A DNA stretch of 32,000 nt from NCBI GenBank assembly GCA_045568075.1, contig JBJLBP010000001.1, positions 390,001 through 422,000 on the forward strand. Direction: 5' to 3'. The DNA is from Candidatus Thalassarchaeaceae archaeon (GTDB lineage Archaea; Thermoplasmatota; Poseidoniia; Poseidoniales; Thalassarchaeaceae). The stretch's first letter is position 1. Every line of letters starts with the position of its first letter. The notes beneath the pieces were generated by a model that worked only from the letters and a program-made list of their open reading frames with translations, had not been told where the DNA came from and did not search any database. A program made the translations under genes and the position numbers. This document shows positions 1 through 32,000 of this stretch, piece by piece.

Positions 1-639
1 CACATCTGGGGCTATGGCCTAATGTTCAGCGGACTGTTCATCGCTTACTCGATTTGGAAGTACGGATGGAACCGCTACCGAGTTTGGCAAGAAGAGAATG
101 ATATCGAAGGCTTTGATTTCCGCGATTACCTCGATCATGGAGTGTCCTCATTCCGCGACGATTTCATCAATACCGGAGACAATGATTGGTGGATTGGAAA
201 GTGGTGGGATTACATCATGTATCTCGGATTCCCACTAATGTTCAGCGTCCTCATCCTCTCCTACTTTGGCGACATGCTCATCAATGTCGAAAACCCCTGG
301 GATCCGACTAACGCTAACGGAATCTCGATCATTCTGCTTTTCTGGGGTGTAACGGCAGGACTGTTCATCGGTCTCAACCGCTACATCCTCGTCAATCGCA
401 TGGTTCCGACGACCGATGATTTCTGGCTTCTAGCAATTCTATCTGGAAATTACAGACTTGAGCCGCGCCCGCTCTACAGAAATGTCCCTGAGGGCGCGGA
501 AGTATCAATCGAAACTCTTCCCGGTGGCGAGGACCCATACATCGTCCAAGCTGGAGATAAATTGCCAGCCACTTTCGTGGATGATTATGGGGAGACGAGG
601 TCGCACACTGGTGCGACCCTCGATGCAGAAATCGTCTGA
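1..639 (+). CDS. Multi-pass membrane protein of unknown function (possibly 5-prime partial)
   Basis: The frame is open from base 1 (HIWGYGL precedes the first ATG at 22), so the start may lie upstream of the window. Several hydrophobic segments are present (FSGLFIAYSIW, IMYLGFPLMFSVLILSYF, ISIILLFWGVTAGLFIGL), followed by a ~70-aa acidic soluble C-terminus. No family recognised. Confidence 0.55.
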   Translation, partial: HIWGYGLMFSGLFIAYSIWKYGWNRYRVWQEENDIEGFDFRDYLDHGVSSFRDDFINTGDNDWWIGKWWDYIMYLGFPLMFSVLILSYFGDMLINVENPWDPTNANGISIILLFWGVTAGLFIGLNRYILVNRMVPTTDDFWLLAILSGNYRLEPRPLYRNVPEGAEVSIETLPGGEDPYIVQAGDKLPATFVDDYGETRSHTGATLDAEIV

Positions 640-648
640 GGGAATCAA

Positions 649-1122
649 TTGCTGGTCAGCGATGATTATCCTTGGTCAAAGTTGCTTCTTGAGTACGCGA
701 TGTATTGTGCTGTTGGCTGCATCAATGTGGCAATCTTCGCGGCCCTCTACTACTGGCTTCACGGGATGACTCTCTCAGAAAGTTTCCCAGCGGCTACCGC
801 TTGGGCTATCGCCTACTTCGTAAGCTCCTGGCAGGCGCACTTCCTACATCGTTGGCTAACCTTTGAATCACCAACTGGTTACACCAAAAGCCTCTCTATA
901 ATGCTGGTAATCTATACCGTTCTGTGGGCCATCTCAACTGCCTCTATAGCCTACTTCAGCGATACCCTCGGCTACAATCACATCTACACATGGGCAGCCA
1001 ACACAGCCGCTTTCGGCTTCTTCGCTTTCCTCGCACTGCGTATCTTCGCTTTCCCGCTGTCCGATGGACGTGTTACTCGCTCAGAACGGCTCGAAGCCTA
1101 TCGCGATAGCCGTAGGTCTTGA
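649..1122 (+). CDS. GtrA-like small integral membrane protein (glycan-translocation family)
   Basis: TTG start preceded by GAGGG at 638-642. About four TM helices with a GtrA-type pattern (YCAVGCINVAIF ... SSWQAHFLHRWLTF ... FLALRIFAFP). Shares a TTGA overlap with the next long ORF. Confidence 0.6.
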   Translation: MLVSDDYPWSKLLLEYAMYCAVGCINVAIFAALYYWLHGMTLSESFPAATAWAIAYFVSSWQAHFLHRWLTFESPTGYTKSLSIMLVIYTVLWAISTASIAYFSDTLGYNHIYTWAANTAAFGFFAFLALRIFAFPLSDGRVTRSERLEAYRDSRRS

Positions 1123-1148
1123 AGAACAATCGGCTGCCCCTCGACGCT

Positions 1149-2405
1149 ATGGCTCAGGGAGTTCGTGGCACGCGCGACTTCTATCCAGATGATATGCGCG
1201 TGCGCAACTGGCTCTTCGAGAGATTTCACTCGGCTGCACGTGCGCACGGGTTTGAGGAGTACGATGCTCCTGTGCTCGAGAGTGAGGATTTGTACACGCG
1301 CAAGGCAGGAGAGGAGATTGTCGGCCAGTTGTACAATTTTGAGGATAAAGGCGGGCGACGAGTAGCACTCCGGCCCGAGATGACGCCCTCGCTGGCAAGA
1401 ATGGTAATGGCGAGGGCGGGCGCTTTGGCGCTCCCTATCAAGTGGTATTCGATCCCCCAGTGCTGGCGTTACGAGAGGACTCAGAGAGGACGTGGACGTG
1501 AGCACTACCAGTGGAATGTAGATGTCTGGGGGATGGATGGTGTCGAGGCCGATGCAGAACTTCTCTCCGTACTGGCACATTTCTTCGGCTCGGTCGGGCT
1601 CAGCTCAGAGGATTTGGTTATTCGAATCAGCAGTCGCAAGGTGCTTGAAGAGGTTCTAGGCTCACTCGGAATCGAGGGTGATACCTTCGCTAAGACTTGT
1701 GTTATTGTCGATAAAATGGATAAGCTTCCTGCTGATGCTATCGAGGCGCAGTTGGCTGAATTAGGACTTTCTTCCGATGCAACTTCAAAGATTCGTTCCG
1801 TCCTCGGTCTAACCGATTTGGAGGCTCTCGCTTCAGCTCTTGGTGGTGAGAGTGCGGCAGTAGTCGAATTAGGCGCGCTGTTCGCTCTGTGTGATTCCTA
1901 CGGCATTTCTGATTGGGTTGCCTTCGATGCCTCGGTGGTTCGTGGGCTTGCTTACTACACCGGCCCTGTATTCGAGGCTCACGACCGGGCCGGCAAGCTT
2001 CGTGCGATTGTCGGTGGAGGTCGCTATGACAAGTTGATTGGAACTCTCGGTGGAAAGGACTTGCCCGCCACTGGCTTCGGCTTCGGGGACATGGTAGTGA
2101 TGGAACTCCTCGCCGAGAAAGGATTGGTTCCTGATCTGTCTTTGGGTGTCGAAGATGTGGTCTTCGGAATGGGGTCTGAATTACGTGGGCCTGCGATGCA
2201 GGTTGCTGGGCGATTGCGCTCTAGTGGTCGGAGCGTAGATTTGGTTCTTGAAGACAAGAAAATGAAGTGGGTCTTCAAGCACGCTGAACGATGTGGTGCG
2301 GCCCGACTCGTGATGGTAATGCCCGATGAATGGGCCGCTGGAAATGTGCGCATCAAAAATCTCGATACTGGTGAAGAGTCGACAGTCTCAGTCGAAGATC
2401 TTTGA
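1149..2405 (+). CDS. hisS: Histidyl-tRNA synthetase (class II)
   Basis: HisRS hallmarks are present: GTRDFYPDDM, ALRPEMTPSLARMV, YSIPQCWRYERTQRGRGREHYQWNVDVWG, GGGRYDKLIG and ATGFGFGD, plus a C-terminal anticodon-binding domain. The start is ambiguous: I prefer ATG 1149 (MAQGVRGTRDF), and TTG 1119 is the longest-ORF alternative. Confidence 0.93.
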   Translation: MAQGVRGTRDFYPDDMRVRNWLFERFHSAARAHGFEEYDAPVLESEDLYTRKAGEEIVGQLYNFEDKGGRRVALRPEMTPSLARMVMARAGALALPIKWYSIPQCWRYERTQRGRGREHYQWNVDVWGMDGVEADAELLSVLAHFFGSVGLSSEDLVIRISSRKVLEEVLGSLGIEGDTFAKTCVIVDKMDKLPADAIEAQLAELGLSSDATSKIRSVLGLTDLEALASALGGESAAVVELGALFALCDSYGISDWVAFDASVVRGLAYYTGPVFEAHDRAGKLRAIVGGGRYDKLIGTLGGKDLPATGFGFGDMVVMELLAEKGLVPDLSLGVEDVVFGMGSELRGPAMQVAGRLRSSGRSVDLVLEDKKMKWVFKHAERCGAARLVMVMPDEWAAGNVRIKNLDTGEESTVSVEDL

Positions 2406-2437
2406 ACCGCTCGAGGAACTCGTCCGAATTGGCGAAT

Positions 2438-3259
2438 TCACTCTTTTCGCTCAAAGCGACTAGCACCGATTGCTGCCATCGCAAGTGCGCCCAGTCCGGC
2501 TGCGAGTCCGAATCCGGGTAGAGCATCATCGACTGCTCCACCTATTCCACCATCATCGCCGCCATTTCCCGGTCCTACATCTGAGGCATTGATTACAGGG
2601 AAGTTTGCTTCTACTGAGTAATTATCCTCGTTATTTGAGTAGAACATAGTGAATTCTCCAGTGCAATCGAAAATCAAACATTCAATGCCACTAATACCCG
2701 GTGCAGAGTACTCAATTCGCACTACTGGTTCTTCTCCACTCTTGTTCCAACGATACATTGTTTCATTGACTGGAATATTCCATTGTATGGTAAAGTCCTC
2801 GTAATTATTTACAGTCTCAACAGATTTGACAAATTGAGAAATATCCATGGTTCCTCTAGACAATGTGATGGTCAAATCCTTGCATTCAGATGTATCAGTG
2901 CAATCAGCAGAATATATTCTGAATGACATTTCTACTGTGATTGTTCCATTTTCATTGATGTACATATCTTCCTTGAAGGTCTCACCAGATTGGATACGAC
3001 AAGAAATGTCAACCTCAACCTGTGTTCCTTGAGAGAATTCCTTCATGCCATAGCCCTCTGATGCCGACCCCGCCGAGTCATTGACATCGAAGTGAGTCCA
3101 GCACTGATCCAATTGACTGGTTCCCCAGAAATGCATGTGTGGGTTTTCCACCGAGGGCTGCTTCGGATCATCCGCTTGGGCGCTGGCTGGTGCAGCGATA
3201 GTTCCGCATGCTAGAATGAGCACGAGGCCAAGAGCCTGAATCCTGCGACTACCCTGCAT
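2438..3259 (-). CDS. Secreted surface protein with PGF-CTERM (archaeosortase-type) sorting signal
   Basis: Signal peptide MQGSRRIQALGLVLILACGTIAAPASAQA. Cys-containing beta-rich ectodomain with six N-x-S/T sequons (NDS, NGT, NET, NKS, NYS, NAS) and a Gly/Asp linker. C-terminal LPGFGLAAGLGALAMAAIGASRFERKE is a PGF motif, a TM helix and a basic tail. Confidence 0.8.
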   Translation of the reverse strand: MQGSRRIQALGLVLILACGTIAAPASAQADDPKQPSVENPHMHFWGTSQLDQCWTHFDVNDSAGSASEGYGMKEFSQGTQVEVDISCRIQSGETFKEDMYINENGTITVEMSFRIYSADCTDTSECKDLTITLSRGTMDISQFVKSVETVNNYEDFTIQWNIPVNETMYRWNKSGEEPVVRIEYSAPGISGIECLIFDCTGEFTMFYSNNEDNYSVEANFPVINASDVGPGNGGDDGGIGGAVDDALPGFGLAAGLGALAMAAIGASRFERKE

Positions 3260-3343
3260 GAATCGCTCTCAATGTGAATCCGGTTTGAGGCTTTGCACGA
3301 TTCGACAGCACGTTAGCGCGAGAAATTGAGCATATTCACCTGC

Positions 3344-4489
3344 TCAGTCGAAGCGTTGTAGATTGCCGCCTTCACGGTGTTTTCCGTGACGTGCGATGTT
3401 GAGAGCGTCGCCGAGCATATCAGCACTCATCATCTCTCTATCGAGTCTTTCAGAGGCGACGCCAGTAATGATCGACATTACCTTGATTGTATCTCCAAAT
3501 GCTGGGTCTTGACGCGCGCCGAAGATGACGTTAGCATCGGGTGATAGGCGCGCAGTCATCAGGTCACAGACCTGATTTGCTTGTTCAAGAGTCATGTAAG
3601 GGCCACCAGTTACGTGGATGAGTGCACCCGTCGCCCCGTCTATTTCGATATCGAGAAGTGGATGGTTGAGAGATTCGTGGACTACTTCTTCTGGCCCTTG
3701 GTCGCTCTCTCCGTACAACATCATGGTGACTCCACCTCCCTTCATGATCGCCCGCACATCGGCGAAATCGAGGTTGATTAGACTTGGAAGGGTGATTGTT
3801 TCGACGATGCCTTTGACAATTTCAGCAATGAGCTGATCCATGATTGAAAAGGCCTCGTCGAGAGGCAGATTTGGCACATAGTGGAGAAGTCGATTATTAT
3901 CGAGGACGAGGACTGCATCTGCTGCTTTTCGCAGCAGGTCAAGGCCCTCGAGAGCGCGCTGCATGCGCATACGGCGCTCGACGGAGAATGGAGTTGTGAC
4001 AATCGCTACGACGAGCGCCCCAGAGCGCTTTGCCTCTTCAGCGACTATTGGCGCGATACCAGTACCGGTCCCACCGCCCAATCCGGCGGTGACGAATACG
4101 AGGTCAGCCCCCGAGACGATCCTAGTGATGACATCGCGTCCGGCCTCCGCACAGCGGCGGCCAGTGACTGGGTCGCCACCCGCACCTAATCCGCGAGTAA
4201 TGTGACGACCAACCAGCAGTTTCTGCTGCGCACGCGTGTGGTCGAGGTGCTGCTTATCGGTGTTGATTGCGACTGTGATAGCGCCCTCAACTCCAATGTG
4301 CGTGATACGATTCATCGTGTTATTGCCCGAGCCGCCGCAACCACATACGAGAATGCGCGGATCGGGTGGTCCAAAGGCCTCGAGTTCACGATCTGTTAGA
4401 GCGGTTGGAATCCTTCCAGTAGCAGTACTTGCAGAACTTCCGCTCAACCCTGATGACGAACCGTCCCCCATCCCGTGTCCTCCGTGCAT
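3344..4489 (-). CDS. ftsZ: Cell-division GTPase FtsZ (archaeal type)
   Basis: Tubulin/FtsZ signatures are present: ILVCGCGGSGNNTMNRI, GLGAGGDPVTGRRCAEA, TAGLGGGTGTGIAPIVAEEAK (GGGTGTG box) and SLINLDFADVRAIMKGGG. It has a ~50-aa Gly/Ser-rich N-terminal extension (MHGGHGMGDGSSSGLSGSSAST...). Confidence 0.9.
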   Translation of the reverse strand: MHGGHGMGDGSSSGLSGSSASTATGRIPTALTDRELEAFGPPDPRILVCGCGGSGNNTMNRITHIGVEGAITVAINTDKQHLDHTRAQQKLLVGRHITRGLGAGGDPVTGRRCAEAGRDVITRIVSGADLVFVTAGLGGGTGTGIAPIVAEEAKRSGALVVAIVTTPFSVERRMRMQRALEGLDLLRKAADAVLVLDNNRLLHYVPNLPLDEAFSIMDQLIAEIVKGIVETITLPSLINLDFADVRAIMKGGGVTMMLYGESDQGPEEVVHESLNHPLLDIEIDGATGALIHVTGGPYMTLEQANQVCDLMTARLSPDANVIFGARQDPAFGDTIKVMSIITGVASERLDREMMSADMLGDALNIARHGKHREGGNLQRFD

Positions 4490-4685
4490 CCCTTGGCAGT
4501 ACGCCTTACGTCAGCGAAGTGTCATTTCGGCCTTCTTAACCGTTGAGGGGGGTAAAGGGGGTTGCACCGTGATTATCGGAGTGAAGGTGTTTAGCCGGAA
4601 GCCCTCCGGAAAGCGAGATAAACAAGAGGTTGGTCGAGCAACCCGTACCGCGCTTAGCTCAGTTGGCTAGAGCACCTGACTGTAG

Positions 4686-4712
4686 ACTGGAAACACTTGG
4701 TTGTAGGCAGCC
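4686..4712 (+). other. tRNA intron at the canonical 37/38 position, with a bulge-helix-bulge motif
   Basis: The helix CTGT (positions 32-35) pairs with GCAG (4707-4710, including one G-U pair). It is flanked by the 3-nt bulges AGA and CCA. Symmetric cleavage in these bulges removes 4686-4712 and restores the 7-nt loop CTGTAGA. Confidence 0.75.
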
Positions 4713-4728
4713 ATCAGGGGGTCCCCGG

Positions 4729-4746
4729 TTCAAGTCCGGGAGCGCG
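4729..4746 (+). repeat. Direct repeat copy 1 (inside the tRNA-Tyr T-loop and acceptor 3-prime half); putative attL
   Basis: TTCAAGTCCGGGAGCGCG is identical to 6632-6649. Confidence 0.7.
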
Positions 4747-4835
4747 GACCAAAGTATTCCCAGTTACTTGGTCAATTACGAACTAAGAACTGAAAAAACA
4801 AGAGACTATAACCCTAGCATTTTCGATAGGAAAGT

Positions 4836-6593
4836 ATGTCGCTTGCACCAACAGAATATGACTATGGAGATGAAAGTAATTACTCGTTTGCCGCCTCGGT
4901 GACTTGTTCTGATGAAGAAACAAGAAAAATGTTCGTCGAGGGTTATGGCCACATGCTAAATTACAACCACGAACAAGCAATTGCCTGTTTCTCTAAGTGC
5001 ACTGAATTGGACCCAGATTGTGCTATGGCTTGGTGGGGAATTGCTTACTGCGTATCATCGAACTACAATTGGGAACCTGGACTTGGATCAGGCCATGACG
5101 CCATTCAACAGGCGCTGTCTGTAATGGGTCACTGTAGCGATTTGGAGCAGGACCTGATCAAGGCACTCTCGACTCGTCACTCCGCTGAGGCTCGAGATGC
5201 AGCCGACCCGTCAGTTCTGAACATGGGCAATAGTCCTGAATTGAACGTCGCATTCGCAGAAGCCATGGCTCCATTGCACGAAAAATACGCAGGTAATTTG
5301 GATGTCACGGCAATATACGTTGAGGCATTGATGAATCTAAAGTCGTGGCAGCTTTGGGACAAAAACCCGTCAACTGGAGAAATCACCCCTGCCGATGACA
5401 ACACATTACTTCTCGTCAAGATAATGGAAGACGCATTCCAAGGCAGTGATGAGGCGAAGTCCCATACAGCACTATGTCACCTGTATTGTCACGCACTGGA
5501 ACTATCCCCATTCCCGGAGAAGGCCCTTCCTGCGGCCGATATTTTGCGAACTCGTATGCCAGGTTTGGGGCATCTAGTCCACATGCCCTCTCACATCGAC
5601 GCATGGGTTGGACAGTGGAAGGAAGCGATTGATTGCAACATTGCTGCAGTCAAGGCTGATGATCGCTACGTCGAAATTACAGGAAACGAGTCCCAATTTT
5701 ACAAATTCTATCGCATGCACAATCACCACTTCATTGTCTGGTGCTCTATGTTTGATGGCCAATATCAAACCGCTCTCAAATACGCCCGTAAGGCTGTCGA
5801 TACTCTCCCTGCTGGTGATGAGAATGGGGGCGTTCAGTTCATGTTAGCAGGAATAATCCCAATGGGAGCAATTTTCTTGGAATCCTACGTTACCATGCCT
5901 TGGCACGTCATGATTCGATTTGGAAAGTGGGATGAAATTCTGGCAGAACAGATGTACACCGATGGGGAAGTATTCCCTGCCACAATCGCCACCCAGCACT
6001 ATGCTCGAGGCGTAGCTTTCGCTTCCAAAGGAATGGTACCAGAAGCAGAAGCCGAACAAGAATTGTTCAAGGCGGCACTGGAAAATCCAGCTCTTGCTGG
6101 ACGAATGATGCATAACAATTTCATGTATCAGGGACCTTCAGAAGGCCCCTCAATACTGAATGTCAATGATGCAATTCTCGAAGGTGAAATAGAGTACAGA
6201 AGGCAATTCCTCGCTAAGAAAAACGGAGAAGATTTCGATTTCACCGCGGCATTCAATGAACTTCGCCGAGGCGTGGACCTGTCATTGAACCTGGCTTACA
6301 ATGAACCTTGGGGACAAATGCAACCAGTTCGCCACATTCTAGGTGCTCTTCTTCTAGAACAAGGACATGTTGAGGAAGCGGAAGAGGTTTACAGGGCCGA
6401 TATCGAATTGTGGAAGGACAACATGTGGGGGCTTCTAGGCCTCAAACTATGTCTAGAGGCTAAGGGAGATTCTGACGAGGAACTTGCAGAGGTTACTGCG
6501 TTGTTCAACGAACGAAGTTCTCGTGCAGACATCGTACCGGCAAAGACATGTTTCTGTGCTCAAGATGCGTTAGAAGACAACTGCTGTAACTAA
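4836..6593 (+). CDS. TPR-like repeat protein of unknown function (islet cargo)
   Basis: 585-aa ORF. TPR-like helical repeats occur near both ends (HEQAIACFSKCTELDPDCAMAWWGIAY and GHVEEAEEVYRADIELWKDNMWGLLGLKLCLEAKG), with the conserved-looking block HLVHMPSHIDAWVGQW. The C-terminus is Cys-rich (KTCFCAQDALEDNCCN). No signal peptide. The gene looks AT-richer than its neighbours by eye. Confidence 0.6.
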   Translation: MSLAPTEYDYGDESNYSFAASVTCSDEETRKMFVEGYGHMLNYNHEQAIACFSKCTELDPDCAMAWWGIAYCVSSNYNWEPGLGSGHDAIQQALSVMGHCSDLEQDLIKALSTRHSAEARDAADPSVLNMGNSPELNVAFAEAMAPLHEKYAGNLDVTAIYVEALMNLKSWQLWDKNPSTGEITPADDNTLLLVKIMEDAFQGSDEAKSHTALCHLYCHALELSPFPEKALPAADILRTRMPGLGHLVHMPSHIDAWVGQWKEAIDCNIAAVKADDRYVEITGNESQFYKFYRMHNHHFIVWCSMFDGQYQTALKYARKAVDTLPAGDENGGVQFMLAGIIPMGAIFLESYVTMPWHVMIRFGKWDEILAEQMYTDGEVFPATIATQHYARGVAFASKGMVPEAEAEQELFKAALENPALAGRMMHNNFMYQGPSEGPSILNVNDAILEGEIEYRRQFLAKKNGEDFDFTAAFNELRRGVDLSLNLAYNEPWGQMQPVRHILGALLLEQGHVEEAEEVYRADIELWKDNMWGLLGLKLCLEAKGDSDEELAEVTALFNERSSRADIVPAKTCFCAQDALEDNCCN

Positions 6594-6621
6594 TCAGAAA
6601 CAGGAACTGCTCAATGAATGT

Positions 6622-6641
6622 CGGACTTTGTTTCAAGTCCG
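6622..6641 (+). terminator. Hairpin CGGACTT-TGTTTC-AAGTCCG downstream of the islet gene, overlapping the tRNA-end repeat
   Basis: A 7-bp perfect inverted repeat with a T-rich loop lies 29 nt after the stop at 6593. A terminator role is only an inference. Confidence 0.3.
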
Positions 6642-6649
6642 GGAGCGCG
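6632..6649 (+). repeat. Direct repeat copy 2 (orphan copy of the tRNA-Tyr 3-prime end); putative attR
   Basis: TTCAAGTCCGGGAGCGCG is an 18/18 match to 4729-4746. It is followed by TT then GACCA, echoing the tRNA GACCA end. No D arm or anticodon arm lies upstream. Confidence 0.7.
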
Positions 6650-6725
6650 TTGACCAATATCCTCTACTCATTAGAGTAGGCTCATAAAGGGGAGTCAGGT
6701 CGGCGGGATGCTTGGAGGGTCATAT

Positions 6726-7313
6726 ATGGGAGTCATGAAGCACCTTGGATCGGTTTGGAAGCAGCCGAAGGAGAACATTCCTCCTGCATACCGCCGTAAC
6801 CGTATGGCAGGATGGCGCCGTGAGCCTGTATTCCAGCGCGTCGATCGTCCAACTCGCCTCGATGCAGCCCGCCGCCTCGGCTACAAGTCGAAGCAAGGCA
6901 TTACCGTAGTCCGCACGCGCGTACGACGCGGAGGACTCCGCAAGGGTAAGATCCACATGAAGCGCAAGCCGTCTAAGGCTGGTATCAAGAAAATCACCAT
7001 GGCGAAGTCCATCCAGCGCATGGCTGAGGAGAGAACCAACAAGCGCTACCCTAACCTCGAAGTTCTCAACTCCTACTGGGTTGGCGAGGATGGCAAGAAC
7101 AAGTTCTACGAAGTCATCATGATCGATCCACACCACCCAGCAATCAAGTCTGACAAGCAACTCGGCTGGATTGCTGAGGGCAATAGCCACCGCGGCCGCG
7201 CTGAGCGCGGAAAGACCAGCGCTGGTAAGCGCGGACGCGGTCTCTTCAACAAGGGTAAGGGTGCTGAGAAACTCCGCCCTTCCTTGAAGGCTAACAAGAA
7301 CCTAGGAAAATAA
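6726..7313 (+). CDS. rpl15e: 50S ribosomal protein L15e
   Basis: L15e sequence is present: WKQPKE ... RLGYKSKQGITVVRTRVRRGGLRKG ... SIQRMAEERTNKRYPNLEVLNSYWVGEDGKNKFYEVIMIDPHHPAI. GGAGG at 6714-6718 lies 7 nt before ATG 6726. The in-frame ATG at 6708 is the longest-ORF alternative. Confidence 0.93.
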   Translation: MGVMKHLGSVWKQPKENIPPAYRRNRMAGWRREPVFQRVDRPTRLDAARRLGYKSKQGITVVRTRVRRGGLRKGKIHMKRKPSKAGIKKITMAKSIQRMAEERTNKRYPNLEVLNSYWVGEDGKNKFYEVIMIDPHHPAIKSDKQLGWIAEGNSHRGRAERGKTSAGKRGRGLFNKGKGAEKLRPSLKANKNLGK

Positions 7314-7361
7314 GCATCCTCGGGAGTAAGTTGATTTCATCCCCGAGTGCGGCAGCCTTCG

Positions 7362-7616
7362 ATGGTCGAGAGCGAAGTCAGTGCGATTCGAGACTTACCG
7401 GTCATTCTGCCGGACGGTCGCCTGCTCGGAACCGTCCACGACACGGTTATCGAAACCGACTCTTGGCGCTGCACTCACATCTTCGTTGCCGACCCTCCAG
7501 CCGACCTAGTTGAAGGCCGAGTTCACGTAGCAATCCCATGGAATTGGGTGAGGTCAGTAGGCGATGTCATCGTCCTTCGATGGTTTCCCCCAACACCAAT
7601 TCCGAAGGACGAATGA
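7362..7616 (+). CDS. PRC-barrel domain protein
   Basis: Small protein with a PRC-barrel-like pattern (LPVILPDGRLLGTVHDTVIETDSWRCTHIFV ... VAIPWNWVRSVGDVIVL). ATG 7362 is preferred over GTG 7347. Confidence 0.6.
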   Translation: MVESEVSAIRDLPVILPDGRLLGTVHDTVIETDSWRCTHIFVADPPADLVEGRVHVAIPWNWVRSVGDVIVLRWFPPTPIPKDE

Positions 7617-7701
7617 TTCAGGTATTCTTCTCACTTCATCGTGAGATTCAACCGAACGTGATTGCGATACGATTCAAAAGGTAGGGGTGAACCCATACTC
7701 G

Positions 7702-10284
7702 ATGCGTCGCATATCCGCCGTGATGATGGTCCTCGTTCTCCTGACCGCGGCAGCACCAGTTATCGATGCTGCAAGCAAGGGTGTGATCTCTTGTACGCCA
7801 GCCGACTTGGAGATGCTTCCTGCTAACTGGGATATCGACGATGGAGCCTGCGTCAGAGTTGATTTGGGCGTCCTATCTCCTGGAGATACGCTTTCCTTCG
7901 ATGTCAACGCGAATACAGATGTTGACTTGCTTCTATTCTCAGCAAGCTCGATTTCCGTCTATCAAAACGAACAAAATTATCGCCATGAAACAGTTTGGCA
8001 GGGCGAGTCTGTATTCGAGTCATTTACTGGAGAAGGCACTTGGCATTGGACCACGCCCGACGATCGTGGCGATACTCGATGGTATCTCGTGCTCGACAAT
8101 ATGGCACACCCGCAGGATCAGGGTAATGGTGCTCAGGGTGGATCTCTGGCTAGTGTAATTCTTGACGTTGAAGAAGTCGATTCACCTGTCTTCGGCGTGG
8201 TTGACACAATCGTTCGCCTCGAAACAGGGGGTCACTCGGTACTCGCAGGTCCTTTGATGCTTGATGAAGGGACTCAAATCAATTTCTTTGCGACAACGAT
8301 GGAGGGGCATCCTGACATTTTCCTCATGACTCAACCCCAACTCGATCTTTACCAGCAAGGTGGAACAGCCGCGACTCGAATCGATGAGACTGACATGTTA
8401 CTGGTTTCTGACGAGCGAACCCTCGCTTGGTCGGTCACATCCGAGTACGCGGGCCAGGATCTCTTCCTCGTCGTCGACAATCGCGCAGGTCCCTCGGGTG
8501 GTGGCGCGGGTACGGGCTATGTCGCGACCACTGTGGTGATGGATTTGGTCCCGGTTCTCAATCCCATGATTACTAATTCATCGACTCTGAGTATAGTCGA
8601 TGTTGGCGCCGAGATTCTTCTCGACGCATCGGAAACACCGAATCTCTCGAATCAGATAGATCGCGAAACAGGATTCCAGTGGGATACCAACGGAGATGGA
8701 TACCACGATACTGCTGGCACTTCGATCATGGTCAGTTGGGACGAGCCGACGCAGATCAGTGTCGGCCTACGCGTCGTCTCCGAGGATGGCCGAAGCGCCA
8801 GTATCTATTTCGACATATCAGTCGAGGATATTTCGCCACCGAGCGTCAGTCTTTCAGCCACCGATACGATACGCAAGGATTTCGATGACCAACTTTTGTT
8901 GACCGCTTCAATCGAGGATAATTGGGGCATTCAAACAGTCGAATGGCTTGTCGATGACGAGGTCATCGATTACTACAGTAATTGGGATTGGCAAGATGGA
9001 AAGACATTCACATTCCGCTTCGATTCATCCTACGAACCCGGCGACCACGAGGTTAAGCTGAGGGTGACTGATAAGGAGAGTCAGATTACTGAAAAGATTG
9101 CAATCATCGATCTTTATGATTCGACTCCACCGATTGTGCCTGAACAGACGGTGGAGATGACAGTGATTTTGGGAGAACCATATCAATTCAACGCTGAGGC
9201 TATGGATGCTGAATCTCCGAATATGCAATTCTACTGGGACTTTGATGCCGAGACGGATAGCGACGACGACGGTATTACCGACAATGATGTAGACGCGAGC
9301 GGTGCAAAGGTCATCCAAGACTTCCAGATTAGAGGCACTATCCAAGTGATTTGCACAGTTGTAAATGATGCTGGAGTTTCAACGCAAGTCACTTACTACG
9401 TGACTGTGCGCTCTCTTGCTGACGACGACTCCGGAATCACTCCAATGGTCATTGCTCTGTTGGCTGTAATTCTGGTTCTACTCTTAGTCGGTGGTGTTGG
9501 CATGATATCGTGGCGCAGAATGTCAAACGCGCGCCTAGAAGCGCTACTCGCCGAGCAGGCCGAAGCCGAGGAAGAAGAACCTCGCGAACTCTCCGTAGAG
9601 GAGCAGAAAGCGATGTTCGGTGCTGGTTCTGTAACAATGGATCAACCCGCTTCGATGTCGACGACATCTCCGTTTGGACAGTATGGCACGGGGATGTCGG
9701 GTGCCAGTGACCCACAGGCGACTATCGGCTCGGATGTGGCGATGGGTGATTCTGACCTTGAGGCTCTGATGAACACACCCGGTCCGATTACCGCAGACGC
9801 ACCATCCAGCCCGGCCGCGGACTTACTCGCTGAATTTGGCGAGGATGATTCGGTTGGCCGAGATGAAATAGTCGAATTTTCACATGATGACGGCGCTGGC
9901 ACCAGCGATGATATTTGGTCACCAGAAGGTGTTGTTGGAGATGAGATGGCAGACGCTTTGCCGGCTCCTCCTCCTCCTGCCCAAGAGCCGGATGCAAATT
10001 CACTACTCGATGATGACCTCCCGACCCCTCCTCCGCCGGTCAGCGAGGATTTACCATCTCCACCAGCACCAGAAGAGGTCGAATCCGATGTGGAAGACGT
10101 AGTGGAAGACGTAGAAGATTCAGAAGATCTGCAAGAATCTGAAGAATCCGAGCCCGAATCCCGACTTGTGCAACAGGATTGTAGCCAGTGTGAGCAGCGA
10201 TTCGAAGTCACACTTCCAGAGGGTCATGATGTTGCTAGGACAGCTTGCCCATCCTGCGGCGCAATTGAGACAGTGAGCCTCTGA
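7702..10284 (+). CDS. Surface protein A: signal peptide, duplicated N-terminal beta module, PKD-like domains, TM helix, acidic/Pro-rich cytoplasmic tail, C-terminal zinc ribbon
   Basis: Signal peptide MRRISAVMMVLVLLTAAAPVIDA (GTG 7687 is the alternative start). PKD-like blocks FQWDTNGDGYHD...VGLRVVSEDG and FYWDFDAETDSDDDGITDNDVD...VICTVVNDAGV. TM helix ITPMVIALLAVILVLLLVGGVGMIS (9436-9510). Tail with PPPP runs and VEDVVEDVED. Zinc ribbon CSQC-x18-CPSC (10180-10257). Confidence 0.85.
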   Translation: MRRISAVMMVLVLLTAAAPVIDAASKGVISCTPADLEMLPANWDIDDGACVRVDLGVLSPGDTLSFDVNANTDVDLLLFSASSISVYQNEQNYRHETVWQGESVFESFTGEGTWHWTTPDDRGDTRWYLVLDNMAHPQDQGNGAQGGSLASVILDVEEVDSPVFGVVDTIVRLETGGHSVLAGPLMLDEGTQINFFATTMEGHPDIFLMTQPQLDLYQQGGTAATRIDETDMLLVSDERTLAWSVTSEYAGQDLFLVVDNRAGPSGGGAGTGYVATTVVMDLVPVLNPMITNSSTLSIVDVGAEILLDASETPNLSNQIDRETGFQWDTNGDGYHDTAGTSIMVSWDEPTQISVGLRVVSEDGRSASIYFDISVEDISPPSVSLSATDTIRKDFDDQLLLTASIEDNWGIQTVEWLVDDEVIDYYSNWDWQDGKTFTFRFDSSYEPGDHEVKLRVTDKESQITEKIAIIDLYDSTPPIVPEQTVEMTVILGEPYQFNAEAMDAESPNMQFYWDFDAETDSDDDGITDNDVDASGAKVIQDFQIRGTIQVICTVVNDAGVSTQVTYYVTVRSLADDDSGITPMVIALLAVILVLLLVGGVGMISWRRMSNARLEALLAEQAEAEEEEPRELSVEEQKAMFGAGSVTMDQPASMSTTSPFGQYGTGMSGASDPQATIGSDVAMGDSDLEALMNTPGPITADAPSSPAADLLAEFGEDDSVGRDEIVEFSHDDGAGTSDDIWSPEGVVGDEMADALPAPPPPAQEPDANSLLDDDLPTPPPPVSEDLPSPPAPEEVESDVEDVVEDVEDSEDLQESEESEPESRLVQQDCSQCEQRFEVTLPEGHDVARTACPSCGAIETVSL
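10090..10113 (+). repeat. 12-nt tandem duplication (GTGGAAGACGTA x2) inside the tail of A
   Basis: Exact tandem copy that encodes VEDVVEDV within the low-complexity acidic tail. Confidence 0.8.
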
Positions 10285-10372
10285 TTCATTTGAATTGAAG
10301 TCGTCCCTCGTCGAGTTCCCGGAACATGGCAAGACGACGCATCAACTACACCTGCCGCCCAAGACCCTAAAT

Positions 10373-10391
10373 CGCACCTCATAGAGGTGCG
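10373..10391 (+). promoter_or_regulatory. Perfect 8-bp hairpin (CGCACCTC-ATA-GAGGTGCG) containing the SD of gene B
   Basis: The inverted repeat is read directly from the sequence. The 3-prime arm GAGGTG (10384-10389) lies 5 nt before ATG 10395, matching the SD spacing seen at other genes here. Confidence 0.55.
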
Positions 10392-10394
10392 CTC

Positions 10395-13300
10395 ATGGAA
10401 CACGGTTCAGTGCGCTTAATCAGCAAAGCGCCGCGAGCCCGAATTTCACTACCAATTCTGATTGTAGCACTATTTCTTCTTCCAACTCTCGCCCCTTTCG
10501 CTGCCGTCAGTGGAGAGGCGAGAATCGAATCTGAGGACTTCGCAATTCTCAATGAGCTCAGCGAAGTCCTCGACCAACGCGAGCAGGTGGTCAGCAGCGA
10601 TACTGTGAGCAAACTTGCTGGACCTTTACTCGATCAAGTTCGGGTCGGTGTACAGGAGACTTCAGTCGCCGATCCACTCCATGATATCGACGAGGCTCTC
10701 GACGAGGTATCAATGGTCGAAACCGCTGCACCACAAGTCATTCATCCCGAACCTTACATCATTCTGACTGACGAAAATAGCCGCCCTCCTGGCGAAGTCA
10801 GAACCATTTGGTCGACTCTTTTCAATCTCACAGATTACGTCATTTGGACACGATATGTAGACGATGAGGGTAATGTCGTCGAGCAATCTGAGACCATAAC
10901 CTTCCTCACATCTCTCCTATCTCTTTTCGACTCTGAGACCGAATTTTTGCTTCATCAGGTCGACATCGACCAGGATGGTGATGACGACATTCAGGTTGGT
11001 CTCAGCATCGAGATCAGTGACCCCGAACTCGATGGAACCACACTTTCAGTCGCGCCTCAACTCGATTACAAGATCAGTGTGCTGCCCTCAAGCATGACTG
11101 ATTCCGATTGGGAAAATCTAGAAACTCTAGAAGTGAGTCTTCTCAAAGCATTCGCGTATTCCGATGGAATCCTTACCGAGGGTGAATCATACGTTTGGGT
11201 TATTGATTCAAAATTCACTCATACACCTTACGATTTCACCCTCGGAGTTGGTCTCGAACGATTCTACTTCGATCTCTCAGAAGCGGGGGCCGATTTCCTC
11301 CTATCGATTTTCAATGCGCTATCCTTCGGCGTGTTCAACGGTGGTGATGAATCTGGAATTACAATCGCTTCAATCGCCGCTCCATACCAGATATCAATAG
11401 ACAATTCCGGCCAGACCGAATGTCCAGATCGCTACTCGCCGATTGAACTCACAACTCTTCCATCCAGTCAAATCTCCTGTGGAGTCACAGCAGGCTTCGG
11501 TTACGTCCACTATTCTCCTCCAAATATCGAAGATGAACGAGATGTCTGGGAGGTGGCCTACATTGAAGCCGCAATTCACCCTAATCGTCTCTCCACCACC
11601 CTCCCTGAACAGCTTGATCTCACAATCCGAACTGATAGCACGATGGCCGACGGCACGGGCAGTGCTGGTGAAAATGGCCTGACAACCGTCGAGTACTGGG
11701 CCGATGAGCGCGCAGACCTCCACATACACTTCCACGAGAACCGCTCAGAGGTTCCACCCGAGAATGCCGATGGAACTTATGGTAACTCAACCGACTCCAT
11801 CGGCTGGCTGCGCGGAATGCCTGCAGGCAGCCTCACCACAGAGGAGATCGATCGCACTTTCACCATGCTCGGTTCAAAGTCCGAGCCTCAACTACCTGGT
11901 GGCCAACCGAATCAACTCGGCCTCATCATCGGTGTCAAGAATTTCACCCGCGATACATCGCAGAACGTCGACGACCCCTCTCTCCCAGTCAATCCAGCAT
12001 ACCCGCCAAAGACTCTCGTTCTGGTAAGGTCAGTCCAATCGCTTGAGGAGGTGGATTATCATTCTTGGATGAAACGTGGTGGCGCGGCCACCGACCATCG
12101 GCGGATCGAAATTACTGCTCAAGACTTACCGACCGCCGTCGTGCTCTTTGGCTCATTTGAGTTAGGTGGGACTGAAGAGGCAGACACAAGTCTCGATTCG
12201 GCACAAAATCTTGATTTCATGTCGAGAATCTTCGATGTTGTCCTGATCAACATAGTCGACCTCTTCCTCGATATCGGCACTATTCTGAACGACATTCCAT
12301 CTGCCACAGTCGACGTCATCAGCGGTGGAGTCGGCGGTTCGGGTGGCCTAACAGGACAGACTCTTCACCTATTGATGAATGATCATTGGAGAGCCGATCG
12401 ACAGGCTAGGTCAATCTCAGAAATCGGCCTGCAGATCGGTTCAAGCTCGCATCCTACGATGCCTGGCGATCATCTGATCCTCGCAAAAGACAGACAGTTG
12501 GAGACAGTTCAAGGGCGTCAGGGTCCGGTGGTGCCGATGGTGGTAGTAGCTGCGAGTTTACGTTTCAGTGGTCTGAGCCAGTTCACTCTTATCGATGATC
12601 TCGAGTCGGAATCCCAACAGGTTTCACTCCTGACTTCGTCGGAAAAACAGTTCTCATTCCTTTACATCGATCACAAACCGAATGATCTCAGCGGCGCAGC
12701 CCATCAAGGCGTCCGAATATCCGATATTCCGGACAATCTCTCCGCCGAACTCACACCCCAACTCGCAACATACCAAGCTAGTTCCTCTATCGATAGTATC
12801 AGTTACACTGGTATTGATGGTGACCAACGGCAGGCGACTCACGTTCTCGATTTGCCTGCCGAGTTTGAGATTGAATTTGGCGATGTGACTACTTGGAGCG
12901 CTTCATCGCCGATTTCTTCCATTCATGCCCAACTCACAGATTCTACAAATCCTGTGACGATGGGCGGCGATCACTTCCTTTTCCATCACGAGCCGTCCGA
13001 TGGTAGCTCGACTATCTCAACTCGTATTTCGGGATTGCAAGAGGTTGGCTGGCGAGCACCAGCCGAACCAGGTGCCAGTGGAGCAATTGGTCGTGGCACC
13101 GCTTTCATGACCGCTGCCGGCGACCGCACGATGAGCATCAATGTCGATCATGCGCCGACTCAGGATGAGGGGGGCTTGTCGGCGCTCGTTCTCATCGATC
13201 CACTTCCATCCACTATCTCGGTCGATATTCCAACGGGAGCCGATGCAGGAAACAGCCTCGTCTTCCCCGAATTGAACACGACTCAAGGTGTCGCTGGCGT

Positions 13301-14762
13301 GGCTTTCTTCCTTGGCGGTTTTGCCGATCTCGGTCGCTCTGTGAACACGGTCCTCGCTGGTGTGACAAGTGAAATTTCGACAGGATCCGATGGTGGCAAT
13401 GGTTCATTCTCTTACGGTCTTCAGCTCGATGCAGACAGTAATTTTGACCTGATTTTCGAAGCCAGCCATGGAAATGGCACTGCGGATGCCCCACCTTGGG
13501 TACACGGAATCGCGCTGAACGCAGCACCTTCAGGAATATCGGATGGCTTCCATATCCGTGGATGGATTCCAGATTTACCTCCGATAATCGATATCTCGGT
13601 CAGTCGAACCCCGACTTCAACCGGTGAAGAATGGGCAATCGCCATGGGTTTGGATGGATGGTTGCCCGCGCGCAGTGAATTCATGCTGAACTCGCGCGGT
13701 ATCAACGGTCAGGACCTGATGATGACACTGCAAGGCTTGACCGTTGGTGAATCAACTGCACTAGGACTCGATTCGGAATTCTTGATCCGAGAAACAAGTG
13801 GTGGGATTACCGAAGTAACAACAACGACTCACTTCGTGATGTCGAATAGACTCGATTGGATTCATGCTCTTCTAATCAATCGAGAGGCCGGCGCACGGAC
13901 GGAGATGCTGATCAATGACATTCCCGAATCCATCGATTTGCGCGCCAGTCTAGGCACGTCCATATCGCTGGATATGACCGTGCCAGATGCATATCGTCGA
14001 GCCGGTCCTGCCGTGGACTCGATGATGATGCAACAGATGCAATGGATGGACGGTTCTTGGTGGCCGGCTACGATTTTCCTGACCGACGTCCCTGACGCGA
14101 TTAATCTCACGACAGAGCCAGATCTCGATTTTGACATCACCAAAAGTCTCGCATTCCAAGGGACTCCTGTACTCGACTTCTCCGCCTCGGCTGATGGAAT
14201 GTCACTCTACATCGAAGCCAACGGCCGCGCTATCAACAGTCGAGGCGAAATCATCCTCCTCGCCGAGGGCATGACCGATCGAATGGTCATCAAACCGACT
14301 GAGGATTATGGTCTCGCGATTCGCAGTGGAGGCGATGGAGTCGATCGAATCTATTTGCGCGCCTCCAATATGCCGACAACTCCTCCTGTTGTCCTCGAAG
14401 AAATGGAGGCGCTTGGCGAGAATTTGCGAAGCGCGACGATTCATGTCATTGAGATAGTCGGCCCATACAGCGTCATTGAGATAGAAGATGTACAAGGTGG
14501 ACGAATCGTTGCATCCGCGCGCGCGACGGCTGAAGTCGAAGCCATTGGTATGACCTTTGATTTGCGTGGCGTTCTACTCGACGCTCAGACCACCGGAGGA
14601 GTACCGACTGGAACCAGTCTTGGGGTAAACGGTCTCGCTTCCGATCTCTCGCTGCTGAATCTAATCCCTGGATTTGAAGGCTCCACCCATCACATAATTG
14701 TCCCGGAGCCTCTCTCATCCGGTGTGCTAACATTCTGCGCTACATTCCTGGGAGGTGACTAA
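10395..14762 (+). CDS. Giant secreted protein B (1455 aa), no recognisable family
   Basis: Uninterrupted 4.4-kb ORF. N-terminal signal/anchor RARISLPILIVALFLLPTLAPFAAVSG. Acidic and Ser/Thr-rich, with a DxDxDG-type loop (DIDQDGDDD, around 10967-11000). No C-terminal TM helix. No catalytic or repeat motif recognised by eye. Confidence 0.85.
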   Translation: MEHGSVRLISKAPRARISLPILIVALFLLPTLAPFAAVSGEARIESEDFAILNELSEVLDQREQVVSSDTVSKLAGPLLDQVRVGVQETSVADPLHDIDEALDEVSMVETAAPQVIHPEPYIILTDENSRPPGEVRTIWSTLFNLTDYVIWTRYVDDEGNVVEQSETITFLTSLLSLFDSETEFLLHQVDIDQDGDDDIQVGLSIEISDPELDGTTLSVAPQLDYKISVLPSSMTDSDWENLETLEVSLLKAFAYSDGILTEGESYVWVIDSKFTHTPYDFTLGVGLERFYFDLSEAGADFLLSIFNALSFGVFNGGDESGITIASIAAPYQISIDNSGQTECPDRYSPIELTTLPSSQISCGVTAGFGYVHYSPPNIEDERDVWEVAYIEAAIHPNRLSTTLPEQLDLTIRTDSTMADGTGSAGENGLTTVEYWADERADLHIHFHENRSEVPPENADGTYGNSTDSIGWLRGMPAGSLTTEEIDRTFTMLGSKSEPQLPGGQPNQLGLIIGVKNFTRDTSQNVDDPSLPVNPAYPPKTLVLVRSVQSLEEVDYHSWMKRGGAATDHRRIEITAQDLPTAVVLFGSFELGGTEEADTSLDSAQNLDFMSRIFDVVLINIVDLFLDIGTILNDIPSATVDVISGGVGGSGGLTGQTLHLLMNDHWRADRQARSISEIGLQIGSSSHPTMPGDHLILAKDRQLETVQGRQGPVVPMVVVAASLRFSGLSQFTLIDDLESESQQVSLLTSSEKQFSFLYIDHKPNDLSGAAHQGVRISDIPDNLSAELTPQLATYQASSSIDSISYTGIDGDQRQATHVLDLPAEFEIEFGDVTTWSASSPISSIHAQLTDSTNPVTMGGDHFLFHHEPSDGSSTISTRISGLQEVGWRAPAEPGASGAIGRGTAFMTAAGDRTMSINVDHAPTQDEGGLSALVLIDPLPSTISVDIPTGADAGNSLVFPELNTTQGVAGVAFFLGGFADLGRSVNTVLAGVTSEISTGSDGGNGSFSYGLQLDADSNFDLIFEASHGNGTADAPPWVHGIALNAAPSGISDGFHIRGWIPDLPPIIDISVSRTPTSTGEEWAIAMGLDGWLPARSEFMLNSRGINGQDLMMTLQGLTVGESTALGLDSEFLIRETSGGITEVTTTTHFVMSNRLDWIHALLINREAGARTEMLINDIPESIDLRASLGTSISLDMTVPDAYRRAGPAVDSMMMQQMQWMDGSWWPATIFLTDVPDAINLTTEPDLDFDITKSLAFQGTPVLDFSASADGMSLYIEANGRAINSRGEIILLAEGMTDRMVIKPTEDYGLAIRSGGDGVDRIYLRASNMPTTPPVVLEEMEALGENLRSATIHVIEIVGPYSVIEIEDVQGGRIVASARATAEVEAIGMTFDLRGVLLDAQTTGGVPTGTSLGVNGLASDLSLLNLIPGFEGSTHHIIVPEPLSSGVLTFCATFLGGD

Positions 14763-14763
14763 T

Positions 14764-15333
14764 ATGGGCTTGTTAGAGAAGATGCGCAATGCCGAGGAAG
14801 AGACTCGAGAGGATATAGACGAGGCCACTGAGCGCGCTCACGAAATTCTGCAAATCGTTGGCGAGCGTGTCGAGCAAGTTCGACCGAGTCGAGTGATATT
14901 CGCCTCGGTCGCCGTTCTGTTGATTGTCAGCGGGATGTTCATCATTGGAACTTGGTTAGTCCCATACGACCGGACGAGCGTAGATGTGGTATACATTCAA
15001 GGGGGCTCTGGTCACGTTGTTTTGGTCGAATTAGACAACAAAGGATCTCGCTCGATAACCGACGTTAATCTTGACATTCGATTCCTCGATGATGCAAGTC
15101 TCGAAATCGGTAGATCTAACTTCCAAGCTGGTGAAATCGCCGCCCATACTTCGATTGCTGGAGACGACTTGGAATTGCTCATCGCCGGCGCTTCAGTCTG
15201 GGAGAATTACACGATTGAAATCATTCTCGATTACACATATGGAGGCGATGATTATCACGAACGCTGGACCTACAATGTCGGTGGGTGGCAGATGGAGATG
15301 TTCACTTACAATGCCCCGATTCACTTCTTCTGA
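14764..15333 (+). CDS. Small single-pass membrane protein C (189 aa) with a beta-sandwich-like ectodomain
   Basis: ATG lies 1 nt after the TAA of B, and GGAGGTGA (14751-14758) lies inside the end of B. The protein has an acidic helical N-terminus (EKMRNAEEETREDIDEATERAHE), the TM helix VIFASVAVLLIVSGMFIIGTWLV, and a ~125-aa domain with a CARDB-like strand motif (VLVELDNKGSRSITDVNLDIRF). Confidence 0.8.
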   Translation: MGLLEKMRNAEEETREDIDEATERAHEILQIVGERVEQVRPSRVIFASVAVLLIVSGMFIIGTWLVPYDRTSVDVVYIQGGSGHVVLVELDNKGSRSITDVNLDIRFLDDASLEIGRSNFQAGEIAAHTSIAGDDLELLIAGASVWENYTIEIILDYTYGGDDYHERWTYNVGGWQMEMFTYNAPIHFF

Positions 15334-15350
15334 CACGACCTACGGTCGTG
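15334..15350 (+). promoter_or_regulatory. Hairpin H1: CACGACC-TAC-GGTCGTG
   Basis: A perfect 7-bp inverted repeat with a 3-nt spacer starts on the base after the TGA of gene C. Confidence 0.5.
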
Positions 15351-15375
15351 ATTCAAGACCATCCATCCAACCCGA

Positions 15376-18300
15376 ATGCTGAAAGGCGACTCAATGGGGC
15401 AGCGACTCATGACCAAACGCATCGCGGTTGCGATACTCGGGATTTTCCTCCTATCTCTCGCTCCGGCTGGTGGGGTTCATGTTGAGTCAACTGGGGATTC
15501 GGAGGAAATACTGGACCCAGTTGTGAATCGTATTGGGATTGCACCTGATCCAGATTCAATCCAAGATCTTGGTTCACCACGAGTCCTTGAGGGTCTCGAG
15601 AGGACTCGTGAGAATACGGCCGACTCTACAATCGGCGTTTACACCGAACTCGGCCTCATTCCATCGGTTCACTTGCCACGAGCTCTAGCTGAGCCTCGAA
15701 GCGACTTGGCGATGGTTATCGTCGATGGAGATGTTGGCATCTGGGATGCTCGTATTGCTGTCGAGGAAGCGGCTGATGTTGAGATTCGCTCGACAATTCC
15801 TCCATCGGGATTCCTCGTGCAGGGTGATGAAAAGCAGATTTCATTGCTCGCTGAGGAATCGATAGTAGTCGCAGTCCACTCTGTCTCGTCCGGCCTGCTC
15901 GCCCATCCGCTTCTGCGGCTGGTCGAAGAAGGCCCGATGATGGTCGAGTTGCTCGGCTGGAAGGATGACGAATTACAACGCCACGCCGAGCCAGGCCTCG
16001 GTCTGGAAGATTCGTTAGAAGCAGTTGCAGAACTTTGGTTGACCGATTCATGGAGCCCAGAAGAGGGGCGTGTATGGGGCGTCGTTGATATCTCCGATAT
16101 CGGCAGTGTCCTACAGCACCCCTCAGTCGCTTGGGTTGCGCCGCTACCGGTGCTAGAAACCAAAAATGACAATGCCCGAACCCACATGGGAATCGATACG
16201 GTCGACTCCTTCTTCGTCACTGATCTAGATGGCTCCGGCCAAACTGTTGCCGTCGGCGATTCGGGCATTGACCATGATCATGGGGATTTCAACAACCGAA
16301 TCGTCGGTCGAACTTCTGTCACCCCTGGAGATTCCTCGACCGCTGATCCATCGGATGGTCACGGAACCCACGTGGCTTGCACAGTGCTGGGTTCCGGAAT
16401 GCGCAGCAGCGGGACTTACAACGGCGTCGCTCCCGGTGCTAGCCTCTACTTCCAAGCAATGGAGGATGATGACACAGGTGCTCTCTACAGTTACGGCATT
16501 AACAGCATGTTGAATTCTGCTTACAATGCTGGTGCCCGCCTGCACACCAATAGCTGGGGAGCGGGCAGTGGACACGGATCATATTCGACCCAGTCCGAGG
16601 ATGCGGACGACCGCACCTCGACTTGGGATCAATACTGGAGTCACGAGGGTATGACTGTGCTCTTCGCGGCTGGCAACGAGCGTAATGACGGAGTTTCACC
16701 ACCTGGTACTGCGAAGAATGTCATCACAGTTGGTGGCCACAAGAATCGCTACAGTGGCTCTCCTGACGAGATGTATTACTGGAGTAGCCGCGGTCCAACT
16801 GACGATGGCCGTCTCAAGCCCGACCTTGTAGGACCGGGAGACGGTGTTCGATCTTGCCTCGCTCAAGAGGCTCAGGATGCAGATTCAGGATGGTCAAACA
16901 ACTGGTACATCGAGTACAGCGGCACTTCCATGTCGACTCCAGCCGCTGCCGGAGCCGCCGCCCTCGTGCGCGAGTATCTGATGGAAGTGGCAAATCGACC
17001 GGCTCCACAGGGTGCTTTGGTCAAGGCACTCCTGATTCTTGGCGCCGAGGACATGGGAAATCGTAACATTCCGAATAATGACGAGGGCTGGGGAAGAGTC
17101 AATCTGATTAATTCACTCATCCCCGATAGCGACGAAGGTATCTTCGTCGATGATCGTAGTAGAATTCGAAGTGGCGAGACCCAAGAATACACCTTCGAAA
17201 TCACTCGCGCTGGTGAGCCTCTGAAGGTGGTCCTCGCTTGGTCGGACTATCCTGGTTCATCATCTTCAAGCAATCAATTACGTAACGATTTGAATCTTGA
17301 AGTGATTCATCCGAGCGGTGGAACTACCTACAAAGGAAATGTCTTCAATTCAGGGCGTTCAATCGCTGGTGGCTCCTTCGATTCAAAGAATAATGTCGAG
17401 GTTGTTCTAGTCGATAATGCCGCTGTCGGGACATGGACTGTCCGTGTCAAGGACGATTATCACGGCGGCAGCCGCACCTGGCAGCCATTCGCTCTCGCGG
17501 TTCGTGGAGTGAACGTCAACGATCTCTCACCAGACCCAACTTTTGCTCCTGATGTATCGGTTACTCCAACCATTCCTCAGATTGGAGACTCGGTTCAGAT
17601 TGGAATCACTCTCGAGAATCTAGGAGCAGGATCTGTCTCAGATCTCGAAGTAATGGCGCGTGCAGATGGGTCTCACATCTCGACCCAAACCATCTCTATG
17701 ACTCCGGGTGAATCGGTCGGAATGACTTGGAATTGGACACCGACAAGCGAGGGACTGATAGATCTGTCATTCCACATTGATCCAAACGAACTTGTCGACG
17801 AATCCAACGAAGGAAATAACCTACTCACACACACAGTAATCATCAGTGCACCCGGAGTTCGAGTGACTTCGGATGAACCATTCATGACTCTTGGGGAGGC
17901 TGACGACAGCTCAACCACTTGGTCACTTACTCTGACGAATACCGCCCTCTTCGAGACCAATGCAACAATCGAAGCCTCCTCTCCTATTCGACAGAGCGAT
18001 GGCCTCGAATTCGATTGGTTCTACTCTTTCACATCGAATACGTTCAACCTGCTGGAAGCGGAATCTGTTGAGATTGGATTCACTCTGATCCATCCAGCTC
18101 CTCCGCAGCCTGGAACCTATGTCATGACGATTACAGGAACTGATGTCGAGAATGAGATTGAATCGATGCTCGACATCTACTTCGAGGTGCCCATTCTTGC
18201 AGCCGCCGATGTTGAAATCACATCAGGCCAAGTCCAAGTCAGTCCAATTTCTAAGACTCAAATTCAGGTCTTCGTAACCAATGTGGGCAATGGCCCTCAG

Positions 18301-19896
18301 ACCTACGATGTCGAACTCAGCTCTCCTGCGGGCTGGCACCTCGGCCTCGACGTGCTCGGAGCCTTCGCAGGTTCCTCACACGGCTCGACTGGAACTCTCT
18401 TCGTCGGCGAGCGCCGGACAATTGACATCACGGTGAATCCACCCGGCGCGATGATCCCAGCCGGCTCGGTATTCGACGCCGGCTTGACGATCCATTCTCG
18501 CGTCAGTAGTGATTCTTGGTCGGTACCGATTCCTCTCGAGGTCATCATCATCGACCAACTTTCGACCACACCAATCAGTGATGGCATTGAGCACGAAGTC
18601 TCGCCCGATTCGACTCTCGTGCTCGATATCGATTTCCTCAACAACGGTAATCGAGACCTGACGATGACCCCGTATTCGCGAGGTATCCCATCGGGTTGGA
18701 CTGTAGTAGGAGGTCTTGACACACTCTTCGCACCTACCGGCTCAACGACTAGTTGGTCGGTGACTCTGCAAGGCAATGGCAGGGCGACCAGCGGCGACTT
18801 CAAGCTCCGCTTCGCCACTGATGACGGCTTCGCTATCGACTGGAACAGAACCATCGATGTCCTCTCAGCCGCGATACCCGCTCTGACTTTCCACCAAGTC
18901 GTTCTTGGCGACGGCACATCTGCTGACACACCACTAGGAGTCGGAGCCCATCCCGTCGGAACAGGCTTCGATTTGGCTTGGGAGGTCGAGAATGAAGGTA
19001 CCTCAACTTGGAAGCCGACCACGAGTATCATCATCCCTGAAGGTGATTGGTTGGGGACTTGCCCAACTACACCATCCTCTCTCGCTCCCGGCGCGAGTAG
19101 CATCATTTGGTGCACCGTGACGATTCCACTATCGGCTGAGGCCGGGAGTGAACCATACGTCACTCTCAGGATGGAAGGCGAAGGTATCGAGATCGAGAAT
19201 TCGATCTCGCTACGCGTAGACTCTGTCTCCGCGGTGACTTGGAATCTGCGAACCCAAGCCCAGGCACACGAGGGCTACCCTATCCAGATGACTGTGGATA
19301 TTCAGAACGTTGGTAATGCGCAAGTGAATCATCGCTTAGATGTCACAGCACCATCTGGCTGGAACGTCTTCATCAATGACGAGGTCCTAGTCATTCTGAG
19401 TCCCGGCGAATCACGTTCGATCGTCATTGAATTCACCCCCAATGCTGGCAGCGATGGAATCATCGAGATGTCACTTCGCTATGGCGAGGACATTCAGGGG
19501 TCCACCTTCTCCTTCGATGTCGATGTGATGCCCGGTAAGGGCGGTGATAGCAGCCTTGGTTCAACACTCATTCCAATCTTCTTCATCCTCATTATCGCAA
19601 TCATCGGTGGGGCCGGATTCTATGTCTTCAAGCAGCGCGGAGGCAAACTCGATTCCATCATCTCAAAAGAGGCTGTGAGCAAGATTTCCGAGTCGCTGAA
19701 ACTTAGTGAAGAAGAGAGCGGATCTGGTATCGAATGTTGGGTTTGTAGTCGTGATATATTCGAGGGTAAAGCTCACGCTTGTGGCAATTGTGGAGCCCGC
19801 TATCACCAAGCCGGACAGATTCGAGGATGCGATATCCTCTCCGTTGGCCGCTGTTTGCACTGTAACGCAGATTCGAGCGAGCTCGTCGAGGCTTGA
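15376..19896 (+). CDS. Membrane-tethered subtilisin-like serine protease D (peptidase S8) with a long repeat stalk and a cytoplasmic Cys/His zinc-finger-like tail
   Basis: Catalytic triad motifs: VAVGDSGID (Asp, 16258-16260), DGHGTHVA (His, 16360-16362), SGTSMSTPAAAGAAAL (Ser, 16927-16929), plus the oxyanion HTNSWG. P-domain-like block LAWSDYPG...LRNDLNLEV...NNVEVV...GTWTVRV. CARDB signature DESNEGNN. At least five repeats of the type VTNVGNG...SPAGW. TM helix 19561-19629. Cys/His module 19735-19863. Alternative starts at 15394 and 15409. Confidence 0.9.
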   Translation: MLKGDSMGQRLMTKRIAVAILGIFLLSLAPAGGVHVESTGDSEEILDPVVNRIGIAPDPDSIQDLGSPRVLEGLERTRENTADSTIGVYTELGLIPSVHLPRALAEPRSDLAMVIVDGDVGIWDARIAVEEAADVEIRSTIPPSGFLVQGDEKQISLLAEESIVVAVHSVSSGLLAHPLLRLVEEGPMMVELLGWKDDELQRHAEPGLGLEDSLEAVAELWLTDSWSPEEGRVWGVVDISDIGSVLQHPSVAWVAPLPVLETKNDNARTHMGIDTVDSFFVTDLDGSGQTVAVGDSGIDHDHGDFNNRIVGRTSVTPGDSSTADPSDGHGTHVACTVLGSGMRSSGTYNGVAPGASLYFQAMEDDDTGALYSYGINSMLNSAYNAGARLHTNSWGAGSGHGSYSTQSEDADDRTSTWDQYWSHEGMTVLFAAGNERNDGVSPPGTAKNVITVGGHKNRYSGSPDEMYYWSSRGPTDDGRLKPDLVGPGDGVRSCLAQEAQDADSGWSNNWYIEYSGTSMSTPAAAGAAALVREYLMEVANRPAPQGALVKALLILGAEDMGNRNIPNNDEGWGRVNLINSLIPDSDEGIFVDDRSRIRSGETQEYTFEITRAGEPLKVVLAWSDYPGSSSSSNQLRNDLNLEVIHPSGGTTYKGNVFNSGRSIAGGSFDSKNNVEVVLVDNAAVGTWTVRVKDDYHGGSRTWQPFALAVRGVNVNDLSPDPTFAPDVSVTPTIPQIGDSVQIGITLENLGAGSVSDLEVMARADGSHISTQTISMTPGESVGMTWNWTPTSEGLIDLSFHIDPNELVDESNEGNNLLTHTVIISAPGVRVTSDEPFMTLGEADDSSTTWSLTLTNTALFETNATIEASSPIRQSDGLEFDWFYSFTSNTFNLLEAESVEIGFTLIHPAPPQPGTYVMTITGTDVENEIESMLDIYFEVPILAAADVEITSGQVQVSPISKTQIQVFVTNVGNGPQTYDVELSSPAGWHLGLDVLGAFAGSSHGSTGTLFVGERRTIDITVNPPGAMIPAGSVFDAGLTIHSRVSSDSWSVPIPLEVIIIDQLSTTPISDGIEHEVSPDSTLVLDIDFLNNGNRDLTMTPYSRGIPSGWTVVGGLDTLFAPTGSTTSWSVTLQGNGRATSGDFKLRFATDDGFAIDWNRTIDVLSAAIPALTFHQVVLGDGTSADTPLGVGAHPVGTGFDLAWEVENEGTSTWKPTTSIIIPEGDWLGTCPTTPSSLAPGASSIIWCTVTIPLSAEAGSEPYVTLRMEGEGIEIENSISLRVDSVSAVTWNLRTQAQAHEGYPIQMTVDIQNVGNAQVNHRLDVTAPSGWNVFINDEVLVILSPGESRSIVIEFTPNAGSDGIIEMSLRYGEDIQGSTFSFDVDVMPGKGGDSSLGSTLIPIFFILIIAIIGGAGFYVFKQRGGKLDSIISKEAVSKISESLKLSEEESGSGIECWVCSRDIFEGKAHACGNCGARYHQAGQIRGCDILSVGRCLHCNADSSELVEA

Positions 19897-19898
19897 AC

Positions 19899-19918
19899 CG
19901 CGACCCTACGGGCTCGCG
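19899..19918 (+). promoter_or_regulatory. Hairpin H2: CGCGACCC-TAC-GGG(C)TCGCG
   Basis: An 8-bp stem with one bulged C starts 2 nt after the TGA of gene D. A second small hairpin follows (CCCT-TAG-AGGG, 19929-19939). Confidence 0.45.
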
Positions 19919-19959
19919 TGGCCCGAAGCCCTTAGAGGGGCCCGATTCTCGGCAGAGCG

Positions 19960-22644
19960 ATGAATCGTGCTGCTTTGGCCCGTTTGCTGACGGTTCTGCT
20001 TCTTGTCACGATGCTCTCTCCTATGGTTCAGGCTGAGGTTGATCCACGTTTGACAGCGAGTCCGATGGCTCAGGAAGCCGACGCAGATGAACCAGCTGAG
20101 TACGATATCACCGTTCACAACGATGGCGACGATGATATGGCCGTATCTCTGAGCACTTCGCAAGACGCATCGGATTGCAATGGATTCAGTTCCTCAATCG
20201 AACAGGTCTCGGGTACCATAGGTTCTGGTGAATCTGAGACTGTCACACTCACAGTGACCGTTAACGATCAAGCCAATGGTGAGTGTGAGACAACTGTCCA
20301 AGCGACTGCACAAGTCGCTGATGGAGCGCCAGGTACTCCGAAGAATGCCGATATCACAGTCACCACCACCGCCGGAGACGGCGGTGGACTCTATGCAGTC
20401 AAACTCTCGACCGATGAACCGAGTGTCGATTATGATGGAGACGACGATATCGTTTGGGAGGTCGAGGTGGAGAATACCGGTGAACAGCAGGCGAATGTCC
20501 AACTCGAGATGACTAGTGAGGATGATTGCGAGTCAGACGATCTCACAGCAACCGTCGATCCAGCGGTAGTACAGCTTGAATCCGGTGACAAGGAAACAGT
20601 CGACGTGACAGTCGAAATTCCCGACGGTAGTTCCACCGAGGCTGGTCAGCACTGTTTCCTATTGAGGGCTGAAGTCACCAACGACCCCAATCAAGCCGAC
20701 CGAGCCGGAGACAATCTAACTCTCAGTCTCAATATTCCAGAAGTCAAGGAGTGCGACGGATCTCTTTCAACCACATCTCACAGTCTCGATCCATTTGAGA
20801 CAGCGGAGAATAGCTTTGAAGTCGAAAATACGGGAAATACCGAGTGGACTGTTCAGATGCAAGCCCAATCGCCGGGAACCGACATCACGGGTTGGGTTGA
20901 GTTTGATAGCCCGAAGACAAAATTACTCGCCAAACCCGGTAATTCCGACGATAGCCACACCTTCACATTCTCAGTGACTCCTGATGATTCAGCCGAAGCC
21001 GGCTCTCAGATTGAAATCAAGATTCAAGGACGTTCGAACCAAGGCGTCGGCTGCGAACAGATTCTCACAGTCACAATCGGTCAAGTTCATGATGCGAAAT
21101 TGACCCTCAGTACATCGAAACTTTCCAATGTAGAACCGGGGAGTTCAGATTCAGTCACTTTGACGGTGGAGAATCGCGGTAATGGGCTCGATACCTTTTC
21201 TCTGACTACGATTGACCTCCCTGAAGGTTGGCAAATTTCATTCTCTCAATCTTCGGTCACCGTCAACAGTCGTCATGATTCTAACAACAAGGTTTCTCTG
21301 ACCGCCACAATCAATGTCCCTGCAGATGCTCTCGCGGGCGATAACACGATTGAATTCGGCGTGACTGTTAGTGGTTCGACGACTATTCTAGCCAGCAAGG
21401 TTCTGACGGTATCGGTCGCGGCAAGGCACGACCTGACAGCTGATATGCTCTCAACTCAGCAGACGGGTCGCTCAGGGCAGGTCGTCCAGTTCCCGATAGA
21501 TATCACGAACACCGGGAATATCCGTGATACGTTCAAGCTCCAAGTCTGCGATCCGAGTGACCAGACAGGATGCAATCCTCCGATGTGGGCTGCGTCTTAT
21601 TCTGACACAAATGGAAATTCAATTTCGCAGTTGATTCTTGATCCTAGCGAGTCTAAGCGAGTCTTCCTCGATGTTACCGTCGAGGGTGAGGAAGACGCGG
21701 ATTCAGTCACAATTCTCTCACGCGTGGCGATATTTGGAACCAGCGAGAAGGTCGAGCATACGATTAGCGTGATCGTATCAAACTACGATTACGGCATGGC
21801 AATCTCGCCCGAAATGCCGGGTCCGATAGCCGGGCAGCTCGACGTTGTTCTACCACCAGGTGGAGTCACAGAAATCAATTTCTGGCTCGAGAATACAGGT
21901 AATTTCCCCGGCGGAGATAAAGCCGTCATATCGATGGCGGGAATGGAATCATCGGTTCTGAGGAGTGTTCTGATCGATGGCGTGGTCGTCAATGATAACA
22001 TCCCAGTTCCATCTGGTGATCGCGTTCTCATTACGATTCAACTCGAGGTACTGGAAGGTGTGGGAAGTGGAACTACTGGCGTGATAAAGATCAGCGCTTC
22101 CTCCGAGAAGAATGCTGCTGAGAGCACCTCAGTTGATCTCGCCTTCGAGGTCAGGACAATCCATGATTTGCAATTCACACTCGAAGGCGAAGAGGATGCG
22201 ACGACGGATGAGAAAACCAGTGTTGAGTTCATTTTGTATGTGACTAATCATGGAAACATCGTCGAGACAGTCCAGATCCTAACAAGCGATTCTCTCCGTG
22301 GATGGACGGTCAATGTCATCCCTGACGAATTCCAACTCTCACCTGGGAACTCTCGAACCATCACAGTGAGGGTGACTCCTCCGGCGGGGATGATCCAAGA
22401 TGACACCTATAGATTCACCATCACAGTCCAGCCCAAGGGCATGCCCGTAGCGGGCGAACCCCTCGATCTCGAAGTAACTGCTGAGGTCTCCCCTGGACTC
22501 AACTGGCTGAGCGAGCAGAACGAGCAGATTCTGGTTTACGGATTGACAGGCATTGGGGCTCTGCTCGTCGTCATTCTCTTCTTCCGCTCGCGCACAGAGA
22601 ACCGTCGTATCATCGAGGCGCTCGAGCACGAATCGAGCGACTGA
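19960..22644 (+). CDS. Surface protein E: signal peptide, ~7-8 tandem NEW3/CARDB-like beta-sandwich repeats, C-terminal TM anchor (COG1470-like architecture)
   Basis: Signal peptide MNRAALARLLTVLLLVTMLSPMVQA. Recurrent motifs VENTGEQQANV, VENTGNTEWTV, VENRGNGLDTFSL...LPEGWQISF, ITNTGNIRDTFKL, LENTGNFPG, VTNHGNIVETVQI...LRGWTVNV. TM helix ILVYGLTGIGALLVVILFF (22528-22584) followed by RSRTENRR. Confidence 0.85.
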   Translation: MNRAALARLLTVLLLVTMLSPMVQAEVDPRLTASPMAQEADADEPAEYDITVHNDGDDDMAVSLSTSQDASDCNGFSSSIEQVSGTIGSGESETVTLTVTVNDQANGECETTVQATAQVADGAPGTPKNADITVTTTAGDGGGLYAVKLSTDEPSVDYDGDDDIVWEVEVENTGEQQANVQLEMTSEDDCESDDLTATVDPAVVQLESGDKETVDVTVEIPDGSSTEAGQHCFLLRAEVTNDPNQADRAGDNLTLSLNIPEVKECDGSLSTTSHSLDPFETAENSFEVENTGNTEWTVQMQAQSPGTDITGWVEFDSPKTKLLAKPGNSDDSHTFTFSVTPDDSAEAGSQIEIKIQGRSNQGVGCEQILTVTIGQVHDAKLTLSTSKLSNVEPGSSDSVTLTVENRGNGLDTFSLTTIDLPEGWQISFSQSSVTVNSRHDSNNKVSLTATINVPADALAGDNTIEFGVTVSGSTTILASKVLTVSVAARHDLTADMLSTQQTGRSGQVVQFPIDITNTGNIRDTFKLQVCDPSDQTGCNPPMWAASYSDTNGNSISQLILDPSESKRVFLDVTVEGEEDADSVTILSRVAIFGTSEKVEHTISVIVSNYDYGMAISPEMPGPIAGQLDVVLPPGGVTEINFWLENTGNFPGGDKAVISMAGMESSVLRSVLIDGVVVNDNIPVPSGDRVLITIQLEVLEGVGSGTTGVIKISASSEKNAAESTSVDLAFEVRTIHDLQFTLEGEEDATTDEKTSVEFILYVTNHGNIVETVQILTSDSLRGWTVNVIPDEFQLSPGNSRTITVRVTPPAGMIQDDTYRFTITVQPKGMPVAGEPLDLEVTAEVSPGLNWLSEQNEQILVYGLTGIGALLVVILFFRSRTENRRIIEALEHESSD

Positions 22645-22766
22645 GTCGCGGGCTCACAACTCGGACCAATGAATGTCTTCTCACGGCTCCTGCTTTCTCC
22701 GTGCTCGACCAATCTCAACGAGCGCACGGTTATGCTTATGACCGAATTTCAGGTGGGCAACTCTGC

Positions 22767-22783
22767 CGGTCCCTACGGGACCG
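22767..22783 (+). promoter_or_regulatory. Hairpin H3: CGGTCCC-TAC-GGGACCG
   Basis: A perfect 7-bp inverted repeat with a 3-nt spacer ends 13 nt before the nuoA ATG and sits just upstream of the AGGTG SD. Confidence 0.5.
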
Positions 22784-22796
22784 TCAGGTGTCAGCG

Positions 22797-23243
22797 ATGT
22801 CGACGGTACCAGAAGCCTATCTCGCATTGGCAATCATGACTCTCGTTGGCATCGGATTTCCAGTCATGAGCTTCGTCGCTTCCCGCTTCCTAAGGCCGAT
22901 GCCGAGCGCTAATGACGGCAACAAATTGCGCTCGATTCTCTTACCGGGTTACGAGACTGATCAGAGCTTGTACGTCCGGCGAGATAGCACGTATGAGTGT
23001 GGATCCGAACCTGTTGGTGACGCTCACATCAATTTCCACTTCCAGTACTACTGGTATGCAATCATCTTCCTCGTCTTCGATATCGCATTCATGTTCCTCG
23101 CGTTTGGCGGGATCGTCGCAATCGAAGAGGCCGGTGGCGACATTGATGTCTGGTCTGCGATGATGACTCTCACCGTGTTCATGGTGCTGATGAGTCTGGG
23201 CGTATGGCACGTCTTCCGCAAGCGAGGAAGGATCTACATCTGA
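22797..23243 (+). CDS. nuoA: NADH-quinone oxidoreductase (complex I-like) subunit A
   Basis: NuoA core YECGSEPVGDAHINFHFQYYWYAIIFLVFDIAFMFL with three TM helices. ATG 22797 is preceded by AGGTG. The longer ORF from 22701 adds a non-hydrophobic extension that looks unlikely. Confidence 0.85.
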   Translation: MSTVPEAYLALAIMTLVGIGFPVMSFVASRFLRPMPSANDGNKLRSILLPGYETDQSLYVRRDSTYECGSEPVGDAHINFHFQYYWYAIIFLVFDIAFMFLAFGGIVAIEEAGGDIDVWSAMMTLTVFMVLMSLGVWHVFRKRGRIYI

Positions 23244-23252
23244 GGTGATTGA

Positions 23253-23849
23253 ATGAGCGATGAAACCTCTAATTTCTCTGTTTTCAACAGCAGAATCCTA
23301 GTCGATACCGTCGGTGACATCACCGATGAGGCCCTGAAGGCAAGTCGCATGAAGGAGATTATCGGTGTCCTTGGAGGACGCCTCTTCAACTGGGGTCAGC
23401 GCAAGTCGCTATTTCCTCTTCACCTTGGAATCAAGTGCTGTGCTCTTGAGATGGCTGCGGCAGGTGCGAGTCGCTTCGATGCTGAGCGCTTCGGCGTTTT
23501 CTTCCGCTCCAGCCCGCGCCAATGTGATGTTTTACTGGTCAATGGTCCAATTTCGAAGAAGTTCGCTGACCCCATAGTTCGCCTTTGGGAGCAGATGCCT
23601 GAGCCAAAGTGGTGCATAGCCATGGGCGAGTGCGCTATCTCTGGAGGGCCTTACTTCCAATCTTACAACATCCTCGAAGGCGTCGATACGGTAATTCCCG
23701 TTGATGTCTACATCCCGGGATGCCCACCTCGGCCTGAAGCGCTAATCGACGGTTTCGGCAAGTTGCGTGAGAAGATCATTCGCATCGGTGCGGTACCAAG
23801 CGAAGTCAGGCCGATGAGTGAGGCACCGCTTATCGTCGGAGACGAGTGA
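23253..23849 (+). CDS. nuoB: Complex I subunit B (20-kDa, N2 cluster)
   Basis: NuoB motifs are present: GIKCCALEM, SPRQCDVLLVNGPIS, WCIAMGECAISGGPY, VDVYIPGCPPRPEALI. GAGGTGAT lies at 23242-23249. Confidence 0.93.
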   Translation: MSDETSNFSVFNSRILVDTVGDITDEALKASRMKEIIGVLGGRLFNWGQRKSLFPLHLGIKCCALEMAAAGASRFDAERFGVFFRSSPRQCDVLLVNGPISKKFADPIVRLWEQMPEPKWCIAMGECAISGGPYFQSYNILEGVDTVIPVDVYIPGCPPRPEALIDGFGKLREKIIRIGAVPSEVRPMSEAPLIVGDE

Positions 23850-23862
23850 AGGAGGATTCGAG

Positions 23863-24519
23863 ATGGGCAAGAAGGTCACAGCGGCGGCCCAGCAGAAGGC
23901 CGCCGAGTCTCTCGCCGAGGTAATGTCCTCGATCGATGGTGTCAACGCCACTGTCGACACCCGCACCAGCGGCACACAGGACCGCCATACCGTCAGCGCC
24001 ACCAGTACTCCTGAATCATGGCGCGCACTGGCTGAGAATCTCGCTGCTGAGCAAGGCGTCGACTATTGTTCCATGATTACCGGAATTCACTGGCCCGACG
24101 CGGCCGACAAGACCTGGGAGGTTGTCTACCATCTGATGCGCACCTGTGTCAGGGACCCAGCGTCGATTCAAGGCGTCATCCAACCGAACATTACTGATGC
24201 AAACAATGTCGAGGGAGCAGATGTTCCTCTCGAGATTCAGATTAGTATCGCTCTTCCAGATACTCGTGAGCCCGCTGTCGCCTCGGTACAGGACATCTGG
24301 GTTGGAGCGGATTGGAATGAGAAGGAGACTTGGGATCTCGTCGGCATCGATTTCGATGGCCACGAGGGTATGCGCCGAGTACTCAATCCACACGAGACTC
24401 CAGTCGGATACCATCCGTTGCAGAAGCAGCACAAGTTACGCTACCACGGCTTCGAGGAAATGTACGACGATGTTCAGGGATACCTGAGGAAGCCAGCTGA
24501 TGCTGGCAAGCTGAAGTGA
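23863..24519 (+). CDS. nuoC: Complex I subunit C (30-kDa)
   Basis: NuoC motifs are present: WEVVYHL and WVGADWNEKETWDLVGIDFDGHEGMRRVL. GGAGG lies before ATG 23863. Confidence 0.88.
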   Translation: MGKKVTAAAQQKAAESLAEVMSSIDGVNATVDTRTSGTQDRHTVSATSTPESWRALAENLAAEQGVDYCSMITGIHWPDAADKTWEVVYHLMRTCVRDPASIQGVIQPNITDANNVEGADVPLEIQISIALPDTREPAVASVQDIWVGADWNEKETWDLVGIDFDGHEGMRRVLNPHETPVGYHPLQKQHKLRYHGFEEMYDDVQGYLRKPADAGKLK

Positions 24520-24532
24520 GGAGGGGTTTCGA

Positions 24533-25669
24533 ATGGCAGAGATGTGGATTTCGATGGGTCCTCAGCACCCTATGACTCACGGTCTTTGGACCCTCAAAAT
24601 CAAGGTTGACGGCGAGACCGTCGTTGACACTGAGCCGGATTTGGGATATATCCACCGTGGTGTCGAAAAGATTTGCGAGGCTCGCGACTTCACACAAATT
24701 ACTACCTATTGCGATAGGTTGTGCTACGCTAGCGCAAACACTTGGTCACACTCTTACATCTACGCCGCCGAGGACCTCCTAGGCGTCGAGGTGCCCGAGC
24801 GTGCAGAGTACATCCGCCTCGTTGCGGTCGAAATTCAGCGCATCGCCAGCCACCTGATGTGGCTGGGCGCCTATGGACCTGACATCGGTAATCTGTCAAT
24901 CATGGTCTGGTGCCTGCGCGAGCGCGAGATGATGATGGATCTGCTTCAGGAACTTGGCGGCTCGCGAATGCACTACAATTTCCCGCGAGTCGGCGGTGTC
25001 AAGCGTGACCTGCCTCACGGCTTCGCCCAGCGCGCTCGCGCCAAACTCAAACTATTCCTCAACAGAATTCAGGAATATGAGTCTCTATTCGACGAGAGTA
25101 CCGTCTTCCTAGTGCGCAGTCAAGGAGTTGGCTATGCTAAGCCTGAGGAGATGATCAATCACGGCGTCAGCGGACCGAATATCCGTGCCGCCGGAGTCGA
25201 TTACGACGTTCGCTGGGCTCACCCTTACTCCGTCTACAGCGAACTCGACTGGCAGCCATCCGTCGAGCGCTCTTCGATCAAGGGTGCGGATTGCTACGAC
25301 CGTTACCGTATCCGCGTCGAAGAAATGCGCATGAGTGCATCAATGGTCCTCCAGGCTCTCGATAAGATGCCCGGTGGAGCCGAGACTTACCACGAGCCGG
25401 GCGACCCGAAAATCCTCGCCAAGGCTCCATCCCGTGCTCCGGAAGGCGCTACGGGAAGCCATCACTTCGAGGATAGCCGCGGCGAGTCGATGTTCTACCT
25501 CGCCGGTGGCGGCGAGGGCCGCGGTAAGATGCCATACCGTGTCTCAATCCGCTCGCCGATGTTCATCACAATTCCATACGCGGCCAAGTGTATGATTGGC
25601 TACAAGGTCGCGGATATCCCAGCGATCATGGGTTCATTCGACCCATGCATCGGGGAGACAGACAGGTGA
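24533..25669 (+). CDS. nuoD: Complex I subunit D (49-kDa)
   Basis: NuoD motifs are present: MGPQHPMTHGLWTLKIKVDGETVVD, GYIHRGVEKICE and the C-terminal FDPCIGETDR. GAGGAGGGG lies upstream. Confidence 0.93.
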   Translation: MAEMWISMGPQHPMTHGLWTLKIKVDGETVVDTEPDLGYIHRGVEKICEARDFTQITTYCDRLCYASANTWSHSYIYAAEDLLGVEVPERAEYIRLVAVEIQRIASHLMWLGAYGPDIGNLSIMVWCLREREMMMDLLQELGGSRMHYNFPRVGGVKRDLPHGFAQRARAKLKLFLNRIQEYESLFDESTVFLVRSQGVGYAKPEEMINHGVSGPNIRAAGVDYDVRWAHPYSVYSELDWQPSVERSSIKGADCYDRYRIRVEEMRMSASMVLQALDKMPGGAETYHEPGDPKILAKAPSRAPEGATGSHHFEDSRGESMFYLAGGGEGRGKMPYRVSIRSPMFITIPYAAKCMIGYKVADIPAIMGSFDPCIGETDR

Positions 25670-25678
25670 GGTGAGAGC

Positions 25679-27217
25679 ATGGCTAGCAGTGATTGGTTAG
25701 ATATTCGCGGCTGGACCGAGTCGATTGTCGGTTGGTCAATGGACTTGGTCCACGACATCCTCCCTTCGAATGATATCGGCTTGGGCCGACTTGGAACGCT
25801 GAATATCCAGAATGAGTTTGGTAGCGTTCAGGGCGCACTTGAGACATTCATCTTCACGACAATCATGTGTACTGTTGTCTTCGGCACGATGATGATCACG
25901 CTGATGGTCGTACCATACATCGAGCGCAAATTCATCGCGCGCTTGATGGACCGACTCGGAGCCACAACAACACTTCGCAGCCTATGGATTGGAGAAGGCC
26001 ACACAACAGCTGGACAATGGTGGAATCAACTGCCATTCGGTATCGGAGCCATCGTTGGCTGGGTTGTCAAGACACTCAACTCCGTAGCCGGTAATGAGTC
26101 GAAGCACATTGCAGTCGACCGTGTACACAATCGTGGCTATCACGGAATCTGGTTCCTTTTCCCTGGATTCTTCCAAGCCCTTGCGGACTTCCTCAAGTTC
26201 GCTACCAAGGAGCACATAGTCCCAGCTAAGGCAGATCGTGTAGTTTTCGAGACAGCCCCGGTCATCATCATCGCGACCACAGTCATGGTCTACGCTTTCG
26301 TTCCATTCGGCCCCCATATCTGGGCTGCTAACCCCGAACTTTCACTCGTCTTCATGATGGCCGTATTCGGCGTCGCTCCGCTCGGTGTTTTCTTCGCAGG
26401 TTGGGCTTCCAACAACAAGTACACACTCATCGGTGGAATGCGCTCAGCCGCGCAGTTGACCGCTTACGAGATTCCGCTGCTGGTCAGCGTCCTCGCAATA
26501 GCAGTCATCTCAGGCTCGTTCAACATCCTCGAAATAGTCGACTTCCAAATAGAGACAAGCAACACTTGGAACATCTTCATCATGCCACTTGGAGCAGCCC
26601 TTTTCCTCATTACGATGATCGCTGAGGTTGAGCGAATCCCATTCGATATGCCAGAGGCCGAAGCCGAACTCGTCGAGGGCTGGTGGACCGAGTATGGTGG
26701 AATTCGTTGGGGTCTCATGTTCGCTGTCGAGATGATGCGCGCGTATGCGGCTTGCATCCTCTTCGCGCTCTTCTTCCTCGGAGGCTGGCAACTCCCATTC
26801 GAGGATACTCTGATTGGCCTACCATTCGTTGGCGGTGCCTTCGACTTACTGGCAACAGCAACTCCCGGAATTGCAATTCTACTCGCCAAGGCCTACCTAA
26901 TGTTCGCCTTCTTCGTCTGGGTCCGTGCCTCACTCCACAGAGTTCGCACGGACCAAATCCTTGAATTCGGATGGCGCTGGCTCCTTCCAGCATCAATTGT
27001 CAATCTCGCAGTCGCCATCTTCCTGCGACTAGAAGTCTGGAATAGCACATCAGCCGGCGGCTGGCCAATTTGGACTGCTCCCGTCCTTTTCGGAGCCTTC
27101 GTAATCGCATTCATTGTTCTCGCAATTGACGAGGACCAAGAAGCCCTCGAACTCAATCGGAGAATGTACCACACTCAGACTCTGGAAAAGGCTAGCCCTG
27201 GGACGCACAGGGAGTAA
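25679..27217 (+). CDS. nuoH: Complex I subunit H, expanded (512 aa)
   Basis: NuoH blocks are present: PYIERKFIARLMDRLG, FFQALADFLKFATKEHIVP, GGMRSAAQLTAYEIPLL, VERIPFDMPEAEAELVEGWWTEYGG. It also carries an N-terminal extension, an internal ~68-aa insert (around 25961-26164) and an extra C-terminal helix. Confidence 0.9.
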   Translation: MASSDWLDIRGWTESIVGWSMDLVHDILPSNDIGLGRLGTLNIQNEFGSVQGALETFIFTTIMCTVVFGTMMITLMVVPYIERKFIARLMDRLGATTTLRSLWIGEGHTTAGQWWNQLPFGIGAIVGWVVKTLNSVAGNESKHIAVDRVHNRGYHGIWFLFPGFFQALADFLKFATKEHIVPAKADRVVFETAPVIIIATTVMVYAFVPFGPHIWAANPELSLVFMMAVFGVAPLGVFFAGWASNNKYTLIGGMRSAAQLTAYEIPLLVSVLAIAVISGSFNILEIVDFQIETSNTWNIFIMPLGAALFLITMIAEVERIPFDMPEAEAELVEGWWTEYGGIRWGLMFAVEMMRAYAACILFALFFLGGWQLPFEDTLIGLPFVGGAFDLLATATPGIAILLAKAYLMFAFFVWVRASLHRVRTDQILEFGWRWLLPASIVNLAVAIFLRLEVWNSTSAGGWPIWTAPVLFGAFVIAFIVLAIDEDQEALELNRRMYHTQTLEKASPGTHRE

Positions 27218-27232
27218 TCAGGAGGTGAACAA

Positions 27233-28225
27233 ATGAACGATGAACAAGAATACAACACCGGCCACCCTCACGCGATCCCGAACTTCCGTAACCTGATTAT
27301 CAGGCCAATGTGGATTACGATGAAGACGGCGCTTCGAACCGTACCATTCCTCGGTCGCCTCGGTATTCTGAAGAACAATTATCACGGTAAACAGGTCAAT
27401 CTGAAGGATGATTTCACCCTCTCTCGAATCGGTGACGACCACCTCTCCGAGGGACACACGTATTCGGCTGACCGCGAGTCTACTGATCTGCTTCCATTCC
27501 TTGAGCGCCCAGTGACCGTGATGTACCCTTACGAGCGCCTTGAAGACATGGAGCCTTGGCTCTTCGTCCCTGGAAATTATAACGGTCGAATCGGTATCGT
27601 TTGGGAGACCTGTACCGCCTGCAAAGCCTGCATTCGTGCTTGCCCAAACGACTGCCTCCACATGACTTCGGAGGTCCGTGTCAATGTTCTTGACACGGCT
27701 GAAGAAGGAGATGAATGGCACGGATATGGGTCCGAGTTCGAAACCGGCGGATACGCAGCCAAGCCTCGTGAGGATTTCGAAGAGATCGAAGAATTTGACC
27801 TCGTAAACGAGCACTCAGCGGTTCCGCAGCAATACGACTTCGCCGAGGTGATCGACATATCTGGTGACACAGCAACCGTCCGTTGGATGGATGGCTCTGG
27901 CATCGAAGAAATCAGTACAAGCGAGCTCAAGCCAGCCGAGACAGACATAGTCAGCGGCCGTATCGATATGGGCCGCTGCATGTTCTGCGGTCTTTGCGCT
28001 GAGGCATGTCCGTTCGAGTCGTTCTTCATGACCAACGAGTACGATGGAATGTCAGGTTACTCACGCGATGACCTTTGGTTCGACGCAGACCGAACTCGTG
28101 TCCTTCCTGCGGTCCATCAGGAGCGCGTCGACATGGAACTCGCTAAGCGCGCGAAGAAAGAGCAAACCAAGCGCGAAAAGAAGGCTGCTAAGGCGGCTAA
28201 GGCGGCTAAGGAAGCGGAGGCTTGA
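27233..28225 (+). CDS. nuoI: Complex I subunit I (2x[4Fe-4S] ferredoxin-type), expanded (330 aa)
   Basis: Two CxxCxxCxxxCP motifs are present (CTACKACIRACP and CMFCGLCAEACP), plus TVMYPYER. The motifs are 111 residues apart. The C-terminus is a Lys/Ala-rich tail (KRAKKEQTKREKKAAKAAKAAKEAEA). GGAGGTGA lies at 27221-27228. Confidence 0.9.
   Translation: MNDEQEYNTGHPHAIPNFRNLIIRPMWITMKTALRTVPFLGRLGILKNNYHGKQVNLKDDFTLSRIGDDHLSEGHTYSADRESTDLLPFLERPVTVMYPYERLEDMEPWLFVPGNYNGRIGIVWETCTACKACIRACPNDCLHMTSEVRVNVLDTAEEGDEWHGYGSEFETGGYAAKPREDFEEIEEFDLVNEHSAVPQQYDFAEVIDISGDTATVRWMDGSGIEEISTSELKPAETDIVSGRIDMGRCMFCGLCAEACPFESFFMTNEYDGMSGYSRDDLWFDADRTRVLPAVHQERVDMELAKRAKKEQTKREKKAAKAAKAAKEAEA
28187..28213 (+). 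repeat. 9-nt tandem repeat (GCTAAGGCG x2 plus GCTAAGGAA) in the nuoI tail
   Basis: Read directly from the sequence; it encodes AKAAKAAKE. Confidence 0.8.
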
Positions 28226-28229
28226 ACCG

Positions 28230-28499
28230 ATGAACATCGATTTCGAGGCCATTGCATTCGTTATCATGGCGCTCATAGCCATCCTCGGTGCACTCGGCTG
28301 TGTTTACGCGCGCCGTGTCGCCCACTCACTTCTTTCGTTGATGATGACCTTCTTCGCCGTAGCCGGCGTGATGGTTCTAGCCCACGCTGAGATGTTGGCG
28401 GCTATCCAGATTCTCGTCTATCTCGGCTCGGTCATGCTAGTCGTTCAATTCGGTGTCATGCTGACCCGCCGCCAAATCCAGGAGGGAGATGTCCTATGA
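28230..28499 (+). CDS. nuoJ1: Complex I subunit J, N-terminal half (split gene, TM1-3)
   Basis: NuoJ N-terminal pattern MNIDFEAIAFVIMALIAILGALGCVYARRVAHSLLSLMMTF...AAIQILVYLGSVMLVVQFGVML. GGAGG lies upstream. The longer ORF from 28044 overlaps nuoI out of frame. Confidence 0.8.
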   Translation: MNIDFEAIAFVIMALIAILGALGCVYARRVAHSLLSLMMTFFAVAGVMVLAHAEMLAAIQILVYLGSVMLVVQFGVMLTRRQIQEGDVL

Positions 28500-28792
28500 A
28501 GGCAGTCAGTATGTTCGCCCGCCTTGGTGTCTTCACCTTTGTTCTAGTTCTACTGCGCGAAGTAATGGAGCATCCAATGTGGGAAAATGAACCTGTAGGA
28601 GCCCCAACAACTCTTGAATTCGCAGTATCAATTCTCGATGATTGGGCACTCGTCACCGTAGTACTCGGGATTCTTCTTTCTATGGCGATGATTGGTGCCT
28701 CCTATCTTGTTCGTGACGAGCGCCTTGTCAACCTCCTCTACGATATGGGTTCAGAAGACTCAGTTCGATTATCTGGTGATAGCGATGATTGA
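28496..28792 (+). CDS. nuoJ2: Complex I subunit J, C-terminal half (split gene, TM4-5)
   Basis: ATGA overlap with nuoJ1, preceded by GGAGGGAG. The C-terminal block ALVTVVLGILLSMAMIGASYLVRDE resembles the canonical last helix of NuoJ. Confidence 0.7.
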   Translation: MKAVSMFARLGVFTFVLVLLREVMEHPMWENEPVGAPTTLEFAVSILDDWALVTVVLGILLSMAMIGASYLVRDERLVNLLYDMGSEDSVRLSGDSDD

Positions 28793-29087
28793 GGCCAGCT
28801 GGATTGCCGGCCTCGGTGTCATTCTCTTCGGAATAGGATTGATTGGGGCTTTCAGCCGCAAGAATGCGATTGTCGTGTTGATGTGCATCGAGGTTATGCT
28901 GAATGCAGCTAACCTCAACTTCGTCGCCGGAGCTCTCCACCACGGCTCCGTCGACGGTTGGGTATTCACCGCGGTGGCGATTGCGATTGCAGCCGCCGAA
29001 GTCGCCATCGGACTGGCCATCCTGCTCTCGCTATACAGCACGCAGGAGACAATATCGCTCGACGAGGCAACCCTGCTAAGAAATTGA
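28785..29087 (+). CDS. nuoK: Complex I subunit K
   Basis: 100 aa with three TM helices. NuoK pattern LFGIGLIGAFSRKNAIVVLMCIEVMLNAANLNFVA ... AIAAAEVAIGLAILLSLY. GGTGAT lies 5 nt upstream. Confidence 0.88.
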   Translation: MIEASWIAGLGVILFGIGLIGAFSRKNAIVVLMCIEVMLNAANLNFVAGALHHGSVDGWVFTAVAIAIAAAEVAIGLAILLSLYSTQETISLDEATLLRN

Positions 29088-29094
29088 GGTGATT

Positions 29095-31398
29095 ATGATG
29101 GGAGAACAAAAGCAGGAGTGGGACAAACTCCTCTATATCGTGCCATTCGTGGCAATCGTTCCTTACCTCTACGCCACTGGAGCCTCGTCCACTGATTATT
29201 GGTGGTTAATCATCGCCGCTCCTCTCGTTTTCTTTGCAACAATTGCCATTGCTGGCCAGATTTGGAACGGCAATGAGACTTGGGTTAACCAGTTGAAGGA
29301 AGGAGGCATTCTCGGCCTAGGTGCGCTGAGCGTATCTCTCTCGGCCGCCGTGTGGCTGATCTACGATTACCTCGACCACCACGGGCACGTCGAGTCAGGA
29401 GATCCATTCAGCTGGCTGACCTTCGATGTCCTGACATACAACGGCGATGGCTGGTCCATCGCCACCACAGGGTTCAGTGGAATCGGCTTTGGAATATATC
29501 TCGATGCAGTCAGCATCATGCTTCTCTTCGTTGCTACATTCCTCTGCTTCCTCATTTGCTGGTTCGCGATTGGCTACATGACAACGGACTCGATCAATGA
29601 CAACTCGAACCACCGATTTTTCGCCGAATTTGTTCTCTTTTCGATGGGAATGTTTGGAATGGTTCTCGCTGACAACTTCCTCTGGCTCTTCATCTTCTGG
29701 GAAATAATGGGACTTTGCTCATACCTCCTCATCGGCTTCTACTACTGGAAGGAAAGTGCCGCCTACGCCGCGAAGAAGGCTTTCCTGACTACGCGTGTAG
29801 GCGATGTTTTCCTGATGATTGGACTGCTGATGCTGTACGATATCTACGGTTCTCTCGACTTCGCTGTCGTCTTCGACGACCCATCGACTGGAGTTGGTGG
29901 CGCGATGGTCGACTCTGCAATGCTACAGACTGCGCTTCTGATGCTCTTCATTGGCGCGGTCGGAAAGTCGGCCCAATTCCCACTGCACGTGTGGTTGCCC
30001 GATGCTATGGAGGGCCCGACCCCTGTATCAGCTCTCATTCACGCCGCGACCATGGTCAACGCTGGTCTCTATCTAGTCGCACGTATGGTACCATTCGTCG
30101 ACGTCAGTCATCACGGTGTTGCCGGGATGGAGGACCTCGGGCTCATCGTCGCTTGGATTGGTGGAATTACCGCCTTCATGGCTGCGGCAATTGCCTTCGT
30201 TCAGAACGATATCAAGAAGGTTCTCGCTTATTCGACGATGAGCCAATTAGCTTACATTTTCACTGGACTAGGAGCTGCTCTATGGTTCTTCAATACCGGT
30301 AATCACCATGCTGGCGCACTCGTCTTTGGTGGTGCATTATTCCATCTGTTCAATCACGCTATGGCAAAGGGCATGCTCTTCATGGCGAGTGGCTCGGTGA
30401 TTCACGAAGTCCACCACGCCCACGATCACATCTCTGAAGAGGGTGATCACTCAGACCACGACTTCGACCCGCAGGATATGCGCAATATGGGTGGCTTGGC
30501 CAGCAAGTTGCCGATTACCGCAACGGCGATGATGTTCGGTTCGATGTCAATCATCGGCATTCCGCTCATCGGCGGATTCTGGTCGAAGGAAATCATCGTC
30601 GGCAAGACTTGGTATGCTTACTTCCATGGTGCTGACGCTCTACTCGGTCCAGCTCTACTGATTCTTGCAACCGCTGGAATGACCGGCTTCTACATGTCGC
30701 GTATGTGGTTCATGACCTTCGCTGGCGAACCGAAGAACGAGCTCGTTGACCACGTCCACGAGGCTACTCCTTGGATCAAGACACCTCTCGTTCTCCTCTC
30801 GATCATAACGGCTCTGGGTGGCTTCGGACTCGCCCTCTACGGAATGGTTGACTGGCTCGCGGGTGAGTCCGACCACCTGTCGATTCACAAGTCCACGTTC
30901 CTCGACCAGGTAATCTACGAGTTAGAGCATGCATTCCTCCCCGAGGATATGCAACTTCGTTTCGTTGGTTGGGCAACCATCGCACTCTCATTCATTCTCG
31001 GGCCTATAATGGCCGCTCGAATTTATGGCGGCGCACTTCGCGAGGGTGAGAGCGCCATCCCACTCGTACATTGGTTGACCAGTCTTTCAGGTAAGTTCGG
31101 TAGTCAGAATGTCGATGAACTCGCTAATTCACAATTGGCTGAGGCTTTGCAAAACCGCCTCTACTTCGACGACCTATACGAGGGGGTACTCGCACGAACA
31201 ATCGTTCCTTTCGCCGACTTCGCCGCTTGGTTTGACAAGAATATCGTCGACGGCGTGATCAAGCAAATCGAATCCAACTCGGTGCTTGGTTCAGTCCAAA
31301 TCCGCCGAATTACGACCGGTAGCGCACGCGACTACATCCTCATGGCGACCGTCGGTGCGCTGACCATATTCGCTCTAATCTGGGGGGTGAGCGCTTGA
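29095..31398 (+). CDS. nuoL: Complex I subunit L (antiporter-like), long form
   Basis: NuoL motifs are present: FWEIMGLCSYLLIGFYYWK, GKSAQFPLHVWLPDAMEGPTPVSALIHAATMVNAGLYL, MAKGMLFMASGSVIH. The start is ambiguous among GTG 29089, ATG 29095 and ATG 29098, all just after GAGGTGAT. Confidence 0.9.
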   Translation: MMGEQKQEWDKLLYIVPFVAIVPYLYATGASSTDYWWLIIAAPLVFFATIAIAGQIWNGNETWVNQLKEGGILGLGALSVSLSAAVWLIYDYLDHHGHVESGDPFSWLTFDVLTYNGDGWSIATTGFSGIGFGIYLDAVSIMLLFVATFLCFLICWFAIGYMTTDSINDNSNHRFFAEFVLFSMGMFGMVLADNFLWLFIFWEIMGLCSYLLIGFYYWKESAAYAAKKAFLTTRVGDVFLMIGLLMLYDIYGSLDFAVVFDDPSTGVGGAMVDSAMLQTALLMLFIGAVGKSAQFPLHVWLPDAMEGPTPVSALIHAATMVNAGLYLVARMVPFVDVSHHGVAGMEDLGLIVAWIGGITAFMAAAIAFVQNDIKKVLAYSTMSQLAYIFTGLGAALWFFNTGNHHAGALVFGGALFHLFNHAMAKGMLFMASGSVIHEVHHAHDHISEEGDHSDHDFDPQDMRNMGGLASKLPITATAMMFGSMSIIGIPLIGGFWSKEIIVGKTWYAYFHGADALLGPALLILATAGMTGFYMSRMWFMTFAGEPKNELVDHVHEATPWIKTPLVLLSIITALGGFGLALYGMVDWLAGESDHLSIHKSTFLDQVIYELEHAFLPEDMQLRFVGWATIALSFILGPIMAARIYGGALREGESAIPLVHWLTSLSGKFGSQNVDELANSQLAEALQNRLYFDDLYEGVLARTIVPFADFAAWFDKNIVDGVIKQIESNSVLGSVQIRRITTGSARDYILMATVGALTIFALIWGVSA

Positions 31399-32000
31399 TT
31401 ACATCCGACCCGCTCACATTCATCACACTGGCACCGATAGCCTTCGGTCTCACACTTCTCATCCTGCCTCATATTGCTCCCGCGAGCATGGCGGATTACA
31501 TTCGAAAGATTGCTCGCCCACTATCCATGGGCCTCGCTTTGGCAATCTTCGCCATCACTTCGGCCCTCTTCCTCGGCCAGATTGGAAACATCGACTGGCT
31601 CGACATCATGCAGGGAGATTACGTCCTGCAGAACGAGGCAGTCGTCCTTCTCGATGAGATAGGAGTCCGTTGGGTCGTCGGTGTCGACGCTCTCTCATTC
31701 CCTATGGTTTGGCTGACAGCGATGCTCATCCCAGTCTCGATGTTGGTTGAGTGGGACGCTGAGAAGGGACACATATTCCATCCACTGATTCTGATTATGG
31801 AGGGCGCACTGTTGGGTGTGTTCGTCGTTCTCGATCTTTTCGTCTTCTACGTCTTCTGGGAACTTACACTCATCCCGATGTTCTTCCTCATCCTAGTCTG
31901 GGGTGGAGCTGACCGCCGCTACGCCTCGATGAAGTTCTTCATCTACACATTTACGGCGAGCGTCTTGATGCTCATCGGAATTCTCGTGATGTACTTCAAC
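31395..32000 (+). CDS. nuoM: Complex I subunit M (antiporter-like), 3-prime truncated by the window edge
   Basis: TTG start overlaps the nuoL stop (TTGA). My hand translation gives ...VGVDALSFPMVWLTAML...FVFYVFWELTLIPMFFLILVWGGADRRYASMKFFIYTFTASVLMLIG, which is a NuoM/ND4 pattern. The frame stays open to base 32000. Confidence 0.85.
   Translation, partial: MITSDPLTFITLAPIAFGLTLLILPHIAPASMADYIRKIARPLSMGLALAIFAITSALFLGQIGNIDWLDIMQGDYVLQNEAVVLLDEIGVRWVVGVDALSFPMVWLTAMLIPVSMLVEWDAEKGHIFHPLILIMEGALLGVFVVLDLFVFYVFWELTLIPMFFLILVWGGADRRYASMKFFIYTFTASVLMLIGILVMYFN

Follow-up and report, generated by a model that had tools for sequence, protein, structure and literature searches.

Re-calling of open reading frames in the 32,000-nt window (the whole stretch of DNA analysed) returned the five plus-strand genes, here A to E, that the earlier note had described at 7687-22644, with the same sizes and the same intergenic gaps (110, 1, 42 and 63 nt for A-B, B-C, C-D and D-E, taking the ATG at 14764 as the start of C). 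Together they span 46.7% of the window (Table 1). Upstream of A lie genes for HisRS, FtsZ (on the minus strand), a TPR protein, L15e and a PRC-barrel protein, and downstream of E come nuoA, whose likely true start is 22797, nuoB and more nuo genes. The locus is from Marine Group II (Poseidoniales, MGIIb) and is present in at least 166 species-level genomes. That A to E are real genes follows from the more than 300 full-length relatives found for B and from orthologues of all five in 67-77 loci. A signal peptide or membrane anchor had been proposed for every product, and signal-like N-termini were indeed found in A, B, D and E and a transmembrane (TM) helix in C; hydropathy likewise agrees with the proposed topologies, namely a single C-proximal TM helix in A, D and E, and a single pass with the N-terminus inside in C. 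The assignment of all five products to the envelope is thus supported.

Table 1. Genes, predicted product parts and putative regulatory elements of the A-E locus (nucleotide positions refer to the window).
Feature	Position	Strand	Description
Gene A	7687-10284	+	865 aa; likely true start ATG 7702
Parts of A			signal peptide; ~550-aa ectodomain (first 300 aa unplaced, then PKD-like); TM 580-612; ~230-aa tail
BRE/TATA-like element upstream of B	10360..10372	+	CAAGACCCTAAAT; CCCTAAAT at -30 to -23 of ATG
Perfect 7-bp palindrome	10374..10390	+	GCACCTC-ATA-GAGGTGC, between TATA-like element and B ATG
Gene B	10395-14762	+	1455 aa
Parts of B			signal-like N-terminus; conserved D[YF]G helix; DxDxDGDxD Ca-loop-like motif, aa 190-198
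Parts of B			two conserved hydrophobic helices flanked by Gly-rich loops, ~aa 603-660 and 965-1005
C-terminus of B			H-x-I-I-P-E-P-x-S-S + hydrophobic tail
Shine-Dalgarno for C	14751..14758	+	GGAGGTGA, in last codons of B (…L-G-G-D-stop), before C ATG
Gene C	14755/14764-15333	+	192/189 aa (alternative starts; GTG start gives the longer numbering)
Parts of C			variable cytoplasmic N-terminus; TM aa 44-72 (GTG-start numbering); ~120-aa β domain
GC hairpin after C	15334..15350	+	CACGACC-TAC-GGTCGTG, directly after C stop codon
Gene D	15376-19896	+	1506 aa; likely true start 15394 or 15409
Parts of D	16168-17454 (S8 + β-barrel)		signal peptide; pro-region; S8 + β-barrel aa 265-693; ~700-aa Ig stalk; TM 1390-1420; Cys-rich cytoplasmic tail
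GC hairpin after D stop	19899-19918	+	in D-E spacer
Promoter-like element before E	19924-19939	+	CGAAGCCCTTAGAGGG; CCCTTAGA at -31 to -24 of E ATG
Gene E	19960-22644	+	894 aa
Parts of E			signal peptide; ~8 Ig-like domains (NEW3/CARDB/FixG_C-type); TM 855-877; short tail

The product of D contains a Peptidase_S8 domain (PF00082) at residues 286-573 that covers the full profile (positions 1-288; 156.8 bits, compared to a cut-off of 21.8), and its catalytic and β-barrel region aligns to the solved subtilases KP-43 (1WMD, chain residues 2-418 of 434; E = 4e-71) and SubHal (5FAX; E = 4e-70). Among 70 orthologues the catalytic residues D295, H329 and S518, in the motifs VGDSG, GHGTHVA and GTSMSTP, are invariant, as expected from the intact triad noticed earlier, and the oxyanion N392 (HTNSWG) is 99% conserved; D is hence, as judged from its sequence, a KP-43-type subtilase with its catalytic residues intact. 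The segment previously taken for a P-domain-like block corresponds instead, by the 1WMD alignment, to the C-terminal β-barrel of KP-43-type enzymes, and a proprotein-convertase P-domain gave a weak match (E = 0.0026) below the cut-off. D would digest extracellular protein as a TM-anchored enzyme held off the membrane on about seven Ig-like domains. Subtilases of the S08A type dominate MG-II extracellular peptidase transcripts (PMC5069720).

The NEW3/CARDB-like repeats anticipated in D and E were found by Pfam: CARDB (74.2 bits) and NEW3 (38.9 bits) in the D stalk, and NEW3, FixG_C and HYDIN Ig domains (Pfam/NCBIfam) in E. The latter also matches the choice-of-anchor T model (NF041740) in four stretches at 112.9 bits, compared to a cut-off of 70, and, weakly, a PACE-CTERM putative S-layer model (NCBIfam). 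Its length varies little, all 67 orthologues falling within 886-904 aa. Eight of its cysteines reach 99-100% conservation, and a weak co-linear similarity to the D stalk extends across 406 aa at 25% identity (E = 1e-5). The probable role of E is that of a coat or spacer protein located alongside the others.

In A, the PKD-like assignment held, if marginally, with both PKD_4 (27.9 bits, cut-off 27) and PKD (25.0 bits, cut-off 23.5) exceeding their Pfam gathering scores at residues 482-574, and in L086, L092 and L093, which are divergent lineages of Poseidoniales, PKD was likewise called on the A orthologue. The cytoplasmic tail is acidic and of low complexity, and ends in a CxxC…CxxC zinc ribbon. 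Pfam matches to zinc ribbons are weak here; Cys 832, 835, 854 and 857 are conserved in 99-100% of 70 orthologues, compared to 20-30% for the preceding tail, and are kept in L092 too. Such conservation implies a cytoplasmic partner, and A would be a PKD-bearing surface protein with a zinc-ribbon-linked partner in the cytoplasm. Two zinc-binding tails had been claimed for the locus; in that of D the cysteines occur in only ~75% of orthologues within MGIIb, and L092 lacks them, so that this tail is not conserved outside MGIIb.

C has positive charge on the N side of its TM helix, by hydropathy, and the β domain follows the helix directly and bears a CARDB-like N-x-G-T/S motif. The suggestion that C might be NEW3/CARDB-like was borne out weakly and for CARDB, which one of seven family members matches at E = 0.014; an FxLYD match (E = 0.027) and a hint of DUF3426 are also weak. 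No characterised family in Pfam or NCBIfam accounts for C, and its profile found no credible match among all PDB sequences.

B, which the first reading of the sequence had been unable to place, has no Pfam or NCBIfam family, and profile searches with B against all PDB sequences revealed no credible relative. AF2 models of its two halves are of low to moderate confidence (pLDDT 54.5 and 63.8), and with models of this quality Foldseek against PDB gave no match at E <= 0.001 for either half, which may partly reflect the quality of the models. Its homologue search returned 182 representative matches, down to 21% identity. Length is constant at 1453-1472 aa in the more than 300 relatives, conservation is even along the protein with almost no indels, internal repeats are absent, and the C-terminal half is modelled as an up-and-down meander of ~45 strands. 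These features, with the predicted all-β composition and a conserved C-terminal tail, make B look structural; it would be an exported protein, almost all-β as predicted, and has no assigned fold. The number of sequons is nine in B and one in E, and sequons are not enriched.

The proposal that B is secreted without an anchor of its own agrees with its signal-like N-terminus but had overlooked the C-terminus, where the 'IIPEP + hydrophobic' motif is found family-wide, down to relatives of 21% identity. With P-[EAD]-P and then a hydrophobic stretch, this tail resembles those of the PEP-CTERM/exosortase and PGF-CTERM/archaeosortase A systems. We rejected it as a tripartite sorting signal: the motif is present, but the hydrophobic stretch has 10-15 residues and no basic cluster at its end, and eight B tails from across the family gave no match to NCBIfam sorting-signal models at E <= 10. 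No sortase-like gene was found in any B locus examined.

B and C are demonstrably a coupled pair: their genes abut or overlap, and the Shine-Dalgarno sequence of C lies inside B. The median B-C junction is -2.5 nt (76 loci), and 63 of 77 junctions have a Shine-Dalgarno core, compared to 17% of random 45-nt windows, with a 7-mer version at 28 of the 77 (background 0.7%); B ends in …GGD in MGIIb. The sequence is also seen at most distant B-C junctions. A homologous small TM partner lies directly downstream of B in all distant contexts (MAFFT, 8 sequences), and by tblastn a likeness to C (E = 4e-6) was detected beside a B relative of 22% identity. C would be translated from the mRNA of B through the Shine-Dalgarno sequence within the last B codons, and would put a single Ig-like domain right at the outer face of the membrane. 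Since translational coupling of the two is found everywhere, it is plausible that B is held at the surface by C: C and the 'IIPEP + hydrophobic' tail of B would retain B at the membrane, perhaps at ~1:1 stoichiometry. We infer for B a role as a structural element of a surface coat, S-layer-like in logic and unlike in sequence.

Of 69 orthologous loci, 43 have the start of the element upstream of B at -29 or -30, whereas the remaining spacer diverges, and that upstream of E starts at -31 in 43 of 68, where the D-E spacer has quartiles of 60-67 nt. A third conserved promoter-like element precedes D, at ~30 nt upstream like those of B and E. The layout seen before B is shared by the TPR gene, orf273, A and E, with an A/T motif at -29 to -22 of Met6 in the case of A; a simple pattern search found no canonical TATA box. 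First genes are devoid of a Shine-Dalgarno sequence and internal genes have one, the ambiguous exception being the palindrome arm GAGGTG before B. This palindrome occurs once in the window, compared to 0.13 times expected, and in most loci compared its arms are essentially unchanged and its 3-nt loop varies; it may bind a protein or fold into a hairpin sequestering a Shine-Dalgarno sequence, and could equally be an RNA hairpin inside a longer transcript. The stem of the hairpin after C is essentially unchanged in close loci, save for one substitution in L008, with a variable loop, and in other lineages the sequence has changed but a hairpin still forms in the same place, consistent with a terminator or stabiliser. 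Taken as putative promoters, the elements before B, D and E, along with the hairpins after C and D, suggest separate units, so that transcription in MGIIb is most likely as A, B-C, D and E. In L092, where the called gaps are only -4, 8, 8 and 5 nt, co-transcription is favoured. As regards a single unit, then, B-C is coupled, the other junctions carry promoter-like elements or hairpins in MGIIb, and the gaps are tight in L092.

The order L15e-PRC-A-B-C-D-E-nuoA-nuoB is kept, as far as contigs reach, in all 80 MGIIb reference-genome loci, and L086, L092 and L093, where B is 32-41% identical, retain A…B-C-D-E-nuo. The check on gene order in relatives that the earlier note had proposed thus showed strong conservation, with A displaced in L086 by four unrelated genes inserted between A and B. 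A, with an identity of 34-93% besides this insertion, is the least tightly linked member. B-C-D-E is uninterrupted in every Poseidoniales locus seen, whereas insertions do occur at PRC/A and A/B. The functionally unrelated flanks, L15e/PRC and nuoA/B, are equally conserved in position in the MGIIb loci, and synteny does not therefore single out the five genes. Outside the order, the B-C pair was found with no adjacent A, D or E in nine of nine distant contexts, one of which (L090) could be placed in Thermoplasmata, and hence in other Thermoplasmatota, from LonB on the same contig as the B relative; among the contexts examined, association of D/E with B-C is confined to Poseidoniales.

Metatranscriptome coverage, a kind of evidence advised in the earlier note, is non-zero for A, B, D and E at mutually similar levels in both informative field samples, and for C in one of the two. 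In the sparse data for SIMO Bin 19-2 (7 samples), coverage was 0.13 and 0.10 for B and 0.17 and 0.20 for E, compared to 1.2-6.8 for ribosomal proteins; at ~0.1-0.2, B and E resemble complex I and fall short of ribosomal proteins by a factor of 10-50, and neither is in the top 5% of transcripts of the field study. S-layer genes of the classic kind usually rank with the most highly expressed ones. With their moderate levels in these sparse field data, B and E could not be classed as a classic S-layer by expression. The hyper-expressed mRNAs of MG-II encode disordered proteins. In cultured Thermoplasmatales, cryo-ET reveals a dense surface protein layer without assigned proteins (PMC12448462).

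On balance, we lean towards a conserved Marine Group II envelope locus that is a composite of units built around a B·C module, with a surface coat as its probable product. Points against this reading are the moderate transcript levels of B and E, the lack of sequon enrichment, the stalkless ectodomain of C, the B tail that matches no curated sorting signal, and the tight L092 gaps. The occurrence of B-C on its own in the nine distant contexts indicates that the module is composite: B-C would be an old two-gene core, to which D, E and A were added in Poseidoniales.

The earlier note had instead proposed one envelope machine of all five proteins, a scaffold round a tethered protease in which B is held by C and the zinc tails of A and D couple to a cytoplasmic factor. 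Conservation of the order and the envelope location of all five products stand, and contiguity of B-C-D-E throughout the order, even where B is as little as 32% identical, the very short L092 spacers, the similar transcript levels of A, B, D and E, the constancy of B, D and E in length and the use of the same modules in the D stalk and E all speak for it. We nonetheless consider it unlikely, as the L15e/PRC and nuo flanks are just as syntenic, B-C dispenses with D, E and A elsewhere, A is split off in L086, B, D and E each have a conserved promoter-like element in front, C and D each end in a hairpin after the stop codon, and the zinc tail of D is missing from L092 and ~25% of MGIIb orthologues. 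Some of these points, namely the conserved housekeeping flanks, the separate promoter-like elements and the restriction of D/E beside B-C to one order, fit a set of independent surface proteins on a syntenic Poseidoniales backbone with no functional link besides B-C, as does the treatment of the one to four extracellular S8 genes of MG-II genomes as stand-alone peptidases (PMC6864105). Evidence against the genes being neighbours only comes from a B-C-D-E block never interrupted in any Poseidoniales locus seen when PRC/A and A/B are, from the tight L092 spacers, and from the fixed lengths and the resemblance of the D stalk to E, and we regard it as improbable.

A more far-reaching proposal, which we hold to be doubtful, is that B·C is the first example of an unrecognised two-component envelope system of uncultured Thermoplasmatota, in which B, of new fold and with an 'IIPEP-hydrophobic' anchoring or sorting signal of its own kind at the C-terminus, would dock on the bitopic Ig-domain protein C, and which the stalked subtilase D, the Ig-repeat spacer E and the zinc-ribbon-coupled PKD protein A would have extended in Marine Group II into a surface apparatus that captures and degrades protein. 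If true, the heterotrophy on protein of one of the most abundant archaeal groups of the ocean would depend on it. Less probable still is that B is a β-sheet device rather than a coat, which might conduct lipids or solutes along a groove, form a pore, insert into membranes or fuse them, and for which C would act as receptor or assembly factor, given that, for all the long up-and-down meander in its model, its two conserved hydrophobic helices with Gly-rich loops, its hydrophobic C-terminal tail, its moderate rather than very high expression and weak Foldseek lists made up mostly of LptD, TonB-dependent, usher, FadL and BamA-type sheets, those matches are insignificant (E >= 0.008, TM <= 0.13), no transporter or energy-coupling gene adjoins B-C in the distant contexts, and we know of no second membrane in these archaea.

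As a composite around B·C, the locus spends ~15 kb of a streamlined genome, offers concrete candidates for the Poseidoniales envelope, and suggests how cells present the extracellular S8 activity seen in field transcriptomics. B and C are protein families without annotation, solved relative or fold assignment, and the pair is a tractable target for further study. In the literature searched we found no account of the A-E cluster, in keeping with the impression that no system of such composition had been described.

In Sulfolobales, SlaA, an exported β-rich protein of ~1,400 aa, and SlaB, a smaller membrane-anchored partner that serves as the tether, are encoded by adjacent co-transcribed genes. 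B and C are similar in that B is large, β-rich and exported, C is the smaller membrane partner, and the genes are adjacent. They could not be taken as homologues of SlaA/SlaB, with no credible PDB profile match for either and no Foldseek match at E <= 0.001 for the two halves of B, and no S-layer family or solved structure matches either, the outcome of a check that the earlier note had proposed. In C, of 150-245 aa, the TM helix is N-terminal and a single Ig-like domain lies close to the membrane, the ectodomain starting there without a stalk, whereas SlaB is a C-terminally anchored coiled-coil stalk; expression of the B locus is moderate, and a lattice would be a putative feature of B·C. E shares a signal peptide, Ig repeats and a C-terminal TM helix with choice-of-anchor T and PACE-CTERM surface proteins of Euryarchaeota, but has a single sequon and moderate expression.

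Large cell-surface S8 proteases that degrade extracellular protein are known in pyrolysin of Pyrococcus and in STABLE of Staphylothermus, which is bound to the tetrabrachion S-layer. D differs from both in that a TM helix of its own, where the Ig stalk ends, serves as the anchor, with a Cys-rich cytoplasmic tail in MGIIb, and in a catalytic region closest to KP-43 of Bacillus; an association of D with a coat protein is putative. KP-43 is an oxidatively stable, soluble secreted enzyme of ~434 aa, to which D adds a long pro-region, ~700 aa of Ig domains, the TM helix and a cytoplasmic tail, but the catalytic and β-barrel domains of KP-43 and SubHal are both recognisable in D, with the D-H-S triad and the oxyanion Asn intact.

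All five genes of the cluster, A to E, lie exactly where the earlier note had placed them on the plus strand, its gaps of 110, 1, 42 and 63 nt are correct given ATG 14764 as the start of C, and its observation as a whole was confirmed at the level of ORFs, gaps, hydropathy, domains and orthologues. Base composition is even throughout the span, which is flanked upstream by HisRS, FtsZ, a TPR protein, ribosomal protein L15e and a PRC-barrel protein, and downstream by nuoA, nuoB and more nuo (complex I) genes. To judge by ortholog alignment and upstream motifs, three genes are probably overextended when called from the first start, with putative starts at Met6 of A (7702 versus 7687), Met7 or Met12 of D (15394 or 15409 versus 15376) and Met33 of nuoA (22797 versus 22701), the last preceded by an AGGTG Shine-Dalgarno (SD) sequence. 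The topologies proposed earlier were backed by hydropathy analysis, with an N-terminal signal-like segment in each of A, B, D and E, one C-proximal TM helix in each of A, D and E, and in C a single TM helix that is positively charged on the N side. Searches of Pfam and NCBIfam likewise bore out the domain calls, with PKD and a terminal zinc ribbon in A, Peptidase_S8, CARDB and NEW3 in D, and NEW3, FixG_C and HYDIN-type Ig in E, which also exceeded the NCBIfam cut-off for 'choice-of-anchor T'; neither B nor C matched a family in either database. The ORF upstream of HisRS carries a GtrA/DPMS transmembrane domain (29.0 bits, cut-off 26.1), a family tied to the handling of glycan-lipid carriers, and may have a bearing on surface glycosylation.

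Features of the window, with ORFs as called from the first start. Residue numbers are those of B.
Feature	Position (nt)	Strand	Description
GtrA/DPMS-like ORF	649-1122		157 aa
FtsZ	3344-4489	-	
tRNA	4648-4748		
tRNA 3' end	4729-4746		TTCAAGTCCGGGAGCGCG
TPR gene	4836-6593		
Copy of tRNA 3' end	6632-6649		exact, 18 nt
PRC-barrel gene	7347-7616		89 aa
Gene A	7687-10284	+	ORF, 865 aa
Palindrome before B	10374-10390		GCACCTC-ATA-GAGGTGC
Gene B	10395-14762	+	ORF, 1455 aa
First hydrophobic helix region of B	~12200-12375		aa ~603-660
Second hydrophobic helix region of B	~13290-13410		aa ~965-1005
Gene C	14755 or 14764-15333	+	ORF, 192 or 189 aa
GC hairpin after C	15334-15350		
Gene D	15376-19896	+	ORF, 1506 aa
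GC hairpin after D	19899-19918		
Gene E	19960-22644	+	ORF, 894 aa
Stem-loop before nuoA	22780-22796		CGGTCCC-TAC-GGGACCG

Full-length relatives of B number more than 300, all of them unnamed proteins and nearly uniform in length (1453-1472 aa); those labelled come from Thalassarchaeaceae, Poseidoniales or Thermoplasmatota MAGs. A genome scan found it in 166 species-representative genomes, and 80 loci from the scan, all in Marine Group II (MG-II) MAGs, were retained for comparison. The order L15e-PRC-A-B-C-D-E-nuoA-nuoB was found by tblastn with the five proteins and flanks in every one of the 80, to contig limits (identities: A 34-93%, B 49-95%, C 42-95%, D 41-95%, E 45-97%), and ortholog lengths are fixed (median 1460 aa for B and 1497 aa for D; range 886-904 aa for E). 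The arrangement also survives in three more divergent Poseidoniales lineages. Four unrelated genes separate A from B in L086 (B 33% identical; 3.0 Mb contig), and L093 (B 41% identical) and L092 (B 32% identical) are otherwise intact. In the original MG-II reference genome, the D orthologue MG2_0429 lies between L15e (MG2_0423) and nuoB (MG2_0433), by the eggNOG seed numbering of a published annotation table. The order of the five genes is kept, but the unrelated flanking genes are as syntenic as A-E; hence the conservation is not specific to the five, and conserved order alone is no proof of their joint function. No description of the cluster was found in the literature searched.

Some variation was seen upstream of A, where a metallo-beta-lactamase-fold gene is inserted after the PRC-barrel gene in L086 (3481-4605) and L093 (5981-7102), the latter also matching the Anti-Pycsar Apyc1 family; MGIIb, the Poseidoniales group of the window's host, is without it at this site. 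The PRC-barrel gene is always between L15e and A, with FtsZ nearby in the window, upstream of the cluster in L093 and adjoining the distant B-C pair in L089. Recent work ties small PRC-barrel proteins to FtsZ-based archaeal division, and these envelope genes may be connected with the division machinery.

Searched exhaustively by HMMER with residues 256-1455 of B, 1.84 billion representatives yielded 182 relatives of 1250-1840 aa, in tiers of 35-43% and 21-26% identity. In each of nine independent distant contexts examined (L081, L082, L083, L084/85, L086, L087/88, L089, L090 and L091), a small ORF of 148-244 aa (truncated to 111 aa in L083 by the contig end) comes directly after the B-like gene, at distances from an 8-nt overlap to 37 nt (≤20 nt in eight of the nine). 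These small partners form one alignable family with C, in which a variable cytoplasmic N-terminus and a single TM helix lead immediately into a ~120-aa beta domain with a CARDB-like N-x-G-T/S motif; C-likeness was detectable by tblastn beside a B relative only 22% identical (E = 4e-6). The C ectodomain matched no Pfam family at permissive thresholds, and the family shows weak likeness to DUF3426 and FxLYD, bacterial zinc-ribbon-TM-beta-domain families. A, D or E adjoins the distant pair only in L086, where B-C-D-E-nuo is intact, and in L082, a short contig with an A-like gene upstream of B that stops just past the small partner. Housekeeping genes such as those for FtsZ, Spt5, L11, Pus10, Sua5, MetAP and LonB are the neighbours of the distant pairs. 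The LonB encoded on the L090 contig shares 80-84% identity with 'Thermoplasmata archaeon' proteins, and therefore at least this lineage belongs to Thermoplasmatota outside Poseidoniales. Within MGIIb the B-C junction has a median of -2.5 nt, and in the window a perfect GGAGGTGA, encoded by the last codons of B, precedes the downstream ATG of C. An SD core is present at 63 of the 77 junctions (17% of random 45-nt windows) and an SD 7-mer at 28 (0.7% of random windows). Junction spacing, SD signals and the recurrent small partner together show B and C to be co-transcribed and translationally coupled as a family trait, and a physical complex of the two would follow naturally.

Biologically, the locus is real and matters to its lineage, and on balance we lean towards a composite envelope locus around an ancient, uncharacterised B·C module. 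In this reading B·C would probably be a membrane-held structural surface element, beside which, in Poseidoniales, the stalked subtilase D, predicted to be active, the Ig-repeat partner E of matching build and the zinc-ribbon-tailed PKD protein A would have settled. Such a locus would join known kinds, the two-component logic of archaeal surface layers and an envelope-tethered subtilase, and its constituent protein families are themselves undescribed. Assembly of A-E as one apparatus with B held by C, the model of the earlier note, has the unbroken order of the 80 loci on its side and the equal synteny of the flanks against it, and we regard it as unlikely. We give as little credence to a pure neighbourhood of A-E, which those flanks would suit. 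These gradings, like that of a non-coat role for B considered with its expression, are separate judgements and are not intended to sum to one.

Simple patterns detected no canonical TATA box between 6.5 and 23.4 kb, where oligo-T is almost absent, and promoters were therefore sought through spacer conservation across loci. Spacer alignment revealed CAAKACCCTWWAK upstream of B (starting at -29 or -30 in 43 of 69 loci), CGAAGCCCTTAGAGGG upstream of E (starting at -31 in 43 of 68) and ACCCATAYNCTCAAA upstream of D. GC hairpins directly 3' of the C and D stops keep their stems and vary in their loops, and in other lineages the sequence has changed with a hairpin still present; a further stem-loop precedes the likely nuoA start, and a GC-rich stem-loop is present in every intergenic gap. 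The D-E spacer is of near-fixed length (quartiles 60-67 nt) and has 71% GC, compared to ~52% in the window. In the window, first genes carry an A/T 6-8-mer near -30 to -23 and lack an SD (TPR, orf273, A when counted from Met6, B and E), and the internal genes C, nuoB and orf330 are preceded by GGAGGTGA; leaderless first genes and SD-led internal genes are the classic archaeal pattern. From these elements, hairpins and start signals we infer putative transcription units A / B-C / D / E / nuo. Two observations qualify these units, namely the L092 gaps and the palindrome before B. The called gaps in L092 are only -4 to 8 nt, although with the likely downstream starts they would come to 30-50 nt. 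A Red Sea TSS supplement had no entry for the A-E locus. The perfect palindrome just before the B ATG has arms essentially unchanged in most related loci and a variable 3-nt loop; its left arm resembles an anti-SD and its right arm an SD. It could be either a transcription-factor site over a leaderless start or an SD-sequestering RNA hairpin in a longer transcript.

Profile searches with close or distant members found no PDB relative of B, and no internal repeats were found in it. Its conservation is even over the whole chain with almost no indels, unlike that of fast-evolving adhesins. Modelled by AF2 as two halves (24-sequence alignment each) with only moderate confidence, B has a C-half (aa 720-1455; pLDDT 63.8, pTM 0.61) forming an up-and-down meander of ~45 strands and one helix, and an N-half (aa 36-780; pLDDT 54.5) with ~110 helical or disordered residues followed by beta blocks. 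Foldseek against PDB and BFVD gave nothing significant, the recurrent weak matches to LptD, TonB receptors and ushers being local beta-meander similarity (TM ≤ 0.13). Conserved features include a helix with D[YF]G behind the signal, a Ca-loop-like DxDxDGDxD motif (aa 190-198), a Cys343/Cys362 pair and two hydrophobic helices, IFDVVLINIVDLFLDIGTIL and GVAFFLGGFADLGRSV. Both helices interrupt the beta-rich body, and each leads into a Gly-rich loop that was modelled with low confidence; oligomerisation and membrane contact are their candidate roles. The earlier description of B missed its extreme C-terminus, H-x-[IVL]-[IV]-P-[EAD]-P-x-[ST]-[ST] and 10-15 hydrophobic residues before the protein ends, which is kept from 100% down to 21% identity. 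It is like exosortase/archaeosortase signals in outline but lacks their TM-length segment and basic end, and curated sorting-signal models gave no match at E ≤ 10; this family signature could act in anchoring, in processing or in docking to C. PGF-CTERM was rejected ('IPGFEG' lies near the end, but the F is not conserved and no HMM matched), as was H-x-H-x-H-E (aa 443-448) as a metal or catalytic site, not being family-defining or conserved in distant relatives.

D residues 265-693 align to the Bacillus subtilase KP-43 (1WMD, E = 4e-71) over the catalytic domain and also the C-terminal beta-barrel domain of the latter, and in 70 orthologues D295, H329 and S518 never vary, with N392 conserved at 99%. 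There follow ~700 aa of Ig-like domains, the TM helix and a tail with seven cysteines in ~75% of MGIIb orthologues, which are absent in L092; neither the D pro-region nor the N-terminal 300 aa of A matched a Pfam family at permissive thresholds. Built as an array of modules of the D-stalk class, E has eight near-invariant cysteines and aligns weakly but co-linearly with the D stalk (25% identity over 406 aa, E = 1e-5). Of the five, A varies most, but has four terminal zinc-ribbon cysteines that are 99-100% conserved and also kept in L092. Cytoplasmic CxxC...CxxC ribbons recur, at the C-termini of A (aa 832-857, order-wide) and D (aa 1454-1496, MGIIb only) and at the N-terminus of the C-like partner in L081 (7214-7864). 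All MG-II MAGs carry extracellular S8 peptidases (PMC6864105) and S08A dominates MG-II peptidase transcripts (PMC5069720), both studies handling these peptidases as single genes. D is not the 'highly transcribed subtilase' of Damashek et al., which is gene 558.

In a published annotation and coverage table the cluster corresponds to genes 394-398 of the O1-genus MAG SIMO Bin 19-2, with two informative field samples, FN66 and FN71.

Coverage of cluster and reference genes in SIMO Bin 19-2.
Gene	FN66	FN71
A	0.17	0.11
B	0.13	0.10
C	0	0.08
D	0.13	0.04
E	0.17	0.20
nuoA-C	0.15-0.26	0.06-0.20
L15e	1.24	0.33
S27e	1.73	0.40
L44e	6.79	2.07

The cluster genes are hence expressed in the sea at similar mid-range levels, none of them in the top 5%, and an S-layer signature by N-glycosylation sequon enrichment is absent. 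Mid-range expression and low sequon counts argue mildly against B or E as a classic hyper-expressed S-layer protein, as does the finding that genes encoding disordered proteins account for most MG-II mRNA reads elsewhere (PMC5069720). A mechanistic role for B other than in a coat, which such levels would allow, seems to us very improbable.

Upstream of the cluster, the tRNA (Rfam, 56.4 bits) is ~30 nt beyond standard length and was missed by ARAGORN, and therefore probably contains an archaeal intron. Together with the exact copy of its 3' end it brackets the TPR gene, and the repeat is the footprint of an integration into the tRNA gene. The TPR gene was found in only 9 of the 80 related loci, at varying distance from L15e.

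Follow-up and report, generated by a model that had tools for sequence, protein, structure and literature searches.

A long acidic tail ending in a predicted zinc ribbon on a type I surface protein of Poseidoniales archaea: a candidate cytoplasmic docking module

Introduction

Few planktonic archaea of ocean surface waters are as abundant as those of Marine Group II, which have never been cultured. The window analyzed here, a single stretch of 32,000 nucleotides, comes from a Poseidoniales archaeon (MGIIb, Thalassarchaeaceae). One of its genes, termed here gene A, raises the question of why a surface protein with an Ig/PKD-like ectodomain should continue beyond its single transmembrane (TM) helix into a long acidic tail, and why that tail should end in four cysteines spaced as in a zinc ribbon. 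Orthologues of the gene are annotated in Ca. Poseidoniales/Thalassarchaeum as 'zinc ribbon domain-containing protein'. A literature search on Poseidoniales and zinc ribbons, or on archaeal cytoplasmic zinc-ribbon tails, returned nothing relevant, and the family goes unmentioned in the main Poseidoniales genomics paper.

Results

Architecture and topology of the gene A product

The gene and its principal parts are as follows.

7687..10284, + strand: gene A, type I surface protein, 865 aa (open reading frame)
7687..7773, + strand: signal-like N-terminus with basic RR, hydrophobic core and an AxA-like VIDA/AS site (hydrophobic window, residues 9-27)
7774..9435, + strand: ectodomain of five beta-sandwich domains (AlphaFold pLDDT about 85-93)
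9130-9411, + strand: PKD domain, residues 482-575 (Pfam PKD and PKD_4 above cut-off)
9436-9510, + strand: single TM helix ITPMVIALLAVILVLLLVGGVGMIS, residues 584-608 (Kyte-Doolittle peak 3.02)
9511-10281, + strand: tail, 257 aa, ending CSQC-x18-CPSC

The true start is probably the ATG at 7702, since most orthologues begin with MRR. According to the translation and the AlphaFold model, the product comprises a signal-like N-terminus (a helix at residues 3-29, of low pLDDT), five beta-sandwich ectodomains, one TM helix and a tail of 257 aa, which bears out the long tail described in an earlier note on this DNA and corrects its length of about 255 aa. The domain limits in the ectodomain are residues 37-165, 170-290, 300-380, 386-477 and 482-575, the last of these belonging to the PKD domains by two curated profiles (PF18911, 27.9 against a cut-off of 27; PF00801, 25.0 against 23.5). 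A search of the ectodomain against NCBIfam gave no family, and its Foldseek matches are strings of Ig-like adhesion domains (neurofascin, contactin, SraP, GhpA; best E=6e-12).

Conservation was followed in 39 complete orthologues from species-level genomes, with 42-93% identity, and in more distant members at 27-46%. The TM helix, which lies within a continuous AlphaFold helix (587-627), is weakly conserved in sequence (0.29 identity) yet never absent from the orthologues, and a Kyte-Doolittle scan found a signal-like N-terminus and one TM in 39/39 complete ones. Within 15 residues of the TM, the number of Lys and Arg residues averages 0.56 outside versus 3.05 inside among these 39. The scan and the flank charges thus describe a type I single-pass protein, with an N-terminal signal, one stop-transfer TM and a positive-inside flank. 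The charge distribution, the signal-like N-terminus and the Ig/PKD-like fold of the ectodomain together point to a cytoplasmic tail, in agreement with the earlier proposal. A ribbon likewise terminates another Poseidoniales membrane protein (L045, SAP plus four TM), and that end, too, would be cytoplasmic.

The tail and its linker

The segments of the tail, in order from the membrane, are listed below.

From 9511, + strand: WRRM, after the TM
9511..9579, + strand: juxtamembrane helix, basic then acidic, WRRMSNARLEALLAEQAEAEEEE, with EAEEEE inside (helix in AlphaFold models)
9580..9621, + strand: conserved motif PRELSVEEQKAMFG, short helix (AlphaFold helix, tail residues 29-36)
9667..9702, + strand: conserved linear motif SPFGQYGTGMSG (disordered in AlphaFold)
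9745..9837, + strand: two conserved short amphipathic helices, GDSDLEALM and SSPAADLLAEF (conserved columns; AlphaFold helices)
9868..9924, + strand: conserved motif pair VEFSHD ... (I/V)WSP (W invariant in alignments A2 and A3)
9958..10155, + strand: variable Pro/Glu-rich spacer with three LPxPPxP runs (alignment identity, indels)
9958-9990, + strand: proline run LPAPPPPAQEP
10018-10047, + strand: proline run LPTPPPPVSE
10051-10077, + strand: proline run LPSPPAPEE
10090-10119, + strand: VEDVVEDVED
10159..10281, + strand: four-Cys zinc ribbon SRLVQQDCSQCEQRFEVTLPEGHDVARTACPSCGAIETVSL (AlphaFold, Pfam zinc-ribbon matches, invariant Cys)
10180-10191 and 10246-10257, + strand: Cys knuckles CSQC and CPSC

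All the elements that had been reported for this protein (the TM, WRRM, EAEEEE, the three proline runs, VEDVVEDVED and the terminal CxxC-x18-CxxC) are present in the translation of 7687-10284. The tail is rich in acidic residues (24.5% D+E) and proline (10.5%) and has a net charge of about -44. AlphaFold models its linker as disordered, with four short helices, of which GDSDLEALM and SSPAADLLAEF correspond to those at tail residues 81-87 and 101-110. The juxtamembrane helix follows a conserved pattern, R..[ES]N.[RK][LI]..[LM]L.EQ, and has a dN of 0 in the comparison with L027. Among ten divergent MGIIb tails (alignment A2), both EQKAM, in the motif at 9580..9621, and G..GM.G, in the motif at 9667..9702, are invariant; in the wider family (alignment A5) only Q640 of the EQKAM motif is near-invariant, distant members reading EQLQM or EQSQM, and G..GM.G is lost from the most distant members. 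The Pro/Glu spacer has the lowest identity of any region (0.21), with many indels and a dN/dS of 0.24. Its VEDVVEDV element is a perfect 12-bp duplication (10090-10114), which is absent from a 94%-identical orthologue (P0002).

The terminal zinc ribbon

Separated from the TM by a linker of about 215 aa, the last 41 residues form the ribbon, and in every member of the family it occupies the extreme C-terminus. Its CxxC-x18-CxxC spans residues 832-857. In two independent AlphaFold runs it comprises four strands (827-831, 838-842, 849-853 and 860-864) at pLDDT 82-94. Two CxxC knuckles, beta-hairpins and a match to a curated profile are the marks of a classical zinc ribbon, and the terminal block, which the earlier note had likened to zinc ribbons, has all three; sequence and model alike predict that it binds zinc. 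The curated match is to PF14803 (Zn_ribbon_Nudix), which the isolated 42-aa ribbon reaches with 27.1 against a cut-off of 25.6, the score within the full protein being 20.6 and thus below that cut-off. In addition, 20/20 diverse family ribbons match Zn_ribbon_8 (PF09723) at E<=0.1.

Assignment to a narrower family fared less well. The ribbon had been called MJ0042-type, and a resemblance at the level of pattern stands; the MJ0042 profile (TIGR02098), however, scores 13.7 against 20.9 with only nine residues aligned, and Zn_ribbon_4 scores 14.6 against 30.3, 15/20 family ribbons reaching only E<=0.1 with the latter. Moreover, the usual MJ0042-type placement is N-terminal, ahead of the TM, and this ribbon follows it. 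The FmdB / CxxC_CxxC_SSSS profiles also remain below their cut-offs (TIGR02605, 22.4 against 31.3; PF09723, 24.8 against 34.4). By its sequence, then, the ribbon is a generic zinc beta-ribbon and not a certified member of either MJ0042 or FmdB. When the tail model was compared with the PDB by Foldseek, no match fell below E=1, the domain being too small and the model mostly disordered; the top matches, all non-significant, are all zinc ribbons, that of ZitP among them. Searches of PDB sequences, whether with the single ribbon or with a profile of it, yielded nothing beyond marginal generic matches. The family nevertheless has a signature of its own, F-E-V-x-[LM]-P-x-G, A-R-T-x-C-P and [IV]-E-T around the fixed x18 spacer.

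Occurrence, conservation and selection

The TM, the long tail and exactly four tail Cys at fixed spacing are kept in 39/39 complete orthologues and in the more distant members, and metagenome clusters with the continuous reading frame number in the hundreds. Out of 1.84 billion representatives, a tail profile picked out no more than 65 proteins, and at least one match is false (an LRR protein, P0223), so that the architecture is as unusual as had been suggested. The matches are essentially one orthologous family and one rare second architecture; for this reason the ribbon is not a widespread module, and partners cannot be read from its co-occurrence with other domains. The second architecture is that of an unrelated M14-peptidase ectoprotein (P0217), in which four tandem copies of a similar ribbon follow the TM, and it is rare in that its four-ribbon region, used as a query, found only two fragments. 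A word-indexed search with divergent tails gave 48 matches, mostly gene fragments of the same family, and no new architecture.

In 45 aligned family members the four Cys (C832, C835, C854, C857) and their spacing are invariant. Together with the small number of tail-profile matches, this places the pattern far beyond chance. Other residues of the ribbon are fixed or nearly so: F839, P844 and P855 in 45/45, G846 in 44/45, E840 in 43/45, E861 in 41/45, and R851 and T852 each in 40/45. The identity of the ribbon (0.64-0.71) is the highest of all regions, that of the ectodomain being 0.50-0.66. The frame of gene A is under purifying selection, with synonymous change saturated, and the ribbon has a dN/dS of about 0.02 and the lowest dN in 7/7 genome pairs. 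Since non-ligand residues are fixed or near-fixed, a binding surface is favored over a metal site alone, although in so small a metal-binding fold strong conservation can in part reflect folding constraints. The net charge of the ribbon in family members is -5 to +1 (mean -1.6), and this acidity favors a protein ligand over nucleic acid, contrary to the nucleic-acid anchoring that had been entertained.

The gene cluster

Gene A lies at the head of a group of linked genes.

10395..15333, + strand: gene B, 1455 aa without known domains, and gene C, a type II membrane protein of 192 aa (synteny)
15376..19896, + strand: S8 subtilase surface protein (Peptidase_S8 and CARDB domains)
About 19564-19620, + strand: TM of the S8 protein
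19735-19893, + strand: cytoplasmic C4HC3 RING/PHD-like finger of the S8 protein (Cys/His pattern)

Genes B and C are linked to A in every locus long enough to show them (up to about 33/43), including those of distant members (L082, L083, L084), and gene B has no match in Pfam or NCBIfam. The Cys/His pattern of the S8 finger is kept in 24 complete orthologues and in L083; Prok-RING_1 was matched in 10/10 orthologues, all below its cut-off. The cluster A-B-C-S8 is kept across the order, even where the identity of A is as low as 29%, and it survives an inversion: A of L084 is inverted away from L15e and still found with B-C-S8. Upstream of A, by 71 bp and on the same strand, is a CdpB-like PRC-barrel gene whose product matches PRC-barrel structures (8qzo, 8onw), and FtsZ (TIGR00065, 382 bits) is just beyond L15e. 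The order FtsZ, L15e-PRC-A is conserved in MGIIb. L15e-PRC also adjoins A in distant members, where an MBL-fold gene separates PRC from A. Within the cluster A evolves fastest (42% when PRC is at 72%). Elsewhere in the window, an NCBIfam search found no family for the PGF-like anchor of the ORF at 2438-3259.

Discussion

Proposed role of the tail and alternative explanations

The reading we moderately favor is that the ribbon serves as a protein-binding knob on a flexible tether, by which the tail couples a type I surface protein to a cytoplasmic partner. The cytoplasmic tail would then act through three parts: the membrane-proximal helix, an acidic disordered linker of about 190 residues with its several conserved short motifs and short helices, and the terminal four-Cys zinc ribbon. 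The ribbon would recruit a cytoplasmic protein partner or be held by one. Additional partners may bind to the linker motifs, or these motifs may act as a switch by folding back onto the ribbon. Gene A and its conserved A-B-C-S8 surface module would in this way be coupled to the cell interior. The analysis establishes the architecture and its conservation, the purifying selection on the ribbon and the linkage of the gene cluster; the cytoplasmic position of the tail, the binding of zinc, a partner, its nature as a protein and any signalling are what we infer. The docking or signalling handle suggested by the earlier note agrees with how strongly purifying selection acts on the ribbon, and it keeps the standing of a proposal.

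The ribbon might instead be a passive structural cap with no specific partner, a fast-folding, metal-stabilized plug that guards the end of the tail from proteolysis or keeps the C-terminus inside during insertion. Its position at the extreme C-terminus of every member, the disorder and presumable protease sensitivity of the rest of the tail and its match to generic families only would all suit a cap, yet many of the (near-)invariant non-ligand residues (F839, E840, P844, G846, R851, T852, E861) are solvent-exposed, the dN/dS of the ribbon is below that of the folded ectodomain, a constraint exceeding what a generic cap needs, and conserved motifs are unexpected in a pure spacer. The stop-transfer TM and the positive-inside charges, furthermore, already set the topology, and a cap is an unlikely explanation. 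It is more doubtful still that the tail is a releasable signalling domain, cut in or near the membrane so that the freed tail and ribbon act on the transcription or translation machinery in an anti-sigma or Notch-type manner. Archaeal proteins of transcription and translation often contain zinc ribbons, the nearest Foldseek/HMM neighbors (none significant) are eS27, RpoP, TFIIS-like and Brz ribbons, and IMG automatic labels read 'RNA-binding Zn-ribbon' and 'RPC12/RpoP'. These labels, however, are generic fold-level ones below family cut-offs, an acidic ribbon on a tail of such negative charge is unsuited to nucleic acid, and the conserved cluster holds no site-2 or rhomboid protease gene. The analogy to zinc-binding anti-sigma (ZAS) factors drawn in the earlier note has to be abandoned: the tail has no ZAS H-x3-C-x2-C (HxxxCxxC) motif and no zf-HC2 or anti-sigma match, the ribbon sits at the other terminus from an anti-sigma domain, and the L15e and TFIIB-type context marks the host as one of the archaea, a domain of life in which we know of no sigma factors.

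The neighborhood of gene A suggests a tether from the envelope to the cytoskeleton or divisome, in which assemblies of FtsZ, SepF or a PRC-barrel (CdpB-like) protein would be joined to the surface module by the tail, which would play the part of CdpA or ZipA in a lineage without those. The proximity of the PRC-barrel gene and FtsZ, the conservation of that order and the shared plan of a membrane domain, disordered linker and small terminal domain speak for such a tether. It is nonetheless quite improbable, as PRC-barrel genes often travel with translation genes for unrelated reasons, the MBL-fold gene splits PRC from A in distant members, and the A of L084 keeps B-C-S8 and not L15e; the first and last of these points also led us to downgrade the PRC-barrel neighbor as a partner. 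The rapid evolution of A is unlike that of core division proteins, and its ectodomain is adhesin-like. There is hardly any likelihood that the tail is an artefact of frameshift or assembly fusion, or that it lies outside the cell, and nothing in support of either was found. Conservation of one continuous frame in 39 independent species-level genomes and in the metagenome clusters, with purifying selection in that frame against saturated synonymous change, effectively refutes an artefact, and the flank charges and Ig-like ectodomain set an orientation opposite to that of an extracellular tail.

A bolder and rather unlikely extension of the docking reading is that a single conserved surface machine of the Poseidoniales, made up of A-B-C-S8 and perhaps D, has A and the S8 protease as two of its subunits, both bitopic. 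The ribbon, the C4HC3 finger and a juxtamembrane motif common to A and D would then form an intracellular docking platform that positions, assembles or senses the extracellular adhesin/protease apparatus, possibly through the neighboring FtsZ/PRC-barrel system. Such a machine, if real, would be an archaeal counterpart of the receptor-adaptor coupling of eukaryotic adhesion molecules.

Significance and comparison with known systems

The A-B-C-S8 surface module contains two single-pass proteins with predicted zinc-binding domains on the cytoplasmic side. The gene A family therefore offers an entry point for learning how MGII cells anchor, organize or regulate their adhesion and protein-degrading apparatus, as well as how membrane-tethered zinc ribbons work outside bacteria. 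To our knowledge, ZitP and GltJ are the only proteins in which such ribbons have been studied to date.

At the level of the fold, the ribbon shares with generic zinc beta-ribbons (PF14803, PF09723/TIGR02605, Zn_ribbon_4/5) two CxxC knuckles on beta-hairpins and the common pattern CxxC-x3-[FY]-x-[VI] ... [RK]-x-x-C-P-x-C-G, while differing in its family signature and x18 spacer and in its FmdB, MJ0042 and Zn_ribbon_4 scores below the curated cut-offs. At the level of the whole protein, eukaryotic Ig-superfamily receptors such as neurofascin, contactin and sidekick, which are the best Foldseek matches of the ectodomain, have the same string of Ig-like domains, single TM and disordered cytoplasmic tail with docking motifs. 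The likeness is one of architecture only, at about 11% identity: the ectodomain of gene A is PKD-like or bacterial-Ig-like, and nothing indicates common descent or shared partners.

The tail itself is closer in plan to CdpA of Haloferax and ZipA of E. coli, which likewise combine a membrane anchor, a long disordered stretch in the cytoplasm and, at the C-terminus, a small folded domain of about 40 residues whose binding of partners is presumed; for CdpA, PMC12126565 describes a TM domain followed by a disordered linker and a small domain at the C-terminus. FtsZ and a PRC-barrel gene lie near gene A. CdpA differs, however, in that it spans the membrane with four TM segments, is without a large ectodomain and carries no zinc ribbon, and PMC12126565 nowhere uses the word 'zinc'. 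Neither CdpA nor ZipA has a sequence relationship to gene A, and a role of gene A in division finds no evidence here.

The closest parallels are two bitopic proteins, ZitP of Caulobacter and GltJ of Myxococcus, in each of which a linker that is flexible and in part rich in proline connects a small four-Cys cytoplasmic ribbon to the only TM and to a domain outside the cytoplasm. Their ribbons dock proteins: the ZnR of GltJ binds MglB as well as the linker of GltJ itself (PMC11135422), and the ZitP ZnR, as stated there, binds PopZ (PMC5182065, PMC5182063). Gene A likewise unites a cytoplasmic ZnR, a flexible linker and a single TM. The bacterial ribbons are nevertheless N-terminal, in type II topology and in a GYF or DUF3426 context, whereas the archaeal one is C-terminal on a type I Ig/PKD ectoprotein, with a linker of about 190 aa that is strongly acidic. 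The tail model has the ZitP ZnR (2nb9) near the top of its fold matches, yet at a Foldseek E of 2.7 only, and this ZnR is absent from 62 PDB HMM matches; judged by homology together with N-terminal placement, the gene A ribbon falls outside the ZitP/GltJ ZnR. A tethered cytoplasmic docking module, analogous to those of ZitP, GltJ, CdpA and ZipA, thus appears to be the best reading of the gene A tail. Should a partner be found, docking by a zinc ribbon on a flexible tether would extend to the archaea and to a C-terminal, type I topology.

The tail of protein A

Surface protein A continues beyond its transmembrane (TM) helix into a long tail, and its features lie exactly where the earlier note had placed them, as checked on the translation; EAEEEE, the three LPxPPxP runs, VEDVVEDVED and the terminal SRLVQQDCSQCEQRFEVTLPEGHDVARTACPSCGAIETVSL are all found.

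Features of protein A
7687-10284, +, open reading frame of 865 residues, stop codon ending at 10284
9436-9510, +, TM helix ITPMVIALLAVILVLLLVGGVGMIS, from the translation
from 9511, +, tail, first residue W609, from the translation

Of the 257 tail residues, 24.5% are Asp or Glu and 10.5% are Pro, against only 9 Lys+Arg in all; the CxxC-x18-CxxC pattern occupies residues 832-857 inside SRLVQQDCSQCEQRFEVTLPEGHDVARTACPSCGAIETVSL. The ORF finder opens the gene at GTG 7687; since most orthologues begin with MRR, which corresponds to ATG 7702, the true start is probably the latter and the annotated one 15 nt too early.

Two readings, that the tail is an artefact of frameshift or assembly and that it lies outside the cell, are effectively excluded. 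Its reading frame is under purifying selection: compared with the closest genome (L027), dN/dS is 0.02 in the ribbon, 0.075 in the ectodomain, 0.17 in the motif region of the tail and 0.24 in its Pro/Glu spacer, and the ribbon has the lowest dN, or nearly so, in each of seven genome pairs. Counted over the 15 residues nearest the TM helix, Lys+Arg average 0.56 on the ectodomain side vs 3.05 on the tail side (39 complete orthologues). From this positive-inside bias, the signal-like N-terminus and an ectodomain built as a series of Ig/PKD-like beta-sandwiches, we infer that the tail is cytoplasmic, as had been proposed; whatever the topology, a tail outside the cell would leave the PKD ectodomain in the cytoplasm.

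Distribution and host lineage

The genes flanking A are archaeal (ribosomal protein L15e at 246 bits, FtsZ, a PRC-barrel protein and a nuo operon), and database entries for close homologues come under Candidatus Poseidoniales, Thalassarchaeum or Thermoplasmatota. With each GTDB species represented by a single genome, a scan gave 43 loci, nearly all from Marine Group II (MGII) and filed under Poseidoniales/Thalassarchaeaceae or a wider archaeal name; the bins of two are labelled bacterial, namely L023, labelled Chloroflexota yet with complete archaeal synteny, and L043, a fragment of 44 residues. The 39 complete orthologues (42-93% identity) all have a single TM helix and a tail with exactly four Cys, as C-S-x-C-x18-C-P-x-C, while tail length ranges from 218 to 324 residues; 37 pass the threshold for N-terminal hydrophobicity. 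An exhaustive search of 1.84 billion representative proteins with a profile of the tail returned only 65 matches, of which at least one, the LRR protein P0223, is spurious. Among the true matches, full-length members with identities of 27-46% (P0172, P0192, P0196, P0202, P0213, P0216 and P0221) keep both the architecture and the x18 Cys spacing, and distant members belong to Thermoplasmatota/Poseidoniales wherever named. Loss of the tail or of its Cys among relatives, which the earlier note would have counted against its proposal, is not seen, and the restriction of the architecture to one order counts here as new.

Anatomy of the tail

The anatomy derives from alignments of divergent tails and two AlphaFold runs, which agree.

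Elements of the A tail, in order from the membrane
587-627, juxtamembrane helix, basic then acidic, continuous with the TM helix: R..[ES]N.[RK][LI]..[LM]L.EQ
next, short helix: P-S-V-E-E-Q-K-A-M
then, disordered stretch kept within MGIIb, the Thalassarchaeaceae side of the order: F-G-x-Y-x-S-G-M-S-G
then, two short amphipathic helices: D-L-E-A-L-M and S-S-P-A-x-D-L-L-A-x-F
then, motif pair: V-E-F-S-H-D ... W-S-P
between W-S-P and ribbon, Pro/Glu spacer, hypervariable, with indels
827-831, 838-842, 849-853 and 860-864, strands of the ribbon, pLDDT 82-94 (AlphaFold)

EQKAM is invariant among MGIIb tails; family-wide, near-invariance extends to Q640 only, with distant variants such as EQLQM. Mean pairwise identity is highest in the ribbon (0.64), followed by the N-terminal domains (0.58), juxtamembrane helix (0.51), Ig/PKD domains (0.50), motif region (0.38), TM helix (0.29) and spacer (0.21). 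Within the acidic spacer (10090-10148), VEDVVEDV reflects a perfect 12-bp duplication (10090-10114, unit GTGGAAGACGTA x2.1), after which comes an imperfect 9-bp repeat (GAAGAATCT x3.9); the duplication is absent from an orthologue with 94% identity, which indicates recent, ongoing slippage in this variable region.

The terminal ribbon

Apart from the Cys, three residues (F839, P844 and P855) never vary among the 45 ribbons, and G846 (44/45), E840, R851, T852, G858, E861 and T862 are nearly invariant. The ribbon carries a net charge of -5 to +1 (mean -1.6), and the tail one of about -44. Searched as a whole, protein A reaches Zn_ribbon_Nudix, Zn_ribbon_8, DUF7560 and Brz below threshold only; the isolated 42-residue ribbon exceeds the PF14803 cut-off (27.1 vs 25.6), and diverse family ribbons match Zn_ribbon_8 (20/20), Zn_ribbon_4 (15/20) and Zn_ribbon_5 (8/20) at E<=0.1. 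The curated NCBIfam models FmdB (22.4 vs 31.3) and MJ0042 (13.7 vs 20.9) are not reached, and sequence and fold searches of the PDB give marginal neighbours only (the Nudix N-terminal ribbon, RpoP, eS27, the MCM N-terminus and ZitP ZnR). This pattern of matches identifies the block as a genuine, presumably metal-binding zinc ribbon of the classical type, whose signature is specific to the lineage. Its description as MJ0042-type therefore holds for the CxxC-x3-F-x-V ... R-x-x-C-x-x-C pattern and not for family membership, which is not demonstrable at that score.

Gene neighbourhood

The order L15e-PRC-A-B-C-S8 subtilase is kept in all MGIIb loci of sufficient length, and A is the gene that evolves fastest (42% identity vs 57% for B, 58% for S8 and 72% for PRC).

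Genes downstream of A
within 10395-15333, +, gene B, 1455 aa, 55-95% conserved
within 10395-15333, +, gene C, 192 aa, type II membrane protein, its start overlapped by 8 nt by B
15376-19896, +, S8 subtilase/CARDB surface protein, 1506 aa, type I, one TM
19735-19893, +, C4HC3 finger within the 85-residue cytoplasmic tail of S8
19960-22644, protein D, choice-of-anchor-T-like surface protein, 894 aa, C-terminus at ~22576-22641

Gene B has no match in Pfam or NCBIfam; protein C has an acidic N-terminal cytoplasmic helix, a TM helix and a weak FxLYD-like domain. Gene orders in distant members argue for a functional grouping of A with B-C-S8 in preference to L15e-PRC: L083, where A has 29% identity, has L15e-PRC-MBL-A-B-C-S8, L082 has A-B-C, and L084 has A inverted relative to B-C-S8 with adjacency retained.

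On the other side, FtsZ (3344-4489, -; TIGR00065, 382 bits) is divergent from L15e-PRC-A, an arrangement conserved in MGIIb. The PRC-barrel protein just upstream of A (7347-7616, +; 89 aa) matches structures 8qzo and 8onw, which we take to be CdpB-type division proteins. A 585-aa TPR protein (4836-6593), between FtsZ and L15e, occurs in some MGIIb loci only (e.g. L007, L013 and L041); apart from this variable insertion, the neighbourhood is fixed. A secreted 273-aa protein (2438-3259, -) ends in LPGFGLAAGLGALAMAAIGASRFERKE, which by eye resembles a PGF-CTERM/archaeosortase-type anchor and has no match in NCBIfam; if the anchor is real, this archaeon would use at least two modes of anchoring surface proteins.

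Putative zinc fingers and motifs on other membrane proteins

The S8 tail reads CWVC-x11-CGNC-GARYH-x7-C-x8-CLHC, with a consensus (C-W-x-C-x11-C-x2-C-G-A-R-Y-H-x6/7-C-x8-C-x2-C) found in 24 MGIIb orthologues and L083. Ten of ten tested orthologues match Prok-RING_1 under its cut-off (best E 2e-4), and some match PHD or zf-RING_11, so that a RING/PHD-like finger on an archaeal ectoprotease is possible. Protein D ends in a TM helix followed by R-S-R-x-E-N-[RK]-[RK]-I-[IL]-x-A-L-[ED], conserved in 15 metagenomic orthologues (61-100% identity) and similar to the A juxtamembrane helix (R..[ES]N.[RK][LI]..[LM]L.E); the two may share a membrane-proximal motif.

Elsewhere, the archaeal P0217 (L044:1233-5891; 1552 aa) has Ig-like repeats and a single TM helix besides its M14 carboxypeptidase domain, and a tail of four tandem 55-aa repeats, each with an A-like ribbon (CPxC-x19-CxEC), and a fifth, terminal ribbon; 5.8 billion clusters contain only two related fragments. 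A 245-aa Poseidoniales protein (L045:1575-2312, -) begins with a SAP domain, crosses the membrane with four TM helices and ends in a CPSC-x15-CPSC ribbon; it is another membrane protein of this order with a terminal, putatively cytoplasmic ribbon.

Function and comparison with known systems

Beyond the observed architecture, conservation, ribbon selection and cluster linkage, the best-supported reading of the tail is a tethered cytoplasmic docking module, in line with the handle suggested earlier; we infer the existence and nature of its partner and the flow of a signal. The ribbon would serve as binding knob and the acidic spacer as an entropic tether; the linker motifs would offer secondary sites for binding or act as a switch within the molecule.

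Rival and less likely readings see the ribbon as a passive cap, which would need less constraint than the ribbon shows, or the tail as a proteolytically released regulator or a divisome tether; for the last, the FtsZ/PRC-barrel link to A would be hypothetical, and the distant gene orders favour B-C-S8. That the A ribbon and the S8 finger together make up the inner side of a surface machine spanning the envelope is a minority reading, and an unlikely one.

Tethering of a zinc ribbon to the membrane is a known principle, with bacterial precedents studied by experiment. ZitP ZnR binds PopZ, and GltJ ZnR binds its own linker motif and the C-terminal helix of MglB, a switch controlling focal-adhesion turnover (PMC11135422). 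In haloarchaea, the division ring is organised by CdpA, in which a disordered linker lies between the membrane domain and a small C-terminal one (PMC12126565). Databases already label family A at domain level ('zinc ribbon domain-containing protein', the NCBI name on close homologues, and 'PKD repeat protein'), and the searchable literature yielded no paper discussing it. What protein A adds is an archaeal host and a type I arrangement in which the ribbon is C-terminal and follows a long, acidic, disordered linker that contains conserved motifs. New, too, is its pairing, in a conserved four-gene module, with the neighbouring S8 surface protease, which has a cytoplasmic zinc finger of its own.

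Follow-up and report, generated by a model that had tools for sequence, protein, structure and literature searches.

Furin, an S8 convertase, has a cytoplasmic tail which serves as a docking or sorting handle. In eukaryotic transmembrane RINGs, a signal peptide, an extracellular or luminal domain and a single transmembrane (TM) helix are followed by a cytosolic RING-like zinc domain (PMC4021871). The RING/PHD-like treble clef is itself built from a zinc knuckle, a primary beta-hairpin whose turn bears ligands, an alpha-helix, a second knuckle and an optional strand, in that order, and the second site of RING-like folds has a rubredoxin-like look without redox activity (PMC4678705). For subtilases, we found no description of a protease-TM-RING-like architecture in the literature searched; the original prediction had stated that no S8 peptidase is known to have been described with a cytoplasmic zinc finger, and our search agrees with this, although such agreement is not proof.

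The uncultured Marine Group II (MGII) archaea rank among the most abundant in the plankton, and their protein-degrading lifestyle has repeatedly been attributed to extracellular S8 proteases (PMC6864105). In the window, by which we mean the whole stretch of 32,000 nucleotides that was analysed, the S8 protease gene D sits in a five-gene (A-E) envelope cluster which is conserved across the order Poseidoniales. The features discussed below are as follows:

7687-10284, + strand: gene A, whose product ends in a C-terminal zinc ribbon, C-x2-C-x18-C-x2-C, at 10180..10257
15376..19896, + strand: gene D, encoding a 1506-aa type-I membrane-anchored S8 (KP-43-like) protease with a predicted cytoplasmic zinc tail (from the ORF list and translation)
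15376..15486, + strand: signal-like N-terminal segment of D, a basic n-region and then the hydrophobic core IAVAILGIFLLSLAPAGG (hydropathy peak at aa 11-37)
16231..17094, + strand: Peptidase_S8 domain of D, aa 286-573 (Pfam PF00082, E 9.9e-46)
17548..19560, + strand: stalk of D, running from the protease to the membrane, with CARDB, NPCBM_assoc and Ig-like parts (Pfam)
19561..19629, + strand: single C-terminal TM helix of D, STLIPIFFILIIAIIGGAGFYVF, aa 1396-1418, the hydropathy maximum of the protein
19630..19716, + strand: predicted cytoplasmic juxtamembrane linker of D, with a basic patch, EAVSKISESLKL and an acidic stretch (from orthologue tails)
19717..19893, + strand: 59-aa Cys7His module of D, predicted to bind two metals (extent as modelled; ligand core 19735-19863)

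Layout and predicted topology of protein D

The description of D as a subtilase was borne out by a Peptidase_S8 match of 156.8 bits (Pfam cut-off 21.8), by the presence of all three triad motifs (Asp in DSGID 295, His in HGTHV 329 and Ser in GTSMS 516) and by a match of the KP-43 protease 1wmd to aa 265-693 (E 3.7e-71). D is a secreted-type S8 protease and, by its motifs, catalytically intact. Further Pfam matches were CARDB (aa 725-818, E 1.1e-20) and NPCBM_assoc (aa 1300-1360, E 9.9e-10). P_proprotein (PF01483) matched the protein in the window weakly, at 18.2 bits against a cut-off of 21, and is on record for many D orthologues, which are about 1500 aa long throughout Poseidoniales. The top NCBIfam match of D was T7SS_mycosin, far under its cut-off.

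A 19-residue Kyte-Doolittle scan gave only two hydrophobic segments in D, at aa 11-37 and aa 1390-1420. The TM segment within the second comprises 23 residues, with a peak hydropathy of 2.5 over 19 residues; it is directly followed by KQRGGK, and basic (R/K-rich) residues are found in the same place in orthologues from all clades. The translation thus contains what had been predicted from the sequence, namely one TM helix at 19561-19629, then KQRGGK and then an 88-aa tail, and by the hydropathy rule D has the pattern of a single-pass type I protein (N-out, C-in). Because the single C-terminal TM helix is flanked by basic residues on its tail side, the Cys/His module should lie on the cytoplasmic side, and topology rules and models would place the protease and its Ig-like stalk outward and the zinc domain in the cytoplasm.

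Two hydrophobic segments identified by hydropathy do not alone set orientation, and the module might instead be an extracytoplasmic disulfide-rich domain, if the hydrophobic segment did not span the membrane or if the topology were inverted. We consider the chance of this to be close to nil. The 23-residue segment is strongly hydrophobic and has basic residues right after it in every clade, which speaks for a spanning helix, a point on which the original prediction had made itself dependent. CxxC knuckles together with an invariant His are signatures of metal sites, the ectodomain is almost devoid of Cys (4 in 1395 aa, compared with 7 in the tail) and the extracellular Cys-rich families known to Pfam give no match to the module.

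Conservation and distribution of the Cys7His module

The tail of D comprises 88 aa (aa 1419-1506, nt 19630-19893) and is closed by the stop codon at 19894-19896. Both the DNA and its translation contain, exactly as predicted, the motif CWVCSRDIFEGKAHACGNCGARYHQAGQIRGCDILSVGRCLHC (aa 1454-1496, nt 19735-19863), with the spacing C-x2-C-x11-C-x2-C-x4-H-x7-C-x7-C-x2-C and the ligands C1454, C1457, C1469, C1472, H1477, C1485, C1493 and C1496. At the Cys frequency of the ectodomain, finding at least 7 Cys in 44 residues has a binomial probability of 5.6e-11, so the Cys cluster is not due to chance.

Free variation of the ligands among orthologues, which the original prediction had named as evidence against itself, was not seen, and the eight positions are invariant across the order. 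Ligands and spacing were identical in all 73 full-length orthologue clusters (≥ 57% identity; 57 distinct module sequences). In a more divergent alignment of 22 sequences (A2), reaching down to 35% identity, the ligands were again invariant and variation was limited to the lengths of two loops. The same held for every one of 80 genome loci, drawn from the two families of Poseidoniales (Marine Group II), of which 79 were direct motif matches and one, L069, had ambiguous bases; at locus L062 the motif was matched and the ORF was shortened by a masked run of N. Codon differences to orthologues were mostly synonymous (26:8 and 25:11). The module is always placed 10-14 residues from the stop codon, on a D orthologue of about 1500 aa. 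Two sets of residues which are not ligands are also invariant, a W after the first Cys (C1) and G-A-R-Y before the His, which suggests a functional surface; from its sequence, the module is close to neutral in charge and lacks a basic surface. The linker segment EAVSKISESLKL is conserved in the zinc clade of MGIIb, and MGIIa relatives have a longer, Pro-rich linker. Over its final 59 codons, gene D encodes a domain with eight ligands (Cys7His) which folds independently and is predicted to bind metal, and this domain is ancestral to and almost universal in Poseidoniales.

The original prediction had also proposed that the same Cys/His spacing be sought in other proteins of the genome. When 1.84 billion representatives were searched exhaustively by HMM, there were 41 matches, the genuine ones being the C-termini of D orthologues, and the module is present essentially only on the D protease. 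Zinc-profile matches in several stretches of one protein (P0135-P0137, P0141, P0144, P0145, P0148, P0154, P0155 and P0160) proved to be arrays of C2H2 fingers or other repeat proteins, and we set them aside as noise. P0142 and P0149 were considered as a second architecture and rejected, their likeness to D being in the module alone and their upstream parts resembling fragments or chimeric calls.

In one subclade the zinc module is replaced by a Cys-free, Trp-rich motif, YPGWLWD…EEWVPDP, which is strictly conserved. This Trp-tail clade is monophyletic, and its place in the tree is inside a set of zinc-tail lineages. A word-indexed search with a Trp-tail profile returned only fragments of < 100 aa, and NCBIfam holds no model for either the zinc tail or the Trp tail. 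Gene order around D orthologues is conserved as B-C-D-E-nuo, with D-E immediately upstream of nuoA throughout the order.

Fold and predicted metal sites of the module

Two AlphaFold runs gave confident models of the module (pLDDT 87.9 and 90.0), and none of the five models from the second run fell below 85. DSSP assigned two strands (19-22 and 28-30), a helix (40-43) and a further strand (56-58) to the modelled domain, in which the CxxC positions are 7-10, 22-25 and 46-49. Read from the N-terminus, the models therefore show a knuckle, a beta-hairpin whose turn carries CxxC, a short helix, a second CxxC knuckle and a C-terminal strand, and with its eight ligands in four pairs the module has, in these models, the makeup of a RING/PHD-like treble clef. 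This fits the earlier reading of the C4HC3 ligand order as that of RING/PHD variants with differing spacings. Foldseek searches of the PDB placed the RINGs of RING1B, BMI1, Bre1 and Rad18 first (probability 0.94-0.99, TMq 0.56-0.64); rubredoxins came next (TMt 0.55), and no PDB match of the models reached significance (E ≤ 1e-3; best 0.049). Sequence profile searches of the PDB with alignments A1 and A2 likewise gave nothing significant, the best match being a zinc-finger fragment of ARHGEF2 (9h1o_C, 0.0028), and RING-CH of K3 appeared at a non-significant 0.0047.

No Pfam family matched the module at or above its gathering score. The most consistent match was Prok-RING_1 (PF14446), found in 21 of the 22 family members (best E 6.6e-5) and covering up to positions 6-51 of 54 of the profile in MGIIa versions; the five members looked at singly scored 13-19 bits against a gathering score of 29.1. 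DZR (PF12773) was about level with it, matching 19 of 22 members (best E 2.4e-5) and scoring 14.5-20 bits against a cut-off of 27.3 in the five members looked at singly. Membership of either family was rejected by score. PHD (PF00628) reached E 0.054 and 14 bits against a cut-off of 24, and the canonical PHD spacing (C-x2-C-x9-21-C-x2-4-C-x4-5-H-x2-C-x12-46-C-x2-C) fits the first five ligands but not H-x4-7-C or C-x7-C, so the module was not assigned to canonical PHD fingers.

The near-equal DZR matches bear on the claim that a degenerate double zinc ribbon is an equally good reading of the tail. Ligation would then be sequential, with C1-C4 forming site 1 and the His with C5-C7 forming site 2, and the domain would be a rigid cytoplasmic 'stopper' which stabilises or locks the anchor without a specific partner. 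The C-x2-C-x10-11-C-x2-C half has typical ribbon spacing and protein A bears a plain ribbon at the same position, but H-x4-7-C is no zinc knuckle, which leaves the second ribbon irregular, and the invariant W and G-A-R-Y suggest a functional surface. Nor would a mere stopper need a second strictly conserved motif in its place, as is found in the Trp-tail clade. Moreover, the models align over their full length to RINGs and over 51 columns to rubredoxin, which, with the rubredoxin-like second site of RING-like folds (PMC4678705), indicates that the second and fourth CxxC pairs share one site. The two readings are thus not equal; the modelled order of elements favours the cross-brace, and we regard the double ribbon as unlikely, if a serious contender.

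Based on the secondary-structure order and the fold matches of the models, we favour a RING/PHD-like, cross-braced binuclear treble clef. The module would bind two Zn, with site 1 formed by C1454/C1457 and H1477/C1485 and a rubredoxin-like site 2 formed by C1469/C1472 and C1493/C1496. It represents a lineage-specific, unclassified family among prokaryotic RING-like binuclear treble clefs.

Rubredoxins recur among the fold matches, and the C-x2-C-G knuckle and acidic C-terminal strand of the module are rubredoxin-like. As D-E lies directly upstream of nuoA order-wide, the module could be a rubredoxin-like iron (redox) domain, possibly tied to the adjacent nuo (complex I) operon. We consider this very improbable: Pfam scans gave no rubredoxin family match, the only related match was a weak one to the LapB rubredoxin-type zinc ribbon (5 of 22 members, best E 0.53), and eight ligands point to two sites, including a Cys3His site, as structural zinc domains have. 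The adjacency to nuo is kept in the Trp-tail clade, which has no Cys in its tail at all, and the second site of RING-like folds looks rubredoxin-like yet is not redox-active (PMC4678705).

Proposed role of the tail and comparison with known systems

The exchange of the zinc module for a Trp peptide in one subclade would be natural for a docking handle that can be swapped, whereas it would not be expected if the module were an enzyme or bound DNA. The module is probably an internal docking point. It would be a non-catalytic protein-protein docking module by which the protease, and with it the envelope proteins of the A-E cluster, is tethered to or positioned on a partner or site inside the cell. 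Taken as a whole, this explanation (a cytoplasmic Cys7His domain with a two-Zn cross-brace and a docking role) seems to us slightly better than an even bet.

Protein A, as had been predicted, also ends in a zinc ribbon, which lies at the end of a predicted cytoplasmic, acidic and Pro-rich tail of about 230 aa; Zn_ribbon_Nudix scored 26.6 bits on the A tail alone (cut-off 25.6). The suggestion that the A and D tails recruit a common partner gained no support, since A orthologues keep their ribbon with both D-tail types and the two tails do not co-vary. The swap of zinc module for Trp motif in D, while A keeps its ribbon, argues for a modular docking role and lends no support to a shared partner. 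The other suggestion of the original prediction, that the tails might signal substrate engagement to the inside of the cell, is speculative. No gene in the neighbourhoods examined co-varied with D tail type as a partner candidate, and protein B has no relatives in the PDB, Pfam or NCBIfam.

RING E3s contact their E2 through a hydrophobic residue at C1+2, for example Ile383 of c-Cbl. At this position the module has I/V/L in MGIIb but N/T/S/A/G in MGIIa. The residue is relevant to the reading of the tail as a true RING-type E3-like or signalling domain, an archaeal counterpart of PA-TM-RING and RNF43-type proteins by which outside events would lead to SAMP/Ubl modification or degradation inside; such a reading can draw on catalytic RING E3 domains being the best fold matches, on Prok-RING_1 being the most consistent Pfam match and on the same ectodomain-TM-cytosolic-RING layout in eukaryotic TM-RINGs (PMC4021871). 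Every one of these matches is sub-threshold, however, the last C-x2-C pair lacks a Pro, and a short Trp motif can take the place of the domain. With C1+2 not conserved and genes for E1, E2 and Ubl absent from the 32-kb window and related loci, E3 function was rejected as an assignment, and we think the reading quite improbable. A broader speculation is that the tail is a RING-type adaptor, an archaeal forerunner or analogue of TM RING receptors which would couple outside encounters to ubiquitin-like modification, turnover or positioning inside, or else an anchor of A-E on a cytoskeletal or division scaffold; this is a long shot.

By this analysis, the main conserved S8 protease of MGII is no free exoenzyme but is anchored in the membrane, with a strictly conserved zinc domain which is predicted to be intracellular, and the MGII protease may be better viewed as cell-bound, positioned and possibly regulated from inside. 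The 59-aa module offers a small, expressible handle for a partner search. With D, the prokaryotic RING-like binuclear treble clefs also gain a lineage-specific family that has a protease-TM-RING-like architecture.

The module shares eight ligands and the C4HC3 order with RING/PHD fingers, and with PHD fingers also C-x2-C ... C-x2-C-x4-H and an aromatic residue before the His. It differs from both in having H-x4-7-C instead of H-x2-C and a very short last loop (x7), from RING E3s in its non-conserved E2-contact position and from PHD in lacking a Trp before the last pair; unlike these families, it is fixed at the cytoplasmic C-terminus of a protease and restricted to Poseidoniales. With DZR it shares four Cys/His pairs in about 45 residues and sub-threshold matches, but its third 'pair' is H-x4-7-C, which is no knuckle, and the models and fold matches favour cross-bracing.

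The layout of D is the same as that of PA-TM-RING proteins (RNF13, GRAIL/RNF128 and Godzilla) and RNF43/ZNRF3. In these proteins the ectodomain is a PA or PA-like domain without catalytic function and the RING is a proven E3, whereas D has a catalytically intact S8 protease as ectodomain, no PA domain and an unlikely E3 activity, and we regard the likeness as architectural analogy and not homology. Furin/PC7-type convertases and the mycosin MycP, like D, combine an S8 domain, a beta-sandwich or P-like domain, a C-terminal TM helix and a cytoplasmic tail, although the catalytic part of D is closest to the Bacillus KP-43 protease and not to kexins or mycosins. The tails of furin/PC7 and MycP are short linear-motif peptides, whereas that of D is predicted to be a folded zinc domain.

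The C-terminal Cys/His module of protease D

The membrane-anchored S8 protease D ends in a module of seven cysteines and one histidine.

Features of D in the window
15376-19896, + strand: D ORF, 1506 aa by translation
aa 286-573, + strand: Peptidase_S8 domain of D (Pfam, E 9.9e-46)
19561-19629, + strand: transmembrane helix, STLIPIFFILIIAIIGGAGFYVF, hydrophobic, 23 residues long
19735-19863, + strand: ligand stretch of the tail (aa 1454-1496, by translation), CWVCSRDIFEGKAHACGNCGARYHQAGQIRGCDILSVGRCLHC

The final 88 residues lie C-terminal to the helix, which the basic patch KQRGGK abuts, and carry the spacing C-x2-C-x11-C-x2-C-x4-H-x7-C-x7-C-x2-C; this motif and its coordinates had been noted originally and matched exactly on both DNA and translation. 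Seven cysteines were found in the tail versus four in the 1395 aa N-terminal to the helix (binomial P of ≥ 7 in 44 residues = 5.6e-11, at the Cys frequency of the D ectodomain). Pfam also places CARDB, NPCBM_assoc and further Ig-like domains in D, plus a weak P-domain. The catalytic motifs DSGID, HGTHV and GTSMS are all intact, and aa 265-693 align with KP-43 of Bacillus (subtilase 1wmd, E 3.7e-71).

A 19-residue hydropathy scan found only two hydrophobic segments, aa 11-37 (signal-like) and aa 1390-1420, and basic residues directly follow the helix in orthologue tails of every clade. The signal-like N-terminus, the secreted-type protease with adhesion-type Ig domains, the single stop-transfer helix and the basic residues together suggest a type-I topology under the positive-inside rule, which would place the tail in the cytoplasm. 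In that reducing compartment the CxxC knuckles and invariant His would be expected to bind metal rather than form disulfides, making an extracellular disulfide domain scarcely credible.

Conservation of the module and replacement of the tail

The names carried by D orthologues put the window in Thalassarchaeaceae (Marine Group IIb, MGIIb), order Poseidoniales. From the 120 best orthologue clusters of D, the 73 that were full-length at ≥ 57% identity were used to compare the 59-aa module. Its ligands (C1 to C7 and the His) do not vary freely among orthologues: all eight, with identical spacing, were found in 73 of 73 clusters (57 distinct module sequences), which upholds the ligand set originally proposed. 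Also invariant were the W after C1, S5, A15, the G-A-R-Y before the His, Q28 and G31. In A2, the more divergent of two module alignments (22 sequences, down to 35% identity), neither the eight ligands nor G-A-R changed, and length variation was confined to two loops, C2-C3 (10-11) and H-C5 (4-7). Codon differences from orthologues were mainly synonymous (26:8 and 25:11, synonymous:non-synonymous).

When 1.84 billion representative proteins were searched exhaustively with an HMM of the module, only 41 proteins came up at E ≤ 1e-3. The module was at the extreme C-terminus in all single-stretch hits, and those of sufficient length were collinear with the C-terminal ectodomain of D; multi-stretch hits were rejected as C2H2 arrays or repeat proteins. 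Scanning one genome per GTDB species yielded 300 relatives, the best 80 all belonging to Poseidoniales, with Thalassarchaeaceae and Poseidoniaceae both represented. All 80 loci, among them L069 with ambiguous bases and L062 with a masked run, had the module ending 10-14 residues ahead of the stop of a ~1500-aa ORF. Ligand invariance, restricted distribution and codon pattern indicate that the module is ancestral, strongly constrained and nearly specific to D.

In orthologue clusters P0075-P0120 (50-54% identity to D) the ectodomain and helix are shared and the tail is Cys-free (e.g. L001:14240-14515; absent from the window). It comprises an acidic linker together with a Trp-rich motif that is invariant in these orthologues, L-[QE]-x-[FY]-x-[DE]-[YH]-P-G-W-L-W-D-x4-[EQ]-E-W-[VI]-x-D-P-x-[YHF], which matches no Pfam or NCBIfam model and reads like a WW domain minus its middle strand. 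A neighbour-joining tree built on ectodomains groups these Trp-tail Thalassarchaeaceae sequences into one clade, sister to the zinc clade of the same family (MGIIb). The Trp-tail clade is nested within zinc-bearing lineages, including MGIIa, so the zinc module is ancestral and was replaced once. Docking elements typically allow such a swap, which would be atypical for enzymes or nucleic-acid binders, and it suggests that the tail is an exchangeable handle, in which a short aromatic-acidic peptide motif can functionally replace a folded zinc domain. The common partner originally proposed for the tails of D and its neighbour A found no support: A ends in a C-x2-C...C-x2-C ribbon in both L001 (Trp-tail clade) and L003 (zinc clade), and since this ribbon is kept despite the swap in D, the two tails do not co-vary.

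Predicted fold and family of the module

AlphaFold modelled the module with a pLDDT of 87.9 using the first alignment (A1) and 90.0 using A2, where all five models reached at least 85. Both share an N-terminal strand with the first C-x2-C knuckle. A beta-hairpin follows, made of residues 19-22 and 28-30; its turn holds a C-x2-C pair and its strand 2 ends in the His. A one-turn helix (40-43) begins immediately behind the fifth Cys and is followed by the final C-x2-C knuckle and a closing C-terminal strand (56-58). The top Foldseek matches in the PDB were RING1B, BMI1, PCGF5, Bre1, Rad18 and TRIM RINGs (probability 0.94-0.99, TMq 0.56-0.64, rmsd 2.1-3.7 Å), followed by rubredoxins at a TMt near 0.55 across 51 columns. 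The latter might point to a rubredoxin-like iron site, which we consider highly improbable; RING matches followed by rubredoxins fit the description of RING/PHD-type treble clefs, whose second site (hairpin turn plus post-helix knuckle) has been likened to rubredoxin-type ribbons (PMC4678705). From the element order and these matches we infer a cross-brace, with C1454/C1457/H1477/C1485 as putative site 1 and C1469/C1472/C1493/C1496 as putative site 2.

A sequence-level PDB search with the module gave nothing significant, and NCBIfam held no model for it. Its most consistent Pfam matches, both below gathering score, were Prok-RING_1, matched by 21 of 22 members (best E 6.6e-5; widest coverage, profile positions 6-51 of 54), and DZR, matched by 19 of 22 (best E 2.4e-5); the Pfam families C1 and PHD matched more weakly, also below gathering scores. 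PHD character is limited to the first half, C-x2-C-x10-11-C-x2-C-x3-[YF]-H; the H-x4-7-C spacing and short x7 final loop lack it. Module charge is near neutral in A2. The module would work much like a RING/PHD-type domain, yet it could not be shown to belong to any curated family. The DZR matches would suit a double ribbon with sequential ligation, acting as a passive stopper, which is unlikely given the predicted cross-brace. A true E3-like RING would agree with the fold matches but is very doubtful, because C1+2, the E2-contact position of RING E3s, is hydrophobic in MGIIb and not outside it, and the window and related loci contain none of the genes of a ubiquitin-like system.

The A-E gene block and comparison with known systems

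Neighbours of D in the window
3344-4489, - strand: FtsZ gene, ~3 kb upstream of the PRC-barrel gene
7347-7616, + strand: small PRC-barrel gene, between L15e and A (also in L001 and L003)
7687-10284, + strand: A, PKD domains; large, single-pass or secreted
10395-14762: B, 1455 aa; large, single-pass or secreted
14755-15333: C, single-pass or secreted
19960-22644: E, Ig-like repeats; large, single-pass or secreted

The order B-C-D-E-nuoA was kept in 12 of 12 loci checked (D identity 37-68%). Genes for HisRS, FtsZ, a TPR protein, L15e and the PRC-barrel protein precede the cluster in the window, and the nuo operon follows it. The nuoJ-like gene (Oxidored_q3, 28044-28792) appears to be divided between neighbouring ORFs at 28044-28499 and 28496-28792, and the identical split in L001 and L003 makes this probably a true two-gene arrangement rather than a frameshift.

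Block A-B-C-D-E (7687-22644; L001-L084) is conserved in order and orientation in both Poseidoniales families, with nuoA directly downstream, and all five products are secreted or single-pass, as might be expected of a core envelope complex. The E tail is conserved (RSR.EN..I.EAL), as is the cytoplasmic N-terminus of C. The long, Pro-rich cytoplasmic tail of A (9600-10284, ~230 aa) is extremely acidic, and proline motifs of the LP-x-PPPP type recur in it ahead of the zinc ribbon at its end. Its length differs widely, and that of A with it (865 aa in the window, 734 aa in L001, and 850 aa in L003, including a long EP-repeat). Protein B has no relatives in Pfam, NCBIfam or PDB. Its conserved C-terminus (14690-14762; also L001 and L003), [VA]-PEP-[LF]-[ST]-S-[GA]-[IV]-LT..AT[LF]..GG, resembles a PEP-CTERM-type sorting signal but without the basic cluster, and gene C starts (14755) before the stop codon of B is complete (14762), an overlap suggesting translational coupling.

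The best supported reading, which we hold with moderate confidence, is that the module of D is a non-catalytic, two-zinc, RING-like docking domain. It would hold or position the cell-bound protease from the cytoplasmic side, and docking may extend to the envelope proteins encoded alongside it (A-E), each of which has a conserved cytoplasmic end. PRC-barrel proteins of the CdpB type are archaeal division factors frequently encoded beside translation genes (bioRxiv 10.1101/2023.03.28.534520); such proteins are possible candidate partners of the cytoplasmic tails.

Published work regards the S8 proteases of Marine Group II simply as peptidases acting outside the cell, of which every MAG has one to four copies (PMC6864105), and our literature searches found no description of subtilases with cytoplasmic zinc domains. 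We regard the module as a RING-like family that is lineage-specific and unclassified and sits in a new architecture. It is a robust feature and occurs in an ecologically important uncultured group, and a plausible ordinary explanation exists. Its closest analogues are eukaryotic transmembrane RING proteins, which share the layout of D, but their ectodomain is non-catalytic and their RING is a true E3 (PMC4021871). Also close are furin-type convertases and mycosins, which like D are S8 proteases with a transmembrane helix, and whose tail is a short docking one.
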